Shown here: piece by piece, positions 1-57,205 of the stretch
Layout of the letters: the number at the start of each line of letters is the position of its first letter
Position numbering within the stretch: position 1 is the first letter of the stretch
DNA from: a bacterium
GTDB taxonomy: Bacteria > UBP15 > UBA6099 > JAJRTR01
Length of the DNA stretch: 57,205 nt
Direction of reading: 5' to 3'
Assembly (NCBI GenBank): GCA_024278215.1
Contig: JAJRTR010000165.1
Span: forward strand, 1 to 57,205
The notes under the pieces: model-generated
Told to the model about the DNA's origin: nothing
Seen by the model: the letters and a program-made list of their open reading frames with translations, nothing else
Database searches by the model: none
Program-made: the position numbers and the translations under genes

Positions 1-531
1 CGCTTTCCTTATTCTTTCGAGGGTGACGCGGGTGAGTCCGCAGTGGACGGTGATGAAGTCCACGCCCTGCTCGGCCTGTTGTTCGATGATGTCGAAGAGT
101 TGCTCGGGGTCGAATTTCGGCTTTATTTTCCCGCCGCCTGTCGCGGTTACGAAGACTTCATAGATGGGCACGGTGCCGAGTGGTTTGGGGCATTTGTCGA
201 GGATCGCCTGTCTTATGCGCGGTATGTTACCGCCTGTGCTGAGGTCCATAATCGCGTCGGCTTTCGCGTCGAGCGCGGCGTGGAGTTTTTTTATCTCGTT
301 TTTGAGCGAATTGCGGTCTTTGGATGTCCCGATATTCGCATTGACTTTTGTGCGAAGTCCTGTACCGATGCCTTCGACATCGAGTCCTTTGCGACATTTG
401 TTTTTGGGTATCACGATCCGGCCGGCGGCGATGCCGTCGCGAACGAATTCCGGCGCGACGCCGTCTTTTTTCGCGACTGCCTTCATTTCAGGCGTGATCG
501 TTCCTTTTCTCGCTTTGTCTATAAGTGTCAT
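1..531 (-). CDS. thiC: Phosphomethylpyrimidine synthase ThiC (N-terminal part; runs off the left edge)
   Basis: Manual minus-strand translation from ATG at 531 gives MTLIDKARKGTITPEMKAVA...GRIVIPKN...GLRTKVNANIGTS...ADAIMDLSTGG...PLGTVPIYE...QGVDFITVHCG, which are ThiC motifs. It is missing from the ORF track because no stop lies in the window. Confidence 0.95.
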   Translation of the reverse strand, partial: MTLIDKARKGTITPEMKAVAKKDGVAPEFVRDGIAAGRIVIPKNKCRKGLDVEGIGTGLRTKVNANIGTSKDRNSLKNEIKKLHAALDAKADAIMDLSTGGNIPRIRQAILDKCPKPLGTVPIYEVFVTATGGGKIKPKFDPEQLFDIIEQQAEQGVDFITVHCGLTRVTLERIRKA

Positions 532-628
532 GTTCGTCCTCCGTTATTTGGCAATCTGATTTCTAACCCGGCAGAGCCCTGCAAAGACATACATTACAGA
601 CTTGACACGACACCAGCCCCGGCCATCT

Positions 629-844
629 TCAGCCGCCTTCGATAAACTTTACTATCTGTATTATGTCGCCGTTTTCGACTGTTATGTTTTTGTTATCGCG
701 TTGTTTCAGCACTCTCTTGTTGTGCTCTACAATCGCCGTTTTGGTTTGTACTTCGAGATGCTCCAGCAGGCCGTCTATTGTGAGGCCGGCGGGGATGCAC
801 ATTCCTTCTCCGTCTACTGTTACATTTATAATTTTGTCTTTCAT
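629..844 (-). CDS. thiS: Sulfur carrier protein ThiS
   Basis: About 70 aa, ubiquitin-like size, ending GDIIQIVKFIEGG (C-terminal GG), within a thiamine operon. Confidence 0.9.
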   Translation of the reverse strand: MKDKIINVTVDGEGMCIPAGLTIDGLLEHLEVQTKTAIVEHNKRVLKQRDNKNITVENGDIIQIVKFIEGG

Positions 845-849
845 TGTTT

Positions 850-1287
850 TCAACAATTGTTATGTGCCGTGAACAGTGGAGTGATTTCCTTTTCCATGTC
901 GTAGATTTTAAAACGCAATTCGCCGAAATGAGCGGCGGCGGTGGGTGAAAGGAGTTTCGAGAATTCTTCCAGAGCGCGGGTGGCTTCCTGCGCCCGCTTG
1001 AAGTTTGCTGCGACGACGCCGGAGATCGACTCACGGTTTGTGGCGGGCGGCGCGTTGCGTGCGACGTCGCCCGCGGAGTCGCGTGCCGACGTGAGAGCGG
1101 CATCGCCGCCCGGCAGCATCGCCGCGCCGGTTCTCAGGCTGTGGCGTATGTCTCTAAGTGCGGCGGCGGCTTTTTCCCCGTCGCAGACGAAACGCACCGC
1201 ATCTTCGACGACCCTGATACCTTCGACAGCCCTGTTCAGGTTGGCGTCGATGGCTCTGAGCAGTTTTTTATTTTCGTTTTCAGCCAT
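850..1287 (-). CDS. Standalone ThiD2-like protein (homologous to the N-terminal domain of long ThiE)
   Basis: Motifs RAIDANLNRAVEGIRVVED and ANFKRAQEATRALEEFSK; first gene after the TPP riboswitch. Confidence 0.85.
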   Translation of the reverse strand: MAENENKKLLRAIDANLNRAVEGIRVVEDAVRFVCDGEKAAAALRDIRHSLRTGAAMLPGGDAALTSARDSAGDVARNAPPATNRESISGVVAANFKRAQEATRALEEFSKLLSPTAAAHFGELRFKIYDMEKEITPLFTAHNNC

Positions 1288-1288
1288 C

Positions 1289-1313
1289 AAAAAAGCCCCT
1301 GCGCCGGGGGCTT
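1289..1313 (-). terminator. Intrinsic terminator / riboswitch expression platform
   Basis: Minus strand reads AAGCCCC-CGGCGCA-GGGGCTTTTTT, directly before the ATG at 1287. Confidence 0.8.
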
Positions 1314-1332
1314 GTCGTATGTTGTTTCCAGA

Positions 1333-1409
1333 CCGCTTTCCTCTCGCCGGCATTATCCGTATCAGGTTCGAGGGGTCTGTTCTCAGCCGTTTTCCGGCAC
1401 CCCCAGCGG
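1333..1409 (-). ncRNA. TPP riboswitch
   Basis: Minus strand reads CCGCTGGGGGTGCCGG...CGGCTGAGA...ACCC.TCGAACCTGATACGGATAATGCCGGCGAGAGGAAAGCGG, with the GCTGAGA, ACCTGAT and GATAATGCC.GCG core, upstream of thi genes. Confidence 0.95.
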
Positions 1410-1458
1410 ATAATCAACAGTATATCATCCGGTGATTGCTTTTTCAAATTACATATCC

Positions 1459-1636
1459 GAGCCAATTGTAAAATTCTGATTCTGCTGCGGTCGGCTGCTA
1501 TTGTCCATAGCTGCGTTGTCGGCGCGAAATCGTCCTCGACGTACTCTGCAAGTACGCCTGCGAGGATTTTGCACTTCCGCCTTGCTCTGAACAATTTCGC
1601 TCGACCTCGCTACGAACATAATTTTGCAATTGGCTC
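1459..1636 (+). mobile_element. MITE family A, copy 1 (178 bp)
   Basis: TIRs GAGCCAATTGtAAAATT / AATTTTGCAATTGGCTC; flanks ATCC/ATCT (3 of 4 matching). Confidence 0.9.
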
Positions 1637-1743
1637 ATCTGTTCACAGGAGCTTGCTTCGGGTGGGTGATCGAATACCAGCAAAGTACGTTCCCTCACCA
1701 CTCACTTGCCGCGCCTTGTATTACAGGCATTCACACGATTTTT

Positions 1744-1772
1744 TATCCGCATTGGTGAAATATGGGGGGCTA
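1744..1772. repeat. 29-bp palindrome family D; its end provides the TAG stop of the GT-C gene
   Basis: tatccgcattggtgaaatatggggggcta resembles the copies at 25158, 29861 and 32488. Confidence 0.7.
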
Positions 1773-3779
1773 AAGGGGCTGATCATCTCCATACTGTGCG
1801 AGAAAATCCACACATATTGACAGATAATCTTCGGGTAGCGAGCCGTCATCAATCAGTTCGGTAAATATTCTTTTTGTCCATTTTTCTCTGCCCAATTTTG
1901 CATGACAGAAGCCTATATAGAACTTAATTAACGGGTTGTCCGGATATCGAAAATTAAATTTTTTGACAAGAGTAAGCGCATCCTTGTACTTTTTGTTCTT
2001 GATCAGGGCCACACATTCTCTGATAGTGTTCCTGACTAATATTTCATTCATAAAATCTTCGTTGTTGAAGACATCTTCAAGAGAGAATACGCGAATCCGT
2101 CGGTCACGCTCCGATGGATTTGCCCTGAAGTTGTTCCACTTCGACAGATTTACTTTTTCATTGAACTGCTCTCCGGGCCACAGGTATTCCACTTCCCAGA
2201 AAAGGGGAAGAAACGTCACGCATGGATCTTCCACTGTGAATACCGGTTCCACATATTTCTGTATAAGTTCTATTGTTTCATCTATGAAAAACAATGGGAA
2301 GTGCTCGTGATGTTCTATAACGAGAAACCTGTAATTATATTTTGTATATGCGTTGGCAATATTTTTAAAAAGGCAAGGTTGAATTGCAAGGATATCTTGC
2401 CTGCTGTACAAAGATGTGAATGGAAAAGAAGTGCACAAAAACCCGTCAGTGCCCCTTGTCCGCAGATATTCAGCAGTACGGCTTATTCCGGACACAAGAC
2501 TGGTAGTTCGCAATGAATACCTTATATTTCTTGCAAGAATCCATAATAAAGCCACAACAGAAACGAACAATGGTAATTGCCCGAGAGCAACAGCGGCAAA
2601 AATCACTATCGACGGGAAAAATACAAGTATTCCGCGTGTTGCTTTCCAGGGAATGATTGTCATAAATCCCATGAAGACAAGTCCCTGTACTCCAAGGTAT
2701 ATATCAATCGGCGCGCCGCGAACGAGAAGAAACACCAGTCCGCCCGCAGCGGCGATAGTGAACGTCGGCCCCTCAGTATTCATAAACAGCATGGGGTAGA
2801 AACCGAACCGGTGTGAGGCTGGGATCTTCACGCCGGTGTCACCGGTTCTGCTGAACATATCGGCCAACCTTCTGACATTGAAGGCTATCAGGGTCACGGC
2901 TTTCTGTGAATGAGGAATTATCCCGCTTTCGGGAAATAAAAAAGCGCAGATAATAAACGGCAGGTCGCTCACCAGGATGCAGAGCATCAACATGCCGAGA
3001 ACAATCCCGATGCCTGCGGAGGTAAGACCCGGAGTTATAGTCCCGCCCGACGCAAACGCAAAGGCTGCTTCGCTAAGTATTATCAAGCCCGGCAGGAATC
3101 CGGCCCAGAAAGGATGGAACAATATTATTCCGGCGGCGAAAAAACCATATCCAGCAAGCAGGAGAAACGATGTCGGCGTGAACATAAAACCGGGGCCGCT
3201 GTGAATCAGTGCCGCCTTATGTGCTATCGAGCACAGGAGGAGTAGCTGGAAGCAAAAAGCCATGCCGGATTCGGGACCGCCGGACCGCGAATGAAGCACG
3301 TGAAGTCCGCTCACGGCCAGCATCGCCGCAGCTATCAGCCCAACTTTTTCATCGAATGCAACCGTACATGTAAAATATGCGATTGCAGGTGTCAGGCTTC
3401 CCATGATAAGAGAGGGCAATGCGATAGCTGTGTCCCTTTTCAGCCCCGACTTCAGCGCTGCCGTCAGTGCGTAAATATGCCACGCTTTGTAATACGCATA
3501 ATGTGTCGCCGGGGACGAATAATACTCTTTTTCAAGGGCTGTTCTTTCTTCTGCGTCTCTGCAGCGCCGCGTTTTCAGAAGTTCTTTCCAGTGCTTCCGC
3601 ACAAAAGCGAAGAGGTGGCGCACGGTCAGCGTTTCGCGATAGTATGCCGCCTCGTCGTACAGGAATATCCCTTTCTTGCCGAAATTCCTGACACGAAGCA
3701 GAAAACCCGCCGCTACGATTCCGATCATGATATAGATCGAATAGTTTTCAATGAAAGTCATTATCTGTTCCGTGCCCAT
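1770..3779 (-). CDS. GT-C fold membrane glycosyltransferase (ArnT/PMT, GT39/GT83-like) with a C-terminal TPR-like segment
   Basis: YDEAAY motif after TM1, many TM helices, LHVLHSRSGGPE segment, C-terminal helical repeat. Confidence 0.7.
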   Translation of the reverse strand: MGTEQIMTFIENYSIYIMIGIVAAGFLLRVRNFGKKGIFLYDEAAYYRETLTVRHLFAFVRKHWKELLKTRRCRDAEERTALEKEYYSSPATHYAYYKAWHIYALTAALKSGLKRDTAIALPSLIMGSLTPAIAYFTCTVAFDEKVGLIAAAMLAVSGLHVLHSRSGGPESGMAFCFQLLLLCSIAHKAALIHSGPGFMFTPTSFLLLAGYGFFAAGIILFHPFWAGFLPGLIILSEAAFAFASGGTITPGLTSAGIGIVLGMLMLCILVSDLPFIICAFLFPESGIIPHSQKAVTLIAFNVRRLADMFSRTGDTGVKIPASHRFGFYPMLFMNTEGPTFTIAAAGGLVFLLVRGAPIDIYLGVQGLVFMGFMTIIPWKATRGILVFFPSIVIFAAVALGQLPLFVSVVALLWILARNIRYSLRTTSLVSGISRTAEYLRTRGTDGFLCTSFPFTSLYSRQDILAIQPCLFKNIANAYTKYNYRFLVIEHHEHFPLFFIDETIELIQKYVEPVFTVEDPCVTFLPLFWEVEYLWPGEQFNEKVNLSKWNNFRANPSERDRRIRVFSLEDVFNNEDFMNEILVRNTIRECVALIKNKKYKDALTLVKKFNFRYPDNPLIKFYIGFCHAKLGREKWTKRIFTELIDDGSLPEDYLSICVDFLAQYGDDQPL

Positions 3780-3812
3780 ATTGTTGTTTTTTTGTATGAA
3801 TGCCCGATCCGC

Positions 3813-4493
3813 CTATGTTTTTTTCAGTTTAAAAACATATCTAAGGGGAACGAAAGGAAAAGGCACAGCGGACTTTTTCTCGATCGAAAATAATCCGGCT
3901 GCCATTTCCTCGAACAACCGGGCATTGAAGGAAGTAAGGTGCCATTCGTCATCCATCCTCTGAGGCGCCCTGTAGCCGTCACGCGAACCGCCTGCGCCAG
4001 GCACAAGCGATTTGAGTGTATTTATCAGGCCTTCATTGGGGATCGTGAATACTGCCGTTCCGCCGTCCGCGAGCACCCTGTGCGCTTCGCGTATCAGTTT
4101 TGACGGGTCGAGCACATGCTCGATCACTTCAGAGCAGAAAAGCGAAGCGACGGAACCGTCCCTGAAGGGGAGTTCCTCCACAGCGGCCCTGATGAGACAG
4201 GCTTTGCCTGTCGCCCGTTGCGCCGCCTTTGCGAGTATAAATTCCGATATATCCACTCCAATGTAATCAAAGCCATCGAAGTATGCAATCAGGTTGCCCG
4301 CGCCGCAACCGAGGTCGACAATCGTTTTGTCCTGCGACTTGTCGAACATCGCGCGCACCTTCCGGCAACGCAGCTTTTCGACATTTCTTATTATGAACGA
4401 AGGATGATGATGATATTCATCCGGATCATATTTTTGTATCATCTCCTCGTTCCAGGAAATGAAATTATCTTTGTCGGGTCTCGGTCGGCCCAT
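3813..4493 (-). CDS. Class I SAM-dependent methyltransferase
   Basis: VDLGCGAG, LPFRDGS, CSEVIEHV; TAATG overlap with the upstream gene. Confidence 0.85.
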   Translation of the reverse strand: MGRPRPDKDNFISWNEEMIQKYDPDEYHHHPSFIIRNVEKLRCRKVRAMFDKSQDKTIVDLGCGAGNLIAYFDGFDYIGVDISEFILAKAAQRATGKACLIRAAVEELPFRDGSVASLFCSEVIEHVLDPSKLIREAHRVLADGGTAVFTIPNEGLINTLKSLVPGAGGSRDGYRAPQRMDDEWHLTSFNARLFEEMAAGLFSIEKKSAVPFPFVPLRYVFKLKKT

Positions 4494-5377
4494 TATTCTT
4501 GCTCCGGTATCTTTTCTGCGACTGCTATAAGCGAACTGCCCCACGGCAGGCTTACGTACATTATAATAAATGCTTCCAGATACATGATTGCAGTTAATAT
4601 CCTATTGAGAAACGGTGAGATGTCCACCGCGTCGCTTTTTCTGATATCCGTGTTTTCACTCCTGTACTTCGGCGACAACTTTCGTGTCAGGTACACGAGC
4701 GGGTGCAGCAGGAACACATAGTAGCTCATTGTCACAACCCGGAAACCGGCACCCTCGAGCAGGTCCTTAAGTTCCTGCTTTTCGTATCTTCTCTTGTGGC
4801 AATAGAACTCGTCGTAGTAGCTCCAGAGATTCTTTCCTGCCGGCACTGTAATGAAAAGCATCCCCTTGCTTTTCAGCGCGTTCCTGATATTCTCCAGAAC
4901 TTTTCTGTCGTCCTCGATATGCTCGAGCACGTCGAACAGCCCGACAGCGTCATATTCGTCCCTGAAGGGCAATGCGTTAAGGTCGATCCTGAAGAACCGA
5001 GCCTGGCTCTTGCGGCGCGCGAAGGTAATCGCGTCCATAAATATGTCGCCGCCCTCGAGCGGTATGCCGCGCCGATTTATATACTCGACAACATTCCCCG
5101 ATCCGCAACCCAGTTCTATCAGCCTGTCGCCTTCGACGTAGTTGTCGCGTATCAGGTTATAGAGTATTCGTTTCCTGCCGTTGTGCCAGAAGTGGTTGCT
5201 CTCTTTTTCGTGGAACTCCTCGAAAAAACTCTCCTCGAAACCGTCCCGGTTGTCTTCCTCGGACAATGTCAGGACAGGCACTGAATCGACGACAGGGTAA
5301 GCTCTGTCGCATTCCACGCAGAAAAAAGAGTCTTCGCGAGGGTCCAGTTCTTTCCTGCAATGGGGACAGACAATCAT
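4493..5377 (-). CDS. SAM-dependent methyltransferase with N-terminal Trm112-like Zn ribbon
   Basis: CPHC...CVECDRAYPV, ELGCGSG, FDVLEHIEDD, HKRRY. Confidence 0.85.
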   Translation of the reverse strand: MIVCPHCRKELDPREDSFFCVECDRAYPVVDSVPVLTLSEEDNRDGFEESFFEEFHEKESNHFWHNGRKRILYNLIRDNYVEGDRLIELGCGSGNVVEYINRRGIPLEGGDIFMDAITFARRKSQARFFRIDLNALPFRDEYDAVGLFDVLEHIEDDRKVLENIRNALKSKGMLFITVPAGKNLWSYYDEFYCHKRRYEKQELKDLLEGAGFRVVTMSYYVFLLHPLVYLTRKLSPKYRSENTDIRKSDAVDISPFLNRILTAIMYLEAFIIMYVSLPWGSSLIAVAEKIPEQE

Positions 5378-5451
5378 CTTTGGCGGGGTTCCTCTATTGT
5401 TTTACTCCTTGTTGCATTCCGTCTTGTTCGTTGTTCCCGCCGATGTCGGAG

Positions 5452-6480
5452 TCAAGTGTCATCGCGGCCCGACACCGGTGAACCATACGGGTTGGAACGT
5501 GCCACCCCGGTCCAGCTGTTTTTGTTCCTGTGCACAAGTTCGAGGTCTTCCATTTTCTCTTTATCGAACCATGACCGGAAATCTTCTTTTTTGATATAGA
5601 AGGCGACCGGTGCCGTCAGATGATCGTGGACTACCACGTGTGTATGTGCAAAGTTTCTTCTGGAGAGCCAATACATATACGGGAAATAGGGCAGTCTCTT
5701 TTTCAGAAAAGCGATATTTTTTACTCCTGTGGGATAGTAGAAGATTTTAAGTATCGGCTGTAAGAAAAGAGTGATTGCGAATGAAATCGCCGACAGAATA
5801 CCCGTGGGAAGTTTAGATGTGAAATTCTTGCGAAGGGGGTTGACCCAGTTTACGATCCACTCGTTATTTTCATAACCGTATACCCAGGCGTGGGCGGTCC
5901 CGCCGGGTTTCAGAGCTTTGCAAACCGAGTGGAAACAGCCCTCGGGGTCCGTCGTATGATGCAACACACCTATACTGTAGAAAAGGTCGAATTCGCGGTC
6001 GAACGGGAGATTCGCCAAGTCTGCCTGTATCACGTGCGCGTTGGGCTTGTTTTTCACAGTCCGGTAGGCGGTATCCACAGAACTGCTGATGTCCACACCT
6101 ACCGCCTCTTCGGCTCCGAACTCGGCCGCGTAGTATAGAAATCTTGCCATACCACAACCTGCATCCAGCACCTTTTTGCCCTTGAAGTCGTCTTCCTTCA
6201 AAGGATAGACCCAATTCAGGAATTCTTCCTTATAGAAGGAATACATCTCTTTGAACATGGTCCACTGGTTGCCGAAATTCTCGGATGTTTTCGAGACTGC
6301 GGGGTCTTCATGCGAATCAAGTATTCTCGGAATGAAATCTGTAATTTTGTATATTTTGCCGCAGCTGTCGCAGGTGAGGGTGCCGCTTCTGATCTCGCCG
6401 TCGGCCGTTTTGTCGACTATCACAGAGAAATCTGATTTGCAATGCGGACAACAGATAAGTTCGAGCAGTTTCTCTTTCAT
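5452..6480 (-). CDS. SAM-dependent methyltransferase with N-terminal Trm112-like Zn ribbon
   Basis: LLELICCPHCK...LTCDSCGKIYKI, VLDAGCGMAR, SIGVLHHT. Confidence 0.85.
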   Translation of the reverse strand: MKEKLLELICCPHCKSDFSVIVDKTADGEIRSGTLTCDSCGKIYKITDFIPRILDSHEDPAVSKTSENFGNQWTMFKEMYSFYKEEFLNWVYPLKEDDFKGKKVLDAGCGMARFLYYAAEFGAEEAVGVDISSSVDTAYRTVKNKPNAHVIQADLANLPFDREFDLFYSIGVLHHTTDPEGCFHSVCKALKPGGTAHAWVYGYENNEWIVNWVNPLRKNFTSKLPTGILSAISFAITLFLQPILKIFYYPTGVKNIAFLKKRLPYFPYMYWLSRRNFAHTHVVVHDHLTAPVAFYIKKEDFRSWFDKEKMEDLELVHRNKNSWTGVARSNPYGSPVSGRDDT

Positions 6481-6510
6481 ACTTTACTTTCGCGTGTTGT
6501 AATAACGGCT

Positions 6511-7482
6511 TCAATCCAGGTTTATGCGGTATTTTATAAAGTATGCCTGCTTATCCTGCGACTCGAAATACGTCCGCATGATCAGTTCGGCGAGCAGGCC
6601 CATCATAATAAACTGGAAACCCAGGATAGCAAGGAAAACAGCGAGCAGTATCTTCGGATTATTATGCACCGGAAAGCCGAGAATATAACGGTCGTAAAGA
6701 GAGAAGGCTCCGAAAAACACTCCCAGCAGTCCAAGCAATCCACCGACAGAACCGAAAAGGTAGGCCGGTTTTGCAATGAAACTGCCCATGAATTTTACAG
6801 TGAAGAGGTCGAGAATAACCTTGAAGATTCTCGTGAGGCCGTAATTGGATTTCCCTGCCGTCCTCGGCCTGTGGTTCACCGGTATTTCTATTATTTCGGC
6901 CCCTACCTGCTGGGCATAAAGCGGAATGAAACGGTGCATCTCCCCATACAGCCGCACATTTCCGAGCACTTCCCTTCGGTACGCCTTCAGCGAACAGCCA
7001 TAATCGTGCAGATGAAGTCCGCCGATAACCGATATCATCCAGTTTGCGAAAAAAGAAGGCAGTTTCTTGCTCAGAAACGGGTCCTTCCTGTCCTTTCGCC
7101 AACCGCTCACCACGTCATAGCCTTCGTCTATCAGGTCGAGCAACCGCTTGATATCCGCCGGGTCGTTCTGGAGATCGGTGTCGATAGTAATCAGCACAGC
7201 GCCGGTCGCATGATTGATCGCCGCCGACACAGCCGCCGTCTGTCCGAAATTACGCGTGAATGAAATTACCTTAACCCTTTCATCTTTTTCAGCCAGGCGC
7301 GTCAGTATCTCACGGCTGCTGTCCCTGCTGCCGTCGTCGACATAAACAATCTCGAAAGAACGGTCGAGTTTTTCCAGTTCCTCAAACAGTTCGGCATGGA
7401 AACGCTCCAGGTTCTCAGCCTCGTTGTAAACAGGGCCGAGTATCGAAATATCCAACTGTTTTTTCCCTTCGGAACTTTCCAT
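6511..7482 (-). CDS. GT2 polyprenol-phosphate glycosyltransferase (ArnC/DPM1-like)
   Basis: PVYNEAEN, VDDGSRD, RNFGQTAA, IDTDLQNDP, GEMHRFIP, two C-terminal TM helices. Confidence 0.9.
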   Translation of the reverse strand: MESSEGKKQLDISILGPVYNEAENLERFHAELFEELEKLDRSFEIVYVDDGSRDSSREILTRLAEKDERVKVISFTRNFGQTAAVSAAINHATGAVLITIDTDLQNDPADIKRLLDLIDEGYDVVSGWRKDRKDPFLSKKLPSFFANWMISVIGGLHLHDYGCSLKAYRREVLGNVRLYGEMHRFIPLYAQQVGAEIIEIPVNHRPRTAGKSNYGLTRIFKVILDLFTVKFMGSFIAKPAYLFGSVGGLLGLLGVFFGAFSLYDRYILGFPVHNNPKILLAVFLAILGFQFIMMGLLAELIMRTYFESQDKQAYFIKYRINLD

Positions 7483-7661
7483 AAGTGTCCAATCCGGCAG
7501 CCGACAAAAAAAACACATTATCATTAGATTATGTCGAGTACAGTATATATCACAACCGCGTTCGTCTACAATCGACGCGTAGAAAAAAGGAAATAAATAA
7601 CAGGACGACAGACATCCGGATTATTGACACACATTATCGCAAAATATAATATTGTGTAAAG

Positions 7662-7839
7662 AAGCCAATTGCAAAATTCTGATTCTGCTGCGGTCGGCTA
7701 CTATTGTCCATAGCGGCGTTGTCGGCGTGAAATCGTCCTCGACATACTCTACAAGTACGTCTGCGAGGATTTTACACCTACGCCTTGCTCTGAACAATTC
7801 CGCTCGACCTCGCTACGAACATAATTTTGCAATTGGCTC
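7662..7839 (+). mobile_element. MITE family A, copy 2 (178 bp)
   Basis: Same TIRs as copy 1; 4-bp direct repeat AAAG on both sides. Confidence 0.9.
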
Positions 7840-7923
7840 AAAGTAAAGAATCTGAACAACGCAACCCGGCACCGTATATTGTATGCACGAAAAAAAAGTC
7901 CCGAACTGTCGAGGTTATTACTC

Positions 7924-9090
7924 ATGCAGAATGCTAAAGAAATACAAACCGCAAGCCGTTTCCTGCGGAGGGCTCTGCTGCCTTGTTTTGTAGCCGCGCT
8001 GCTCCTCTTCAATGCCGCGAATGCACGGCCCAGACCCCCGAAAGGCAGAAAACCGCCGCCCGGAAACTCGACGAACACATCGCAACACTCGAGCCGGTCG
8101 AGCCGGAACAACAACCCTTTCCTGCTGTCGGAAGACGGTCATATAGCAGACGTCATCGGATTTCAGAATATAGGTCGCTCCGACACAACATTCGATGCCG
8201 TTTTCTATCTACCGACCTCTTACGCCGACCTCCAGACTGTCACAGATCAACAGGTCTACTTCTATCCGGCGAATGCCGACACCGCCGAGATACTTACCGA
8301 TACGCTGGGAGCGTATATGCTTCATCTGAAATACACGGGACTGCAACCCCGGTCACGTATAGTTGTCTATTACACGGCAAACATCCCCGAGGAGCAACCC
8401 CGGCGCCCGGTGACAGGCTGGAAAAACATTCCGGTACCCGAAAGCGCCGCCGCATACCCTGTGTCCGCCGCCATGTTCCTGAAGTCCGGCAGAGACCTTG
8501 AAACACATACCCCACGGGTGCGGAAATACACAAAAAAAATCATACCCGCGAAAGACGGCCTGACATACGGCGAGGCAGCTTGCGCCGCTGTGAAGGATAT
8601 CGATTCTTTCCCATTCGGCAACGACAACAACAGCAGCCGCAACACACGTTTCCCCCCGGACTACATGCGAAACCCCGCAGAGGTTCTCGCCTCCCACAAA
8701 TGCGTATGTGTCGAGTGCGCTCGACTGGCATGTGCGGTTCTTCGCAACACCAACATCCCCTGTCGCACAGCTACAGGGTTCTTCGGCGGAAAACCCTGGG
8801 ACCACACATGGATACAAATCTTTGTCCGGGACATCGGCTGGGTCGACGTCGATCCCCAGCAGGGATACTGTCCTGACGGCCTGCTCAGTGAGGAGTACAA
8901 AGGCAAGTACGACCTTTACGAATTGCTCGATCCGGACCAGAACGAGACCTATGAGATCCAATATACAACCGATCCCCCCGTTCCCATGCGCATCATGTCT
9001 CAAAATATTAACGATTTCGGCGATTTCATCGAGCAGGGTACCACCCGCAAAAAGGAATCCGTCACCTGGGGCGAAATAACCGTTGAATGA
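7924..9090 (+). CDS. Secreted transglutaminase-like (Cys-His-Asp) protein
   Basis: Signal peptide ending ANA, Pro-rich linker, CVECARLACAVLR..NIPCR..TG, HTWIQ, GWVDVDP. Confidence 0.8.
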   Translation: MQNAKEIQTASRFLRRALLPCFVAALLLFNAANARPRPPKGRKPPPGNSTNTSQHSSRSSRNNNPFLLSEDGHIADVIGFQNIGRSDTTFDAVFYLPTSYADLQTVTDQQVYFYPANADTAEILTDTLGAYMLHLKYTGLQPRSRIVVYYTANIPEEQPRRPVTGWKNIPVPESAAAYPVSAAMFLKSGRDLETHTPRVRKYTKKIIPAKDGLTYGEAACAAVKDIDSFPFGNDNNSSRNTRFPPDYMRNPAEVLASHKCVCVECARLACAVLRNTNIPCRTATGFFGGKPWDHTWIQIFVRDIGWVDVDPQQGYCPDGLLSEEYKGKYDLYELLDPDQNETYEIQYTTDPPVPMRIMSQNINDFGDFIEQGTTRKKESVTWGEITVE

Positions 9091-9148
9091 TGCCGCTGCC
9101 GGATTGAAAACCACGAAGACCTGCGCGCCGACAGATATGCCGGCCCGG

Positions 9149-9176
9149 TTGACAACAGTTCTGCACTATCTACAAT
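9149..9176 (+). promoter_or_regulatory. Sigma70-type promoter of the tRNA gene
   Basis: TTGACA-16 nt-TACAAT, about 50 nt upstream of the tRNA. Confidence 0.55.
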
Positions 9177-9228
9177 ATATGTGGCAACTGATATTAACCC
9201 GGATTTCTCACAAAGAAATCCTGAATAA

Positions 9229-9302
9229 GCGTCCGTAGCTCAACTGGATAGAGCATCTGACTTCGGATCAGAGGGTTGCGGGTTCGAATCCTGCCGGGCG
9301 TA
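9229..9302 (+). tRNA. tRNA-Arg(UCG), CCA not encoded
   Basis: GCGTCCG acceptor stem, D arm TAGCTCAACTGGATAGAGC, anticodon arm TCTGA-CTTCGGA-TCAGA, T loop GGTTCGAATCC. Confidence 0.97.
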
Positions 9303-9579
9303 CTTTCAGCAAAGCTTTCAACACGACACTACCGGTTTTTCGCATAACGATAGTTTTCAACCCGTTACAAGCCCGTAGTGCGACCTCGCAGAATACAGGC
9401 CCGGCTTCATCAGATGATGTCGGCTTTCTCTTGTTTTACAATACTCTCACCCGTATCAAACACGTTTGTAACCTATGAAAACCGGCCCCTGGCAAATTGT
9501 CCGTATGGCGTTGGGCACGACATATGGAAGTAGTAACGTAACACTATAGACATCTGAAGAGAAGTCGTGGAATTCCGGA

Positions 9580-9784
9580 GGGTGTGCGACATAAAAGTGG
9601 GGTAAAAACAACCATAAGCGTTAACTTAAGCGCGAAATGGGGTATTATGGCGAACTATAGCGCACATTTTTTGCACAGTATCGCATAAGAATGCGACAAA
9701 ATCCCCGTTAAGTTAACGCCTATGGTAAAAACAACCATATTTTTAATGTGCGAAAAAACCGTGTTGCCAGTCCACGTTTTTCGC
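9580..9784 (+). repeat. Repeat family B, copy 1 (interrupted by the IS231-like mini-element)
   Basis: GGGTGTGCGACATAAAAGTGGG.TAAAAACAACCA.ATTTTTAATGTG.GAAAAA matches the reverse complement of 20092-20173. Confidence 0.8.
9613..9724. mobile_element. 112-bp non-autonomous IS4-family (IS231-like) element
   Basis: 17-bp TIR CATAa/gGCGTTAACTTAA (1 mismatch) and 11-bp direct repeat GTAAAAACAAC at 9602-9612 and 9725-9735. Confidence 0.85.
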
Positions 9785-9843
9785 TGACTGTTTTCCATTT
9801 AGACTCAAAACGGACTTTTTGCGCCGGAATCAAAGTGTTGTAT

Positions 9844-11055
9844 CTATTCTTCTTCGTTTTCAGCAGACTGATTAGCAGCTACAACTTCAGGGTTTTCTCC
9901 GGACCGGCATTTTTCTTCCCCGGGTTTTGAGTCTTCAGAAGGTGTTGCAGCCGCCTCGGGTGTTGTCTCTTCGGCCTTTACAGTATCTACTACTTCGGGC
10001 GTCGTCGCAGTTGCCTCCTCGGCAGCCGACTCGACTTCTGGGCGGGTTTTCTCTTCTGGGGCCGTCTCAGATGCTTCCCTGACCGGTGGCGATGTCGATT
10101 CTTCGGATGCCGGTTCTTTTTCATCGTGTCTGTTCCGTCCGGCCTGTTTCTTTTTATCCTGTTTTCTTGATTTGTCCTGCTTGCGACGGCAATTGTTGTT
10201 GCAGTTGTCTTCGTTTTTTCTGCATGAGCATTCGACTTCTTTGATGCGTTCCAGCAATTTATCTTCAGGTATTTCTATGTCGAGTTCCGACCAGCCGCCG
10301 CCTTCGGTTTTGACTGTTACGGTCTGCTTCAATACATTGACGGAGGTAATGCGGCCTTTGACTTCGCCGCGTTCTATCTGCTTGCCCACAACGGGCATCA
10401 ACCCTTTTACCGCGATGTAATATTCGTATTCATATTTGAGACAGCAGAAAAGACGACCGCATATTCCTGAAATCTTGAGCGGATTCAGGGGCAGGCCCTG
10501 TTCTTTGGCCATTTTTATCGAAACCGATTTGAAATCGCGCAGGAAGGAAGCGCAGCAGAGTTGCCTGCCGCAGGGGCCGTATCCACCGAAGAGCCGGGCT
10601 TCGTCGCGCACTCCCACCTGTCGCAGTTCGATACGTGTGCGAAGGCGCGAGGCGAGCGATTTGACCAGTTCTCTGAAATCCACCCTGTTCTCGGCGGTGT
10701 AGCAGAAAGAAACTCGCGAACCGTCGAATGAAAACCGTGCGCTCACCAGTTTCATGCTCAGGCCGGATTTTTCGATTTCCGCGTTGCATATTTCGTAGGC
10801 GTTCTCTTCCCTGGGGATCATTGCTTCTTGTTTTGTCAGGTCATGTTCCGTGGCGAGGCGCAACATTTTCTTGAGCGGCAGTTTGTCTTCCGGCACTTCT
10901 CTTTCCACGATATCGTTCACCAGCAGCCCCATGTCCAGCCCGTAATCGGTTTCGACGATTACGATGTCGCCGGGCTTGAAATCGAATGATTGCGCGTGGT
11001 AGGAAAATGCTTTATTCATATAGTCCAGTTGGACTTCTCCGGTTCTACATTTCAT
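9844..11055 (-). CDS. yaaT: PSP1-domain protein YaaT/RicT with a long charged low-complexity tail
   Basis: YTAENRVDFRELVK, RIELRQVGVRDEAR, GPCGRQLCC, LNPLKISGICGRLFCCLKYE. Confidence 0.92.
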   Translation of the reverse strand: MKCRTGEVQLDYMNKAFSYHAQSFDFKPGDIVIVETDYGLDMGLLVNDIVEREVPEDKLPLKKMLRLATEHDLTKQEAMIPREENAYEICNAEIEKSGLSMKLVSARFSFDGSRVSFCYTAENRVDFRELVKSLASRLRTRIELRQVGVRDEARLFGGYGPCGRQLCCASFLRDFKSVSIKMAKEQGLPLNPLKISGICGRLFCCLKYEYEYYIAVKGLMPVVGKQIERGEVKGRITSVNVLKQTVTVKTEGGGWSELDIEIPEDKLLERIKEVECSCRKNEDNCNNNCRRKQDKSRKQDKKKQAGRNRHDEKEPASEESTSPPVREASETAPEEKTRPEVESAAEEATATTPEVVDTVKAEETTPEAAATPSEDSKPGEEKCRSGENPEVVAANQSAENEEE

Positions 11056-11166
11056 TATCTGACTCCATTCCAGTCGTTGCGGCATGTTCCGGGTCTGAGC
11101 CCCGGTTCGATGATAAAAAAAGTGTACTGACAAAATCCAAAAGAGACGGGCAGCGCAGTAATTCTG

Positions 11167-12180
11167 TCATAGGCCCGCGGTTCTTCTGTATTCTATTGCG
11201 AGTGTTTCGAGCGAAAGAATAGTGTGCCCGCCACCCTTTACGGCTTTTATGGTACTGAGAACCGATTCTATCAAAGCGCTGTTCTTTTTCAGTTCTTTGT
11301 TTGTTTCTGCTCCGGATGTGTTGTTCGCGTTCAAGGCAGCATCGTTGAAGCGCCTGTCGAGGAAGATGAGCATTGCCTCGAGGAGAAAGATTACAGATTT
11401 GCGTTCGGCGATAGAGGGTGTGTCGTCTTCGGAGGCGAGTTTGATGCGTGATGCCAGGGCGACAAGTTCGGCCGCGACGAGGCCAGGCGCAACGATTTTT
11501 TTGTTTTCCAGCCTGTGGAGCACTATTTTCTCGAGGTCGTCGAATGCGGTTCTCATGACTTCGTCTTCTGCAAGCTTGAACATCAGACCGAGATTGCCTT
11601 TCGCAAGCGGGTGAAGGAATCGCACCATTTGCGCGTCGAGCCTGCCCGCGGCTACTTGCATTGCCTCTTCGAGCGACAGGGGTTTGAAAGGCACCGGCAG
11701 TGCGCGCGACCTGATTGTGGGCAGTATCCGGTCGATATTCTGTGTTGTGAAAATGAAAGTGGTGAAGGCCGGCGGTTCCTCGAATATCTTGAGCATGAGG
11801 TTTGCCGCTTCAGGGTAAATATTACTTGAATCGCACAGTATCAGGAACTTGTGTTTTGCCGCGTTGGGTGTGATGAAGGCTTCATCCCTTATCTCTTTGG
11901 CCTTGTCTTTATTGTAGCCGAGGCGGGAAGGTTCGTAGATGATGACATCGAGGTCGATGCCTTTGGCTATGCGGCGGCAGGCGCGGCACTGGCCGCAGGC
12001 GTCTTCTTCGGGACGGGTGTCGGTGCAGTTTGCCGCCTGGGCGAAAGCGACAGCGGTAGTGCGTTTGCCGCAGCCGGCGGGTCCGTAGAAGAGCAGTGCG
12101 TGCGGGATTCGCCCATCACGCAGGAAACTCGTAATCGACCTGACGGCGATATCCTGTCCTGTAATTTCAGAAAGCGGCAT
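11167..12180 (-). CDS. holB: DNA polymerase III delta' subunit
   Basis: PHALLFYGPAGCGKRT, DACGQCRAC, ANLMLKIFEEPP, ILPTIRSR; lies between yaaR and yaaT. Confidence 0.92.
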   Translation of the reverse strand: MPLSEITGQDIAVRSITSFLRDGRIPHALLFYGPAGCGKRTTAVAFAQAANCTDTRPEEDACGQCRACRRIAKGIDLDVIIYEPSRLGYNKDKAKEIRDEAFITPNAAKHKFLILCDSSNIYPEAANLMLKIFEEPPAFTTFIFTTQNIDRILPTIRSRALPVPFKPLSLEEAMQVAAGRLDAQMVRFLHPLAKGNLGLMFKLAEDEVMRTAFDDLEKIVLHRLENKKIVAPGLVAAELVALASRIKLASEDDTPSIAERKSVIFLLEAMLIFLDRRFNDAALNANNTSGAETNKELKKNSALIESVLSTIKAVKGGGHTILSLETLAIEYRRTAGL

Positions 12181-12279
12181 ATTTTAAATTCAGATCTGCG
12201 GTCCTGTATCAATGCGGAAATTCATTCAGTTCGCGGGTTTGTGGTATCCAGGGTGTTACGCAGCCGGCCCGGATTGCGC

Positions 12280-12756
12280 TCAAGTATAAAGATCGAGCAG
12301 CATCCCCCGGATCCTGTCGAGCCTCTCGAGAAATCCCAGCAGGTTTTCCTGCTTGTCGAGAAAATCCCGTGTAAGCGCGTCAAGTTCGTCGTTGACTTTC
12401 TTCACAAGTATTCCCGGCTGTTTCTTTCCGGTTCTGGAAACCGACGATCTATCTTCAACGACATAAAGTTCGTTCAAAACAATATTCATGAATTTCTGCA
12501 CGAGCCCCCTGTATCCGCGCAGGGTTTCAAAAGTAAGGCTCTTTTCTATCTCATGCGCCTGTGTGTCTATCTTCAGCAGGATACTGTCAAGTTCCTGCCT
12601 GATCTGCGACACACGTGTGTCGGACAGCCTGTCTTTGAAGGTTGCCTGTGGTCGCAATGCCGCCGAAGCACGCCTTGCGGACGAAGCGCGCCTGGTTCTT
12701 GTGGCGCGTGTTTTATCTTTTGTGCTTCTGTCTTTTAGAGTTCTTTCGACTTTCAT
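12280..12756 (-). CDS. yaaR: YaaR / DUF327 family protein
   Basis: YRGLVQKFM and C-terminal LDRIRGMLLDLYT; upstream of holB. Confidence 0.85.
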   Translation of the reverse strand: MKVERTLKDRSTKDKTRATRTRRASSARRASAALRPQATFKDRLSDTRVSQIRQELDSILLKIDTQAHEIEKSLTFETLRGYRGLVQKFMNIVLNELYVVEDRSSVSRTGKKQPGILVKKVNDELDALTRDFLDKQENLLGFLERLDRIRGMLLDLYT

Positions 12757-12864
12757 AGTGCAATCAGGCCACCTGTGGTCATAGTGTTTGATGTGGCGGC
12801 ACGAAACTTTCCGCACCCGTCGTTCATCACACCGGTAATATGTTTATTGTAACAGTCCCGGGCG

Positions 12865-13455
12865 TCAGGCTTCAACAAAATTGTCGATAAAGAATTTATG
12901 CACCCTGCTGTCATCCGTCAACTCGGGATGGAAAGACCCCGCAAGGCAGTTTCCCTGCGACATGAGAATCGGCAGGCTGTTGTGGCGGGCGTACACTTCC
13001 ACGCCCGCGCCGAGTTCCACAACCTGCGGCGCGCGTATAAAAACAGCATTGAAAGGTTTGCCGTTTGCGCCGTTGCCGAGCTTCATTTTTACATCGGCCT
13101 CGAAGCTGTCCACCTGGCGGCCATAAGCATTGCGGGCCACTTTCATGTCGATAAAACCGAAACAGAAAAGTTCGGGGTATTCCTCGATTTCCCTCGCCGT
13201 CAGTATCATGCCCATGCAGGTGCCGTAGACAGGCAGCGTGCCGTTTCTGAACCTGCGCGAGACGGCTTTGTCCAGGCCGCTGAAACGAAGGAGCCTGTCC
13301 ATGGTCGTCGTTTCGCCGCCCGGTATGATCAGGCCGCCTACCGTTCGCAGGTCGGCAGGTGTTCTCACTTCGCAGGCCGGAGCGCCCATCGTTTCGAGCA
13401 TCTTTATGTGGAGTTCGAAATCTCCCTGTAATGCCAGTACGCCTATCTTCTTCAA
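12865..13455 (-). CDS. pdxT: PLP synthase glutaminase subunit PdxT
   Basis: GVLALQGDF, IPGGETT, GTCMGMI, RNAYGRQVDSFE, FHPELT. Confidence 0.96.
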   Translation of the reverse strand: MKKIGVLALQGDFELHIKMLETMGAPACEVRTPADLRTVGGLIIPGGETTTMDRLLRFSGLDKAVSRRFRNGTLPVYGTCMGMILTAREIEEYPELFCFGFIDMKVARNAYGRQVDSFEADVKMKLGNGANGKPFNAVFIRAPQVVELGAGVEVYARHNSLPILMSQGNCLAGSFHPELTDDSRVHKFFIDNFVEA

Positions 13456-13474
13456 ACCTGTTCGGCTCCCCCGA

Positions 13475-14398
13475 TCACCAGCCGCGTCCCTGGAGCTTAT
13501 CTTTCTCGTCCATTTTGGAGGTATCGAGGCCTTTCATCGCTTTTTTCAGACCTCTCGACACTTTTGCAAGGAGTTTCGGATTCTTGTAATTCGTCACGGC
13601 CATGACAATCGCTTTCCCGCGGGCCGGCGGATCGTCCGATTTGAAGATGCCCGAGCCCACGAACACCGATTCCGCGCCAAGCTGCATCATCAGGGATGCG
13701 TCCGCCGGAGTGGCGATACCGCCCGCGGCGAAATTCGGCACCGGCAGTTTCCCGTTCTCCGCCACCCACCTGACCAGATCGTAGGGAGCGCCGAGGTTCT
13801 TTGCTTCCGTCATCAGTTCTTCCTCGGGTAGTCTTGTGAGCCTTGTTATCGCGCCCTGCACGGTCCGCATGTGCCGCACTGCTTCGACGATGTCGCCGGA
13901 ACCGGCTTCGCCCTTTGTGCGGATCAGCGCCGCGCCTTCACCTATTCGCCTGAGCGCTTCGCCCAGGTCGCGCGCCCCACACACGAAAGGCACTGTAAAC
14001 TGCCATTTATCAATATGAAAATGTTCGTCCGCCGGGGTCAGTACTTCGCTTTCATCTATATAATCGACCTTCATCGCTTCCAGAAGTTGCGCTTCGGCAA
14101 AGTGGCCGATTCTCGCTTTGGCCATCACCGGGATGCTGACCGTTTTCTGGATCGCCTCTATGATTTCCGGGTCGGCCATCCGCGCCACGCCGCCCTCTTT
14201 TCTTATGTCGGACGGCACTCGCTCGAGCGCCATCACCGCTACCGCGCCCGCATCCTCCGCTATTCGCGCCTGCTCGGGTGTCGTGACGTCCATTATGACG
14301 CCACCCTTGAGCATTTCCGCCAGTCCGCTCTTCACTCTAAGTGTTCCGGTCTGACTCTTGTCAACTGTCTTTTTTACCGATTTTTTCTTTTTCGCCAT
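13475..14398 (-). CDS. pdxS: PLP synthase lyase subunit PdxS
   Basis: [50 protein letters not shown]. Confidence 0.97.
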
Positions 14399-14719
14399 TT
14401 CCATCTGCTCCATTCTATCGTTCCCGGTACACCTCTGCCGGGATCCCCGAAATTCTGTTTCGGCCACGGGCGGACAACGTGTCCGGCAGGCTGCCACCAG
14501 CATTATAGCACAAGGAAAAATCACCTTCAATTACGATGCGGTGCGTCAAACAAGTGCGTTCCGGGAATTATTGCATAAGGCCCGCGCGAATTAAAGACAG
14601 TGCGAGCTTCATCAGGCGGAAAGGTGTAATAAATAGTGCGCCGGCGCACATTTTGTATTAGAATATAGCGGGCGGCGCAGGTGTGTCGCTGAATAGCAAA
14701 TATACCGGAGGATGAATTG

Positions 14720-15406
14720 ATGAAGAAGGTTTTGCTTGCAGGAGTAGCGCTGTTTTACATGATCTGTACGCTTGCAGTCGCGGCGGAGGATAAACCGGGA
14801 GATGCCGCGCCCGATGCGGCGAAGATCCTCGCCGGGCTGCAAACCGGCCTCAAAGATGTGGATTCATATAAAGTTCTTTTCACTTACAATAAGGCTGCCA
14901 CCGGGAAAGACGACAAAGAGTTCAGGGTTTGTGAATTCTGGTTCATGAAAGGCGATTTCAGGAGACTCGAAGTCGTCGACGGCGACGAGAAGGGCTCGAA
15001 GGTCGCCTACAACCCGGAAAAGAGCACAAAAAAAGTCGCGGCGAAAGCTTCGTACATGCCGTTCCCCATCACACTGAAAAAAGACGACAGGCGACTGGCC
15101 GGTTTTTTCAAGAGCGACTGGCAGGCGGACATCGACGAAATATTGGAATTTTCTGAAGGTGCCGATCTTTCATACGGTGGAACCGAAGAGATAGAAGGCC
15201 GCAAAGCATACAAAATCGTGATATTACCGAAGGCGGCGGCGTTGCCGGAGGATAGGAAACTCGACAAAATAATTCTCTGGATCGGCGAAAAAGAAAATCT
15301 GCTGCTGAAGTATGAATATTACGAAGGCGACAAGCTTGTCGAAGATAAAACCTGGAGCGAAATAAGGCTGAACGCAAAGCTTACGGCCAGGGATTTTAAA
15401 CCGTAA
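14720..15406 (+). CDS. Exported LolA-like (lipoprotein-sorting fold) protein
   Basis: Signal peptide; GTEEIEGRKAYKIVILP...LWI..ENLLLKYEYY...IRLNAKL...DF pattern. Confidence 0.65.
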   Translation: MKKVLLAGVALFYMICTLAVAAEDKPGDAAPDAAKILAGLQTGLKDVDSYKVLFTYNKAATGKDDKEFRVCEFWFMKGDFRRLEVVDGDEKGSKVAYNPEKSTKKVAAKASYMPFPITLKKDDRRLAGFFKSDWQADIDEILEFSEGADLSYGGTEEIEGRKAYKIVILPKAAALPEDRKLDKIILWIGEKENLLLKYEYYEGDKLVEDKTWSEIRLNAKLTARDFKP

Positions 15407-15414
15407 AATTTGTC

Positions 15415-17403
15415 TTGGCCAGGATAATAAAAGGTACATTGAAAAATAAACAGATAAACAACCTTCCCGCTGCTCCCGCGGATAATTTCATCGGTCGTGA
15501 GATATGGATTCAGCGTATGCGCAAAGCGCTCTATCCGGGCAGGCCGGTTACTCTGCCGCAGATCATCAACGCGCCCGACGGCGCCGGAAAAACCGCTCTC
15601 GCTTACGAATATGCCGCCCGTTACGGCGGAGAATATGAAATTGTCTGGTGGATCGACGCGCACGAACCCGCCCTGATAAAACCTTCATTTCTCAAACTCG
15701 CTTCGGAACTTGAGTTCTTTGTCGACAATCACACTAATCTCAAAGATGTCATGATTGCGATAGATTCATATTTTAAAAAGAACACCAACTGGCTGCTGAT
15801 TTTCGATGGCGTCACAAACAGCGAATCGCTCAGGCAATTAATCCCGCTGAAAACAAGAGGCCACATAATCGGTACGACAGCCATAAGAGAATGGCCGAAT
15901 ATCGCTGAAATGAACGACATCGATGTTCCGGAGCGCGTAGATGCGCGGGCAATATTGAAAGGAATGCTGCCGGGAGTTGCCGAAACCCTTTTGCATGATC
16001 TTTGCGACAGGCTTGTGTACCTGCCCCTTGCGATGAAACTCGCTGCCGGCTTCATCAACGAAAAAAATATTCCGCCCGAACAATATCTTGAAGCCTACAA
16101 CCGCAACCTGTTCAGGGCAATGAACCGTGACAGCCTGCTCTCGCACCGCACGCACCCCGCGCTCGCGGCCGCCTGCGAAACGACCTGCGCCGAGATCATG
16201 CGGAACAACAGTTCAGCGCAGTCCATTATCAACTTCTGCTCTTTTCTCGCGCCTCAGGATATTCCGCTCGACCTTCTATCGAGTCTACGCGACCGCGTCC
16301 CGCCGACTATGAAAAAGCTGTTTCCCGATGATCTCGATGCTGAAGCGGCGGCCCGGGAACTCGACCGCTGGGGACTCGCCGCCTTTGACGGCGCTTCCAT
16401 CCGGTTTCACTCCGGCATACAGAATGCGGTTATAGAGTCGCTTGCAGACGGCGACAGGGCGGCATGGGCGGCGGCTTCAGCAGCGGCCTTGTACAAAGCG
16501 ATTTCGGACGACGGCACCGAAAAAGACCCGCTCACCGGATTCGACCCGCTTACGGCGCACGCGCTGTCCGCTGCCCGACATGCCGCCGCGTTCGATGCGC
16601 CGGGCTCCGCCGCTGTGGATATCCTCAACAATACAGGCGAATATCTGTATATTCGCGGCGACCTTGCTGAAGCGCTGTCGGTTTTTCAAACCGCGCTCGA
16701 TCTCGACGAACGGACTCTCGGCGGCGACCACCCCAATATCGCTGTTCACCTTAATAACATCGGCTCGGTGCTCAGCGCGCGCGGCGAATTCGACGAAGCG
16801 CGCGACGTCCTCGAGCGGGCTCTCGAAATCGATATGGGCGTTTTCGGCGACAACCACACAACTGTGGCTACCGACCTCAATACCCTCGGCGGCATCCTTT
16901 TCGACATGGGCTACTATGAAGCGGCGCGCCGCAACTTCCGCCAGGCCATGAATATCGACAGAGCGAACTACGGCGCGCGGCATCCTGTCACCGCGTCGCG
17001 CATGAAAAATCTCGGCGCTGTTCTCCACGAACTCGGCGATAATATTGCCGCCAGGACATACCTTGAGGATGCTCTCGAAATCGAGACCGGAGAATTCGGG
17101 CCGGACAGCCCGCGGATTATCGTCTGCCTCAACTATCTCGCAAGCGTATACCAGGCCCTCGACATGTTCGAGAAAGCCCGCGACATTTATATACGTGTGC
17201 TGGCAATCGACGAGGCGTCTCTCGCGCCGAATCATCCCGATATCGGCATCGGTCTCAACAACCTCGGCGCCGTGCTCCGCGCGATGGGCGACAAAAACGG
17301 CGCGCGCGAACAGTTCGACCGCGCACTCGACATCTGCCTCGCGCAGCTTGGCCGCGACCACCCCAACACCTTGTTGATAAAAGAAAATATCGACTCTCTC
17401 TGA
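15415..17403 (+). CDS. NB-ARC/STAND-type NTPase with C-terminal TPR array
   Basis: NFIGRE, Walker A GAGKTALA, Walker B WLLIFDGV, YLPLA motif, about six 42-aa HP....LNN.G repeats. Confidence 0.85.
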   Translation: MARIIKGTLKNKQINNLPAAPADNFIGREIWIQRMRKALYPGRPVTLPQIINAPDGAGKTALAYEYAARYGGEYEIVWWIDAHEPALIKPSFLKLASELEFFVDNHTNLKDVMIAIDSYFKKNTNWLLIFDGVTNSESLRQLIPLKTRGHIIGTTAIREWPNIAEMNDIDVPERVDARAILKGMLPGVAETLLHDLCDRLVYLPLAMKLAAGFINEKNIPPEQYLEAYNRNLFRAMNRDSLLSHRTHPALAAACETTCAEIMRNNSSAQSIINFCSFLAPQDIPLDLLSSLRDRVPPTMKKLFPDDLDAEAAARELDRWGLAAFDGASIRFHSGIQNAVIESLADGDRAAWAAASAAALYKAISDDGTEKDPLTGFDPLTAHALSAARHAAAFDAPGSAAVDILNNTGEYLYIRGDLAEALSVFQTALDLDERTLGGDHPNIAVHLNNIGSVLSARGEFDEARDVLERALEIDMGVFGDNHTTVATDLNTLGGILFDMGYYEAARRNFRQAMNIDRANYGARHPVTASRMKNLGAVLHELGDNIAARTYLEDALEIETGEFGPDSPRIIVCLNYLASVYQALDMFEKARDIYIRVLAIDEASLAPNHPDIGIGLNNLGAVLRAMGDKNGAREQFDRALDICLAQLGRDHPNTLLIKENIDSL

Positions 17404-17510
17404 AATTATGATCTCCCGGTTTTGGTTTTGACCAGCACCGGTTGCAATACTCACCATAAAACAATAATATATTGTCTGAACTTCAAATAAATGTTCTATT
17501 GGAGGCTCAA

Positions 17511-17996
17511 ATGAAGAAACTTACAACTATTGCACTTTTTTTAGTTTTTGCGATTTTCGTCGCCGGCTGCTCACAGAATGCCGATGATATGGATGAAAAC
17601 AGGATTACAACAAAGGTTATCGAATCGAACTCGCCCGAAGAGCTTATTGCGAATATGTGCAAAGCTTTTGTCGCAAAGGATGTGAACGGCGTGATCGCTC
17701 TCACACATCCCGAAACCCGAAGAGGCGTGCGCGGCGGGAGAATGATAAATTCGACGGTGGAAGACCTTAAAGCCAGGTTCGAGGCTTATGATATTCAGGA
17801 GTGCAAGGCCGGCGCGATAGAGACAGTCCCGGTCAAACCGGAACTGAAGAAAGAGTTCAAGGAAAAACACAACATCAATGTCTCACTGATTGCCAAAGCA
17901 AACTATGTATTGAAAACAGGCAGCAACCCCGATGCTTTCGTCGATGATTCCGTCGACATAGTCAAAGTCGGCGGCAAGTGGTATATTTTCCCGTAA
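17511..17996 (+). CDS. Lipoprotein (NTF2/DUF4878-like)
   Basis: GGAGG RBS, lipobox VAGC, SPEELI...KVGGKWYI. Confidence 0.7.
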   Translation: MKKLTTIALFLVFAIFVAGCSQNADDMDENRITTKVIESNSPEELIANMCKAFVAKDVNGVIALTHPETRRGVRGGRMINSTVEDLKARFEAYDIQECKAGAIETVPVKPELKKEFKEKHNINVSLIAKANYVLKTGSNPDAFVDDSVDIVKVGGKWYIFP

Positions 17997-18089
17997 AAAA
18001 CACATTTTAGTCCGACAGTTGACGTTAGCGACATGAGGTTGTCGCGAAAAGAACAGAGCATAACTGTTTGCTGGAAGGTGTGTTTCTTC

Positions 18090-18178
18090 ATTTGGAGTGC
18101 GGTGATCCGTCACCGCTTTGTTTTGCCGGGAATAGATTTCCGGCCCTGAAAGCGACAATGAATTGTCGCACTCCAAAT
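18090..18178. repeat. Inverted GGAG-type REP doublet (REPIN-like)
   Basis: TTTGGAGTGCGGTGA-tccg-TCACCGCTTT ... AAAGCGACAA-tgaa-TTGTCGCACTCCAAA. Confidence 0.75.
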
Positions 18179-18348
18179 TCAACATTTCCCCATCATAATC
18201 AAGAGTTTTGTGAATGAGGGCGCAGTTCATATCGCAATCGATCAAGGCGCAAATCCGCAACGTTCAAATCGAATAGTTTTTGACGTGTCCTTTTAACCCT
18301 TAGCCGTAAATATCGTCAGAACTATCAAATCAGGTAAAGAGGTGTAAT

Positions 18349-20004
18349 ATGAAAAAGACAGGAATCGCAGTACTGATCACGGTGATAGTAGCGCTGTTTA
18401 TCGTCACCGCACATGCGGAACAAAACCAGGATGTGGCGATACTCTCGTATTATGAAGGCGACGTGCAGTTGAAGCTTAACGACGAGAGCGACTGGGGACC
18501 GGTCGAACAGGATATTGCCCTGCAAAAAAACGATATGATCAAAACTGGTCCGGACGGCAAGGCACGCATCGTGCTCGAGGACGAATCCGTTATTGTTATC
18601 GGCCCACTTTCTTTGTTCAAAATATCCTTCGTGGAAATAAACAACACAACAGGAAAGAAGAACTCGGGATTTTACCTTGAAGAAGGCATGGCCCGTGCGA
18701 AAGTGTCAAAACTGACTACGGATGATTCCGCGTTCACAATCTCGACCCCCACGGCAGTTGCCGGAGTTCGGGGCACCGAATTCGCCGTCGAGTCTCTTAA
18801 AGACAAGAATATTACAACCGTGACGGTGTTCGAGGGCGCGGTCGAGGTGGGTGATCGAATAAATAAGTTTAAAAACGCAGTCATGGTGTTGAAAGAGCAG
18901 GCGACGGACGTCACACTGGGCGAAGGTGCGGCGAGACCAAGGAAAGTAGACATGCAGCGTCTGAAAAAGTTGCGGCAGAAACTGTCGAACGCAAATATCG
19001 AATCCGGCGGAGACGCACCATCGGCCAGTGACAAAAAAGCCGCGGCGGTAATCGCCATCAAGCGTTCCGGGCTCGGCAGTGAGAAAGAAAAAGAACTGGT
19101 GCACGAGGTAAAGAATGGAAATGTGCCGGCCGAACAGATAAAAACCGTGCTCAACCTTAAGGCACAGGGTGCTTCGGACACGGATGTCAACAAAGCGCTG
19201 GATGTTGTCCGCAACAAAAATGTCGATCCGCAGACGGTGAAAAAACTTTATCAGGATATAAAAAACAAGGGCGACAGCAGCGCAATAAGTGAAGCGGTAA
19301 AGAAATTCGAGGAGAAATCGAAGAAACTCGACGACCGGCCTGAACCGCCTTCGTCGGGAACAGCGCCTGCCGGCGCATCGCAAAAACCGCCTGCTTCCGG
19401 TGCAGCGCCAAAGCCGAACGTGCCGTCTCCCGGAATGAAGGAAAAGATTAAAGAGAAAATCGGCGACGCAAAAAACAATATCGACGACAGGAAAAATAAG
19501 GACGGGGGCAATCAGGGATCTACCGGTGACCCGGCAGGGGTAAAATCGAAAGAAAAGACGCTGATAGAAAGAGCGAAGCAGGCACATATCCCGAAGAAAA
19601 AACTCGAGCAGTTGATCAGGTCTTTTAAGGAGGGAAAACTCGACTTCGCGGATGTTTCACTTATAATCGATGCCGCCGCTCGAGGCGTAGACATACATTT
19701 CATCGAAAAGATTCTTGGCAAAATTCAGAAAACACAATTAAATGTCAAGACAAAAAGGCTTTTGCTCAACGCCGTCAGATTCGGGATGGCCCCTGAGCAG
19801 GTAAAAGCCATATTCGAGAAAATCAAGCTGATAAAAAACAACGATGTTAAGGGCATGACCGAGATCGAAAAGCAATTGAAAGCATTTATTAAAACAAAAG
19901 TCAATCAGCCTGTAACCAACACCGGCGCAAATCAGTTGCCGGGCACAGCGCCGCCGGGCGGCAACGACAACACAACTTCCGCCCCGAGAGTTCTCAGCCA
20001 CTGA
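18349..20004 (+). CDS. Exported FecR-domain protein with a long Lys-rich helical C-terminal region
   Basis: Signal peptide AHA, IKTGPDGKARI, FTISTPTAVAGVRGTEFAV, VTVFEGAVEV. Confidence 0.85.
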   Translation: MKKTGIAVLITVIVALFIVTAHAEQNQDVAILSYYEGDVQLKLNDESDWGPVEQDIALQKNDMIKTGPDGKARIVLEDESVIVIGPLSLFKISFVEINNTTGKKNSGFYLEEGMARAKVSKLTTDDSAFTISTPTAVAGVRGTEFAVESLKDKNITTVTVFEGAVEVGDRINKFKNAVMVLKEQATDVTLGEGAARPRKVDMQRLKKLRQKLSNANIESGGDAPSASDKKAAAVIAIKRSGLGSEKEKELVHEVKNGNVPAEQIKTVLNLKAQGASDTDVNKALDVVRNKNVDPQTVKKLYQDIKNKGDSSAISEAVKKFEEKSKKLDDRPEPPSSGTAPAGASQKPPASGAAPKPNVPSPGMKEKIKEKIGDAKNNIDDRKNKDGGNQGSTGDPAGVKSKEKTLIERAKQAHIPKKKLEQLIRSFKEGKLDFADVSLIIDAAARGVDIHFIEKILGKIQKTQLNVKTKRLLLNAVRFGMAPEQVKAIFEKIKLIKNNDVKGMTEIEKQLKAFIKTKVNQPVTNTGANQLPGTAPPGGNDNTTSAPRVLSH

Positions 20005-20062
20005 CGGATTCGGTTGCATACCGCGGATGCTGAAAACAAAATCCACAAGCAGAACAACCCGG

Positions 20063-20091
20063 CTCCCCTCCCACTGCGGAGGGGGGTTTTT
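20063..20091 (+). terminator. Probable intrinsic terminator
   Basis: CCCCTCC-cactgc-GGAGGGG followed by GGTTTTT. Confidence 0.55.
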
Positions 20092-20173
20092 GCGAAAAGC
20101 GGGACAGGTAAGTCCCTGTTTTTCACACATTAAAAATGTGGTTGTTTTTAACCCACTTTTATGTCGCACACCC
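20092..20173 (-). repeat. Repeat family B, copy 2 (empty allele)
   Basis: Its reverse complement matches 9580-9784 with the 112-bp insert and one copy of the 11-bp duplication removed. Confidence 0.8.
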
Positions 20174-20194
20174 AAGACGTAAGAAAACAATTTA

Positions 20195-20344
20195 GAGCCA
20201 ATGCAAAATTATGTTCGTAGCGAGGTCAAACGAAATTTTTCAGAAGCAAGGCGGAGGTGCAAAATCCCCGCAGGCGTACTCGCCGAGTACGTTGAGGATG
20301 ATTTTGTGCCGACAACGCAGCTATGGACAATTGCAGCCGACCGC
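20195..20344 (-). mobile_element. MITE family A, copy 3 (reverse orientation, one end truncated)
   Basis: GAGCCAATGCAAAATTATGTTCG...GCAGCCGACCGC is the reverse complement of family A. Confidence 0.85.
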
Positions 20345-20445
20345 GCCCTCAAAACGTCGATACAAAGTTGACACGACACCATGTTGTTTCTCGATTTCAC
20401 ATACGCAATTACTATTGATAACCGCTATAGCGGTTACTGAAAAAG

Positions 20446-22245
20446 TTATTCCCCCGGTTTGTCGCTATAGAAGTCGTCATACTTTTTCCGTTGCGAACTC
20501 ATAATCATATCAAGCGCGTATTCCATAGCGACTTCTTCAATGAATCGGAGTATCTTCGCTTTGAGTTTCGGAGCGACAGCTTTTCTGACATCGACCGTTT
20601 CAACAAGCAGTGCCGGGAATCTCGCGCAGATTTTCTTCTGCTCCCGCTTCTCGCTCACGAGTCCTTTTCGATTGAAGCCGTGCTGGTGTTTATTCATGCG
20701 GAGGGGGCTCCTGAAGTCGCGGTATATCCATATAAACCAGCCGGCCATCCAGTCGAGCGAGTTCAGCGTTTTTATGTAATATTCAAGCAACCGCGCCTGC
20801 CTGTTCTCGGAGAACCTTTTGCGAAACGGGCTGAGGAATCCCGCTTTTGCGCCAGCTCCGAATTCCGTAATTATCCACGGCTTGTCCGGCGCGGTAGTCC
20901 TGGTTATATCAAGTATTTCGGGCAGCATCCGCTCGTCGCCGAAGTACCAGCCGACGTAGCAGTTGAGGCACGCGACGTCCGAGGCTCGCCTTGTTTCATC
21001 GAGCGCGAAGCGCGACGACACATAAGTGACGATCCTCGTGTCGTCCTGTCTCCGCGTTTCTTCCATGAGCCGGCGCATGAAGCAGGCGCAGTCGGGGTTC
21101 TCGACAGGCACCTCATTGCCTACAGACCAGAGGATAACGCTCGGGTGATTGTAGTCTCTGTCTATCATGTCGCGCACCATAGCCGCCGCCCTGTCGTACA
21201 CAGCGCCGTCGGCATAATCGATAGACCAGTAGACGGGGATTTCCTCGAGGACCAGCAGTCCGATCTCGTCCGCGGCGTCGACAAGCGCCTCATCGTGTGT
21301 GTAATGTGCGGTTCTGAGCGCGTTGAACCCGAGAGATTTTATGTCGCGCACATCACGAAATCGTTCTGCCCTCGGTATCGAGCGGCCATAAGGGAGCAGT
21401 TCCTCATGGAGGCTGACTCCCTTTAGTTTTATCTTTTCCCCGTTGAGCAGAATCCAATGGCCGCTTACCCTGATCGTCCTTATTCCGAACCGCACCTCGT
21501 AGCCGGTAGCTTCGGCTTCGGGGGCGGGCGAAAGTTTCAGAAAGTAAAGATTCGGGGCGTCGGGAGTCCACAGACTGGGATTCTTTATTCTTATTTCAAA
21601 ACCGTCCGTCACAGCGCGGGGCGAAAAAACGCCCCCTGCAACCGCAGCGCCTTCGAACTCGATCTCCCATGCGAAATCGAACACTTCATGCTGGAAGATC
21701 GACACTGTTATCACCGCTTCGCCGCACTCGAGGTCTGTTTTCACTTTCACGTCGCGGAAGTGGCGTGGGCTCCTGTAGTGCAACTGCACGTCGCGCACGA
21801 TACCGCCGTAATTGAACCAGTCGCACAGTTCACCGGGTATCCTTTTGGGTGACCGCTCGTTGTCCACCATCACCACAAGCCGGTTTTCCAGCGCAAGCAC
21901 ATCTTCAGGAATAATGTATTCGAACGGCAGCCAGCCGCCCTCGTGTGTGCCGAGCGGAACACCGTTCAGCCATGCTTTGCACAAATAATTCACGGCGAAA
22001 AACCTTATTACTTTTATCACATCGCACTCGCGCTGTTTCGTCGGCGCCCGGAAATCTTTCATGTACCAGAACGTGCCCTCATAGCGGAAGTAATCACTGG
22101 AATTGTTCCAGCAGCCGGGAACATCCGTTTCCTCCCAGTCGCAGGTCGACGTGTCGGCCGGTAAAGTGTCGAACCACTTTTCACGCTCACCCTTTTTGCC
22201 GGGATCAGGTTTCGCGAGCCATTTGCCGTTCAACGAATAAATCAT
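20446..22245 (-). CDS. Glycoside hydrolase family 2 (beta-glucuronidase-like)
   Basis: GTHEGG, DWFNYGGI.R, GVSLHE, RTAHY, WSVGNE (acid/base), ITEFG (nucleophile), NRKG. Confidence 0.9.
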   Translation of the reverse strand: MIYSLNGKWLAKPDPGKKGEREKWFDTLPADTSTCDWEETDVPGCWNNSSDYFRYEGTFWYMKDFRAPTKQRECDVIKVIRFFAVNYLCKAWLNGVPLGTHEGGWLPFEYIIPEDVLALENRLVVMVDNERSPKRIPGELCDWFNYGGIVRDVQLHYRSPRHFRDVKVKTDLECGEAVITVSIFQHEVFDFAWEIEFEGAAVAGGVFSPRAVTDGFEIRIKNPSLWTPDAPNLYFLKLSPAPEAEATGYEVRFGIRTIRVSGHWILLNGEKIKLKGVSLHEELLPYGRSIPRAERFRDVRDIKSLGFNALRTAHYTHDEALVDAADEIGLLVLEEIPVYWSIDYADGAVYDRAAAMVRDMIDRDYNHPSVILWSVGNEVPVENPDCACFMRRLMEETRRQDDTRIVTYVSSRFALDETRRASDVACLNCYVGWYFGDERMLPEILDITRTTAPDKPWIITEFGAGAKAGFLSPFRKRFSENRQARLLEYYIKTLNSLDWMAGWFIWIYRDFRSPLRMNKHQHGFNRKGLVSEKREQKKICARFPALLVETVDVRKAVAPKLKAKILRFIEEVAMEYALDMIMSSQRKKYDDFYSDKPGE

Positions 22246-22392
22246 GTTGCAGCCTCCGAATTTCCAGCCTCTATTCTGACACAGGCGGCGGCTTCCGCGA
22301 AAGAGTCTGCATTAAATAATTGGCAGGATGTCGCACATCATTTTTCGTCGCGTGGAACCGGCCGGTGTTCGCGTCTGTTGAGGCCATTGAAG

Positions 22393-22451
22393 GAGCCGAT
22401 TGCAAAATTCCGATTCGGCTGCGGTCGGCTGCGGTCGGTGGCAATCGGCTT
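22393..22451 (+). mobile_element. MITE family A, copy 4 (internally deleted, 59 bp)
   Basis: GAGCCGATTGCAAAATT...GCAATCGGCTT; direct repeat GAAG on both sides. Confidence 0.75.
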
Positions 22452-22505
22452 GAAGGAATTAGTATTCCGCACTTGCAAATTTTTGAAGCAGTGCCAGAAT
22501 AGATA

Positions 22506-23324
22506 ATGACTGAACAAAGTAATATGAAACCGGAAGGCGGAAAAATGCTTACACGCGATCTTGAGATACTGGGCAGGCGCCGATGCCGCCTCTGCTGGAT
22601 AAAAGAAGACGAACAGACCGCCGAAAAGCTCGAGGAAGAATCCCGCAAACATCCCGAAGACGGCGAACTGCACATCAAACTTGCCTGCGCATATCTCAAG
22701 CTATGCAAATACGACGAGTCGATCAAAGCTTCAAAGACAGCTATAGAAAACGGTATGGACAATGATCGCGGGTTCGCGCAACTGGGGCGCGCACTCATAG
22801 AATCCGGCCGGCTCGAAGAAGGCCGCAAAGCCAGTCTCCATGCTTTTAAAATCAATTCCGACAATATCACCGCGCTGCTGAATCTCGCCGTTTACAATTC
22901 GCTTAAAGGTGATTATCAGACAGCCATGGACTATTTCGATATTTCCGAGAAGGTCGCCCCGTACTACCACCGCCTCTACGGTGAGCGGGGGCTGCACTAC
23001 GCCCGTGTCGGCATGATTAACGAAGCGCTTGAAGACCTCAAGACAGCGATAAAGTATGACCCATGCAATCACACACATTATCACAACATGAGCGACATAT
23101 ATATGAAGAACGGCATGATGGACGACGCCGAGAAGACACTTCTCAAGTCAATCGACAATCGACCCGGATGTGCCGAATCATATCACAGCCTCGCTCAGAT
23201 ATGTGCCGAAAAAGATAATCTTGAAGAGGCTGTGAAAAATATCGACAGGGCCGTCAGGCTTCATCCTGAAAATGAAGAATTCCGGGAATACCGCAGGCAA
23301 CTCAAAGAACAAAAACAATCATGA
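22506..23324 (+). CDS. Tetratricopeptide repeat protein
   Basis: About seven TPR-like units (for example EALEDLKTAIKYDP, EAVKNIDRAVRLHPEN). Confidence 0.85.
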   Translation: MTEQSNMKPEGGKMLTRDLEILGRRRCRLCWIKEDEQTAEKLEEESRKHPEDGELHIKLACAYLKLCKYDESIKASKTAIENGMDNDRGFAQLGRALIESGRLEEGRKASLHAFKINSDNITALLNLAVYNSLKGDYQTAMDYFDISEKVAPYYHRLYGERGLHYARVGMINEALEDLKTAIKYDPCNHTHYHNMSDIYMKNGMMDDAEKTLLKSIDNRPGCAESYHSLAQICAEKDNLEEAVKNIDRAVRLHPENEEFREYRRQLKEQKQS

Positions 23325-23544
23325 ACCGATTGCGGCCGACCGCAGACAAACAGAGTTTTGAAAGTGTCGCATAAGCAACACAGAGTGTCGGTTCCGGTTG
23401 GCTATTTGAATGTTTTTTACCTGTTACACTATGAAAAAAAGACATATCAAATATAATATTGGTTGCTGTATAAAGAGAATTATTTAAGCGGAAAACCCCT
23501 CAACCTGGAAGGGATGACTGCTGTATTGGTATATAAAATACATT

Positions 23545-24945
23545 ATGCCGGATGAAATAAACAACAACGATTTCCTGGAAAAAGATGAGCTTTCCATACT
23601 CGATTACTTCCGCATAATCAAAAAATATAAATATCTCATTGCCACCGTGTTTATCCTGATCGTCACCACCTCGTTTGTTATGAGTTTCTTCGAGGAACCT
23701 GTTTATGAGACAACATCGGTGATTATCGTCAGCGGCGAGCGTGAGCAGGATACTCCCATTTATTCGGCATATCAATCGATCCGTGAAGCTGTCGATCCAA
23801 GAACAATGAAAATGCCGACATCTGAAGAGATCAATCAGTTTTATGTCGCCCTGGTGGAATCTGATAAGTTCGCCCGCCGGGTAGCCTGGAATATCGACAG
23901 GAAACTACACCCGAAAAAACCGGTTCACAAGCTTGACAACAGCTACGTGATTCCCGATTATCTCAAGTTTGACCTTATAGTGAAAAGCAAAGAACCCAGA
24001 ATTTTGAGGATCACTGTCAGCACAAACGACGCGAAGCTGGCCGCCATGATCGCGAATGAATATTTCTATGTCATGGAAGACTATCTCATGGCCAACGAAC
24101 TCTCCGCAGCTACCCGCAAACGCGTTTTTATAGAAGACCGCCTTGTGTCCGCAAAAGAAGAATTGTCGAAAGCGGAGGAAGCCGGGAAAGAATTCCTGGA
24201 AAAGTATGGAGTCATTTCCGATCCGAAAGCGGAACTGACATCGAACCTTAATGTCTACACCGATCTGCGAAAGCAACTCGCCCTGGCGCAGGTTACAATG
24301 GCGGCTCAGATATCCCGGCGCGACGCCATCATCGAGGCGGGCATGCCCATGGATGGTGAAATAGCTGTTGTTTCACCCGATGTTTATCTGCGCGATCTTG
24401 CTATCGTTCACCTCAGGAACATGCTTGTGGAAAAAGAAGTGGAACTCACACGCGCCAAGCAGCTCTATTACCACGATCACCCGAAAATCCGTATGCTCAG
24501 GGAAGACCTCGATAGTCTCAAGCTGAAGTTTAAGGAGGAGGTCAAGAACTACAACAAAACAGAAGTGCTCTCCCAGGACATCAACATCATCAGCATGAAC
24601 GCCAAAGTGGAAGACCTCGAAAGATTCATTACCGACTACAATTATAAATTCGCGCAGTTTCCTTCCCTTTCAAATATGTATCAGCGTCTCTTCAGGGACA
24701 TCGAGCGAAAAACGGAGTTGGTCAACTACCTGAAGTCGGAATACGAGACGTCGAAGATCGAAGAGGCGCGCCAGAAGCCTTCTGTTGAAATGCTGGATGA
24801 AGCACCCCTTCCCAAAGTTCGCAGCCATCCGCGCCTCAAGTTGAGACTGCTCATTTCCGCCGTACTCGCTCTATGCCTCGGCGTGTGCCTTGCCTTCTTC
24901 TTCGACTACATCGAGCGCGAACGCCTCAGGGAAAACAGTTATTAG
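23545..24945 (+). CDS. Wzz/GumC-like polysaccharide co-polymerase
   Basis: ELSILDYFRII plus TM, EPVYETTS, coiled coil with DHPKI, LDEAPLP...P plus C-terminal TM; no kinase domain. Confidence 0.85.
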   Translation: MPDEINNNDFLEKDELSILDYFRIIKKYKYLIATVFILIVTTSFVMSFFEEPVYETTSVIIVSGEREQDTPIYSAYQSIREAVDPRTMKMPTSEEINQFYVALVESDKFARRVAWNIDRKLHPKKPVHKLDNSYVIPDYLKFDLIVKSKEPRILRITVSTNDAKLAAMIANEYFYVMEDYLMANELSAATRKRVFIEDRLVSAKEELSKAEEAGKEFLEKYGVISDPKAELTSNLNVYTDLRKQLALAQVTMAAQISRRDAIIEAGMPMDGEIAVVSPDVYLRDLAIVHLRNMLVEKEVELTRAKQLYYHDHPKIRMLREDLDSLKLKFKEEVKNYNKTEVLSQDINIISMNAKVEDLERFITDYNYKFAQFPSLSNMYQRLFRDIERKTELVNYLKSEYETSKIEEARQKPSVEMLDEAPLPKVRSHPRLKLRLLISAVLALCLGVCLAFFFDYIERERLRENSY

Positions 24946-24978
24946 CTATATGCTGTACCCGAAAGGAATACAATGAAC

Positions 24979-25132
24979 AAGCTTGATTCGTGTGTAAAAA
25001 ACCGCGGATGACATTTGGTAATAGCCAATAAGCAACAATAGCGAACTCGCAAAAGATCTTTTTTGTGCATTTCCGCCGACTTTGAAAACAACGGCTGTAT
25101 TGGGTATGACTAATTACACGCGAATCAAGTTT
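24979..25132. mobile_element. Putative MITE family E (154 bp, single copy)
   Basis: Inverted ends AAGCTTGATTCGTGTGTAA / TTACACGCGAATCAAGTTT (17 of 19 match); no clear target duplication. Confidence 0.55.
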
Positions 25133-25157
25133 AGTATCAATTAAACCTTATTGTTTT

Positions 25158-25186
25158 TAGCCTGCATTGGTGAAATATGCGGGTTA
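25158..25186. repeat. 29-bp palindrome family D
   Basis: TAGCCTGCAT-TGGTGAAAT-ATGCGGGTTA. Confidence 0.75.
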
Positions 25187-25223
25187 CAAGTGTGACTGGA
25201 CACTACACTTTAAGTTCCATCAA

Positions 25224-25232
25224 TGTTATAAT
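25224..25232 (+). promoter_or_regulatory. Extended -10 promoter of the pentapeptide-repeat gene
   Basis: TGTTATAAT (perfect TGnTATAAT), followed by GGGGGGAG RBS at 25261-25268. Confidence 0.55.
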
Positions 25233-25278
25233 GCTATGAATTCAAGTCGGTAAACATTTCGGGGGGAGTTGAATCATT

Positions 25279-25710
25279 TTGAAATTATCAAGATTTGTAA
25301 GCGTGGGTGTCAACAACAACGGTCTCATTAACATCGGGATCAGGAACAAAGGACTCGTAAACATCGGGATAGTGAATGAAGGGCTGCTGAATCATGGTGT
25401 TGTCAACAGGGGCCTTGTCAACAGCGGCATCGTCAACCGGGGCGGCTGGAACCTGGGTGTCGTGAACAGGGGCTTCTTCAATGCGGGACTGGTCAATCTC
25501 GGCATCGGCAAAGGCGTCTTCAGCTACGGCCTCGTCAACCGTGGCCTCGTGAACAAAGGCATAAAAAACCGCGGCTTTGTTAATATCGGTGTTGTCAACA
25601 GGGGAACGATAAACCACGGACTCGTTAATCGCGGGCTGATAAATTCAGGCGCGTTCAACCTCGGCATTATCAACAGGCGGCGTACCTTGCAACAGCTCGC
25701 GGACGCTTGA
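25279..25710 (+). CDS. Hypothetical N-x-G-x-x pentapeptide-repeat protein
   Basis: 22 NxGxx units in 143 aa, synonymous codons vary between units, TTG start with a strong RBS. Confidence 0.8.
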   Translation: MKLSRFVSVGVNNNGLINIGIRNKGLVNIGIVNEGLLNHGVVNRGLVNSGIVNRGGWNLGVVNRGFFNAGLVNLGIGKGVFSYGLVNRGLVNKGIKNRGFVNIGVVNRGTINHGLVNRGLINSGAFNLGIINRRRTLQQLADA

Positions 25711-25824
25711 AGTATTCTGTTTTTATCTTGTATTATCCTCATTATAAAACGACATGGCCGTAGCCGCGTTGCGGCGCGTTGTTTCCGTGCGCGGCGGCTT
25801 TTCGAAGATGAAGAAAGCGCGTCT

Positions 25825-27243
25825 ATGAAATATATTCTCGGTATCGATCTTGGAACACAGAGCGTGAAAGCGGGATTGCTTTGCGTCGAAACAATGAGGC
25901 TGGAACATCTTGTTTCATGCGGCTATCCCGGCGCACCGCTCCAGGAGCCGGAAGTGCTGTGGCGCGGCACAGTCGATGCGATCAGGCAGATAACCGCTTC
26001 TGCGCCCGACCCGGAAATCGCGGGTATCGGCATCTCAGGGCAGATGCACGGGACGGTTCTGTATGACGTGCAGGACAACATTATCGGACCGGTAATCAAC
26101 TGGCAGGACGAGCGGGGCAACGAGGCACACGATGCGTTCGACGGCGCGTCTGCCGTCGAGTACATGAACAGCCTGATCGACGAAGAAGATGCGCGCGAAC
26201 TCGGCGTCGATGTGCTTGCGAGCGGGTTCACGGGCGTCACCTTATTCCATATTATGAAAACCGACCGTGAACTGTTCGACAGGACAGCACATGTTCTGTT
26301 GCCGACGGATTTCCTGCGTCGCAGGCTCACAGGCGGCGGCGATTATGTTACAGACCCGACGAACGCGTTCAGTACGGGGCTTTTCAACACGATGCGGAAC
26401 CGGTGGTCCAGCGAAGTGATCGACGCGCTCGGACTGCCGCCGGCAATATTGCCGAAAGTCGTGCCCACGGATGAAGTGACAGGTGGCGTTCACCCCGGCG
26501 CAGCCGCCGCGACCGGCCTCGCGCCCGGCACTCCGGTTATCTGCGGCGGCGGCGACAATCAGATGTGCATGATAGGCAGCGGCGTGTTCGACACTGCTTC
26601 TCCCATTATGTTAAACATCGGCACCAGCGGCCAGTTCTGCGCTGTGACCGGCAGCTACAAAAAAATCGCCGGCATCGACACCCGGAGCTTCATAAACGGC
26701 CTCTTCGCCTACGTCGGTGCGGGACTCACCGGCGGCATGGCTTATACATGGTTGAGAGACAGCCTGCTCGACGACATTCGGCGACTCGGACTTGAACTCG
26801 ACGGCGGAAACAACTTGTATGCAGTCCTCGACACACTCGCCGCCGGGGTGGACAGCGGCTGCGACGGCCTCGAGTTCTCTCCCCTGCTTCGGGGCACACG
26901 CCGAAACCCATCGCTCAGAGCGTCTTTCTCGGGAATTTCTCTCAACAACTTCTCGCTCGGACATCGCGCCCGTGCTGTAATGGAAGGTGTTGTAACAGAG
27001 TTGTACGGTTTCTACAAACTCTGCGGCGAATTGCGGACCGCCTCGATCACGGGCGCGGGCAACGGCCTTGTCGAAAGCTGCCTGTGGCGGAGTATAACCG
27101 CGCGGGTTTTCGAGTTGCCGCTGAATGTTATGGATTTCGAGAATGCCGTCTACGGCGCCGCCCTGGTCGCCGCGCAGGGACTCGGTCTTGCCGGTATCGA
27201 AGACGGCAGATTCGATTTCAGCTTTTCGTGTGATCCCGGGTAA
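25825..27243 (+). CDS. FGGY-family carbohydrate kinase (xylulo/sedoheptulokinase-like)
   Basis: LGIDLGTQSVK, GISGQMHG, WQDER, GGGDNQ, NIGTSGQ, AVMEGV. Confidence 0.9.
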   Translation: MKYILGIDLGTQSVKAGLLCVETMRLEHLVSCGYPGAPLQEPEVLWRGTVDAIRQITASAPDPEIAGIGISGQMHGTVLYDVQDNIIGPVINWQDERGNEAHDAFDGASAVEYMNSLIDEEDARELGVDVLASGFTGVTLFHIMKTDRELFDRTAHVLLPTDFLRRRLTGGGDYVTDPTNAFSTGLFNTMRNRWSSEVIDALGLPPAILPKVVPTDEVTGGVHPGAAAATGLAPGTPVICGGGDNQMCMIGSGVFDTASPIMLNIGTSGQFCAVTGSYKKIAGIDTRSFINGLFAYVGAGLTGGMAYTWLRDSLLDDIRRLGLELDGGNNLYAVLDTLAAGVDSGCDGLEFSPLLRGTRRNPSLRASFSGISLNNFSLGHRARAVMEGVVTELYGFYKLCGELRTASITGAGNGLVESCLWRSITARVFELPLNVMDFENAVYGAALVAAQGLGLAGIEDGRFDFSFSCDPG

Positions 27244-27282
27244 CGGCAGTGGTCGATATGAAAATATAGGAGCAACAACATA

Positions 27283-27969
27283 ATGAAGTGCAGAATAAAA
27301 ATATGCGGGCTGTGCCGCGTCGAGGATGTTGAATTCGTGTCGCGCAAAGAAATCGACTTTGCCGGGATGCTGATCGACATGCCGTCGCCGAGGTCGCAGA
27401 CTATCGAGTCGGCCGCCGCACTGGCCGACCATGCGGAAATTCCGGTTGTGCTTCTTTTCATGAATGCCGCCATCGAAAAAATAATACGCGCGGATGCCGA
27501 AGTCGGTGCCGCGGCTGTACAACTGCATGGCGACGAAGACACGGATTTCGTCAGCGACCTCAGAAACAGGATAGTGTGTGAGATATGGAAATGCGTACAT
27601 TTGCCTGCTGACGGCCTGGGCGATGTGGATGAGGAGGCGGTGTTTGCACGAATGAAAGAATACATTGACGCCGGAGCGGACCGGATTCTGCTGGACACAG
27701 TTGTAATCGGCCCGGACGGGCAAAAACAGATGGGTGGCACCGGAAAAACATCGGACTGGGCCGTCGCCGCGCGGCTTGTCGCGAAAGCGGACTTCCCCGT
27801 GATGATCGCGGGTGGGTTGAATCCCGACAATGTGGCCGCCGCCGTCCGGCAGGTCAGGCCGTGGGGAATCGACCTGTCCAGCGGCGTGGAAGATGCCAGG
27901 TGCGAAAAAAGCCAAAAGAAAATTAACCGGATTATCGACAGAGTCCGAAGAACTCAAGAGGAATTATAG
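27283..27969 (+). CDS. trpF: Phosphoribosylanthranilate isomerase
   Basis: IKICGL, VQLHGDE, GGTGKTSDW, IAGGLNPDNV, IDLSSGVE. Confidence 0.93.
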   Translation: MKCRIKICGLCRVEDVEFVSRKEIDFAGMLIDMPSPRSQTIESAAALADHAEIPVVLLFMNAAIEKIIRADAEVGAAAVQLHGDEDTDFVSDLRNRIVCEIWKCVHLPADGLGDVDEEAVFARMKEYIDAGADRILLDTVVIGPDGQKQMGGTGKTSDWAVAARLVAKADFPVMIAGGLNPDNVAAAVRQVRPWGIDLSSGVEDARCEKSQKKINRIIDRVRRTQEEL

Positions 27970-27981
27970 CCGCAACCGGTT

Positions 27982-28374
27982 TCAATCCACGCCGATGCCG
28001 GACAACTCTTCCTCTATCCTGCTAATCAGTGCATTGGGCGCTATCGGTTTTGAAAAGATCGAACTTTCGGGTATGATGTCCGCGGAATCGCCAAGTGTAA
28101 CTTTTATCTGCGATTTCGTAAGTGAAGACAGGAATATCACAGGAATATCCGCCGTTTCCTCGTTTTCTCTCATTTCCAGATAAATCTCGAGTCCGCTTTT
28201 GCCCGGCAGATAAAGATCAAGCACTACAAGATCAGGCCGCAGTTCCATTATCTTTTCCAGACCACGGTCTCCGTCCTCGACCAGCCCGGCTTCATAACCT
28301 TTACTCTCGAGCAGTATCTTCAGCGTCTCCGATATCGCTTCGTCGTCTTCTATGATCAACACTTTTATTGACAT
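27982..28374 (-). CDS. Single-domain response regulator (receiver)
   Basis: VLIIEDD, PDLVVLDLYLPGKSG, IPVIFLS, KP. Confidence 0.9.
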   Translation of the reverse strand: MSIKVLIIEDDEAISETLKILLESKGYEAGLVEDGDRGLEKIMELRPDLVVLDLYLPGKSGLEIYLEMRENEETADIPVIFLSSLTKSQIKVTLGDSADIIPESSIFSKPIAPNALISRIEEELSGIGVD

Positions 28375-28419
28375 CTTATGCTCCTGTATTCATATATACC
28401 GCGTAATGTTTATATACCC

Positions 28420-28598
28420 GAGCCAATTGCAAAATTCTGATTCGGCTACGGTCGGCTGCAATTGTCAACAGCTGCGTTGTCGGCACAAAATCATCCTCGA
28501 CGTACTCTACAAGTACGCCTGCGGGGATTTTGCGCCTCCGCCTTGCTTCCGACCGATTTAGCTCGATCTCGCTTCGAACATAATTTTGCAACGGGCTC
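28420..28598 (+). mobile_element. MITE family A, copy 5
   Basis: Family A TIRs; direct repeat ACCC on both sides. Confidence 0.9.
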
Positions 28599-28654
28599 AC
28601 CCGCTTTTGCCGGTTGTCACTCACTCGGCACCGGGATATATCGCCCGATACTGC

Positions 28655-29434
28655 TCACGATGCCGGTCCCGTCGCCGGTATTATCACTTCCACCCGTGTA
28701 CCCTTACCTGCTTCGCTTTCAACAATGATTTTCCCATTAACTTTCTCTACTATTTTTTTCACAATCGGCATACCAAGCCCGGTGCCGGTTTTTGCATGTT
28801 TTTTCGCATTGTCGGCCCGTGTGAATTCGTCGAATATTCCCGAAACTGCCTCTTCCGGTATCCCGATCCCTTCATCTTCAACTGTGAAAACCACTTTCCC
28901 TCCGCTTGCTTTTTTCAAACCGGCATGAACGGTGGAACCTTCATAACTGTATTTCACAGCATTTTCCACCAGGTTGATAAAAACGTGTTCCAGAGCCCGT
29001 TCGGAAATCGCCGCCACGGCGGACGCGTCCGTTTCTGTTTGTATTTCGATGTTCTTTTCCGCTGCCGACGGCGACACTGTTTCGACACATTTTACAAGCA
29101 CTGCCACCGCTTCGCATGTGCCCCCGACAAAATCTTCGCCGCCGCCTGAATACAACTGGCCGAGTACGATCATTTCATTGATCGTATCGAGCATTTCATC
29201 GCCGCGCGCAAGCGCTTTCCCGAGCAGTCGCCGTACCACCTCCGGATCGTCCGTTATCCCCTCGACTATTCCTTTAATCACTGTCTGTAGCGAAACAAGC
29301 GGTGCGCGCAACTGGTGCGACATCAACATGAAATGTCCTGTCTGCTTCTCTTTTTCCGCATCCTTAACCCTTAACTGTTCTTCCAGCTCGGCGACTCTCT
29401 TTTTCAGCCCCTCATTTTCCGGCAAAGCATTCAT
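28655..29434 (-). CDS. Histidine kinase (HisKA plus HATPase) without a sensor domain
   Basis: SHQLRAPL H-box, NLVENAVKYS, VEDEGIGI, GTGLGMPIV. Confidence 0.9.
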   Translation of the reverse strand: MNALPENEGLKKRVAELEEQLRVKDAEKEKQTGHFMLMSHQLRAPLVSLQTVIKGIVEGITDDPEVVRRLLGKALARGDEMLDTINEMIVLGQLYSGGGEDFVGGTCEAVAVLVKCVETVSPSAAEKNIEIQTETDASAVAAISERALEHVFINLVENAVKYSYEGSTVHAGLKKASGGKVVFTVEDEGIGIPEEAVSGIFDEFTRADNAKKHAKTGTGLGMPIVKKIVEKVNGKIIVESEAGKGTRVEVIIPATGPAS

Positions 29435-29633
29435 AATTCACACATAATCCGACAATCCCGAAACGACGAAAATCTTAAGAAGCGATAAAAATAAAATTCC
29501 GGTCTACCGGGTTTCTGGTTGCAGTATACAAAACACTATATAATACGAACTGCAAATACGATTACCATACCTCATTATATGATCTAACGGTAATGTGTCA
29601 ATATTGCATACTTTTTGTGTTTCATTCACTACT

Positions 29634-29811
29634 GAGCCAATTGCAAAATTCTGATTCGGCGGCGGTCGGCTGCAATTGTCCATTGCTGCGTTGTCGACAG
29701 AAAATCATCCTCAACGTACTCGGCGAGTACGCCTGCGGGGATTTTGCACCTACGCCTTGCTTCTGAACAATTTCGTTCGACCTCGCTTCGAACATAATTT
29801 TGCAATTGGCC
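29634..29811 (+). mobile_element. MITE family A, copy 6
   Basis: Family A TIRs; direct repeat TACT on both sides. Confidence 0.9.
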
Positions 29812-29860
29812 TACTAAATTACTTTGTTGATTTACAATTTATATTATGTTATTTTATAGC

Positions 29861-29891
29861 TAACCCGCATGTTTCACCACAATGCGGACTG
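29861..29891. repeat. Palindrome family D (reverse orientation, variant)
   Basis: TAACCCGCATGTTTCACCACAATGCGGACTG. Confidence 0.6.
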
Positions 29892-29957
29892 CAACGGTGT
29901 AATGGTAACAAAGAGTGTGCAGACAGGGGTAAGTTGTTCTCCACGGACAATTGAGCG

Positions 29958-30947
29958 ATGCTGAGAAGACAGGCAGGCACGATAATTCTTCTTGTCGCCG
30001 CATTCATGGCGGCGGCGCTTGTGCGCAACCAGGTTACTGTGGTTACAAAGCAATGGAAGCAGGAAGAAAACAGGAAAGTCGACGGCACATTTCAGCCGAC
30101 CCGCGCTGCATCTCTGGGCATGTTCGAGTTCATCGCGGCAGGTATGAAACCGCTTGTGGCGGACTTCTACTGGATAAAAGCCACGACGCTAAACGCGGAC
30201 AAGATATTCGAGATGCAGAAAGAAATGGCAGTCAAGAGGGTTTCCACACTCACGATGCAGGAAGAAGTGAACAGGTCGCAGCAGGATGATCGTGATCTCT
30301 ACGATTTGCTTAGTATGGCATGCAGACTCGATCCGCATTTTGTATATGCTTATTATTACGGCTCACAGCTTCTCTCATGGGATGCACAATACACACTCGC
30401 GACCTCCCTGCTCGAGCGCGGCATGAGGAACAACCCGGATTCGGCCGTGCTCGCCTCGGCAATGTCGTTCATTCAGTATTATTTTCTCGACGACTGGGAA
30501 AAGGGAGCGGAATACGCGCAGTTGTCTTATGAGATTTCCGGCAAGTATGCCGCGACTCCAAAAACGGTGGCAAACCTGTATGCCGCGGGCCGTAACTATG
30601 ATCTCGCGCTGACGTTTCTTGCGGATATTCATGAAACAACCAGCGACCCCGACACCAGAGAGCAGATAGACGAACAGATAAGATACCTTCTTGTCGAAAA
30701 GCATATCGAAACCCTCCAGAACGGTGTCGATTCGTTCAGGAGCAAGTTCGGCAGACTGCCCGCCGACCTGGACGTGCTTGTAAGAGCGGGTATAATTTCA
30801 AAGATGCCGGAAGATCCGTTCGGTGGTAAATATGTGCTCAAAAAAAACGGCAAAGTAGAGAACGAACCACGCATGAGAATGGACCATTACGCGAAGATGC
30901 GCAAGTACCAGAACTCGAAACCCAGGGGCGGGAGGCAGCGCCTGTGA
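29958..30947 (+). CDS. PilG/XapA-like TPR-type accessory protein of a type IV pilus-associated ABC system
   Basis: N-terminal TM, LVADFYWIK, RLDPHFVYAY, C-terminal GRLPADL..LV..G.I...PEDPFGGKY; precedes the ABC ATPase and permease. Confidence 0.6.
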   Translation: MLRRQAGTIILLVAAFMAAALVRNQVTVVTKQWKQEENRKVDGTFQPTRAASLGMFEFIAAGMKPLVADFYWIKATTLNADKIFEMQKEMAVKRVSTLTMQEEVNRSQQDDRDLYDLLSMACRLDPHFVYAYYYGSQLLSWDAQYTLATSLLERGMRNNPDSAVLASAMSFIQYYFLDDWEKGAEYAQLSYEISGKYAATPKTVANLYAAGRNYDLALTFLADIHETTSDPDTREQIDEQIRYLLVEKHIETLQNGVDSFRSKFGRLPADLDVLVRAGIISKMPEDPFGGKYVLKKNGKVENEPRMRMDHYAKMRKYQNSKPRGGRQRL

Positions 30948-31687
30948 GCGTACTTGATATAAGGAATCTGAAAAAAGAGTATCGGACCGGCTGGCGCGGA
31001 AATATCGTCACAGTCGCCGTCGACGACCTCAGCCTTTCGATCGAGCCCGGCGAGATATACGGTTTTCTGGGGCCAAACGGTGCGGGAAAGACGACTACGC
31101 TGAAAATTATACTCGGGTTTCTGAAACCGACGGCGGGAGATGTGAAAGTATTCGGACACGACGCTATGGACTGGAAGGTACGCGAGCGTATCGGCTTCCT
31201 GCCCGAGAATCCCGCGATTTATCCTTACCTCACCGGCTATCAAGCTCTGTACATGATAGGCAAACTTTTCTCGATACCGCACCGTGATCTTACAAAAAGG
31301 ATAAACAGGATTGCCGGAGAACTGGGAATGGACCGCGAGTTGAAAACACCGGTCTCGAACCACTCGCGCGGCATGCGCCAGAGGGTGGGACTCGCGCAGG
31401 CGATGCTGAACGACCCCGACCTCGTGATACTGGACGAGCCCATGAGCGGTCTCGACCCGATAGGCCGGAAAATGTTTCGCGAATCAATAAATATGCTGCG
31501 TGAGGCGGGCAAAACAGTTTTTTTCAGTTCGCACATACTTGCCGACATCGAGATGATCTGCGACAGGATCGGGCTGCTGCACGGAGGTCGCATCGTGCTC
31601 GAGGCGCCGATGACGGAGATACTCGATCGAGAGGACGGCAAAGGTCTGGAGCAGATTTTTATGGAAAAGGTGGGAGAGCCGATTTGA
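30944..31687 (+). CDS. ABC transporter ATP-binding protein (PilH-like)
   Basis: GPNGAGKTT, SRGMRQR, ILDEPMSGLDP, FSSH. Confidence 0.93.
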   Translation: MSVLDIRNLKKEYRTGWRGNIVTVAVDDLSLSIEPGEIYGFLGPNGAGKTTTLKIILGFLKPTAGDVKVFGHDAMDWKVRERIGFLPENPAIYPYLTGYQALYMIGKLFSIPHRDLTKRINRIAGELGMDRELKTPVSNHSRGMRQRVGLAQAMLNDPDLVILDEPMSGLDPIGRKMFRESINMLREAGKTVFFSSHILADIEMICDRIGLLHGGRIVLEAPMTEILDREDGKGLEQIFMEKVGEPI

Positions 31688-32451
31688 GACTTCGTGTTTT
31701 ATGGATAGCGCTCAATACCGTGGTCCAGCTTATCAAGGACCGTGCGTTTACCGGCTTCTTTTTCGTCGGCATCGTGCTCATTCTCGGCGGGCGGGTTATT
31801 GCTGAAATGTCGGTCGTCGAACGATTGAAAATGTTTCTCGACACGGGGCTCGGCGTTATCTTCATGGTCGGCGTTTTTGTGACGCTCACGACCGGCTCGA
31901 ATATCATCAGCCGCGAAATCAGGGACAGGGAAGTTCTTGTCACGCTGTCGAAACCGATCCCGCGCTCGGCCTGGATGTTCGGAAAAACTTCCGGTTTTAT
32001 TCTAATGCTTCTGGTTTTCATTCTTGCGCTGACAACGTTCCTGTTTTTTTATGTCAGGTTGCAGACAGGCATCTGGGTGCCGCTTCTCTTTGTCGGGGGC
32101 GCGTTGATTTTCCTCGAGATGGCTATTCTATCAAGCTATACAATTCTTTTCTCGACTATTACTTCGCAGTATCTCGCGCTTTTCTTCGGACTCATGGTTC
32201 TGACAATCGGTCACATGGTCGACGATCTCAAAATATACTGGAACAGCGTAAGCGCGGCAGCCCAGTATATCACACGGGCGCTCTACTATATCATGCCCGA
32301 CTTTAAATCTTTCCTCGCCCCGCCGGTCGTGTTCAGCGAACACTCCGTTTCGCTCCAACACGTGTTTTTCCTCTTGTTATATGCAGCCGCTTATGTTGTG
32401 ATAACTGTGGCAATCGCAGTGCTGATAATGGACAGAAAAGAAATTTCGTAG
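31684..32451 (+). CDS. ABC-2 permease (PilI-like)
   Basis: About six TM helices, SREIRDR...LSKPIPR....GK. Confidence 0.85.
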   Translation: MRLRVLWIALNTVVQLIKDRAFTGFFFVGIVLILGGRVIAEMSVVERLKMFLDTGLGVIFMVGVFVTLTTGSNIISREIRDREVLVTLSKPIPRSAWMFGKTSGFILMLLVFILALTTFLFFYVRLQTGIWVPLLFVGGALIFLEMAILSSYTILFSTITSQYLALFFGLMVLTIGHMVDDLKIYWNSVSAAAQYITRALYYIMPDFKSFLAPPVVFSEHSVSLQHVFFLLLYAAAYVVITVAIAVLIMDRKEIS

Positions 32452-32487
32452 CAATATTTTCCACTCGCCGACCGAATAATCCACAGG

Positions 32488-32516
32488 TTGCCCGCATTGG
32501 TGAAATACACGGGCTA
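32488..32516. repeat. 29-bp palindrome family D; its end provides the TAG stop of the cupin gene
   Basis: TTGCCCGCAT-TGGTGAAAT-ACACGGGCTA. Confidence 0.7.
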
Positions 32517-32834
32517 CAGATATTCTTCCCTGACAGGCGCGAAGACTTCGACGGCGATGGCGTCTTCGATGACGCGGGCTCCGTGTTCGACGCCGCCGCG
32601 GATGCACCAGCTGTCGCCGGGACCGGCTTCGTGTTCCGTGCCGTCGATTATCAGCACCATTCTGCCGCTGACGAGGCAGCCTGTCTGCTCGTGTGGATGG
32701 CTGTGCAGCGGCAGTGTGTGTCCTTTCGCCAGCCTGAATTCCGTCATGAGTGTTTTCTCGCCGTGCGCTGTCGTCTTTCGCTCGATACCCTCGATCACTT
32801 CGATATATCCGCTGTCGTTTTTTTTGCAGAACAT
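32514..32834 (-). CDS. Cupin-domain protein
   Basis: LPLHSHPHEQTG, PGDSW.I...VEHG, EVFAPVREEY. Confidence 0.9.
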   Translation of the reverse strand: MFCKKNDSGYIEVIEGIERKTTAHGEKTLMTEFRLAKGHTLPLHSHPHEQTGCLVSGRMVLIIDGTEHEAGPGDSWCIRGGVEHGARVIEDAIAVEVFAPVREEYL

Positions 32835-33075
32835 CTATTTCTCCTTCTTTCGATTGATGATGATGTTTTTTCAGCTCATTACGTATTATGTGTGCTCATT
32901 CCTTTCGACAAAAGCGATGATGGATATGAACATGCTCTCCGGGTCCGCCCGTTCAGGCATACGCCCGGCCGCATGGTTTTACTTGATGCTGAATTGTATA
33001 ATGAATATGATTAAAATGCAGGTTTTCAAACAATTGTAATGAAGAATATTCGCTGCACATAAAGGAGACGCGTAT

Positions 33076-35571
33076 ATGAAAGCTGTGATAATGGCGGGCG
33101 GAGAAGGAACCAGGCTCAGGCCACTGACCCTGAACACTCCGAAACCGCTTGTGCCGGTTTGCAACAAGCCGATCATGGAACACATTGTCGAGCGGCTCGC
33201 CGCCTGCGGAATAAACGAGCATATAGCAACGCTGTATTACCTTGCGGATGAGATACAGGCATATTTCGGAGACGGCTCGAATTTCGGCGTGCAGATGGAC
33301 TACTCGATCGAGGAATCACCGCTGGGCACAGCGGGCGCGGTACGGGTTCTCGCGGACAGGCTCGACGACACGTTCGTTATCATGAGCGGCGACGCGATGA
33401 CGGATTTCGATATTACGGAGGCTGTGAAATTCCACAAAAAAGCAGGCTCGCTGGCGACTATCGTTCTCTACAGGGTGGAGACTCCGCTCGAGTACGGTGT
33501 GGTGATCACGGACGACGACGGAAGAATAATGCGTTTCCTCGAGAAGCCCGGCTGGGGCGAGGTTTTCAGCGACACGGTCAATACGGGCCTTTATATCCTC
33601 GAGCCGGAAATTTTCAAGTACATGGAAGAAGAAAAGAAATATGACTGGAGCAACGATATATTTCCGGTTCTTCTGGAGGAAGAACGACCGATGTACGGCT
33701 GTGTGCTCGGCGGCTACTGGTGCGACATAGGCAACCTGAAACAGTATCGGGAAGTGCATAAGGATGCTATGTCGGGGAAGATAAAACTGAATCGCAGCGG
33801 AAAGAAAATGAAGGGTAATATATGGATTGGTGAAGGAACTGAAATTGCTGCGGACTCGCATATCGCGGGTCCGGCGATCATCGGGTCCAACTGCCACATC
33901 AAAAGCGGCGCGGTTGTGAACCAGTACTCGATCATCGGCGACAACTGCATACTTGACACTAAATCGCAGGTGACACAGACAATTATCTGGAACAACAATT
34001 ACATCGGAAAAAAAGCGAATGTATCGAACACGGTCCTTTGCAGGAGTGCGATCATCGGCGAAGACGCGAATATAAAAGACGGCGCGATCATCGGCGACAA
34101 GTGCAATATCGGTTCCGGCGCTACTGTCCAGCAGCAGATAAAAATCTGGCCGAACAAAATCATATCGTCCGGTGCGACGATCAATCACAGCATCGTGTGG
34201 GGCGAAAACTGGCCGGGAACTCTCTTCAGCGCGCTCGGGGTCAAGGGTCTCGCGAATGTCGAGATCACGCCCGAATATGCCGCGGAACTCGGCGCCGCCT
34301 TCGGCGCGACGCTTCCGCAGGGCAGCCATATCATCGTAAGCCGCAGCCCGCACAAAGTCGCAAGGGTGATAAAACGCGCTTTGCTCTCCGGCCTCATGTC
34401 TGTCGGTGTCCACATGCTGGACGCGCGTATCACGCCTATCCCGCTTACTCGCTATCTCATCCACGAGTCCGACGCGCTCGGCGGTATTCACGTTCGCATC
34501 TCGCCCTATGAACATGAAAAGATACTGATAGAGTTTTTCGACGAAAACGGTGTGAACATAAACACCGCACGCGAAAGGAAGATCGAGAGCACCTTCTCGC
34601 GGCAGGATTTCAGACGCGCCGATATCGCGAATGTCGGCACCATCAGCCTCGAAGGCAGCGGTCTGGATGCGTACATCGAGAACTTCCTCGACTACATCGA
34701 CATCGAAAGGATAACGGGCAGAAGATTCAAAATCGTTGTAGATTACTCGCACGGAAGCCTGTCGACTATTCTGCCCCCGATACTGGGCAGGTTGAAAATC
34801 GAGGCGCCTTCTCTGAATGCCTACAGCGATCCGAGCATCAATCCGCGCGCTTCCGCTATGGACCCCGCCGGGCTCGATGAACTCGGCAAAATCGTCAAAG
34901 CCCTCGAAGCGGACGCGGGCTTCATCGTCGACGGCGAAGCCGAAAAGATTTCCATCGTCGACGGCAGCGGCAGGCCCGTGACGGGCAACAGGTTGCTTGC
35001 CATGATGATCGAACTTGTCGCTAAAGTGCACGACAACCCTGTTGTCGCCACCCAGATCAGGGCGCCCTATATCGTCGAAAATCTTGTGAATAAGTACAAA
35101 GGAAAACTCGTCTATACTGTGTCCAACTCACGCGGACTCATGACGAATGTTACATATAAAACCAAACCGCATTTCGCAGGCGACACGAAAGGCGGATTCA
35201 TTTTTCCGGACTTCCAGATCGCTTTCGACGCTATGGTTTCCATCATGAAAGTGCTCGAACTCAAAGCCGCGCACGATCTGTCGATTTCCGAACTCAACTC
35301 GCGCATTCCCGAAATATTCATCGAATCCGATACTACGACATGCACATGGGAAACGAAGGGGAAACTTATGCGCGTGCTGATGGACAAGTTCAAGAACAAA
35401 AAGGCAGACCTCACGGACGGTATCAGGCTGAATCTCGACAAAGAATCATGGGTGCTCGTGCGGCCCGACCCGAGCGATCCGAAAGTCCACATTATCGCTG
35501 AAGGGGGCAGCCGCGAGCAGGCGGTGCAGCTTGTGAAGGAATACAAGGAGATAGTCGAGTCGATCGAATGA
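33076..35571 (+). CDS. Mannose-1-phosphate guanylyltransferase with hexapeptide repeats, fused to a phosphomannomutase-like domain
   Basis: MAGGEGTRLRPLT, PLGTAG, FLEKP, YWCDIG, LbH repeats, PGM/PMM-like C-terminal half. Confidence 0.9.
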   Translation: MKAVIMAGGEGTRLRPLTLNTPKPLVPVCNKPIMEHIVERLAACGINEHIATLYYLADEIQAYFGDGSNFGVQMDYSIEESPLGTAGAVRVLADRLDDTFVIMSGDAMTDFDITEAVKFHKKAGSLATIVLYRVETPLEYGVVITDDDGRIMRFLEKPGWGEVFSDTVNTGLYILEPEIFKYMEEEKKYDWSNDIFPVLLEEERPMYGCVLGGYWCDIGNLKQYREVHKDAMSGKIKLNRSGKKMKGNIWIGEGTEIAADSHIAGPAIIGSNCHIKSGAVVNQYSIIGDNCILDTKSQVTQTIIWNNNYIGKKANVSNTVLCRSAIIGEDANIKDGAIIGDKCNIGSGATVQQQIKIWPNKIISSGATINHSIVWGENWPGTLFSALGVKGLANVEITPEYAAELGAAFGATLPQGSHIIVSRSPHKVARVIKRALLSGLMSVGVHMLDARITPIPLTRYLIHESDALGGIHVRISPYEHEKILIEFFDENGVNINTARERKIESTFSRQDFRRADIANVGTISLEGSGLDAYIENFLDYIDIERITGRRFKIVVDYSHGSLSTILPPILGRLKIEAPSLNAYSDPSINPRASAMDPAGLDELGKIVKALEADAGFIVDGEAEKISIVDGSGRPVTGNRLLAMMIELVAKVHDNPVVATQIRAPYIVENLVNKYKGKLVYTVSNSRGLMTNVTYKTKPHFAGDTKGGFIFPDFQIAFDAMVSIMKVLELKAAHDLSISELNSRIPEIFIESDTTTCTWETKGKLMRVLMDKFKNKKADLTDGIRLNLDKESWVLVRPDPSDPKVHIIAEGGSREQAVQLVKEYKEIVESIE

Positions 35572-35690
35572 TGCCGGAGGGTGTTCGAAAATCTCTTTTC
35601 CCGCGACAACATCTTGTCGCATCAAGGCGGGATAAGGCCCTGCAATGAATTGCTCCGGATGAATTACGAGGAATACTTTCCGGTTAAACT

Positions 35691-36602
35691 ATGGAAAACA
35701 ACACGAAAAAACAGGTATTCACGCCGGAAGTGATGGAGAAGATAGCGCGTCTGGAAGTGCGCGCGCGTATGGTCGTGGAAGGTCTTCTCGATGGTTTCCA
35801 CAGGAGCCCTGCGCGCGGCTTCAACGTCGAATTTCTCGAGCACAGGCAGTATTATCCCGGCGACGACATCAGGCATATCGACTGGAAAGTCTACGCGCGC
35901 AGCGGTCGCCACGTGATAAAACAATACGAAGTGGAAACGAATCTTCAGGCGCGTCTGCTGCTCGATTCGAGCGCTTCCATGGACTATGGCGCGGGCACAG
36001 GCAGCGGCAGCAAACTCGAATATTGCGGTGTGCTGTCCGCGGCGCTGGCATACCTTATGCTGAAACAGGGAGACGCTGTAGGACTGACAATAGCGGACGG
36101 CGGTGCCGGGAAACATGTCGAGCCTGTGGCGGCTCGCGGGCATCTCTACAGGATACTCGGCGCAATCGAAACAACGGACGCGGGCGGTGCGGCGGGCATA
36201 GCCGAGCAATTGCGCCGCCTCGGCGAAACCCTCAAGCGAAGGTGTATCCTGCTGGTTTTCTCGGACCTGCTCGAGGAACCGGAGCCGATCATGGAACAAC
36301 TGAAATGGATTCGCGGGCGCGGAAACGAGATTGCGCTGTTTCACGTGCTGCACGAAGATGAAGCAGGGTTTCCATTTACACGCGCGGCGCGTTTTGTCGA
36401 TCCGGAAAGCGCACTGAAAATGATTGCCGATCCGACGGCTGTAAAAAGCGCCTATATGAAGAACCTCCATGACTTCATTGATTCGTATGGCGAGTTCTGC
36501 ACGCGAGTGGACATAGATTTTGTTTCGACCGTCACGTCGACATCGCCAGAAGAAACGATATTGCGGTACTTGAAAAAGAGAGACCGCAGAAAACGGAAAT
36601 GA
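35691..36602 (+). CDS. DUF58 (MoxR-associated vWA-like) protein
   Basis: G.HRSP.RG..VEF.EHRQY.PGDDIRHIDWKVYAR, LLDSSASM, FSDL. Confidence 0.92.
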   Translation: MENNTKKQVFTPEVMEKIARLEVRARMVVEGLLDGFHRSPARGFNVEFLEHRQYYPGDDIRHIDWKVYARSGRHVIKQYEVETNLQARLLLDSSASMDYGAGTGSGSKLEYCGVLSAALAYLMLKQGDAVGLTIADGGAGKHVEPVAARGHLYRILGAIETTDAGGAAGIAEQLRRLGETLKRRCILLVFSDLLEEPEPIMEQLKWIRGRGNEIALFHVLHEDEAGFPFTRAARFVDPESALKMIADPTAVKSAYMKNLHDFIDSYGEFCTRVDIDFVSTVTSTSPEETILRYLKKRDRRKRK

Positions 36603-36617
36603 CCGGCAATTACTGAT

Positions 36618-38753
36618 ATGAATTTCCTGCAACCGATAATGTTGTACGGTGTGGCGCTGGTGGCGGTGCCGCTGATATTGCATCTGCTGTCGCGGCGGCG
36701 CGTGCGTGAAGTGGTGTTCCCGGCGATGATGTTTCTGCTCGGGACGCGGCGGCGCAGCATGCGTATGCTGACTCTCAAGCAATGGCTTGTGCTGCTGTGC
36801 CGGATGGCGGCGGTCGGCTGCATCGCGGCGGTTGCGGCGTTGCCGGTTCTGAGACATTTCGACATCGGCATCGCAGGCACACGAACGCCGGTTGCTGTGC
36901 ATATCCTTATCGATAACACGCCGAGTATGGGATGGCGCAAGGCCGGTGTGTCTTTTCTGGACAGGGCGCGTGCGGCGGCGGAGAAGATCGTGGGCGCGGC
37001 TGCCGATGACGATTATATCACTGTCGAACCGGTGTGCGGCACAGAGATATCGGCTTCGGGGTCGGCGGGCAGGGCTGATCTGCTGCGCCGCCTCAGCTCT
37101 ATAAGTATCGAATCGTGCGATGCTGACATATCGCACGAAATGAAGCTCGCAACGGCGCGGTTGAACAAGGAAAACGTGGGCCGCAGGAACCTTGTCGTGC
37201 TCTCCGATTTTCAGAAACATTCTTTCAGGTCGGAAATGCCGGTGCCGGATGCGGGCGACGGTATAGTCGTTTCGGCTGTTGATTTCGCAGGTGGAACACA
37301 AAGAAAAAATGTGCGTATTAAAAAGGTGGATACGCCGCTGTACCCGCTGAAGGGCGAAGACATTCCTATATGTTATGAACTCACTGCCGACGGCAGTTAC
37401 GATTCCGATATTGTCGTGTCGCTGTTTATAGAAGGCACCAAGAGGGGAGAGCATGAAACTTCACTCGACGCCTCCGGCAATGCGGCCGACTGCTTCACGA
37501 TGACATTCGGCGAACTCGGGTCGGTATGGGGAAAGGTCGTTATAAGCGGCGACGAAATGCCTGAAGACAACAGCCGCTATTTCATCATCGACGTGAACAA
37601 AGAAATAAACGTGCTGGTGCTTGCGCCCGGTGAAGATGTAAGGGACGCGGGGGCGGGCGCTTTTTATGTGGTGCGTGCCCTGAGGGCCGCTTCGGGCGCG
37701 GGACCCGGCGAGAGCTCGATCCTCATCAATACAGTATCTCCCGGCAGACTTGATAAAACATCATTCGACGGTGTCGGTGCTGTGATGGTGCCCGCCGTAA
37801 CTGAACTTACGGAAAATGACGTGTTGCTGCTCGGCAACTATATCGCGTCCGGTGGCGGCGTTTTTGTAAATACCGAGGGTGCGGGAACGGGCGTGGAACT
37901 TGTAGCAAAGGCGTTTTTCGCGGACGGCATCGATGTGTCGACCGCGAGGGGCGCACCGGGGGGTGATAGCAATACGGAAAGCGCCGCTTCAGACTTTTTC
38001 ACAATCGGCGGCATGTCGCCCGGACATCCTCTTTTTACTTTGCGCGCGGGGAAGCTGCTCATCGAAAAGACGGACGACATAAGATTCAACGCGCCCGCCG
38101 CAATAGAGGTCACAAGCCCGGAAACGCATGTGGTTGCCACATTTTCAAATGGCGCTCCCTTTATAATCGAGCGAAAGATCGGAAAGGGAAGAGCTGTCCT
38201 GGCGGCTTCTTCTTTCAGACCGACAAGCACGAGTTTTCCCCTGGCTCCCTCCTTTGTGCCGTTCACTCTCCAACTGGCGAGATATTTATCAAACGGTTTC
38301 ACAGATGAGGCGGACAGTTTCGTTGCAGGCAGCCAGATCTCGATAAGCATCGGCGGCGCAGGCTCGGACGGGCGGCTGACTTTGAAAAATATTGAAACAG
38401 GCGAAGAGACGGGAATGAAAATGTTGAGTGCGGGACCGCCCGCCGAATACGTTGTCGACGGCGAGCCCGCGCCCGGCGCGTATTCGATAAGCAACGGCTC
38501 CGGCGAAAAACTTGATTATATTACCGTAAACAATGATCCCGGCGAAGGCGACCTGACGCCGCTGGCCGCGGCCGCATGGTCGAATATTCTCGATAATAAA
38601 ACGACCGCACGACTGGACGCTTCGAGATTTACGGACTTTGAAAGATTGCAGGCGCGGTTATACAAAGGCAGGTCCGCCGCGGCATGGTTCCCATTCCTGT
38701 TCCTGGGAATAATTTTTCTGATGGCCGAGAACGCGCTTGCAAACAGGGGATAA
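36618..38753 (+). CDS. BatA N-terminal and vWA-domain membrane protein
   Basis: MNFLQP...PLILHLL, LIDNTPSM, LSDFQ, DNSRY, C-terminal TM. Confidence 0.85.
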   Translation: MNFLQPIMLYGVALVAVPLILHLLSRRRVREVVFPAMMFLLGTRRRSMRMLTLKQWLVLLCRMAAVGCIAAVAALPVLRHFDIGIAGTRTPVAVHILIDNTPSMGWRKAGVSFLDRARAAAEKIVGAAADDDYITVEPVCGTEISASGSAGRADLLRRLSSISIESCDADISHEMKLATARLNKENVGRRNLVVLSDFQKHSFRSEMPVPDAGDGIVVSAVDFAGGTQRKNVRIKKVDTPLYPLKGEDIPICYELTADGSYDSDIVVSLFIEGTKRGEHETSLDASGNAADCFTMTFGELGSVWGKVVISGDEMPEDNSRYFIIDVNKEINVLVLAPGEDVRDAGAGAFYVVRALRAASGAGPGESSILINTVSPGRLDKTSFDGVGAVMVPAVTELTENDVLLLGNYIASGGGVFVNTEGAGTGVELVAKAFFADGIDVSTARGAPGGDSNTESAASDFFTIGGMSPGHPLFTLRAGKLLIEKTDDIRFNAPAAIEVTSPETHVVATFSNGAPFIIERKIGKGRAVLAASSFRPTSTSFPLAPSFVPFTLQLARYLSNGFTDEADSFVAGSQISISIGGAGSDGRLTLKNIETGEETGMKMLSAGPPAEYVVDGEPAPGAYSISNGSGEKLDYITVNNDPGEGDLTPLAAAAWSNILDNKTTARLDASRFTDFERLQARLYKGRSAAAWFPFLFLGIIFLMAENALANRG

Positions 38754-38760
38754 TTATTGC

Positions 38761-39627
38761 ATGAGCATCACCACTTCCATAATAACCGTAAATTACAATT
38801 CAGGTTACGCCCTCGCGAGAATGCTCGATTCCTTTATGGACGTGCGGCGCGCCGACCTCGAAATGATTGTGATCGACAACGCGTCCTCCGATGACAGCCT
38901 GGAGAGGATAGGCGATTATTCCAGTGAAATAAAGTTGATAAAAAACGCCGGCAATGTCGGCTTCGGCGCGGCGGTCAACCAGGGGTTCAGTGTGGGGCGC
39001 GGAAAGTTTTTCCTGCTTCTAAATCCCGACGCTGTACTCCGGGACGGTTCGATAACGGAGTTGGAGCGTTTTCTCGAAAAGCATGACGGCGCGGGCATAG
39101 CCGGTGGAAGAGTACTCGAGGACGACGGTACACTTCAGCTTGCCTGCAGGCGCGGTATACCGACGCCCTGGGTGGCTTTCTGCCGTCTCGCGCGGCTCGG
39201 CAGATTCTTTCCCGGCAGCCGCCTGTTCGCAAGATATAATATGACGTATCTCGACGAGCGCGAAGTCAATGAAGTCGATGCGGTTTCCGGTTCATTCATG
39301 ATGCTGAAGCGCGAGGTTGTCGAGGAACTGGGAGGTTTCGACGAGAGATTTTTCCTGTATGCCGAGGATATTGATATATGTTATCGGGCGAAGCAGGCCG
39401 GCTGGAAAGTTTATTACACGCCGGATGCCGTGATCGTACACAGCAAAGGTGTCAGCGCAAGCTCGAACCCGCGCCTCGCTACTTATGAGTTCTACAACAC
39501 AATGTGGACTTTCCACGAAAAACACTTTAAAAAGAAAACACCGTTCTTCATTAATATCCCCATATATATCACGATTAAGATAATGAAAAGAGTGATGCCG
39601 TGGCTTGCCGGGCGGCGCGCCCGGTAG
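38761..39627 (+). CDS. GT2 glycosyltransferase (WbbL-like)
   Basis: VNYNS, IDNASSDDS, NVGFGAAVNQG, LLNPD, GGFDERFFLYAEDID. Confidence 0.9.
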   Translation: MSITTSIITVNYNSGYALARMLDSFMDVRRADLEMIVIDNASSDDSLERIGDYSSEIKLIKNAGNVGFGAAVNQGFSVGRGKFFLLLNPDAVLRDGSITELERFLEKHDGAGIAGGRVLEDDGTLQLACRRGIPTPWVAFCRLARLGRFFPGSRLFARYNMTYLDEREVNEVDAVSGSFMMLKREVVEELGGFDERFFLYAEDIDICYRAKQAGWKVYYTPDAVIVHSKGVSASSNPRLATYEFYNTMWTFHEKHFKKKTPFFINIPIYITIKIMKRVMPWLAGRRAR

Positions 39628-39721
39628 CAGGGATAACATGCGGGACAACAAATGATTTCGGTTCATGGTTTACTTGTCGTGTTATAATATTGCGATAATA
39701 TACAGAGTCGATTGCTTATTC

Positions 39722-42700
39722 ATGAAAATATATATTTATAAAATCATACTTTGTTTTATTTTCGCTATTGTTCTGTGCGCGGCGTATCCCGTGTGCGCGT
39801 CGATTGGCGGCGGCGCGACAATCATCGGCATCACCGGCGAAGTCGAGTACAGTGTCGACGGCGGCGCTTCGTGGTCACCCGCCGCTTTGAAGCTGACGCT
39901 CACGCCCGGCGCGAGCGTCAGGACGGGCGCGGGCGCGGGCACCGCTCTCCTGCTGCCCGGCGGCACCACGATGAAGCTAAACGAAAACAGCAGCTTTACG
40001 TTGAGCGACGGGGATTCCGCCTCGGCGGGCACACTCGACGAAGGCGACCTGTGGGCACTCATGGAAACAGGCGGCGATGAGATTACCGTCAATACCCCGA
40101 GCGCTGTTGTGGCCGTCAGGGGAACAGAATTCGCGCTGTCTGTCGACAGGGACGAAACAAGTACGCTCACTGTCGTGGAAGGCAACACTACGTTCGCAAA
40201 TCAGTATGGCTCGGTGCGGGTGTTGTCCTCGCAGCAGAGCACGGCGTCGCCCGGCTCTGCACCCACTCCCCCAAAAGTTGTCGACCCGAAAAACTGGATA
40301 GAATGGACTCTCGACATCAGGGCGATGGGCAGTGCTGTGGAGTTCAGCTTCAACAAAGGTACGCGACGAGCACTTGAGACATTGCGCGACAAGCTTGAAG
40401 GCGATGTGGATGACGAAGACTATAAGGCGCGTCTCGAACTCGCCCGTGTTTATCACGATCTCGGCGACTACGAAAACGCGGAATATGAATTTAACGCGTG
40501 TCTCGACGATGACGATTCCCTGTGGGATGCAATATTCGGACTCGGCATGTCCAGGCTCGGCAAGGGCGATGTAGAGGGCGCGCTGGCCGAGTTCGGTGAT
40601 CTGCAATGGTCTGTCGGAGAATACCTGAAGAAGATGAAAAAGATTGCCGAAGAGAAACGGCGTGCTTATATCGAGGAACAGGAACGGATACAGAGCGAAC
40701 TGGTGATGTCGGGAAAAACGATTACTGGAGAGAAGGGCTTATCACGCAGGCGTCCGACTGTATATATTGAAGAAACAGATAAAAAGAAACTTCCGCCGAT
40801 AGTGGTTGATACGCTTGAGACGGAAGCGGCGCGCGCGATGGCGCACGAGGGTATGGGGTTCGCGCTGCTGAGGAAAAACGAATCAAAACGCGCCGCCGAT
40901 GAATTTGCAAAAGCGCTGAAAATCGAACCCGGCATGGCGCAGGCGCATGTGGGTGCTGCGGAGGCTTCTATCCGGCTCGGAAAAGTAAAGGATGCGCTCG
41001 GCAGTCTCGACAGAGCGTTGAAGATTGATGCGGATAATTACCAGGCACTTGTGCGGCTTGCAGCGGTGCAGCTTGCGTCGAACAAGCTTGACAGGGCCCT
41101 GGAATATTCGCGACAGGCTGTCGAGGCGGCACCGGATTCAGCGGTCGCGGAGGGTGTGCTTGCGCGGGTGCGATTCTACAGAATGGAGTATGAAGAGGCG
41201 CGAAAAGTGGCGGAAACCGCGATTGCGCTCGATCATTTCAGCCCGGCGGGCCACGAGGTGCTCGCCCGCATTCTCATTATGAAGAAGAAGTACAGACAGG
41301 CGGCAAACGAAGCGCTCACCAGCCTCGCGCTCGACGAAGATAACGCTTTCGCAAACGACGACCTGGCGATGATCTACTATCTGCACCGCAAATATGACGG
41401 CGCGATACGCCGCTGGCGCAGGGCGATCGAGGCTGACGCGAATTACTCGACTGCAAAGATACATCTCGCGCGCCTTTACAATGAGCTCGAAGAAACCGCG
41501 AAGGCCGTCGAAGCCGAAAAACTCGCCCGCGCGGTGCTGAAAAAAGAAAAACAAAACACAGACGCGATCAGCGAACTGGCCCGCTCGCTCGAGTTGCAGC
41601 GGAAATATGCCGAAGCGGAAAAATCTTTCCTGGATGCGCTCGCCGTCAGTCCGCGACACGCGAAAACACTTGCCCGGCTCGCTTCGTTCTATGTGGATCG
41701 GCACAGGATGGACCTCGCCCTCGAATTCGCGATCAAGGCCACGACCGCACAACCCGAAAACCCGGAAAATCATTTCATCCTGGGCCGTGCCTACGAAGCG
41801 GTGGACAATCTCGACGGCGCGGAGTCGGCATACCTCACCGCGCTGTCGCTCGATCCCGAATACGAACTGGCGCGATACCAGCTCGGCATCATCTACGCCG
41901 GACAAGGCAAGACCTACGACGCGCTCGACGAGATGCACTCGGCAGCGCTACTCGAACCGCGCGTCGTTACACTCGCTGAATACCGCGGCCCGTCCCGCGT
42001 CTACGCGACAAGCGGCAGCAACCACAAAAGATACATCGAGGGCGTGCACACAGGCGACGCGAAAGACTACAAATATAATTATCGGTTTGTTCTCACGGCC
42101 GGCGACACCGACGGCCACCGCGACGTCAACGGCTGGAGCAAAAACCGGGGCGGCAGCCTGCTTGTCGGCCTGCAGCAGGACCGCGACAGCACTTTCCTGC
42201 TTTATTACGACTACTCTATCGAAGAACAGGGCGAACCCGGCCCGGACGAGGGCAGCAGGGCGAACGACACGAACGACTTCTCGAATTTCCACGCATCGCG
42301 TGCCGACCTGTCTTACAGAAAAAGAATCTCCCCCGGTTTCTCGATGTCCTTTCGCGCAGGCAACGGGCGCAGCAACAGTTTCGACTTCGATTCAAATGAC
42401 GCAGTGTTTACACAGGACACTTACGAGGACGAATTCAAGAACAAAAATAATGAGTACGAGATACGCGCCGACCTGAAATACAGTGACAGGACCGAATTTG
42501 TTTTCGGCGGTTTCCAGAGCGATTCGCAGCCGGAATCAAACTCGGTGTACAGGTATTTCGATCTCTGGGAAGACGGCTTTGTAAGTAATCTTCCCACTTG
42601 CGCTACGGCAACATACAAACAGCGCAACGGCTACGTGCAGATGAAATACAGGAGCGGCCACAAAGTCGAATACATGGCGGGCGCGGAAAATGTGTTTCAC

Positions 42701-43420
42701 GATTACCTCGGGTCGGAAGCTATGCAGAAATACGGAATCGACTACCGCATAGACGACCGCTCACGGCTGCGCTACATAAACAAGGAAACGTATAAACTGT
42801 CATATACGCCGCGCTACCAGCCTCGCGACGGGTGGATGTATCTAGACGCGACGAGTTCCGCCGCGGCGGGCACGGAAACACGGCAGAAAGAGATATACTA
42901 CGAAACGCGGCTCCCGCGCGGCGACTTCCTCAAAGTGTCGGCATTCGACATAAAAAACTGGTGGCACTCGCATTCGGGCGGGATCGAGAAAGTTCTGAGC
43001 ATAGATACAACACGAGGATACAGGGCCGAGTACGAGCGTCTCCTGTCGCGCAAAGCAAACATATTCGCGGCTGTCGCCAATAAGCAAACACGCGAGGCCA
43101 CCCCCGGCTCGACTTATTACGGCAACCTGCTACCCTACGCGCGCCGAACCGGCTACACCGCCGGACTCTACTACTTCCCGTCGTCGTTCGTAACCGTGAA
43201 AATCATCTACGACAGGTACGGAAACGGATTCTCCGACGCGGCGAACGAGCGCGAACTCGACAGGATCGGCCTGACCCGCCTGCAAGTCCGCTACGACCCG
43301 CGCATCGACCTCTCATACATGCTGACAGTCCGCAACCTCTTTGACAAAGAATACGAATTCACTGAAAACTACCCCGAAGACGGTCGCACCTGGGACCTCA
43401 GCGTCATCCGCTGGTTCTGA
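39722..43420 (+). CDS. FecR-TPR-TonB-dependent-receptor-like outer-membrane protein
   Basis: Signal peptide, FecR motif (TPSAVVAVRGTEF), more than ten TPRs, barrel ending VRNLFDKEY...PEDGRTWDLSVIRWF. Confidence 0.8.
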   Translation: MKIYIYKIILCFIFAIVLCAAYPVCASIGGGATIIGITGEVEYSVDGGASWSPAALKLTLTPGASVRTGAGAGTALLLPGGTTMKLNENSSFTLSDGDSASAGTLDEGDLWALMETGGDEITVNTPSAVVAVRGTEFALSVDRDETSTLTVVEGNTTFANQYGSVRVLSSQQSTASPGSAPTPPKVVDPKNWIEWTLDIRAMGSAVEFSFNKGTRRALETLRDKLEGDVDDEDYKARLELARVYHDLGDYENAEYEFNACLDDDDSLWDAIFGLGMSRLGKGDVEGALAEFGDLQWSVGEYLKKMKKIAEEKRRAYIEEQERIQSELVMSGKTITGEKGLSRRRPTVYIEETDKKKLPPIVVDTLETEAARAMAHEGMGFALLRKNESKRAADEFAKALKIEPGMAQAHVGAAEASIRLGKVKDALGSLDRALKIDADNYQALVRLAAVQLASNKLDRALEYSRQAVEAAPDSAVAEGVLARVRFYRMEYEEARKVAETAIALDHFSPAGHEVLARILIMKKKYRQAANEALTSLALDEDNAFANDDLAMIYYLHRKYDGAIRRWRRAIEADANYSTAKIHLARLYNELEETAKAVEAEKLARAVLKKEKQNTDAISELARSLELQRKYAEAEKSFLDALAVSPRHAKTLARLASFYVDRHRMDLALEFAIKATTAQPENPENHFILGRAYEAVDNLDGAESAYLTALSLDPEYELARYQLGIIYAGQGKTYDALDEMHSAALLEPRVVTLAEYRGPSRVYATSGSNHKRYIEGVHTGDAKDYKYNYRFVLTAGDTDGHRDVNGWSKNRGGSLLVGLQQDRDSTFLLYYDYSIEEQGEPGPDEGSRANDTNDFSNFHASRADLSYRKRISPGFSMSFRAGNGRSNSFDFDSNDAVFTQDTYEDEFKNKNNEYEIRADLKYSDRTEFVFGGFQSDSQPESNSVYRYFDLWEDGFVSNLPTCATATYKQRNGYVQMKYRSGHKVEYMAGAENVFHDYLGSEAMQKYGIDYRIDDRSRLRYINKETYKLSYTPRYQPRDGWMYLDATSSAAAGTETRQKEIYYETRLPRGDFLKVSAFDIKNWWHSHSGGIEKVLSIDTTRGYRAEYERLLSRKANIFAAVANKQTREATPGSTYYGNLLPYARRTGYTAGLYYFPSSFVTVKIIYDRYGNGFSDAANERELDRIGLTRLQVRYDPRIDLSYMLTVRNLFDKEYEFTENYPEDGRTWDLSVIRWF

Positions 43421-43532
43421 ACGTCGATTCACACGCACATCGAATATTGAAGGTGCCCCCCTTTTCAGCTATAGTTTAATCTTGTGCCTGCCGGGCGGCG
43501 GGCGCAGTGCAAAGGGAAGGGAAACGGGAAAC

Positions 43533-44732
43533 ATGGCCGGCGGATGGAGCAAATATACCGATAAAGTTGATAAATATTGTCCGAAGAATTACGAACCTCT
43601 GCCCGTGGTTCTGGAGAAAGGCGAGGGTGTTTTTGTCTGGGACACGAACGGCGGAAAGTATATCGACATGCTGAGCGCATACTCGGCGCTGAGCCACGGA
43701 CACAGGCATCCCGACATTCTGAAAGCTATGTCGGACCAGTGCGAAAAGCTGACACTCACGTCGCGTGCTTTTCACAATAACATAATGGGCGATTTTCTCG
43801 AAAAGCTTTGCAATCTGACTGGATTCGAGAAAGCGATGCCCATGAACACAGGCGCAGAAGCTGTCGAGACGGCAATGAAAGCGATCAGGAAATGGGCTTA
43901 TGATGTAAAGGGTGTACCTGAAAACAAAGCGAGAATCATCGCGGCGGCGAATAACTTTCATGGCCGCACATCCGGCGCAATCAGCATGTCGAGCAAAGCC
44001 GCAAGCACGACTGGCTTCGGGCCGCTGCTGCCCTGTATAGATATTGTGCCGTTCGACGACGCCCGCGCACTCGAGGCGGCGATACGACCCGAAACGGCGG
44101 GGTTTATAGTCGAACCGATACAGGGCGAAGGCGGCGTGATCGTTCCTTCCGATGATTATTTTCCGGCGGTGCGGGAAATCTGCGACAGGAATAATGTGCT
44201 TCTCTGCATCGACGAAATACAGACTGGACTAGCGCGCACGGGCCGCATGTTCTGCTTCGAGCATTACGGCATCAGGCCGGACATGCTTACGCTGGGAAAG
44301 GCGCTCGGCGGCGGTGTCTACCCGGTCTCGGCGATGTGCGCCGATGACGAAGTGATGGATGTTTTTACAGCAGGTACACACGGCAGCACATTCGGGGGCA
44401 ATCCACTTGCGGCCGCTGTCGGCATAGCTTCGCTCGACGTGATCGAGCACGAGAACCTCGCGGGCAGAGCCGCCGAACTCGGCGACTATTTCATCGGCAG
44501 ACTCTCCGGTTTCGCCGACTCGTCCATAAAGGAGATCAGGGGTAAAGGTTTGCTTATCGGCATGGAATTCAAGGTGCCGAAAGCCCATGAATTCGCGCTG
44601 AAACTGCTGAAGCGCGGACTGCTCGCCAAAGACACAAACGCCGCAACGATAAGATTTGCGCCGCCACTGATAATAGATAAAAATACACTTGATGAAGCGA
44701 TAGCGATTATCGCGAATGTGCTGAAAAACTGA
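43533..44732 (+). CDS. rocD: Ornithine aminotransferase
   Basis: NYEPLPVV, YIDMLSAYSA, LTLTSRAFH, MNTGAEAVETA, EPIQGEGG, DEIQTGL.RTG, GKALGGG. Confidence 0.93.
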   Translation: MAGGWSKYTDKVDKYCPKNYEPLPVVLEKGEGVFVWDTNGGKYIDMLSAYSALSHGHRHPDILKAMSDQCEKLTLTSRAFHNNIMGDFLEKLCNLTGFEKAMPMNTGAEAVETAMKAIRKWAYDVKGVPENKARIIAAANNFHGRTSGAISMSSKAASTTGFGPLLPCIDIVPFDDARALEAAIRPETAGFIVEPIQGEGGVIVPSDDYFPAVREICDRNNVLLCIDEIQTGLARTGRMFCFEHYGIRPDMLTLGKALGGGVYPVSAMCADDEVMDVFTAGTHGSTFGGNPLAAAVGIASLDVIEHENLAGRAAELGDYFIGRLSGFADSSIKEIRGKGLLIGMEFKVPKAHEFALKLLKRGLLAKDTNAATIRFAPPLIIDKNTLDEAIAIIANVLKN

Positions 44733-44751
44733 GGCGCCACCTGCAAGCAGC

Positions 44752-45746
44752 TTATCCCGGAATCAGTCCCATCAGGCGCTTCGCCTCGAAAACCGTATCA
44801 GCCGCAATCTCTCTCGCCCGCTCGGCACCTTCCTTCAGAACTTTATCGACAACGTCCGGATTTTTCGCAAGTTCGTCGCGTTTCTCGCGGATCGGGTCGA
44901 GGACCTTCATAAGGTTCTCGAAAAGAATTTTCTTGCAGTCGATGCAGCCCATGGAAGCGGTGGTGCAGGCTTCTGTTATCTCGTCGAGTTGCGCCTGAGG
45001 CGAGACAAGTTTGTGGTAGGCGAAAATATTGCAGATGTCTGGATTTCCAGGGTCTTTGAGCCTCTGGCGGGCCTCGTCGGTTTTCGCGGGGCGGAGTTTT
45101 CCCCAGATCGAGTCCGGCGGCTCGGTGACACCGATGAAATTGCCGACTGACTTGCTCATCTTTTTTTCGCCGTCGAGTCCCATGACCCGCGCTCCGCGAC
45201 CGATGAGCGTTTTCGGCTCATTGAAAAGTCGCCGAATCGCGTGTTGAATCTGCGGGCGACCTCGCGTGTAAACTCGAGATGCTGCTCCTGGTCTTCACCA
45301 ACGGGAACGGCAGCGGCCCTGTAGATCAATATGTCGGCCGCCATGAGTATCGGGTAATTCAGGAGACCGGCGTTGATATTCTCCTGATGCTGCCGCGACT
45401 TGTCTTTGAACTGTGTCATCCTGCTCAATTCGCCCATCGGCGTGACGCAGTTCAGGAGCCAGCACAGTTCCGTGTGCTCGGGCACATGGCTCTGGATAAA
45501 AATGGTGCATCGCCCGGGGTCGAGCCCGGCGGCCATGTTGTCCATAACCGCCTCGCGAATCCGGGTCTGCATGATCGCGGGATCATATTCGATCGTAATA
45601 GCATGATAGTCGACGATCGTGAAGAAACAATCATATTCGTCGATCAGGCGCACCCAGTTTTCGATAGCGCCGAAATAATTGCCGATATGAATAGTGCCGC
45701 TGGGCTGGATGCCGCTTAATATTCTTGGTTTCCGGTTATCACTCAT
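44752..45746 (-). CDS. trpS: Tryptophanyl-tRNA synthetase, split by a 1-nt frameshift near 45224-45227
   Basis: SGIQPSG.IHIGNY, YPILMAADI and VPVGEDQ are in one frame; GLDGEKKMSKS...PGNPDIC is in another. Confidence 0.93.
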
Positions 45747-45809
45747 GAAAAAGTTCTTTCTGTGGGGGGAATACGACAATATTGAAATAATTATAAGAGC
45801 CGGTGCGGG

Positions 45810-46301
45810 TCAACTCTTCTCTTTCTTCAGAGTTTCCCTGATATCATCGATATCGATTTTGAGATTTTCTTTTTGCACTTCCACTATCTTTTTCTCGGCT
45901 ATCCTGCCGAGTATCGGAATCTTGATTTTGATCTCTCCGTCGAGTTCCCGCACGGTTTTACCGTCTTCTTCGTAGTATTTGAAGTGCCCGGTGATCTTTG
46001 TCAGATCGGAGAAATAGTGCGTTTTTACCCTGTATTTATATTCATACTTGTCGAAATCGAATTCGCCTTCTTCGGTCCATGTGAGCATCTTCGGCGAGAG
46101 GAGCTTCCGCAGCTTTGGCGGGATGTCGCCGTTGGCCAGTGTTTCCACCACAACACGCAGTTTGTTGCCTTTGCGCTCACTTTTAACGACCTTGGTCTTT
46201 GTTACATTCGTATAAACCCTTACATCCCTGCTCCTGTCCAGACATATTTCAACAACTTTGTCCAACGGGCCGTCAATAATATCCTTAGCGTGATATTTCA
46301 C
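45810..46301 (-). CDS. DUF2505/START-like protein
   Basis: IPPKLRKLL...TWTEE...GEIKIKIPILGRIAEKKIV. Confidence 0.65.
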   Translation of the reverse strand: MKYHAKDIIDGPLDKVVEICLDRSRDVRVYTNVTKTKVVKSERKGNKLRVVVETLANGDIPPKLRKLLSPKMLTWTEEGEFDFDKYEYKYRVKTHYFSDLTKITGHFKYYEEDGKTVRELDGEIKIKIPILGRIAEKKIVEVQKENLKIDIDDIRETLKKEKS

Positions 46302-46546
46302 CTTGTTTATTCCCCTTTCGGCTGACCATTCGAGCGACGTGCGCCCGTGTCCCCATAATCATGTCGAAATATTATACCATATATCATTACATCTGCAATA
46401 CACGACAACTGAAACGACCAGGCCGAAAACAGTTTTTAAGCTGGAAAGGTGAATTAACCGCATCACCGGTGAAAGAATAATATTATTACACGCAAAGCTG
46501 ATATATCAATCAAAATCCAGACGAAATGCAATAATAGCATACATTA

Positions 46547-46724
46547 GAGCCAAGTGAAAAATTCTGATTCTGCTGCGGTCGGCTGCTATTGTCCATAGCT
46601 GTGTTGTCGGCATAAAATCGTCCTCGACATACTCTACAAGTACGCCTGCGAGGATTTTACACCTCCGCCTTGCTATGAACAATTTCGCTCGACCTCGTTT
46701 CGAACATAATTTTGCAATTGGCTC
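46547..46724 (+). mobile_element. MITE family A, copy 7 (178 bp)
   Basis: Family A TIRs; direct repeat ATTA on both sides. Confidence 0.9.
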
Positions 46725-46861
46725 ATTAAAACACAGCAGAGCTTGATGGTTGGTATGGCTGGTTGCCTGGTTCCACGGAAACATCTCGATGTGTAGGATA
46801 GGCACTGAGTAAAAAAGAGCTTTTGCAAAAGGCATTTTGAATATTTATTTTCAAATTACCG

Positions 46862-46889
46862 TTGACAAACCGCGAAAAGCATGTAAAAT
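46862..46889 (+). promoter_or_regulatory. Sigma70-like promoter upstream of the flagellin gene
   Basis: TTGACA-16 nt-TAAAAT. Confidence 0.45.
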
Positions 46890-47130
46890 GAGATTTACAG
46901 GTAGAAGTTTGGTATTTATCATGATGCGGATTGAAACACCAAAGTCAGCTTAGCCGGCAGGCCAAGGAGATCAATCCGGGGTTTATCTCCATCAAGAATT
47001 CTCTCGAAAAAAACGATGATGGTTGTTGTGTGTTGATTGCTTTCCTCTAGGGTAATTGACATACATGAAACATTATTAAACGACGCACAATCATACATCA
47101 TCACACAAAGCCTACATAGCCGTAATAAAT

Positions 47131-49773
47131 ATGTTGATTTCACCTTATGCTTCGCAATTGCAGTGTTTGAGCAATATATACCGGAGCGGAAATAACCTTT
47201 CGAAATCAATTGAAAGGTTATCGACCGGCCTGAGGATCAATACGAGCAAGGATGATCCGACAGGCATAGGTATCAGCCAGACACTGAACGCACAACGTAC
47301 CGGTGCCGCGGTTGCGCTTCATAACGCGCAGGAGGCGCAGGATTTGCTGAATTCCGCTATGGCGGGGTTGAACGAAATAGAAACCCTGGTGATAAAGGGA
47401 AGAGACGTAGTCGTAAGATCATATAACGCCGCGACAATGTCCGTCGCGGACAGGAACTCGATGCAGGCGGAACTCGACGGAATCCTCAAGGGGATTGACG
47501 ACATAGCCGGCAGCACAACATTTAACGGAAAAACCATCCTGGACGGTGGAGATTCCAACAGGACAAAACTGGACAGCCAGGCCGACTGGCAGGCGACGCC
47601 GTTTGCAGATGTTCCCGCAGGCTCGATAGACCTGTTGTCAAGTCCCGGAGATATAAAACTGGATACGGTCGACTGGGTGAGCAGTATCGGAAGCCACTAC
47701 ACACAGGCCGCCGGCGGCGACAATTATATAACAGTCTATCTCGGAGGCGTTTCGCGAGACGGGGTTACAGGATTGCAGACGGCGGATGTATATGTCGAGG
47801 TCAACAGCACGACAAACAGGACTTTCCAGGGCGGCATCACATTCGACGCCTCGACGACAATCAACTCGGTGAGCGCAACGCCGGGGGTGACGCAGGCGGG
47901 AAATACCGTCAACTACAATTTCACCGCCGGCCCGGGCGGAAAACAGACGTTCATTGTTAATATCACCGCACCGGGAAACGCCGACTGGGACCTCTCGATG
48001 AACAGTCCGTCAAATAATCCCGGTGTGTCTCTTTACTTTGACAATACAAAAATATATGGTCCCAAACTCGGCGCGTGGAGTGTTCCGAACAACTATTTCA
48101 CGACAATCGAACCGACCGGCGATTACTATTCGCAGGCAATAGATATGGAAGCGGCAGGCGGCGAAGCGTCTCTTACATGGCAGTCGTCCCAGCCCGGCGG
48201 CACAACACTGAATGTGCGAGTCGAGGAAAGCGCGGACGGGGTCGGTGGCTGGACAGCGCTACCGCTTGTCGAAAGCGGAGAAACATTCACTTATAATCAG
48301 CAATACCTGCGTGCAGTTGTCGAAATGACAAGCGCCGGCATTGCCTTCGGTTCGCCAACGGTGGACTGGGTGGAATTCAATAAAGTCGAGCCGGTGAAAA
48401 TCCAGGCGGGCCCCGACAACAATGAAAGCCAGCGTATCAGCATGACAGCTATAGACGCGCGCGCTTCCGCGCTCGGCATCGCCGGACTAAATATCTTATC
48501 GAATACAAACATAGCCGCCCAGTATGACACGTCGGCGGAGATGCTCGCCGGGTTCACCAATTTAAACAATATCGATATACTCAGCGACCCGGGATATTTT
48601 CAACTTGAATCACCTGTTGCAAACTCGGCCACTATCGACGGAACGGGCCAGAACTGGTTTACCGTCGATTATGTCGTCACAGGTGTGAACACGGACGGCA
48701 CTTATGATATCGAAGTTAACTTGAACACTTATGGCGAGTCGCTCGGCGGAGACGCCGGGCTGTACTACTTCGGGAACTTCCGATTCATGGACGGAGAGGG
48801 CGGTCCGATCGCAATAGATTCAGTCACCCCCATCTCACACGAAGGCAGTGGAAGCTGGGCGGACTCTTATGTCGCGAACGGACCGGTGGGCGCATACACA
48901 GATGTGGACTTCGAGCACAGAACAGCCGGGCTGACCGACGGACTGAAGTTTAATCTCAGTTCGGTCGATCCTGACATCAGATGGGTCAGCGACTTTGATG
49001 TAAGGGGAATAAACGCAGGTGTGCCTTCGGCGAATTACTGGTATGTCGATATATACAACGGCAACACTCAGATAGGGTTCGAACAGGGGTCCGGGGCCGG
49101 GAACATCTCTGTCGACAGGCGGCTCGCGGAGTTCAATATGCCCGGTTCTTTCGAGACGACGGCCATCAAGTTCGGCGAAGATGCGGACGGTTTCCTGACA
49201 GGAGCGACAAATAACCCCGGCGATAGTGTACAGTATCGGATCGAAGAAAGCATGACGGGAGTGGGCGGCTGGGTGAACACTCCGAACCTGCTGGACTACG
49301 GTGACGGAAGCACAACATTTAAAACAGACACGGGCTACGACTACATCCGTGTTCTCGTCCAGGTAAACGGCACGGCCGAAGCTTTCGCACCCGGGGATTT
49401 AGTTACTCCCATGTCGTATACGGAATCGAACTCTCCGCGCATAGACAGCCTGATTATCGGCAGGAACAGCGTTGCGCTGGTGCTCTTTGACAACGCGCTC
49501 GAAAAACTTGCCGATAAGAAACAATCCATCGCAACGGCATATCAGGAAATAAGCAGGCAGGTCGACACACTCAATCAGCAGGTAATATCGGAATCGGCCG
49601 CATTGTCGAGGATCAAAGACGCTGATATGGCGCAGGAGGCGGTTGCGCTGACAAAATCACAGTTGCTGAAATCCGCCGCAGTCGCTTCGCTTCATGATTT
49701 CGGCAACAACAATGCCGGAAAAGCGATGTCGTTGCTGCGGGTGCTCGGCCGCCCCAGCCCGTTCCTGATGTAA
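47131..49773 (+). CDS. fliC: Large (880 aa) flagellin with two big inserts
   Basis: N-terminal SIERLSTGLRIN...DDP.G and TTFNGKTILDG; C-terminal SRIKDADMAQEA..LTKSQ. Confidence 0.88.
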   Translation: MLISPYASQLQCLSNIYRSGNNLSKSIERLSTGLRINTSKDDPTGIGISQTLNAQRTGAAVALHNAQEAQDLLNSAMAGLNEIETLVIKGRDVVVRSYNAATMSVADRNSMQAELDGILKGIDDIAGSTTFNGKTILDGGDSNRTKLDSQADWQATPFADVPAGSIDLLSSPGDIKLDTVDWVSSIGSHYTQAAGGDNYITVYLGGVSRDGVTGLQTADVYVEVNSTTNRTFQGGITFDASTTINSVSATPGVTQAGNTVNYNFTAGPGGKQTFIVNITAPGNADWDLSMNSPSNNPGVSLYFDNTKIYGPKLGAWSVPNNYFTTIEPTGDYYSQAIDMEAAGGEASLTWQSSQPGGTTLNVRVEESADGVGGWTALPLVESGETFTYNQQYLRAVVEMTSAGIAFGSPTVDWVEFNKVEPVKIQAGPDNNESQRISMTAIDARASALGIAGLNILSNTNIAAQYDTSAEMLAGFTNLNNIDILSDPGYFQLESPVANSATIDGTGQNWFTVDYVVTGVNTDGTYDIEVNLNTYGESLGGDAGLYYFGNFRFMDGEGGPIAIDSVTPISHEGSGSWADSYVANGPVGAYTDVDFEHRTAGLTDGLKFNLSSVDPDIRWVSDFDVRGINAGVPSANYWYVDIYNGNTQIGFEQGSGAGNISVDRRLAEFNMPGSFETTAIKFGEDADGFLTGATNNPGDSVQYRIEESMTGVGGWVNTPNLLDYGDGSTTFKTDTGYDYIRVLVQVNGTAEAFAPGDLVTPMSYTESNSPRIDSLIIGRNSVALVLFDNALEKLADKKQSIATAYQEISRQVDTLNQQVISESAALSRIKDADMAQEAVALTKSQLLKSAAVASLHDFGNNNAGKAMSLLRVLGRPSPFLM

Positions 49774-49788
49774 TTCTTCAATATATCC

Positions 49789-49821
49789 CTAACCCGGCAA
49801 AGCCGGAACCAAACAGGCCGC
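49789..49821 (+). repeat. 33-bp repeat family C
   Basis: CTAACCCGGCAAAGCCGGAACCAAACAGGCCGC; 30 of 33 identical to 53974-54006, with a partial copy at 563. Confidence 0.7.
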
Positions 49822-49992
49822 ATTCTTGTGCTCAAACAAATGCGGTTTGAGCACAGCACACAGAGTTTCATCGTTCCAAAGGTCTACCTTGGAAACGACT
49901 GTAACTGGAAGCTCCAGCTTTCACCGATCTCTTTTCAGCATTTCTTTACCATCCTGCGTAGCATTTCAGTCGTAAGATACCGTATTATTATT

Positions 49993-50049
49993 GAGGCGAT
50001 TGAACAATTTCGTTCGGTCTCGCCTCGAACATAATTTTGCAATTGACTC
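49993..50049 (+). mobile_element. MITE family A, copy 8 (internally deleted, 57 bp)
   Basis: GAGGCGATTG fused to the right half, ending AATTTTGCAATTGACTC; direct repeat TATT on both sides. Confidence 0.75.
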
Positions 50050-50060
50050 TATTGTGTAAT

Positions 50061-50912
50061 TCAGTCGAGCTCGGACGAATGCGTGACATCCGTCGGTGTG
50101 AGCGCGTGGCCGGTTACAGCGGAATTCGCGATGGGTTTCATTCCTCTTATGTCTTCGAGATAGACCCATCTTTTTCTCTGCCTGTATATTTGCGATATGT
50201 CAACTTCGATAATATGGATACATTCATCTTTATCGAGCGCGACTGTGTTTATGCCGTCGGGCCCTGCGGCGAGTGATTCTCCCATGACCTTTCTGCCGTC
50301 GGCATATTCCGTGTTCGTGTTGTTGACGAAGATAGTGTGAATGGTGTTTTCCGCCGCGCGTGTGCGGACAAGCGAATGCCATAGTTCGATGCGCGCCTCC
50401 GGAATATTCGACGGGTTGAGCACGACTTCCGCTCCGTCCAGCGCCATCGCCCTGATGATCTCCGGATAGAACATATCGACGCATATTGCGACACCGATCT
50501 TTACACCGGCGATTTCAAAAAGCTGCAACTTGTTTCCGCCTCTGCAATACTGCCGCTCGCCGACGGCGCCGGACGGAAATATCTTCTGTTGCCGACCGGC
50601 AACAACGCCGTCGCTGCCGACCAGGTGGCACACATCCGCCGGCCACCCGTCTTCCCTGATAAAGAGTCCGCCTGTGATTATCGACATCCCGTTTTCTTTC
50701 GCGACGGCGCTGATGTCGTCGAGCAGGGTGGACAATTCGTTTTCCTCGATGATCACCGCCCCCATCCACACTTCAGGCATGCAAACTACGTCGACATTCC
50801 TGATGCCGGAAAGCATTTCGAGCGCGCGCTCTCTGTTCCTCGCGCTGTTAAAACGGTCGCGCGAAAACTGCACCATCGCCACTTTCAGTATCTTATCCGC
50901 AATTTGATTCAT
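50061..50912 (-). CDS. Carbon-nitrogen hydrolase (nitrilase superfamily)
   Basis: Glu-Lys-Cys triad in MPEVW, QKIF and ICVDMFYPE; RAAEN. Confidence 0.9.
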   Translation of the reverse strand: MNQIADKILKVAMVQFSRDRFNSARNRERALEMLSGIRNVDVVCMPEVWMGAVIIEENELSTLLDDISAVAKENGMSIITGGLFIREDGWPADVCHLVGSDGVVAGRQQKIFPSGAVGERQYCRGGNKLQLFEIAGVKIGVAICVDMFYPEIIRAMALDGAEVVLNPSNIPEARIELWHSLVRTRAAENTIHTIFVNNTNTEYADGRKVMGESLAAGPDGINTVALDKDECIHIIEVDISQIYRQRKRWVYLEDIRGMKPIANSAVTGHALTPTDVTHSSELD

Positions 50913-51670
50913 TTCGCGGCTTCCCTGTTTCTTCCGGCAACCTCGCCGATTATGTCGACCACACCGTCGCCGAACTCCAGCCGTGAAACATAATCCGCAA
51001 CCTCTTTGACTTCATCCACGGCATTCGCCGGGCAGGCGGCGAAGCCCGATGCCGTAAGTGATTGTACGTCGCCGTGCGAGTCGCCCACCGCGCCTATCTC
51101 TTCGGTGGCTATGCCCACCACTTCCGCCAGCCACCGGATACCCGCTCCCTTGTCGATTCCGGGAAAAAGGATATTGACGCACATAACTGATACGTCGAGA
51201 AAAAAGTCCATACTTTCACGCCCGATTATTTCGTTAAGCTGATCTATATTATCCGCAACAGTGGACTCACCCGCCGGGTACACGCTCAGGGAAACTTCCT
51301 TGCCCGGCTGAAGTTTAGCCTTGCCGGGCGCAACAAGTTCTGTTCGGATCAGGTCCTTCAGCCTGGAGAGAGAAGCCGTCTGTTCGCGAGTGATCGCAGG
51401 ATGGAATAGGAAATCATACTCACGCGGAAGATATAGCCCCGCGCCGTTTTCGAAAATCACGGGATATGTGATGCCGGTCATCTGGGCCATCAGGTCGACA
51501 TAAGGCTGCTGACGGCCTGTACACAGCGTAATATGTGGAACATTGGTGTCGGAGTCCGCGCGTGAATTCGCGTCGCGAATTGCCTTGAGAACATCGAGAT
51601 CAGCAGGATGTCCTTCGCCGGGCGCGATACAACCGTCGATATCCAGAGCGAGTATCCTGATTTTTTTCAT
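50909..51670 (-). CDS. HAD-superfamily (Cof-type) phosphatase
   Basis: LDIDGCI, CTGR, FENGA, DKG, VGDSHGD, PANA. Confidence 0.9.
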   Translation of the reverse strand: MKKIRILALDIDGCIAPGEGHPADLDVLKAIRDANSRADSDTNVPHITLCTGRQQPYVDLMAQMTGITYPVIFENGAGLYLPREYDFLFHPAITREQTASLSRLKDLIRTELVAPGKAKLQPGKEVSLSVYPAGESTVADNIDQLNEIIGRESMDFFLDVSVMCVNILFPGIDKGAGIRWLAEVVGIATEEIGAVGDSHGDVQSLTASGFAACPANAVDEVKEVADYVSRLEFGDGVVDIIGEVAGRNREAAK

Positions 51671-51777
51671 GGTCTTCTCCTGTTTCCATGAGCTTGATAA
51701 ACTCTGGAAATGGTTGATATGACAAACTTGTGATATAATAACATCCAGACTTTCTGGGGTCAAAAAATGAGGTCCAC

Positions 51778-52080
51778 ATGCCAAAAATCACGATGAAAAA
51801 AGGTGAAAACGATTTCATCGGCGGGATCGTTTTTCATAAAAGAGTTGTTTCGTTGCTGGAGGATTCTCCTGAAGATGAAATGCTCACAATAGACTTAAGC
51901 AATCTCTATCTCGACTCGTCGGTTATCGGCACTTTGCTGGCGATACATACATCGTGCAACAAGAAAAACCGCGAGCTTGTCATCGAGAATGTCTCGGACG
52001 CTACAATGCGAGTACTTAGTGCGACCGGCTTGCAGTGTGTTTTGAATATTCCGGGAAAAGACACGGAGGCCGGTAAGTGA
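51778..52080 (+). CDS. STAS-domain anti-sigma-factor antagonist
   Basis: IDLSNLYLDSSVIGTLL...RVLSATGL. Confidence 0.85.
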   Translation: MPKITMKKGENDFIGGIVFHKRVVSLLEDSPEDEMLTIDLSNLYLDSSVIGTLLAIHTSCNKKNRELVIENVSDATMRVLSATGLQCVLNIPGKDTEAGK

Positions 52081-53165
52081 GGGGAAGAAGTATTCGCAGT
52101 ATCCTGACAGCCTGCTTTATTCTGCTCCTGTTTTTCATCGTACTTTCGGCAACTTCATGCAGCAATGATGCCGGCGAGCCTTCCACCGCCGCAACCTCCG
52201 AAAACGCAGACTCCGCAAAGGAACCGGTTCCCGCCGGGAAAAGGTTGCTGCGTATCTACTCCGCGCTAGACCCCAACGAATCGAAAATCTATTTCAAAGA
52301 ATACGAAAGACTCACCGGTGTGCACATCCAGTGGGTGCGCATGTCGTCCGGCGCGATACTCGCACGCGCGGAGGCTGAAAAGGACAATCCGTCGATGGGT
52401 CTGTGGTTCGGCGGCTCCTCGACGGACTTTATCGCCGCCGGCGAAAAAAATCTGCTCGATCCTTATAAACCCAACATCGATTTTGAACTCCCCGCACAGG
52501 GTCACGATCCGCAGTGGCGTTGGACCGGCTTCTATTTCGGCGCTATAGGATTTGCCGTGAACACCGAGCGGCTCAAACGCATCGGCGCGCAGCCGCCGCA
52601 CTCGTGGCAGGACCTCCTCAAGCCGGTATTCAAGGGCGAGATCGGTGTCGCATATCCATATACTTCGGGGACTTCCTACACCGCGCTGTCCACGATAATC
52701 CAGTTGATGGGCGAGGATAAAGGATTCGAGTACATCGCCGCGCTCGACAAGAACATTCACCACTACAATAAGTCCGGCTCCGCATGTGTGACGCAGGTCG
52801 GACTCGGCGAAATCACAGTGGGGATCGCCTTCTCACACGATGTGCTCAAGAAAGGCCCGTCGCGCGGCTACCCTGTCATACTCACATTCCCCGAAGAGGG
52901 CACAGGCTACGAGATCGGCGCGCTCGCTCTCATCAAAAACGGCCCGGACAGGGAGGAAGCGCGGAAATTCTTCGACTGGGTGCTGTCCGCAAAAGCGCAG
53001 TCGCTCATGAAACAGTGGTTCCGCATACCTCTAAACCCCAACGCCGAAGTCGCCGACGGTGCCATCACGGCTGATTCTCTCAACCTGATAGATGACGATG
53101 TAGTCTGGGCCGGAAAAAACAAGCGCCGCCTCGTCGAACGCTGGCGCCTCGTCACCGCAAGGTAA
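52077..53165 (+). CDS. ABC substrate-binding lipoprotein (Fe3+/AfuA-like)
   Basis: Lipobox ATSC, WVRMSSG, PHSWQDLL.P, P.TSGT, PEEGTGYE. Confidence 0.88.
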   Translation: MRGRSIRSILTACFILLLFFIVLSATSCSNDAGEPSTAATSENADSAKEPVPAGKRLLRIYSALDPNESKIYFKEYERLTGVHIQWVRMSSGAILARAEAEKDNPSMGLWFGGSSTDFIAAGEKNLLDPYKPNIDFELPAQGHDPQWRWTGFYFGAIGFAVNTERLKRIGAQPPHSWQDLLKPVFKGEIGVAYPYTSGTSYTALSTIIQLMGEDKGFEYIAALDKNIHHYNKSGSACVTQVGLGEITVGIAFSHDVLKKGPSRGYPVILTFPEEGTGYEIGALALIKNGPDREEARKFFDWVLSAKAQSLMKQWFRIPLNPNAEVADGAITADSLNLIDDDVVWAGKNKRRLVERWRLVTAR

Positions 53166-53218
53166 ACACTATTCGCCCTCCCGGTCAACCAAATTATCCC
53201 GTGCCCGTATCTTCAATG

Positions 53219-53256
53219 TTGACATCAACAGGATTGATGCTATCATAATGATAGCA
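53219..53256 (+). promoter_or_regulatory. Toxin-antitoxin promoter with RHH operator palindrome
   Basis: TTGACA at 53219; TGCTATCA-TAA-TGATAGCA at 53238-53256 overlaps the -10 region. Confidence 0.75.
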
Positions 53257-53281
53257 CCGCTTTGTTTTGGAGGTGGAAAGC

Positions 53282-53521
53282 ATGGCACAGATACTTGTTC
53301 GCGACCTGGACGATAAAGTAGTCCGTAGACTGAAGGAGCGTGCCCGTAAAGACGGGAGGTCTCTACAGGCGGAAGTGAAGAGAATACTTGAGAAGGAAGC
53401 GAACTTGATGCAGTTGGATATCGAGTCTGCCCGGAAACACATTTCTGATATTCGACGTAGGTTCGAGGGCCGGGATTTTCCGGATAGTGTCGAGCTTATC
53501 CGTGAGGGTCGCGATAGATGA
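53282..53521 (+). CDS. FitA-like ribbon-helix-helix antitoxin
   Basis: MAQILVRDLDD.V..RLKERA...GRSLQAEV..IL; overlaps the PIN gene. Confidence 0.9.
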   Translation: MAQILVRDLDDKVVRRLKERARKDGRSLQAEVKRILEKEANLMQLDIESARKHISDIRRRFEGRDFPDSVELIREGRDR

Positions 53522-53943
53522 TTCTTGTTGTTGATGCAAGTGTCGCCGCAAAGTGGTTTGCTGATGAGCAACTTGCCGGCGAAGCGCTTTCAATCCTTGC
53601 GCCTTTCAATCAGTTGCATGCGCCTGATTTTCTTTTTCTGGAAATTGACAGCATCATAAGCAAATGGATTCGGCGCGGTATTATTACGGAAGCAGAAGGT
53701 AATGATACCAGAGCGGCGATCAGGCAGGTTCCAATAATAACATATCATTTTGAGAGCTATCAGGATTCAGCATATTATATAGCCGTAAAGACGCACAGGA
53801 GTGTTTATGACTGCCTGTATATTGCGCTGGCAGCTTTCCTCGGTGGGCAGATGGTGACAGCCGACCGCCGGTTATACAACGGATTGTCCGGTGGCCCTTT
53901 CGGGCGGAATATCGTCTGGCTTGAAGATGTCGGAAATGTGTAG
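53518..53943 (+). CDS. vapC: VapC/PIN-domain toxin
   Basis: VVDASVAAKW, APD...E, SVYDCLYIALA, VTADRRL. Confidence 0.92.
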   Translation: MILVVDASVAAKWFADEQLAGEALSILAPFNQLHAPDFLFLEIDSIISKWIRRGIITEAEGNDTRAAIRQVPIITYHFESYQDSAYYIAVKTHRSVYDCLYIALAAFLGGQMVTADRRLYNGLSGGPFGRNIVWLEDVGNV

Positions 53944-53973
53944 AATACGTTAAATGGCGTCTGGACGAAAACA

Positions 53974-54006
53974 CTAAACCGGCAGAGCCGGAACCAGACA
54001 GGCCGC
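53974..54006 (+). repeat. 33-bp repeat family C
   Basis: CTAAACCGGCAGAGCCGGAACCAGACAGGCCGC. Confidence 0.7.
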
Positions 54007-54053
54007 TACATGTCAGGGACAAGCACAAAGAAAGCACTATATGGAAACACTAT

Positions 54054-55061
54054 ATGATGAAAAGTAAGTCCTTGTTGATAATTTTCATTCTGGCTATTGA
54101 CGTACTCGTGTTTTCCGGCTGCGCCGGAGCGCCGGGAAAGTTCGCGCGCACCCGCGAGCAGATGGGCACGTTCGTAACGATCACCCTGTATAGTTCGAGC
54201 GGGCGCAGGGCCGACGCGGCTATAGATGCGGCATTCGCGGAGATCGAACACGTCGAGTCGGTCATGAGCAGCTATCGCAAAGATTCCGAACTTAATAAAT
54301 TGAACGCAGCCGGAGCGGACGGCTTCGCGGCTTCGGATGAGTTGTTTGAGATTATAGAAAAATCGCTCGAAATATCGGAATTGACTGAAGGTGCGTTTGA
54401 CATAACGGTCGGGCCGCTTGTCGCCGAATGGCTAATCGCAAAAAATGAAAACCGCGCGCCGGACGCGGTGGCCCTCGCTGAAGCCGAAAAGCGTGTGGGT
54501 TATAAAAAGGTAATGCTCGACCACAAAACGAAAACCGTGAGATTCGCCGAACCCGGCATGAGGATCGACCTCGGGGCCGTCGCGAAAGGTTATGCCGTGG
54601 ACCGCGCGATGGAAGCGCTTATGGGGAAAGGGATCGAGTCGGCGCTGGTCGACGCGGGCGGCGATGTGCTCGCAAAGGGCAAAAAGCCCGATGGCCGATT
54701 ATGGACTATCGGCATCCAGGACCCACGCGCGAAATCACTGGAGTCGACTATTCTGAATGTTGAAAACATGTCGGTGACGACATCCGGCGATTACCAGCGT
54801 TACATCGAATCGGGCGGCAGGCGATATTCACACATATTCGATCCGCGCACAGGGAAAAGCTCGGATTGCGTGAGCGCGACAACCATCGCACCGACCGCCA
54901 TGCGCGCGGATGCGCTGTCCACCGCGTTCTGTGTGCTCGGCCCCGAAAAGGGGATCGAAGTCGCGGAGAGCCTGAACGGCATCGAAGCGTTCATTATTGA
55001 TGTCGACGGTAAAACGTATTCTACAACAGGTTTCAGCATTTTCGTGGTTCCTGAAGAATAA
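54054..55061 (+). CDS. apbE: FAD:protein FMN transferase ApbE (lipoprotein)
   Basis: MGT, DSEL..LN, GAFDITVGPL, DLGAVAKGYAVD, TSGDYQRY, HIFDPRTG, ADALSTA. Confidence 0.95.
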   Translation: MMKSKSLLIIFILAIDVLVFSGCAGAPGKFARTREQMGTFVTITLYSSSGRRADAAIDAAFAEIEHVESVMSSYRKDSELNKLNAAGADGFAASDELFEIIEKSLEISELTEGAFDITVGPLVAEWLIAKNENRAPDAVALAEAEKRVGYKKVMLDHKTKTVRFAEPGMRIDLGAVAKGYAVDRAMEALMGKGIESALVDAGGDVLAKGKKPDGRLWTIGIQDPRAKSLESTILNVENMSVTTSGDYQRYIESGGRRYSHIFDPRTGKSSDCVSATTIAPTAMRADALSTAFCVLGPEKGIEVAESLNGIEAFIIDVDGKTYSTTGFSIFVVPEE

Positions 55062-55066
55062 CATAA

Positions 55067-55873
55067 CTATTCCTCGAAAAAACCCATAACCGTATCCGCA
55101 AAATATTCCGGCATCTCCGACGATACATTATGACCGGCTTTCGGAACTTCTATAAGGCGCGAATCAGGTAGAATGCCGTCGAGCTCGCGGCCCTGCTTCA
55201 CAGGCATCCCGAAGTCGTGCCTGCCCCAGAGCAGAAGGACTGGCGTCTGTATCTCTTTGTATAGTTCCCTGTGGTCGCGCTCGAAGACCGACTTGAGACA
55301 GCCCATCACATGCCTGCCGTATCCGCGCAGGTCGCAGTTGTTGACGTATTCGAGCGCTTTACGGCGCACTTCGATATAATCAGGGTAAAAAGGAGAGTTC
55401 CAGAAAAGTGAAGTAATGTGCATCAGTATCTTGACCGATTCGGGAGGCAGCGCACCGAAGAAACCGGCAAGAAATGGTTTCGCGGGCCACACGCCCGATG
55501 GTGAATATACTGCGCATTTCTTTATTCGGTCCGGTGCGGCCCGGCAACAGAGCAGCGACTGCATGCCACCCTGCGAACCGCCGCAAACATAAAAATCTTC
55601 TATGCCCAGCCGCGACGCGAAATCAAGACTGAAGTCTACAAGATAATCAATGCTGTACTCGATGTCCGGCATCTCCGAGGAACCCGTGCCGGGGCAATCC
55701 ATCGCCACAATACGATACCTGCCGGTGAAATATTTGTAACAATTGCTGTTGTCCTCTATCCTGCCGCCCAGACCGTGAAGGAAAAGTATCACCTCGCCTT
55801 CGCCCTCGTCTATATACCTTATTTCCCACCCGTCGTAATCAAACCATTTCTCTTCGAATTCGGTTTTAATCAT
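55067..55873 (-). CDS. Alpha/beta hydrolase
   Basis: FLHGLGG, GGSQGG nucleophile elbow, WGRHD, AGH. Confidence 0.9.
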   Translation of the reverse strand: MIKTEFEEKWFDYDGWEIRYIDEGEGEVILFLHGLGGRIEDNSNCYKYFTGRYRIVAMDCPGTGSSEMPDIEYSIDYLVDFSLDFASRLGIEDFYVCGGSQGGMQSLLCCRAAPDRIKKCAVYSPSGVWPAKPFLAGFFGALPPESVKILMHITSLFWNSPFYPDYIEVRRKALEYVNNCDLRGYGRHVMGCLKSVFERDHRELYKEIQTPVLLLWGRHDFGMPVKQGRELDGILPDSRLIEVPKAGHNVSSEMPEYFADTVMGFFEE

Positions 55874-55935
55874 AATTTAATGCGCCGCCCGGAATATATT
55901 TATCTTTACAGTAACGGATCAGCAACGGAATAGAA

Positions 55936-57205
55936 TCAGAAAAGCTCGTCGAGATTCTCAAATACTTTCGTCACTGCCGCCGCATAGTATTTCATTACCT
56001 CGATGTCCTGCGCGATTATCGGGTACGAATGCGAACCAAGCACGAGAGAGTTGTCGAGTAGTTCCACGGCGCGCGCGAAATCGGCAGGAGCTGTTTTTTC
56101 CGCGGGCTCGTCGCGAAGCGGGCAGTTCCACGGGCAGCCTTTGCCGTAGCCGACGTGATCCCTGAAATTCCGCTGGAGCGGCAGCGGAAGTGTTTCCCAC
56201 AGGCACGCCTCGACACCCTCGGCCTGTATGGCCTCGAGAACTTTGTCGCGAAACCCGGTCGGCGGCACATCGACACCCGCCGCCTTAGGGTCGAGCCGCA
56301 GCCTGTATTTATGGTATACGGTTTTGTTGCCTTCGGCGATGTGCGGCGGGATCAGGCCGGGGATGTCATCAAAGATGGATGTCAGGTATTCGGCATTGTT
56401 GCGCGCGTTGTCGTTGTTGGCTTCGAGGCGTTTGAGTTGCGACCTCGTGAGCGCCGCGGGGAGTTCGCCCGGCAGATACTGCCGGCCCATGAGTATCGAC
56501 TCGAAGCCGCGGTTGCGGTCTATCGGCCACTTGAGATCAATGAGTGCTTCATCGTCGAAAGAAGCGTCCTGCCCGAAAAGGCGTATCTTATTGGCAACAT
56601 CAGCGAGCCGGTCGTCGCCGGTAACGAAGAAGCCGCCTTCGCCGGAAGGCAGGTTTTTGCTCGCCTGCACACTGAATATCGCAGCGTCGCCCATCGTGCC
56701 CGCCATGCGTCCCTTATATTTCGCCCCGTGCGCCTGTGCCGCATCCTCGAACACCAGCAATTCGTGCGCTTCCGCGATCTCGAGTATCGGGTCCATGTCG
56801 GCGCACTGCCCATGAAGATGCACCGGGATAATCGCCCTTGTGCGCTTATTGATTTTCGCTTCGATCTTCGCGGGATCAATATTGAATGTCTTCAGGTCGA
56901 TGTCGACAAACACAGGCACGGCGTTCTGGTCCATCACCGCGAGCGCCGTGGCGAGAAAAGTAAACGAAGGCAGGATCACCTCGTCGCCGGGACCGATGCC
57001 GGCCGCCGCGACAGCGAGATGCAGTGCCGCCGTGCCGCTACTCACCATCAGGCAGTGCTTCACGCCCACGAAATCGCCGAACTCGACCTCCGCGCCACGC
57101 AGCTGCGGCCCGTAGGGGCCGGTAAAAATACCCGAATCCAGACATTCGAGCACCATCTTTCTGTCTTCGTCCGTCACCTTCGGCCATACGGTATGTATCC
57201 CCTCA
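55936..57205 (-). CDS. DegT/DnrJ/EryC1/StrS aminotransferase (start lies beyond the window)
   Basis: SSGTAALH, PVHLHG, EDAAQAHGA, FSVQASKNL..GEGG; the frame stays open to the right edge. Confidence 0.92.
   Translation of the reverse strand, partial: EGIHTVWPKVTDEDRKMVLECLDSGIFTGPYGPQLRGAEVEFGDFVGVKHCLMVSSGTAALHLAVAAAGIGPGDEVILPSFTFLATALAVMDQNAVPVFVDIDLKTFNIDPAKIEAKINKRTRAIIPVHLHGQCADMDPILEIAEAHELLVFEDAAQAHGAKYKGRMAGTMGDAAIFSVQASKNLPSGEGGFFVTGDDRLADVANKIRLFGQDASFDDEALIDLKWPIDRNRGFESILMGRQYLPGELPAALTRSQLKRLEANNDNARNNAEYLTSIFDDIPGLIPPHIAEGNKTVYHKYRLRLDPKAAGVDVPPTGFRDKVLEAIQAEGVEACLWETLPLPLQRNFRDHVGYGKGCPWNCPLRDEPAEKTAPADFARAVELLDNSLVLGSHSYPIIAQDIEVMKYYAAAVTKVFENLDELF

Follow-up and report, generated by a model that had tools for sequence, protein, structure and literature searches.

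A 178-bp family of intergenic MITEs with 4-bp target duplications and a presumed IS1182-like partner

The window, that is, the whole stretch of DNA analysed here from an uncultured bacterium, is an entire contig of 57,205 bp and carries several copies of a short element in its intergenic spacers. The copies were located by repeat finding and by nhmmer, with the five full copies as the source of the profile. This profile returned the five full copies themselves (178-179 bp; E values of 1e-61 to 1e-64), a truncated copy in reverse orientation, two mini copies (57-59 bp) and one weak relic. The lineage is poorly sampled, the nearest relative of its HolB being 68% identical; for PdxS, identities reach 83%. 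The features are as follows.

1459..1636, plus strand: full-length MITE of 178 bp, subfamily A (nhmmer E=1.4e-64; flanks ATCC/ATCT, 3/4)
7662..7839, plus strand: full-length MITE of 178 bp, subfamily A (found by the profile; target-site duplication AAAG/AAAG)
20196..20347, minus strand: reversed truncated copy (nhmmer model positions 26-177, E=2.8e-48)
22393..22451, plus strand: internally deleted mini copy of 59 bp (left-end match 22393-22434, model positions 1-42, E=6.9e-09; target-site duplication GAAG/GAAG)
23327..23367, minus strand: possible relic, a degenerate left-end fragment (nhmmer E=0.004, weak)
28420..28598, plus strand: full-length MITE of 179 bp, subfamily B (found by the profile; target-site duplication ACCC/ACCC)
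29634..29811, plus strand: full-length MITE, subfamily B (found by the profile; target-site duplication TACT/TACT if the end is set at 29811)
46547..46724, plus strand: full-length MITE of 178 bp, subfamily A (found by the profile; target-site duplication ATTA/ATTA)
49993..50049, plus strand: internally deleted mini copy of 57 bp (right-end match 50001-50048, E=2.5e-10; target-site duplication TATT/TATT)

The five full copies lie where the first-pass annotation had placed them. The reversed truncated copy, claimed at 20195-20344, was recovered with slightly different bounds, and the profile also recovered the end pieces of both internally deleted copies. As for the relic proposed at about 23324-23370, a match does exist at 23327-23367, but it is weakly supported.

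Copy 1459..1636 is situated 44 bp upstream of a minus-strand TPP riboswitch (1321-1414) and 133 bp past the stop of the minus-strand ORF 1770-3779. Copy 7662..7839, whose first base is A and not G, is flanked by divergent genes at 6511-7524 (minus) and 7879-9090 (plus). The truncated copy, set between convergent genes, does not contain model positions 1-25 and is thus devoid of one end repeat, and the remaining end repeat has a 1-bp deletion. The mini copy 22393..22451 consists of the left 42 nt and a degenerate right end, while the possible relic is located directly 3' of the stop of ORF 22506-23324. Copy 28420..28598 occupies a spacer of 280 bp, with the minus-strand genes of a histidine kinase (28655-29434) and a response regulator (27982-28374) on either side; copy 29634..29811, set between divergent genes, has a changed right terminus, with GGCC in place of GGCTC; and copy 46547..46724 is flanked by a DUF2505 gene (minus) and a flagellin gene (plus). 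In the second mini copy, 49993..50049, model positions 130-178 follow roughly 10 nt from the left end, and ORF 50061-50912 (minus) has its stop 11 bp away.

Every full copy is bounded by a 17-bp inverted terminal repeat, GAGCCAATTGCAAAATT. With up to three mismatches allowed, this sequence was matched 12 times in the window, against 0.32 expected (100 shuffles, maximum 3), which bears out the consensus derived earlier; seven of the 12 end repeats contain one or two mismatches. The same 178-bp interior, colinear end to end, is present in the five full copies and in the truncated one. According to the alignment, the copies fall into two subfamilies, A and B, and pairwise identity among the five full copies is 84-93%. 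The element can encode at most 59 codons in any frame, and the ORFs spanning copies matched no Pfam family. It might be argued that full-length ISs decayed in situ, each on its own, to give these copies, and that no single small element was amplified, as the mini copies differ in structure; however, independent deletions would not yield six copies with a colinear 178-bp interior, which leaves this explanation scarcely credible.

Six of the seven two-ended copies are flanked by a perfect 4-bp duplication (AAAG, ACCC, ATTA, GAAG, TATT and TACT), and the seventh, at 1459, by ATCC and ATCT, which match at three of four positions; overall, one mismatch was found among 28 compared positions. The repeats described in the first-pass annotation were thereby reproduced. 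The empirical probability of a 4/4 chance match at the copy spacing in the window is 0.004 per copy (230/56995), and flanking 4-mers, whose genome-wide agreement at no more than the chance level had been named beforehand as refuting, were found to agree well above it in the window. Two of the duplications depend on their context. The TACT of the 29634 copy is perfect with the end set at 29811 and matches at 0/4 with the end at 29812, and the TATT of copy 49993..50049 sits in a TATTATTATT run, that is, in a TATT-repeat context, and a chance match is therefore easier there. The GC content of the flanks is 24-49%, compared with 52% for the window.

On a gene map built from ORFs and Pfam, 11.4% of the window is intergenic, and all nine copies are intergenic, as had been claimed. 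Together the repeats account for 2.1% of the contig, or 18% of what is intergenic in it; the spacers that they occupy are divergent, convergent and tandem, and the copies keep no constant position relative to genes. Most copies had also been said to share one orientation; this is true of seven of the nine, yet the excess is not significant (binomial p=0.18), and orientation bias was rejected as a signal. The reported absence of a transposase from the window was upheld: Pfam detected no transposase family in the 46 + 15 ORFs scanned, and tblastn of the window with the transposase type described below (L018) gave no convincing match, with a best E of 1.1. The small size, the non-coding nature, the 17-bp inverted terminal repeats, the copy-specific 4-bp duplication and the dispersal of copies with unique flanks support the identification of the element as a MITE, which was also the initial reading.

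With its 178 bp, the full copy forms an imperfect palindrome: the two halves, compared as an inverted repeat, show about 66% identity outside the end repeats. As DNA it folds into a long hairpin of -36.2 kcal/mol (z=-4.8), and 0/200 shuffles were equally stable. This stability, the symmetry of the halves and the large share of intergenic DNA would all suit a structured repeat that is selected by the host as a terminator, mRNA stabiliser, protein-binding site or small RNA and spread by recombination, like REP/BIME or ERIC. However, a 4-bp duplication particular to each copy is what integration at a staggered cut leaves behind, the ends of the element equal those of a transposase-bearing IS (see below), spacers of all three kinds are occupied, only one of 64 predicted pairs in the RNAalifold consensus of the copies shows a compensatory change, and the element is unmatched in Rfam at the gathering threshold and, on 28380-28640, also at E up to 1. 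We regard host selection as highly improbable. An RNA-family reading was rejected on the same Rfam and RNAalifold results. An internal promoter or terminator is likewise unsupported, as a consensus scan of 28300-30000 found only weak sites within copies (promoter-like sites, 2 compared with 2.8 expected; terminator-like sites, 3 compared with 1.7 expected). The hairpin shape would most likely go back to the inverted duplication of a single IS end, rather than to a host function.

Ten further copies of the element were found on other public contigs, where each is read through by a small predicted protein (69-88% identity to the translated element) that continues into a flank of its own; the matches to the long proteins P0128, P0129 and P0131 (34-39% identity over 17-29 residues) were dropped as low-complexity chance matches. 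On plasmids, blastn in distant mode gave no match to the element. The end repeat is distributed more widely. An exact 17-mer scan of genome contigs returned at least 70 loci, and the interior of the element was detected at none of the 70 loci listed (nhmmer, E<1e-3), only 17-19 terminal bases being matched by blastn-short. The loci listed likewise lack the flanks of the window copies. Instead, among the matches listed, the same end repeat bounds unrelated hairpins of 49-211 bp in at least 12 other genomes from at least six phyla; the lineages with such end pairs are Chlamydiota, Lentisphaerota, Spirochaetota, Acidobacteriota, Bdellovibrionota and Alphaproteobacteria, in addition to the window's own lineage. 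Among the 28 assessable end-repeat pairs listed from other genomes, the flanks agree at 4/4 in nine, at 3/4 in five and at two or fewer positions in 14, while about 0.1 perfect 4-bp duplications would be expected by chance among these pairs. A literature search found no occurrence of the 14-base core of the end repeat.

The first-pass annotation had suggested a search for a transposase bounded by the same 17-bp repeat, and one was found in another organism. A Gammaproteobacteria MAG (L018) contains a 1444-bp IS (positions 2001-3444) that is bounded on either side by the exact 17-mer and encodes a 376-aa DDE transposase in which the putative catalytic motifs HLD, DAAY and ER.N..LKD are conserved. 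Pfam assigns DUF772 to residues 64-128, DDE_Tnp_1 to 226-365 and DDE_Tnp_1_6 to 322-365. The combination of DUF772 and DDE_Tnp_1 is non-discriminating, because the IS5 family has the same make-up. Nine plasmid matches cover 98-99% of the L018 transposase at 48-55% identity; six are annotated as 'IS1182 family' (H1-H6), two as 'IS1182-like element ISUnCu17 family' (H7, H8) and the ninth, from an uncultured bacterium, as 'tnpA: transposase' only (H9). Identity is 55% to the 'IS1182 family transposase' of a Comamonas plasmid and 48% to the 'IS1182-like element ISUnCu17 family transposase'; the name 'ISUnCu17' was not found in the literature searched. L001 (a Myxococcaceae MAG) and L069 also contain transposase fragments, and these are spaced from the exact end repeat as in L018. 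By comparison, L061, in which end repeats stand 2015 bp apart, was rejected as an IS and is taken as two separate ends, because the interval is without a transposase-like ORF.

The plasmid IS ends read GAG(C/G)C..TTGCAAAA and differ from the 17-mer at 3-4 of 17 bases. One ISUnCu17-like plasmid copy (L072) has the ends GAGCC..TTGCAAAA and the flanks ATGA/ATGA. Among the three assessable full-length IS copies, the flanks match at 4/4 in this one, at 2/4 in an Acinetobacter plasmid (L073) and at 2/4 in L018 (AAGG/CCGG). Other bacteria therefore do contain an autonomous IS with an identical end repeat, and an element with a related transposase is flanked by a 4-bp duplication. The sequence common to the window MITE and any IS found is confined to the terminal 17-19 bases (blastn-short), and no subterminal similarity of the MITE to ISs was found among the listed 17-mer loci, so that no particular parent is indicated.

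The partner had initially been proposed to be of either the IS1182 or the IS5 type. IS5-group elements also make 4-bp duplications, the domain make-up is common to both families, and the L018 transposase matches the NCBIfam model IS5_4 over residues 56-359. However, IS1182 is the best NCBIfam model, at 95.7 bits, which is below its curated cut-off of 270, and the IS5 models score lower and are all below their own cut-offs as well (IS5_4, 75.1 against 140; IS5_3, 48.6 against 110; IS5_2, 37.4 against 140). In length, the L018 transposase has 376 aa compared with 488 positions in the IS1182 model. Eight of the nine near-full-length plasmid matches bear an IS1182 family or IS1182-like annotation, and the GAG..TTGCAAAA end pattern is common to the plasmid relatives. 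Hence an IS5-family (IS5 group) partner seems improbable, and the sequence comparisons favour an IS1182-like one.

The best explanation, to which we assign a probability of about 0.85, is that the repeats constitute a 178-bp non-coding MITE family with a 17-bp inverted repeat, moved by an IS1182-like DDE transposase that would be encoded outside the contig and related to that of ISUnCu17. Such a transposase would bind both end repeats and cut at the GAG termini. Integration would then occur at a 4-bp staggered cut, probably with a preference for AT-rich intergenic DNA, as suggested by the observed duplications and AT-rich flanks, and repair of the stagger would leave the copy-specific 4-bp duplication. 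The copies of 57-59 bp, judging from their junctions, would be internal-deletion derivatives that have kept their duplications.

It should also be considered that the family is a fossil, transposed long ago, its partner since lost from the genome and nothing moving today. The limited identity of the full copies, the mismatches in their end repeats, the presence of truncated, deleted and relic copies, and a 57-kb contig without a transposase are in line with this. On the other hand, the duplications are near intact; with two subfamilies present, some of the divergence may be older than the insertions; and IS copies usually break metagenome assemblies, so that absence from one contig would say little. 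We consider an extinct family rather unlikely. Within the MITE reading, recent activity is nonetheless not evident, because the full copies are only 84-93% identical, and the description of the family as 'proliferating' is unsupported as worded. The first-pass annotation had also extrapolated to hundreds of copies in the genome; beyond the window, the copies found number ten, all on other public contigs.

Comparable elements have been described previously. In Methanosarcina acetivorans, MITEs derived from ISMac2, of the IS1182 family, are about 160-170 bp long and present in 14 and 7 copies, and one set, of 160 bp, has a 4-bp direct repeat, according to Kamoun et al. 2013 (PMC3852290). They resemble the window element in being small, multi-copy, non-coding derivatives with an IS1182-family partner and, in one set, a 4-bp repeat. 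They differ in occurring in an archaeon and in having inverted repeats of 25-26 bp instead of 17 bp, the comparison being one of descriptions and not of end sequences; moreover, their partner is known in the same genome, whereas that of the window element is only presumed. The IS1182-family element ISPse1 of Paracoccus seriniphilus, captured on a trap plasmid, is 1653 bp long, with inverted repeats of 16/16 and a 4-bp direct repeat (PMC3281130); again by description and not by end sequence, the duplication length is the same as here, while ISPse1 is autonomous. Chunjie, a MITE of Geobacter uraniireducens, is intergenic, 178-235 bp long, with conserved end repeats, direct repeats and many partial copies, according to a 2024 review of prokaryotic MITEs (PMC10969869). 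One Chunjie copy lies inside an operon, similar to window copy 28420-28598 between the kinase and regulator genes; Chunjie is nevertheless a family unrelated to the window element. That review contains no mention of IS1182, 'Lentisphaer' or Chlamydia.

With the L018 IS, the window element shares an identical end repeat (17/17), and with the plasmid ISs of the L071 (Comamonas pBHB), L072 and L073 type it shares the end pattern, with GAG and TTGCAAAA kept; the 4-bp duplication is another feature in common with L072. Unlike these autonomous ISs, which are 1.4-1.5 kb long and have a transposase gene, it measures 178 bp and resembles them in its terminal 17-19 bases only. It is also reminiscent of the Correia/NEMIS repeats of Neisseria and of REP/ERIC palindromes, which are small, hairpin-forming intergenic repeats of high density. 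Correia elements have end repeats of about 26 bp and a TA duplication, and REP elements are short palindromes that are not known to make a target duplication and depend on a tyrosine-type transposase. The window element differs from both in its 4-bp duplication of variable sequence, and with its 178 bp and copy-specific duplications it falls outside the REP/BIME definition. It is a non-autonomous element of an ordinary sort and does not represent a new mechanism.

For the organism itself, the copies adjoin regulatory DNA, including a site 44 bp from the TPP riboswitch, the kinase-regulator spacer and four divergent promoter regions, and therefore they may alter the expression of neighbouring genes. 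The repeats also yield spurious small ORFs that are present in public protein sets, and masking them would clean annotation. On a wider scale, one IS1182-like clade may recognise a near-invariant 17-bp end, GAGCCAATTGCAAAATT, and repeatedly seed unrelated 49-211 bp hairpin MITEs in distant bacteria, the window element being one branch of an undescribed multi-phylum superfamily defined by the end repeat alone; we put this forward tentatively, at slightly less than even odds. If it is true, either the recognition of ends by the transposase would have been conserved unusually strongly or the IS would have passed frequently between phyla. In any case, a 17-bp end that flanks unrelated hairpins in at least six phyla provides a sequence handle for tracing the IS1182-like clade and its MITE offspring.

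A repeat search of the window returned one family with five long copies, together with two families of element ends, each with six members. An nhmmer profile built from the five long copies and run over the window recovered the MITE family described by the first-pass annotation, namely five full copies, one truncated and reversed copy, two mini copies and one weak relic, while all further matches in the window had E > 0.2. All nine copies lie in the 11.4% of the window that is intergenic on our own gene map, as had been claimed.

MITE copies in the window (nhmmer coordinates; E from 1e-61 to 1e-64 over the five full copies), type of spacer (four divergent, two convergent, three tandem) and flanking 4-mers of the two-ended copies
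1459-1636, full copy 1459; tandem spacer; ATCC/ATCT, 3/4
7663-7839, full copy 7662; divergent spacer; AAAG/AAAG, 4/4
20196-20347, reversed copy 20196, covering model positions 26-177; convergent spacer
22393-22434, left-end piece of mini copy 22393; divergent spacer; GAAG/GAAG, 4/4
23327-23367, weak reversed left-end piece, relic 23327 (E = 0.004); tandem spacer
28420-28597, full copy 28420; tandem spacer; ACCC/ACCC, 4/4
29634-29810, full copy 29634; divergent spacer; TACT/TACT, 4/4
46547-46724, full copy 46547; divergent spacer; ATTA/ATTA, 4/4
50001-50048, right-end piece of mini copy 49993; convergent spacer; TATT/TATT, 4/4

Together the nine copies cover 1200 bp, or 2.1% of the window and 18% of the intergenic part. 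When flanks are included in the alignment, similarity among the five full copies stops exactly at the element ends, and their pairwise identity is 84.4-93.3%. According to diagnostic positions, the full and truncated copies fall into two subfamilies (1459/7662/46547 and 28420/29634/20196). The 17-bp terminal inverted repeat, GAGCCAATTGCAAAATT, occurs 12 times in the window with up to three mismatches, against 0.32 expected (100 shuffles, maximum 3).

Flanking duplications were assessed on the seven two-ended copies, the truncated copy and the relic being set aside. With the element boundaries of the first-pass annotation, its 4-bp duplications were reproduced, perfect in six copies and matching at three of four positions in the seventh. 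The TACT pair of copy 29634 depends on a right end one base short (GGCC for GGCTC) and otherwise scores 0/4, and the TATT pair of copy 49993 calls for caution, as it sits within a TATTATTATT run. Identical 4-mers at the same spacing are found at only 230 of 56,995 window positions (0.004), and chance cannot account for six perfect duplications among seven copies. The word "proliferating" is not supported: the full copies are only 84-93% identical and several others are truncated or degenerate. The same divergence and decay would suit a family that is by now a fossil, a sub-case of the MITE reading that we consider less likely than not, though a serious possibility. On the other side, the duplications are almost intact, with one mismatch in 28 compared positions.

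The MITE is an imperfect palindrome from end to end: once reverse-complemented, its right half is about 66% identical to its left half (60-63 identities in 92-95 aligned columns). Even without the end repeats the two halves align with a score of 8-9; shuffled sequences gave -10 to -12 ± 4, and 0/200 scored as high. Folded as single-stranded DNA, the element reaches -36.2 kcal/mol (z = -4.8). RNAalifold predicted 64 pairs from six copies, only one of which changed on both sides, so covariation among these copies gives no evidence of selection on the structure itself. The longest open frame is at most 59 residues, and ORFs running across the copies contain no Pfam families. Rfam detected only a TPP riboswitch and one tRNA over the window, and a MITE copy gave no Rfam match even at E up to 1.

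As bacterial chromosome, the window, a complete contig of 57,205 bp, is unremarkable; it encodes PdxS/PdxT, HolB, PSP1, glycosyltransferases, methyltransferases, FecR/TPR proteins, a DUF58-BatA set, flagellin, a kinase-regulator pair and an ABC transporter (ORF and Pfam analysis). The source lineage is poorly sampled; the nearest PdxS and HolB in a 5.8-billion-protein set, both metagenome proteins, are 83% and 68% identical. The 50 bp on either side of the insertions are AT-rich (24-49% GC vs 52% for the window). A shared orientation, also noted earlier, applies to seven of the nine copies but is not significant (p = 0.18). In one tandem spacer, the MITE copy separates a histidine-kinase gene from its response-regulator gene. 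Several other features were observed in the window.

Other features of the window
850-1353, minus: ThiD2-family gene
1321-1414, minus: TPP riboswitch (68.8 bits) upstream of the ThiD2-family gene
29601-29574, minus: perfect sigma-70 consensus (TTGACA, 16 nt, TATAAT; 12/12) upstream of the histidine-kinase gene
35691-38753, plus: DUF58/VWA ORF, then a 711-aa ORF with BatA N-terminal domain; aerotolerance-type set
35664-37454, opposite strand: 596-aa ORF without family, probably spurious
44752-45779, minus: class-I tRNA synthetase (W/Y type) in two overlapping ORFs, 45156-45779 and 44752-45183, matching Pfam tRNA-synt_1b positions 3-177 and 192-291
47131-49773, plus: unusually long flagellin ORF (880 aa), with Flagellin N- and C-terminal domains at its ends and a large unassigned middle
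53267-53521, plus: FitA-like ribbon-helix-helix antitoxin ORF, overlapping the start of the next
53518-53943, plus: PIN-domain ORF, predicted to form with the preceding ORF a typical type II toxin-antitoxin pair (53267-53943)

A mere 44 bp separate copy 1459-1636 from the TPP riboswitch, upstream of which it occupies the expected promoter position; the sigma-70 site is 33 bp from copy 29634, and copies 46547 and 49993 stand on either side of the flagellin ORF. Single-frame translation of the tRNA synthetase meets stops after about 207 residues, and its split is a frameshift, which could reflect a pseudogene or an assembly error.

No transposase is encoded in the window, in agreement with the earlier observation: 61 scanned ORFs contain no transposase family, and tblastn with an L018-type transposase (described below) gave a best E of 1.1. 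Genome contigs were scanned with the exact 17-mer, which was found at at least 70 loci; about 70 chance matches are expected from the size of the whole collection, so isolated single matches mean little. A transposase bounded by the same repeat is present in another organism, at locus L018 of a Gammaproteobacteria MAG, where the exact 17-mer stands inverted at 2001-2017 and 3428-3444 and encloses a 1444-bp autonomous IS with a 376-aa ORF (DUF772, DDE_Tnp_1 and DDE_Tnp_1_6 domains). Among NCBIfam models this ORF matches IS1182 first (95.7 bits) and IS5_4 second (75.1 bits), both under the curated cut-offs. Transposase fragments adjoin the exact end repeat at L050 and L066 of the same MAG, L069 of another Gammaproteobacteria MAG and L001 of a Myxococcaceae MAG, the last at 56% identity. 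The fragments of L001 and L069 start about 190-208 bp from the repeat, close to the 188 bp of L018. L050 and L066 retain just the first 174 residues at the N terminus, with about 90% identity to L018; both resemble IS copies of intermediate size that have lost internal sequence, and may represent a step from IS to MITE.

A tblastn search of plasmids with the L018 transposase returned 17 records, nine covering 98-99% of the protein at 48-55% identity; eight of these are annotated as "IS1182 family transposase" or "IS1182-like element ISUnCu17 family transposase", and the ninth only as "tnpA: transposase". The plasmid elements end in GAGCCTCTTGCAAAAGG and GAGCTTCTTGCAAAACT (L072) and in GAGGCACTTGCAAAACT and GAAGAACTTGCAAAATT (L073), with one end of L071 being GAGGCTCTTGCGAAATT. 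L072 is flanked by a 4-bp duplication (ATGA/ATGA); no duplication flanks L073 (TATA/TTAA) or L018 (AAGG/CCGG). The motifs HLD, DAAY and ER.N..LKD, conserved in an alignment of four full transposases and the L001 fragment, are a putative DDE triad. The IS at L018, the plasmid relatives with their GAG..TTGCAAAA ends and the L072 duplication thus bear out the earlier guess of an IS1182- or IS5-type partner, IS1182-like fitting better; we regard it as probable that the partner is IS1182-like rather than IS5.

The same end also bounds other small elements. A second, inverted end with up to four mismatches, spanning 30-2300 bp, was sought in the at least 70 loci, giving 30 candidate pairs among the matches listed. 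The 28 assessable pairs had flanks matching at four (nine pairs), three (five), two (four), one (six) or none (four) of four positions, with about 0.1 perfect matches expected by chance; 4-bp duplications surround this end in many genomes. Short pairs (49-211 bp) occur in at least 12 genomes and at least six phyla, including at least eight loci in a Simkaniaceae MAG (a 163-bp element), at least five in a Sphaerochaetaceae MAG and, among the matches listed, two Lentisphaera MAGs, Victivallales, Victivallaceae and Victivallis MAGs, a Bryobacterales MAG, two Acidobacteriota MAGs, a Bacteriovoracaceae MAG and an Alphaproteobacteria MAG. By name, the hosts belong to Chlamydiota, Lentisphaerota, Spirochaetota, Acidobacteriota and Bdellovibrionota, to which the Alphaproteobacteria MAG presumably adds Pseudomonadota. 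Hairpin pairs were found at L005, L010-L012, L022, L025, L027, L031, L034, L037-L039, L045-L048, L052-L054, L058, L063, L065 and L067. Only the terminal 17-19 bases are common to these short elements and the window MITE; the interiors are unrelated to it and mostly unrelated to one another. Tiny pairs with perfect duplications (49 bp in L054, 74 bp in L025) resemble the two mini copies of the window.

Further copies of the family itself were sought by proxy, using the 59-residue translation of one reverse frame that is open in several copies. A 1.84-billion-representative library gave 11 matches, eight being proteins of 55-82 aa at 69-87% identity; the other three, long proteins at 34-39% identity, were dropped. 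The 5.8-billion-protein set gave eight matches, two from the window's contig and six from other contigs (12.6-123 kb; source given as "ncbi"). Ten distinct proteins outside the window carry the MITE translation and represent different insertion sites, because their sequences diverge beyond the end repeat; one of the ten, P0127, has an internal deletion. Since only two of the nine window copies yielded such an ORF, MITE copies in public data are probably several-fold more numerous than those seen.

With a probability of roughly 0.85, we read it as a MITE family moved in trans by a DDE transposase, IS1182-like and related to ISUnCu17, that cuts with a 4-bp stagger in AT-rich DNA. The partner would exist, or have existed, in the source genome; the palindrome may derive from one IS end, and the mini copies would have arisen by internal deletion. 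A literature search found neither the 14-base core of the end repeat nor the name ISUnCu17, and a term search of a 2024 review of prokaryotic MITEs gave no match to "IS1182", "Lentisphaer" or "Chlamydia" (PMC10969869). According to earlier reports, Methanosarcina acetivorans carries 14 copies of 160-bp MITEs with an inverted repeat of 26 and a direct repeat of 4, assigned to the IS1182 partner ISMac2 (PMC3852290), and the IS1182-family element ISPse1, captured experimentally, makes a 4-bp direct repeat (PMC3281130). MITEs assigned to an IS1182 partner are thus already known, and the window MITE would join that kind; the identical 17-bp end on unrelated hairpin elements in at least six phyla may be worth a specialist's look.

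What the first reader, a model, noticed from the sequence alone, without database searches (positions are those of the whole stretch)
7662..7839. MITE A folds as one long hairpin with compensatory changes, a possible structured RNA or ssDNA
Seen in sequence: pairing continues inward from the TIRs (GCGGTCGG with TCGACCTCGC, TTGTCCATAGC with GCT(C/A)TGAACAA, AAAT...CCTC with G(A/G)GGATTTT) to an apical GTAC-loop-GTAC. One stem pair is C-G in copies 1, 3 and 5 (for example gCgaaat/attttGc) and T-A in copies 2 and 7 (for example gTgaaat/attttAc). The CGAGG to CGGGG change keeps a G-U pair. The mini-copy at 22393 has a double change in its TIRs (AGCCgATTGC/GCAATcGGCT). Copy 2 lies just downstream of a TTGACA...TATAAT-like promoter (7624-7650), so it may sit in the transglutaminase gene leader. 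Inference: the internal structure is under selection beyond what transposase end recognition needs, which could reflect RNA processing (for example RNase III), an mRNA-stability role or a folded mobilisation intermediate.
Basis: partly seen in the sequence, partly recalled or inferred. Interest (0 to 1): 0.72.

Follow-up and report, generated by a model that had tools for sequence, protein, structure and literature searches.

The report
Hairpin-forming miniature transposon (MITE) family
The 178-base stretch is one of about 260 copies of a small non-coding jumping element that folds into one long hairpin, an ordinary kind of bacterial repeat whose fold seems to matter for its own spread and not for the neighbouring genes.

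Summary
Window 7662-7839 is a foldback MITE with 17-bp inverted ends (GAGCCAATTGCAAAATT) and a 4-bp target duplication (AAAG). The 4.5-Mb draft genome holds about 259 near-full copies plus many fragments and 36-66-bp minis.

The hairpin is real: 68 pairs, and no shuffle of 200 folded as well on either strand, as RNA or DNA.

Covariation is modest:
- The quoted C-G/T-A pair is CA:80, CG:74, TA:34 in 203 copies.
- RNAalifold does not recover the hairpin.
- The number of covarying pairs is no higher than in slid controls.

Divergence between subfamilies does preserve the fold. Inserted copies decay neutrally: 6.2 substitutions per site in ends, stems and loops alike.

My reading is that selection acts on the element's own proliferation, probably on folded DNA, and not on an RNA function at each locus. 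I found no partner transposase, no copy outside this genome and no RNA data.

This scan had already described the same family on other pieces of this genome. It is a new member of a known kind, and interest is low to moderate.

The parts
7662..7839 (+). MITE copy 2 (the finding): 178 bp. The L arm comes first on the + strand. The first base is A where the consensus has G.
   Evidence: Hairpin folds.
7658..7661 (.). Left copy of the 4-bp target-site duplication, AAAG.
   Evidence: Read. The right copy lies at 7840-7843.
7840..7843 (.). Right copy of the target-site duplication, AAAG.
   Evidence: Genome-wide, 122 of 196 scorable copies have an exact 4-bp duplication.
7624..7652 (+). Sigma-70-like promoter match, TTGACA-17-TAATAT (10 of 12). 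It points through the MITE towards the ORF at 7879.
   Evidence: This is a consensus match only, and expression was not tested.
7879..9090 (+). Downstream ORF with a transglutaminase-like core domain. The MITE would lie in its leader if the promoter is real.
   Evidence: PF01841, E 5e-13.
1459..1636 (+). MITE copy, subfamily cl5. It lies 45 nt from the TPP riboswitch at 1321-1414(-).
20195..20344 (-). MITE copy lacking about 28 nt of its L end.
22393..22451 (+). 59-bp mini derivative with the G6/C end variant, an internal 10-nt duplication and a GAAG target duplication.
28420..28598 (+). MITE copy, subfamily cl6.
29634..29812 (+). MITE copy, subfamily cl6.
46547..46724 (+). MITE copy, subfamily cl5.
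50001..50049 (+). Solo R-arm fragment: the last 49 nt of the element.

Best explanation
This is a non-autonomous DNA transposon, a foldback MITE. It was spread by a DDE-type transposase supplied in trans, which cuts at the 17-bp inverted ends and makes 4-bp duplications of A+T-rich targets. That part is shown by the anatomy.

The two arms pair over the whole 178 bp. The pairing has been kept in the lineages that went on to multiply, while copies that have landed decay neutrally. I infer that the fold serves the element's own proliferation. Most likely it acts as folded DNA, either a single-strand hairpin at the replication fork or an extruded cruciform that brings the two ends of a very short element together. 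The role of folded DNA is inference only.

When a copy is transcribed, as copy 2 may be in the transglutaminase-gene leader, the RNA will also form a 68-pair hairpin. That hairpin may be cut by RNase III or may alter mRNA stability, but I read this as a by-product and not the selected function.
For: MITE anatomy:
- There are 458 BLAST matches, 259 of them at least 150 nt long.
- There are 757 end matches, and 201 end pairs are spaced 160-179 bp.
- An exact 4-bp duplication flanks 122 of 196 scorable copies, and the targets are A+T-rich.
- Only 2 of 203 copies lie inside long ORFs.

Neutral decay after insertion:
- Terminal-branch substitutions per site are 6.26 in the ends, 6.22 in the stems and 6.24 in unpaired positions.
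- Private variants per site are 1.65, 1.51 and 1.60 for the same three classes.

Constraint in multiplying lineages (internal branches):
- Substitutions per site are 0.79 in the ends, 1.34 in the stems and 1.86 in unpaired positions. Ends against unpaired gives p 0.0003, and stems against unpaired gives p 0.048.
- There are 5 same-branch double changes, counted as 10 column events against 1.3+-1.4 in the control, with 0 of 300 controls as high.
- Transitions to transversions are 104:33 in stems against 35:43 in unpaired positions (p 7e-6).

Subfamily consensuses keep the fold:
- cl1, with 31 substitutions: -74.2/-78.5 kcal/mol against -50.4+-4.8/-54.4+-5.7, with 0 of 100 random placements as stable.
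- cl6, with 12 substitutions: P 0.02 and 0.00 on the two strands.

Individual cl1 copies still fold at -64 to -75 kcal/mol.
Against: - No transposase gene with these ends was found, so the mobilising enzyme and its needs are unknown.
- Minis of 36-66 bp with target duplications move without the long hairpin.
- The two large subfamilies (117 and 68 copies) differ at 12 sites with no double change.
- Three of the 5 internal double changes sit on one branch.
- Covarying pairs number 16 against 13.5, with slid controls at 12-20.
- RNAalifold does not recover the hairpin.
- The tree-free version of the stem test is not significant: 14 of 102 stem sites against 10 of 42 unpaired sites carry a variant seen in at least 20 copies (p 0.15).
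- The tree rests on 178 columns, midpoint rooting and parsimony.
- Repeats in a draft metagenome-assembled genome may be chimeric.
- A weak orientation bias points towards some RNA-level effect: between same-direction genes, 53 copies against 33 would be transcribed as the better-folding strand (p 0.04).
Confidence: 0.55

Rival explanations
1. No selection on the fold. On this reading the element was born as a near-palindrome, from a foldback or from symmetric IS ends. The few compensatory-looking changes come from mutational mechanisms such as template switching within the hairpin during replication, or are simply inherited by subfamilies.
For: - The number of covarying pairs does not exceed controls: 16 against 13.5, with 99 of 500 shuffles as high and slid controls at 12-20.
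- Three of the 5 internal double changes are on one branch.
- In cl1 the changes at 31-33 and 146-147 are adjacent, as a single multi-base event would give.
- The main subfamilies show no double change.
- Restoring events are not enriched overall: 49 against 43.3+-3.9 on internal branches, and 86 against 113+-13 on terminal branches.
- Template switching as a source of hairpin-preserving changes is described in PMC8794818. I saw only its title and the start of its abstract, in the listing.
Against: - A mutational mechanism should act on every copy. Terminal branches show no excess of restoring or double changes.
- The subfamily consensuses of cl1 and cl6 are 11 to 24 kcal/mol more stable than random placement of the same substitutions.
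- The transition excess is confined to stems on internal branches.
Confidence: 0.22
2. The fold is selected as RNA. On this reading the transcribed copies act as RNase III sites, mRNA stabilisers or insulators for neighbouring genes, as shown for Correia and ERIC elements.
For: - The - strand RNA folds better than the + strand: -81.5 against -71.9 for this copy, and -80.8 against -65.0 for the consensus.
- Between same-direction genes, 53 copies against 33 would be transcribed as that strand (p 0.04).
- Copy 2 lies behind a promoter-like site.
- The genome has an RNase III gene.
- RNase III binding and cleavage of Correia elements is stated in the abstract of PMC2649163 (listing).
Against: - Inserted copies show no constraint on stems.
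- Wobble states are split between the strands. The consensus has 6 C.A-type pairs, which would be G.U on the - strand. Four frequent variants are G.T, which would be G.U on the + strand.
- Pair breaks on internal branches favour G.T 36:18, the opposite strand to the one the consensus favours.
- There was no Rfam match even at E up to 1.
- RNAalifold gives no support.
- Copies are spread over tandem, divergent and convergent spacers roughly in proportion to spacer length.
Confidence: 0.13
3. The arm symmetry reflects repeated protein-binding sites along both arms of double-stranded DNA, for the transposase or a host factor, and not base pairing.
For: Complementary double changes keep the two arms identical as duplex DNA just as well as they keep pairing. 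The ends are the most constrained part.
Against: Subfamily-level stem variants are mostly transitions that give G.T or A.C states: 12 of 15 variants seen in at least 20 copies, and 104:33 on internal branches. Those states break duplex symmetry but are mild for a fold. Minis need only about 11-12 bp of each end.
Confidence: 0.1

Closest known systems
Correia / NEMIS elements of Neisseria (bacterial MITEs)
   Same: Both are small (about 100-160 bp), non-coding, high-copy and intergenic, with inverted ends. The transcript folds into a long hairpin. Correia elements can carry promoters and bind RNase III (PMC2649163, abstract in the listing; PMC3184786, passages).
   Different: There is no sequence relation. 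This element has a 4-bp A+T-rich duplication, whereas Correia has TA. I recall the TA duplication for Correia; no call gave it. RNase III cutting, IHF binding and promoter activity are all untested here.
bcr1 of the Bacillus cereus group and other foldback MITEs reviewed by Delihas 2011 (PMC3184786)
   Same: The review calls long RNA stem-loops a classic feature of MITEs. It reports base-pair compensatory changes that maintain the bcr1 structure, with stability lost in some copies (passages read).
   Different: bcr1 is about 155 bp with 5-bp direct repeats and is known to be transcribed. Here transcription is unknown. I also separate constraint in multiplying lineages from neutral decay of inserted copies.
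REPINs (REP doublets moved by RAYT tyrosine transposases), Bertels and Rainey 2011 (PMC3116915)
   Same: REPINs are hairpin-forming miniature mobile DNA. [quoted passage not shown]
   Different: From recall, REPINs have no inverted-end plus target-duplication anatomy and use an HUH enzyme on single-stranded DNA. This element has 17-bp inverted ends and 4-bp duplications, the mark of a DDE transposase.
MITEs with IS1182-type ends, as proposed for this same family in the earlier scan note e1-4553389
   Same: The 4-bp duplication matches. IS1182-like remnants (DDE_Tnp_1_6) exist in this genome. A full 560-aa IS1182-like element with a 3-4-bp duplication exists in a genome of the same order.
   Different: That full element ends in TTGATTCCGGCGCAAAAACCC. 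This is the end of a different, low-copy MITE in this genome, not GAGCCAATTGCAAAATT. Membership is therefore not shown here.

Membership tests
Bacterial MITE (non-autonomous DDE-type transposon) | Terminal inverted repeats | tested here: met
   The 17-bp ends GAGCCAATTGCAAAATT are perfect in the consensus. There are 757 matches with up to 3 mismatches.
Bacterial MITE (non-autonomous DDE-type transposon) | Target-site duplication of fixed length | tested here: met
   An exact 4-bp duplication flanks 122 of 196 scorable copies, with 7 of five bp, 5 of three and 57 with no exact match. Copy 2 has AAAG.
Bacterial MITE (non-autonomous DDE-type transposon) | Small size, no transposase gene, many dispersed copies | tested here: met
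   The element is 178 bp. There are 259 matches of at least 150 nt in 4.55 Mb. None of the longer end-to-end intervals holds a transposase.
Bacterial MITE (non-autonomous DDE-type transposon) | An autonomous element with the same ends | tested here: inconclusive
   None was found in this genome, which is 95% complete in 207 contigs. None was found in 40 relatives, in genome contigs, in metagenome contigs or in plasmids.
Bacterial MITE (non-autonomous DDE-type transposon) | Insertion polymorphism (empty sites) as proof of movement | not testable with these tools
   No second strain or near relative carrying the element was found.
IS1182-family-derived MITE | Ends match those of an IS1182-family insertion sequence | tested here: inconclusive
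   The only full IS1182-like element retrieved (L061, with DUF772, DDE_Tnp_1 and DDE_Tnp_1_6) has different ends. ISfinder records could not be consulted.
IS1182-family-derived MITE | 4-bp duplication | tested here: met
REPIN / REP (RAYT-mobilised) | No inverted-end plus duplication anatomy; REP heads; HUH transposase. These features are recalled. | tested here: not met
   The element has 17-bp inverted ends and 4-bp duplications. RAYT genes were not searched for.
Described structured RNA family (Rfam 15) | Match to a covariance model | tested here: not met
   The element gave no match at gathering scores in the window, and none at E up to 1 in 7560-7940.
Correia / NEMIS | Sequence relation, RNase III cleavage and IHF site | not tested
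   No Correia sequence was compared. The resemblance is functional and anatomical only.

The most novel reading that the evidence does not exclude
Base pairing along the whole element is needed for mobilisation by a DDE transposase. On this reading the element moves, or is recognised, as folded DNA: a single-strand hairpin or a cruciform that puts both ends side by side. Reliance on a fold is so far established only for HUH-type elements (IS200/IS605, REPINs). It would explain why foldback MITEs with well-kept hairpins recur in many phyla.
Probability: 0.2. Interest if true: 0.65.

Novelty: new member of a known kind. Interest (0 to 1): 0.3.

Why it matters
The element makes up roughly 1-2% of a genome from a phylum with only 13 genomes in the held set. 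It breaks the assembly at many places: 96 end matches lie within 200 nt of contig ends. It also sits in many gene leaders and trailers, so it matters for annotation.

The contrast between neutral decay of landed copies and constraint in multiplying lineages is a clean, testable pointer. It suggests that hairpins of bacterial MITEs can be kept for the element's own sake and not for the host's. In kind, though, this is an ordinary foldback MITE, and the scan had already described the family.

Tried and rejected
RNA evidence:
- No RNA holder was listed for window 6900-8900, so no reads could be laid.

Search for copies elsewhere:
- An exact 24-mer gave 0 matches in genome contigs.
- BLAST of 40 relatives gave 0 of 40.
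- A degenerate 23-mer in metagenome contigs gave 1 locus. It lies inside an 881-aa ORF with no partner end, so I treat it as chance.
- The plasmid collection gave no match by DNA or by the transposase remnant.
- The scan's own index gave nothing by sequence.

Search for the partner transposase:
- The intervals between distant end pairs hold ordinary genes.
- PF05598 gave 0 matches.
- PF13751 and NF033551 gave only C-terminal remnants.
- Three DDE_Tnp_1 genes have other ends.
- A word-based search for longer relatives of the 71-aa remnant found none.
- The remnant at G000:C188 lies 8 bp from a MITE end, but that MITE has its own CATA duplication, so it simply inserted there.

Consensus folding:
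- RNAalifold on 203 copies and on 45 copies gave no long hairpin.

Computation:
- A first attempt at a full MFE null timed out. It was replaced by pair counting and a smaller MFE run.

Not done:
- R-scape is not installed and was not run.

Rejected readings:
- A terminator: the stem is not followed by a T run.
- A REPIN: the element has inverted ends and duplications.
- A known RNA family: Rfam gave no match.

Full report
**What is there**

Window 7662-7839 is a 178-bp repeat. Its ends are inverted copies of GAGCCAATTGCAAAATT; in this copy the first G is an A. It is flanked by the direct repeat AAAG at 7658-7661 and 7840-7843.

The window holds five full copies, at 1459, 7662, 28420, 29634 and 46547. 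It also holds a 5'-cut copy at 20195-20344(-), a solo right arm at 50001-50049 and a 59-bp mini at 22393-22451.

In the whole draft genome (4.55 Mb, 207 contigs, 95% complete), BLAST gave 458 matches, 259 of them at least 150 nt long. I extracted 203 full copies with flanks, 96 on one strand and 107 on the other. A scan for the 17-mer end with up to 3 mismatches gave 757 matches. Of these, 201 end pairs were spaced 160-179 bp, and 96 matches lay within 200 nt of a contig end.

Of 196 copies whose ends could be placed, 122 have an exact 4-bp duplication, 7 have five bp and 5 have three. The duplicated words are A+T-rich in a genome of 51% G+C.

With crude longest-ORF gene calls (3,407 ORFs covering 86.5% of the genome), only 2 of 203 copies lie inside long ORFs. 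The copies are spread over tandem, divergent and convergent spacers roughly as spacer length predicts. This is the anatomy of a MITE.

**The fold**

The copy folds as one long hairpin on either strand:
- As RNA: -71.9 kcal/mol (z -9.2) and -81.5 (z -8.2).
- As DNA: -38.3 (z -6.7) and -44.8 (z -8.1).
- No shuffle of 200 folded as well in any of the four folds.

The family consensus has 68 pairs, 62 Watson-Crick and 6 C.A/A.C. The arms are only about 67% alike as inverted repeats. The hairpin is therefore imperfect, and its L and R arms are distinct in all copies: 270 L-type and 243 R-type inward sequences, with 238 others that are solo, cut or mini.

All of them are in the sequence.
- The pair quoted as C-G or T-A is columns 67-113. 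In the window it is C-G at 1459, 20195 and 28420, and T-A at 7662 and 46547.
- Across 203 copies the same pair reads CA:80, CG:74, TA:34. The two paired forms are therefore each one transition from an abundant mismatched form, and not a clean double change.
- CGAGG/CGGGG is pair 75-105, TA:106 and TG:89.
- The G6/C end variant of the mini is shared by many 36-66-bp minis. Sixteen of 64 candidates have exact 4-bp duplications, although several of the 49-bp candidates are really parts of full copies.
- The promoter-like site is TTGACA-17-TAATAT at 7624-7652.
- The ORF behind the MITE has a transglutaminase core domain.

**Is there covariation?**

The signal is modest, and it depends on how it is counted.

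- I shuffled the 3' partners among columns with the same consensus base, which keeps the relatedness of the copies. Double-change cells were then 58 against 26+-10 (p 0.03). Pairs with such a cell were 21 against 14.7+-2.9 (p 0.02).
- The session's own counter was run on 45 sequences: the 5 window copies plus 40 of the other 198, namely all 18 that fall outside the two main clusters and 11 random picks from each main cluster. It gave 40 double-change cells against 23.1+-3.6 (0 of 500 shuffles as high; slid controls 19-28). Pairs were only 16 against 13.5 (99 of 500 as high; slid controls 12-20).
- RNAalifold did not recover the hairpin on 203 or on 45 sequences.
- The two large subfamilies (117 and 68 copies) differ at 12 sites with no double change.

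**Where the constraint sits**

I built a FastTree tree of the 203 copies, rooted it at the midpoint and placed 1,351 substitutions by parsimony. Of these, 1,109 fell on terminal branches.

| Branch type | Ends (subs/site) | Stems | Unpaired |
|---|---|---|---|
| Terminal | 6.26 | 6.22 | 6.24 |
| Internal | 0.79 | 1.34 | 1.86 |

On terminal branches there is no constraint at all, not even on the ends. Private variants say the same: 1.65, 1.51 and 1.60 per site. On internal branches, ends against unpaired gives p 0.0003 and stems against unpaired gives p 0.048.

Other internal-branch results point the same way:
- Internal branches carry 5 pair events in which both sides change on the same branch and pairing is kept. 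That is 10 column events against 1.3+-1.4 in the control, with 0 of 300 controls as high. Terminal branches show no such excess, 18 against 14.8+-5.1.
- Three of those 5 events are on the branch to one small old subfamily, cl1.
- Transitions to transversions on internal branches are 104:33 in stems and 35:43 in unpaired positions (p 7e-6). On terminal branches they are 407:227 and 135:127.

A tree-free check agrees in direction. Sites with a variant in at least 20 copies number 1 of 34 in the ends, 14 of 102 in the stems and 10 of 42 in unpaired positions. It is significant only for the ends (p 0.018; stems p 0.15).

I also placed the same substitutions at random positions with the same consensus base and compared fold energies:
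- cl1 (31 substitutions) folds at -74.2/-78.5 kcal/mol against -50.4+-4.8/-54.4+-5.7. None of 100 random placements was as stable.
- cl6 (12 substitutions) gave P 0.02 and 0.00 on the two strands.
- Of the two clusters with only two copies, one fell within the random range (P 0.84 and 0.77) and one was marginal (P 0.07).
- Single cl1 copies still fold at -64 to -75 kcal/mol.

**Reading**

Landed copies decay as neutral DNA. Lineages that multiplied kept the ends most strictly, then the stems, and tolerated mainly transitions in stems.

That pattern fits selection on the element's own spread. It does not fit a host function of each copy as RNA.

A fold that matters for spread is most simply a DNA fold, either a single-strand hairpin or a cruciform that brings the two ends of a very short element together. 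This last step is inference.

Minis with only about 11-12 bp of each end and with target duplications show that the long stem is not strictly required.

**RNA-level hints**

The hints are weak and mixed.
- The - strand RNA folds better.
- Between same-direction genes, 53 copies against 33 would be transcribed as that strand (p 0.04, on crude gene calls).
- The genome has an RNase III gene.
- Against this, wobble-type states are split between the strands.
- Rfam has no match.
- No RNA run could be listed.

**Partner transposase**

None was found.
- The IS1182-like remnants in this genome are C-terminal pieces only.
- Their full-length 560-aa relative, in a genome of the same order, ends in TTGATTCCGGCGCAAAAACCC. 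That is the end of a different, low-copy MITE here.
- Three other DDE transposase genes have other ends.
- The earlier scan note that files this family under IS1182 is therefore neither confirmed nor refuted. Only the 4-bp duplication agrees.

**Distribution**

The element was not found outside this genome:
- 0 of 40 relatives.
- 0 matches in genome contigs.
- 1 chance match in metagenome contigs.
- 0 matches in plasmids.

The phylum has only 13 genomes in the held set.

**Known context**

- Long RNA stem-loops are called a classic feature of bacterial MITEs, and compensatory changes are reported for bcr1 (PMC3184786, passages read).
- Compensatory changes are also noted for REPIN hairpins (PMC3116915, passages read).
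- Correia elements bind RNase III (PMC2649163, abstract in the listing).
- Template switching can create hairpin-preserving changes (PMC8794818, title and start of abstract only).

The finding is therefore a new member of a known kind.

**Caveats**

- The tree is short-sequence, midpoint-rooted and parsimony-based.
- The copies are related, so cell counts overstate the evidence.
- The gene calls are crude.
- Repeats in a metagenome-assembled genome can be chimeric.
- R-scape was not run.

Noticed in passing
window 1321-1414 (-) and 1459-1636: A TPP riboswitch (68.8 bits) lies 45 nt from MITE copy 1. The MITE sits just upstream of the riboswitch's 5' end, where the promoter of that thiamine-regulated unit should be.
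   Followed up: no
L012 about 1783-1888 (G000:C62); G000:C22:44652-44785: A second, low-copy foldback MITE of about 100-134 bp has ends TTGATTCCGGCGCAAAAAG (5 + 8 end matches). These ends match those of a full IS1182-like element in a genome of the same order (L061 1312-3126). One copy sits inside a cut copy of the main MITE.
   Followed up: partly
L011 1480-1695 (G000:C188), L012 1500-1676 (G000:C62), G000:C9:10155-10319: There are three C-terminal remnants of an IS1182-like transposase (DDE_Tnp_1_6). No full copy is present in this assembly.
   Followed up: partly
window 7662-7711 and all copies: The - strand of the element is open from an ATG at element position 50 (and from position 136) out through the L end. 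Naive ORF calling therefore extends neighbouring genes 42-136 nt into the MITE. It did so in many of the 55 overlaps listed.
   Followed up: partly
element positions 36-48 of the L arm (e.g. window 28455-28467): The L arm of subfamily cl6 holds an inner inverted look-alike of the end (GCTGCAATTGTCC). The 49-bp minis look like elements that use this inner site, turned into GCAATYGGCTC, as their right end.
   Followed up: partly
window 9229-9302: A tRNA gene (65.9 bits) lies just after the transglutaminase-like ORF.
   Followed up: no

Follow-up and report, generated by a model that had tools for sequence, protein, structure and literature searches.

A small cationic Pentapeptide_2-type repeat protein of an uncultured bacterial phylum, predicted to fold as a narrow beta-solenoid

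Introduction

The window analysed here, a stretch of 57,205 nucleotides from an uncultured bacterial phylum, encodes a stand-alone protein of 143 amino acids that consists almost entirely of Asn-x-Gly pentads. Is such an open reading frame a gene, to which repeat family does its product belong, and what could a repeat with no other domain do for the cell? The Pentapeptide_2 repeat makes up a large share of mycobacterial PPE proteins, yet we found no solved structure of it. A protein of 115-149 amino acids that is all repeat and belongs to a harmless environmental bacterium, as in the small family described below, is therefore a compact object on which to test the prediction that this repeat forms a solenoid with ten-residue coils.

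Results

A real and conserved gene

The coding sequence of this Pentapeptide_2-type repeat protein lies on the forward strand at 25279..25710 (143 aa and a stop codon), with a TTG start and a TGA stop. The TTG at 25279 is the earliest possible start, because an in-frame TGA stands at 25270-25272. The ribosome-binding site claimed in a first-pass annotation, made from the sequence alone, is present as a Shine-Dalgarno-like GGGGGGAG (25261..25268, forward strand; a motif match only) 10 nt ahead of the start, and a GGAG/GGGAG/GGGGGA-type site occupies the equivalent place just ahead of the start in all five family genes. The same annotation gave the gene its own promoter, which stands in part: the extended -10-like motif TGTTATAAT is found 47 nt upstream of the start codon (25224..25232, forward strand; again a motif match only), but a two-hexamer promoter scan did not have it among its listed sites. 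TGnTAnAAT-type motifs precede two of the four orthologues, and thus three of the five family genes in all. Downstream, a weak terminator-like hairpin (25757..25775, forward strand; 8 base pairs including 5 G-C, and a poor T tract) lies between the repeat-protein gene and an FGGY kinase gene, in a region where three terminator-like sites were found and 1.8 are expected from shuffles. Rfam gave no match near the gene. Codon usage, at the 61st percentile, is ordinary for the genome and uninformative as a proxy for expression; as far as codon adaptation can tell, nothing points to a structural protein made in quantity.

The window protein has four distinct orthologues, with which it shares 57-64% identity; they come from two of the phylum's 12 other genomes and from two further metagenome contigs. 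All four keep the frame and the M-K start. Across the five family genes, pN is 0.14-0.30 and pS 0.64-0.88, with dN/dS of 0.10-0.21 in the five of ten pairs for which dS could be computed, the remaining five being saturated. Replacement differences are thus far rarer than silent ones, as anticipated for a stand-alone repeat protein under selection at the protein level, and the sense frame is the only one open across the whole region at each of the five loci. The gene is real and conserved.

These data bear directly on the idea that the frame is non-functional, either a chance reading of repetitive DNA or a by-product of a gene on the opposite strand. Antisense frames of 50-109 aa do overlap the gene, and an exact look-up in a collection of 15 billion proteins returned none of the five family sequences. 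The antisense frames are, however, fragmentary and differ in frame between loci, replacement differences are few against a background of saturated silent sites, the start signals are conserved, and the repeats have diverged at the DNA level (see below). One orthologue (G008) is moreover contained letter for letter in the ESM Atlas. With none of the five sequences in the 15-billion collection, a lack of entries in protein catalogues says little about how rare the family is, and we give a non-functional frame next to no credence.

Two blocks of pentads with a ten-residue super-period

The 143 residues hold 22 N-x-G units, arranged as 13 units, a nine-residue linker and a further nine units, so that the earlier description of a protein made up of little else is confirmed, with blocks at residues 13-77 and 87-131. 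Spacing is exactly five residues within each block, with a single spacing of 14 between them. Twenty units have another at +5, whereas 10,000 shuffled versions of the protein reach 3 at most and 0.15 on average. The first block (25315..25509, forward strand; residues 13-77) contains 13 N-x-G-hydrophobic-hydrophobic pentads in which type A (N-x-G-I-V) and type B (N-[K/R]-G-L-x) alternate. The linker (25510..25536, forward strand; residues 78-86) breaks the lattice with a conserved G-[V/A]-[F/L]-S-Y motif, and the Asn-to-Asn spacing across it is 14 in the window protein and 15, by manual count, in the G007 and G008 orthologues. The second block (25537..25671, forward strand; residues 87-131) has nine pentads, with Arg at position 2 of four consecutive type-B pentads. 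It is followed by a C-terminal tail (25672..25707, forward strand; residues 132-143) made of a basic cluster and a short predicted helix, which is not common to all members: the protein of locus L009 stops without it. Among the 105 Asn-anchored units of the five proteins, the anchor position that follows is Gly in 103 and Ala in 2.

The DNA of the units has diverged, with 34-nt copies only 62-74% identical to a reference copy and Tandem Repeats Finder reporting no more than 2.9 copies at 82%, in agreement with the observation that codons differ between units. At the protein level, a higher-order duplication had been proposed. Residues 15-50 and 89-124 are identical at 25 of 36 positions (10 of 21 off the N/G lattice), but this pair only narrowly scores highest among 18 in-register window pairs, the next scoring 24, 23 and 22, and a ten-residue super-period describes the pattern better than a single segmental duplication does. 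Pentads that lie 2, 4 or 6 apart show an identity of 0.29-0.34 at their variable positions, and those 1, 3 or 5 apart an identity of 0.08-0.12. This two-pentad periodicity was not equalled in any of 2000 shuffles, and its sign is the same in all five proteins. The strong periodicity of the sequence thus gives independent support to a unit of ten residues.

A divergent member of PF01469

The first-pass annotation did not recognise the family, and named a match to a characterised family as evidence that would count against it. The window protein in fact matches Pfam PF01469 (Pentapeptide_2) in four stretches with 83.4 bits (E 9.8e-24), against a cut-off of 26.4, and the four orthologues score 67.2-83.2 bits, so that all five proteins lie above the cut-off. 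A second match, to the GLTT repeat PF01744 (cut-off 21 bits; 43.0 bits for the window protein and 29.9-43.5 for the orthologues), is weaker, reflects periodic Gly and hydrophobic residues, and is mute on function. A Pfam scan taken to E 10 lists beyond these two only the sub-threshold PF23234, which bears out the view that the protein has no other domain. NCBIfam returned nothing meaningful, and PADLOC at E <= 0.01 matched neither the window protein nor the L004 protein, and the L005 protein only marginally (E 0.0028). The sole PHROG match, to the phage-associated phrog_14105 (E 8.4e-15), covers only the repeat lattice of the window protein. We found no known function for the PF01469 repeat type, and no paper on a small basic N-x-G-hydrophobic-hydrophobic protein or on DUF7666. 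Sequence searches for a solved structure carrying the repeat, with the family profile and two other PF01469 proteins, returned none; the only match was to a periodic region of DotG (E 8e-7).

Within PF01469 the family stands apart by composition. Position 4 of the pentad is L/I/V/F/M in 90% of units and position 5 in 83%, versus 9-45% and 15-28% in 14 other PF01469 proteins, and position 2 is K/R in 35% versus at most 6%. The basic residues are skewed towards type-B pentads (26/53, versus 10/50 in type A). The PPE-MPTR proteins share the Asn-x-Gly lattice every five residues, and the earlier remark that the protein echoes them with V/I/L at positions 4-5 is borne out by both the PF01469 match and these frequencies. 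PPE-MPTR proteins, however, are hundreds to thousands of residues long, and three PPE comparison proteins match the PPE domain (PF00823) with 183-214 bits, whereas the window protein has no such match to E 10. Their positions 4 and 5 are L/I/V/F/M in 45% and 28%, with K/R in 1% at position 2. Look-alike clusters in the Atlas belong mostly to Actinomycetota, whereas this family is found in a small uncultured phylum. Proteins that combine DUF7666 (PF24703) with Pentapeptide_2 also have diversified N-x-G pentads, 22-37 per protein, but in them the repeats are preceded by the N-terminal DUF7666 domain and followed by a C-terminal extension, and their position 4 is mostly D/N/S (9% L/I/V/F/M), with 6% K/R at position 2.

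The classical pentapeptide-repeat proteins of PF00805 (Qnr, MfpA, AlbG) are acidic DNA mimics with square coils of 20 residues and a hydrophobic central residue in every pentad. They share a five-residue periodicity and a beta-helical fold with the family described here, but PF00805 is absent from the Pfam scan of the window protein to E 10, and the protein is strongly basic. Nor does the residue after Asn resemble their hydrophobic centre: in 35% of units it is K/R, and in just 29% it is one of L/I/V/F/M. The structural match of our model to AlbG reaches a Z of only 2.4. What is known is therefore the PF01469 repeat type; what appears new, judging from sequence, is its combination with hydrophobic positions 4-5, a basic position 2, the ten-residue super-period and the lack of any other domain.

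A sporadic gene with no constant neighbours

The gene was found in three of the 13 species-level genomes of the phylum, whose completeness is 67-97%, and on the two metagenome contigs; it was not found in the other ten genomes, by which count it is dispensable. Outside the phylum, three of 388 genomes (401 in total) matched weakly (E 2e-12 to 5e-11), with translations that have no Asn lattice, and these were rejected as members. None of 276 pattern matches in viral contigs was confirmed as a relative. A word-indexed search of 5.8 billion proteins of 78-251 aa gave 190 candidates, none at E <= 0.001, and an exhaustive search of 1.84 billion representatives gave 606 matches at that threshold. 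Among the 150 of these that were listed, the top scores contain no small orthologue. A script checked every one of the 150 for N-x-G periodicity and gave the first 40 residues of those with at least 8 periodic units. The 33 inspected in full or at the matched region are other five-periodic repeats: PPE proteins, DUF7666 proteins, Q-x-G and other non-Asn lattices, and near-perfect microsatellite-like repeats.

In the window the gene sits between Wzz/GNVR and FGGY kinase genes. At the other two loci its neighbours are metallophosphoesterase and HhH-GPD genes, and STAS and metallo-beta-lactamase-fold genes (the latter at the G007 copy). No neighbour family recurs across the window, G008/L007 and G007 lineages in several kilobases of flanks at the three loci. 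The FGGY kinase orthologues of genomes G001 and G008 do not have the repeat-protein gene upstream, the gene upstream of the G008 kinase is unrelated to the Wzz-like gene of the window, and a search of four related genomes did not find the metallo-beta-lactamase-fold gene that adjoins the G007 copy.

This context leaves unsupported the suggestion that the repetitive protein serves as precursor to a ribosomally synthesised and post-translationally modified peptide. Its small size and repetitive sequence are all that recommends the idea; no recognisable peptide-modifying enzyme lies among the neighbours at the three loci and no neighbour family is shared, nor is there a leader-core organisation, the lattice beginning at residue 13. 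We consider such a precursor highly improbable.

Charge, hydrophobicity and location

Family members combine a pI of 10.3-12 and an excess of 7 to 15 basic over acidic residues with a GRAVY of +0.18 to +0.45. The longest stretch free of N/D/E/K/R/H/Q is at most 8 residues, and the highest Kyte-Doolittle mean over 19 residues is 0.99. A crude hydropathy scan of the protein shows no signal-peptide-like or membrane-helix-like segment, in line with the absence of a signal peptide noted earlier, and the protein is probably cytoplasmic.

Strong positive charge together with high hydrophobicity could also mark a protein that acts on the membrane of the producer or of a competitor, either as a toxin of the leaderless bacteriocin-like kind or by remodelling the membrane. 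A stand-alone gene with its own start signals and a patchy distribution would suit such a role. We nevertheless hold it to be very unlikely. No immunity, transporter or lysis gene recurs alongside, PADLOC was silent for two of the proteins and marginal for a third, and the one PHROG family matched is a repeat family with no assigned function. The protein also evolves roughly like its housekeeping neighbour, with 61% identity to G008 versus 56% for the FGGY kinase, and we know of no leaderless bacteriocin that resembles an all-beta protein of 115-149 aa.

Predicted fold and structural matches

AlphaFold2, with an input alignment of five sequences, predicts continuous beta structure at residues 17-73 of the window protein, with mean pLDDT per ten-residue block of 68-86 in block 1 and values below 50 over residues 76-143, block 2 included. 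The G008 orthologue is predicted with pLDDT of 79-92 over residues 1-80 and 65-71 in block 2, again as continuous beta (mean 77.3). The linker is a low-confidence segment in both models, and the C-terminal helix is placed at residues 133-142 in the window model and 135-138 in the G008 model. The models are not robust, since for each protein only the best of five is confident and the other four are poor (mean pLDDT of 77.3, 58.3, 55.1, 51.0 and 26.9 for G008, and of 55.6, 51.4, 47.2, 33.0 and 30.7 for the window protein). The ESM Atlas model of the G008 orthologue has a mean pLDDT of 0.81 and a pTM of 0.72, and all its structural neighbours there have TM <= 0.32. Both predictors thus arrive at a folded all-beta solenoid, as had been suggested from the sequence, and a narrow beta-solenoid is probably the fold.

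Published models point the same way. Akdel et al. (2022, PMC9663297) describe PF01469 from AlphaFold2 models as a beta-solenoid with a ten-residue coil, which, if as predicted, would be the shortest known. According to Pratt et al., four prediction methods concur for PF01469, and AlphaFold2 tends to over-predict beta-solenoids for repeats. For the family described here, we infer the ten-residue coil from this literature, from the periodicity and from the ranges of structural alignments; the direction of side chains along the coil is likewise a deduction.

Foldseek against the PDB returned four rows at E <= 10, all of them weaker than E 0.001. Narrow beta-solenoids and beta-rolls give the best structural matches, with YadA-like heads at Z 8.9-10.6 and rmsd 6.8-7.8 A (1p9h, Z 9.5 over 97 residues, 7.7 A; 9gh4, Z 10.6 over 131 residues, 7.1 A). 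These are loose, a Z of 9-10 with an rmsd of about 7 A being near the stated background for repeat models. The match to a Tenebrio antifreeze protein has an rmsd of 2.5-2.7 A over 71-72 residues. In it, 71 model residues align to 82 antifreeze residues at 2.7 A, which fits a ten-residue coil set against that of the antifreeze protein, which we take to have 12 residues. YadA-like heads, left-handed parallel beta-rolls of trimeric autotransporter adhesins, are narrow two-sheet solenoids like the predicted fold, and they pack into trimers through hydrophobic faces. Their repeat length and motif differ, however, and the adhesins have a stalk and a membrane anchor, whereas the window protein has no head, stalk or anchor family in Pfam and no signal-like segment.

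The curli subunit CsgA is also among the structural matches (Z 5.3 and 7.6), which, together with a composition rich in Asn, Gly and beta-branched residues, the poor quality of four of the five models of each protein and the solenoid bias just mentioned, would be compatible with an in-register cross-beta functional amyloid or aggregation-prone peptide whose monomeric solenoid is a prediction artefact. In CsgA, strand-arc-strand repeats flanked by Asn/Gln stack head to tail by extension of the solenoid (PMC13721041). The curli repeat, however, is of about 22 residues rather than 10, the Pfam scan of the window protein to E 10 shows no curlin-repeat match, and curli subunits are exported in dependence on csg partner genes, whereas neither a signal-like segment nor curli-type export genes nearby were seen here. 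All five proteins alternate two distinct pentad types every ten residues, which suits a defined coil better than a generic amyloid stack, the net positive charge disfavours in-register stacking, and the ESM Atlas solenoid is confident too. We regard an amyloid of this kind as quite improbable.

Discussion

Taken with the probable fold, the charge and the likely location, these observations lead us to favour, tentatively and at somewhat short of even chances, a cytoplasmic beta-solenoid rod that is cationic and self-associating. The two repeat blocks would be stacked segments of a very narrow solenoid in which two pentads, or ten residues, make one coil. The near-invariant Asn and Gly would build the turns, and both hydrophobic residues of each pentad would lie in short strands. 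Neighbours in a strand point opposite ways, and therefore one hydrophobic residue per pentad would fill a tiny core and the other would face outward, giving the rod greasy flat faces. One edge, formed by the type-B turns, would be a Lys/Arg ladder, and the other, formed by the type-A turns, would be uncharged. A lone rod of this kind would be unstable in water, so that its faces may be buried in a side-by-side bundle or an end-to-end filament, leaving the cationic edge free for an anionic partner, perhaps membrane lipid, perhaps nucleic acid or some other polyanion. The protein would then serve as a small nucleotide-independent scaffold. Against this reading count the limited robustness of the models, the looseness of the structural matches, the unexceptional codon adaptation, the failure to find the gene in ten of the 13 genomes, and the lack of neighbours shared among the three loci that would point to a pathway.

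The same hydrophobic faces and Lys/Arg edge are also compatible with a binding module, monomeric or dimeric, that would cap or coat a single specific partner, be it a protein, a lipid or a hydrophobic inclusion, with the faces as ligand surface and with no self-assembly. An average codon adaptation agrees with such a module, and presence in three of 13 genomes is what would be expected of an accessory function. Hydrophobic residues nevertheless run along the entire rod of 22 pentads, which exceeds what a discrete site needs, and no neighbour conserved across lineages suggests a partner, so we consider this explanation unlikely.

For the self-associating rod, the nearest functional parallel may be the bactofilins, small cytoplasmic proteins with a beta-helical core and short terminal tails, as predicted here. 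They form membrane-binding, nucleotide-independent filaments (PMC12448750; bioRxiv 10.1101/617639). The parallel is one of working principle only: the repeat motif differs, the coil predicted here is much shorter, and the Pfam scan to E 10 shows no bactofilin model among the three families that it lists.

If this is just another repeat protein in a rare lineage, the gain is a modest one in annotation. The doubly hydrophobic, cationic version of the repeat is nevertheless unlike the 14 PF01469 proteins compared, and the family may show how such a solenoid becomes a self-associating or surface-binding element. In a more specific form, to which we assign a rather low likelihood, it would be a free-standing, minimal ten-residue-coil solenoid whose hydrophobic outer faces and Lys/Arg edge would drive nucleotide-free polymerisation in the cytoplasm, giving filaments or sheets on membrane or nucleic acid. 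If real, such a polymer would constitute a new class among the bacterial cytoskeletal or functional-amyloid-like polymers, one restricted to a single uncultured phylum.

The repeat gene is real and conserved as a protein

The protein encoded at 25279-25710 (+) belongs to a known repeat family whose structure and function are uncharacterised, and represents a new variant of it that is cationic and doubly hydrophobic. Its reading frame opens with TTG and spans 143 codons; translation cannot begin earlier because of an in-frame TGA three codons before the TTG. The 22 N-x-G units of the protein fall into two blocks, 13 in residues 13-77 (block 1) and nine in residues 87-131 (block 2), spaced by exactly five residues within both blocks; the nine-residue linker (residues 78-86) gives a single 14-residue spacing between them. 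Twenty units have another at +5, against a maximum of three in 10,000 shuffles of the protein's residues, which bears out the repeat protein described in the first-pass annotation. The promoter-like and RBS motifs it proposed are also correctly placed, with TGTTATAAT at 25224-25232 and GGGGGGAG at 25261-25268 upstream of the gene, each a putative signal identified by motif match only. A recent microsatellite expansion was ruled out because the DNA units have diverged: the 34-nt copies share 62-74% identity with a reference copy, and Tandem Repeats Finder reports just 2.9 copies.

The frame is a real gene. It occurs once in a six-frame search of its own genome, and orthologues were found in two (G007 and G008) of the order's 12 other genomes; the order is the whole phylum as represented here (13 genomes). 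Contig scans recovered both loci again and added two metagenome contigs, L007 and L009. The five distinct family proteins (115-149 aa) share 57-77% pairwise identity. All five genes have an M-K-[L/I] start a few bases 3' of a GGAG-type site, and three have an upstream TGnTAnAAT motif. Silent sites are saturated (pS 0.64-0.88) and replacement differences are few (pN 0.14-0.30), with dN/dS of 0.10-0.21 in the five of ten pairs where dS was computable. Only the sense frame is open across the whole gene at all five loci; antisense ORFs are fragmentary and their frames vary. Codon usage matches the host genome's, placing the gene at the 61st percentile among 2520 long ORFs (ribosomal-protein reference).

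Two antisense ORFs overlie the gene, at 25288-25617 (-) and 25524-25742 (-) (109 and 72 aa), and could be wrongly picked by a gene caller. They appear to be by-products of the codon lattice, and are not conserved genes since they are shorter and in other frames at orthologous loci. The shortest family member (L009, 426-770; 115 aa) has no C-terminal tail, and one extra residue in its third pentad, which may be a genuine bulge or an assembly artefact, disrupts the five-residue register.

A decapeptide variant of Pentapeptide_2

The first-pass annotation did not recognise the family, yet Pfam assigns the protein to PF01469 (Pentapeptide_2) at 83.4 bits (cut-off 26.4), and its four orthologues score 67-83 bits. 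The interpretation in that annotation is partly right: the hydrophobic N-x-G repeat stands and a solenoid is predicted, but the family was already known. PF01469 describes the repeat found in mycobacterial PPE-MPTR proteins. The GLTT repeat model PF01744 exceeded its threshold more weakly, NCBIfam and PADLOC gave nothing useful for the family, and PHROGs contributed solely a repeat-level match to phrog_14105 (function unknown).

We compared 103 family units with 14 other PF01469 proteins (3 PPE, 5 DUF7666 and 6 others). Pentad position 4 is L/I/V/F/M in 90% of family units versus 9-45% in the others, position 5 in 83% versus 15-28%, and position 2 is K/R in 35% versus 6% or less. The family proteins have a pI of 10.3-12 and an excess of 7 to 15 basic over acidic residues. 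Two pentad types alternate, type A (N-x-G-I-V, with an uncharged x: L, I, T, S or N) and type B (N-[K/R]-G-L-x). Variable positions are identical at a rate of 0.29-0.34 for even pentad lags and 0.08-0.12 for odd lags, a difference seen in every family protein separately and reached by 0 of 2000 shuffles, a count that overstates independence since the five proteins are relatives. This alternation and the excess of even-lag identity make the family's true repeat a decapeptide. The 36-residue duplication reported earlier does rank top among 18 in-register window pairs (25/36 identical; next best 24, 23 and 22), but the two-pentad super-period really underlies the likeness.

A PF01469 search of all 13 phylum genomes matched only the three family genes, and protein and genome searches showed no true small relative outside the known family. 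An exhaustive search of 1.84 billion representatives gave 606 matches, of which every one inspected was a different five-periodic repeat. Three weak matches outside the phylum (401 genomes searched) were rejected as they had no Asn lattice, and no viral relatives were found. None of the five family sequences is present in an exact look-up of a 15-billion-protein collection. Such absence is weak evidence of rarity, because the ESM Atlas contains the G008 orthologue letter for letter and that collection does not; the family can be missed altogether in protein-catalogue searches.

Five matches (P0042, P0073, P0089, P0140 and P0144; about 300-450 aa) carry DUF7666 (PF24703) at the N-terminus and then 22-37 diversified N-x-G pentads, and phrog_14105 may be this family; a full-text literature search on 'DUF7666' found no paper. 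A small ORF in an unrelated genome (locus L031, G064:C21, oriented nt 1492-1827) has Gly at each fifth residue, A/I/V/M in the intervening positions and no Asn. Its lattice resembles that of protein match P0142, and it may represent another small glycine-lattice repeat family.

A predicted narrow solenoid

From the five-sequence alignment, AlphaFold2 predicts uninterrupted beta structure for the window protein and the G008 orthologue, in each case with only the best of five models good. The window protein has a mean pLDDT of 55.6 (68-86 for 10-residue-block means in block 1, below 50 for residues 76-143) and the orthologue 77.3 (79-92 for residues 1-80, 65-71 in block 2, low in the linker). 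Confidence is likewise high for the orthologue's ESM Atlas model (pLDDT 0.81, pTM 0.72). Foldseek gave no match at E <= 0.001, and PDB sequence searches no solved example of the repeat. Narrow solenoids head the ranking of an exhaustive structure aligner: YadA-like heads reach Z 8.9-10.6 at an rmsd of about 7 A, curli CsgA reaches Z 5.3-7.6, and the antifreeze protein of Tenebrio superposes over 71-72 residues at an rmsd of 2.5-2.7 A. The antifreeze protein has a 12-residue coil, and 71 consecutive residues of the first model align onto 82 of its residues, the ratio that would be expected of a 10-residue coil.

A 2016 paper describes the repeat structure as unknown (PMC4858275), and Akdel et al. 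agree with the predicted fold. Pratt et al. (bioRxiv 10.1101/2024.10.30.621056) caution that AlphaFold2 predicts solenoids too readily for perfect repeats, and list PF01469 among families for which four methods agree. The protein is chiefly of value for its compactness, which suits it to testing the predicted shortest beta-solenoid coil, and as a possible new self-assembling element.

Possible self-association

Adjacent residues of an extended strand face opposite sides, and almost every family pentad has large hydrophobic residues at both places, so one hydrophobic set must face outside: one would fill a very small core and the other line the exterior. The turns would make two unlike edges, uncharged for type A and with a Lys/Arg ladder for type B; in block 2 of the window protein, four consecutive type-B pentads carry Arg. 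A rod whose faces are greasy and one of whose edges is cationic should bury those faces by associating with itself, either bundled side by side or stacked end to end, and would leave the cationic edge exposed to an anionic surface. Self-association, binding partner and cellular role are hypotheses. YadA heads pack in the manner proposed for this rod. Bactofilins behave like it in outline and curli subunits show similar stacking (PMC13721041). The window protein belongs to none of these three families in a Pfam scan. We take it to be cytoplasmic, because a crude hydropathy scan revealed no export signal or membrane-helix-like segment.

Distribution and genomic context

Searches of 10 of the 13 phylum genomes (completeness 67-97%) yielded no copy, and the gene is thus considered dispensable. 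Vertical descent with losses would fit, since divergence from G008 is close for the repeat protein (61% identity) and the neighbouring kinase (56%). Flanking genes differ between lineages: in the window, a Wzz/GNVR-type protein is encoded upstream, and PRA isomerase and an FGGY sugar kinase are encoded downstream; G008 has a metallophosphoesterase upstream and an HhH-GPD glycosylase downstream, and G007 a STAS protein upstream and a metallo-beta-lactamase-fold protein downstream. None of these points to a pathway, modification system, secretion system or mobile element. L007 and G008 have the downstream gene in common.

An endonuclease III-like (HhH-GPD) gene lies 3' of the repeat gene at the two closest orthologous loci (L007, 574-600; L004, 5420-6208), the downstream genes being others in the window and G007. 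In L007 its ATG is about 10 nt past the repeat-gene stop, which suggests co-transcription at that locus. Two stretches of the window have low G+C (0.38-0.40 vs about 0.5-0.6 around): 23200-23800, an intergenic region and the start of the Wzz-like gene, and 25000-25400, in the 333 nt of intergenic DNA that precede the repeat gene. The window also carries an ordinary TPP riboswitch at 1321-1414 (-) (68.8 bits vs a gathering score of 54.3) and an ordinary tRNA gene at 9229-9302 (+).
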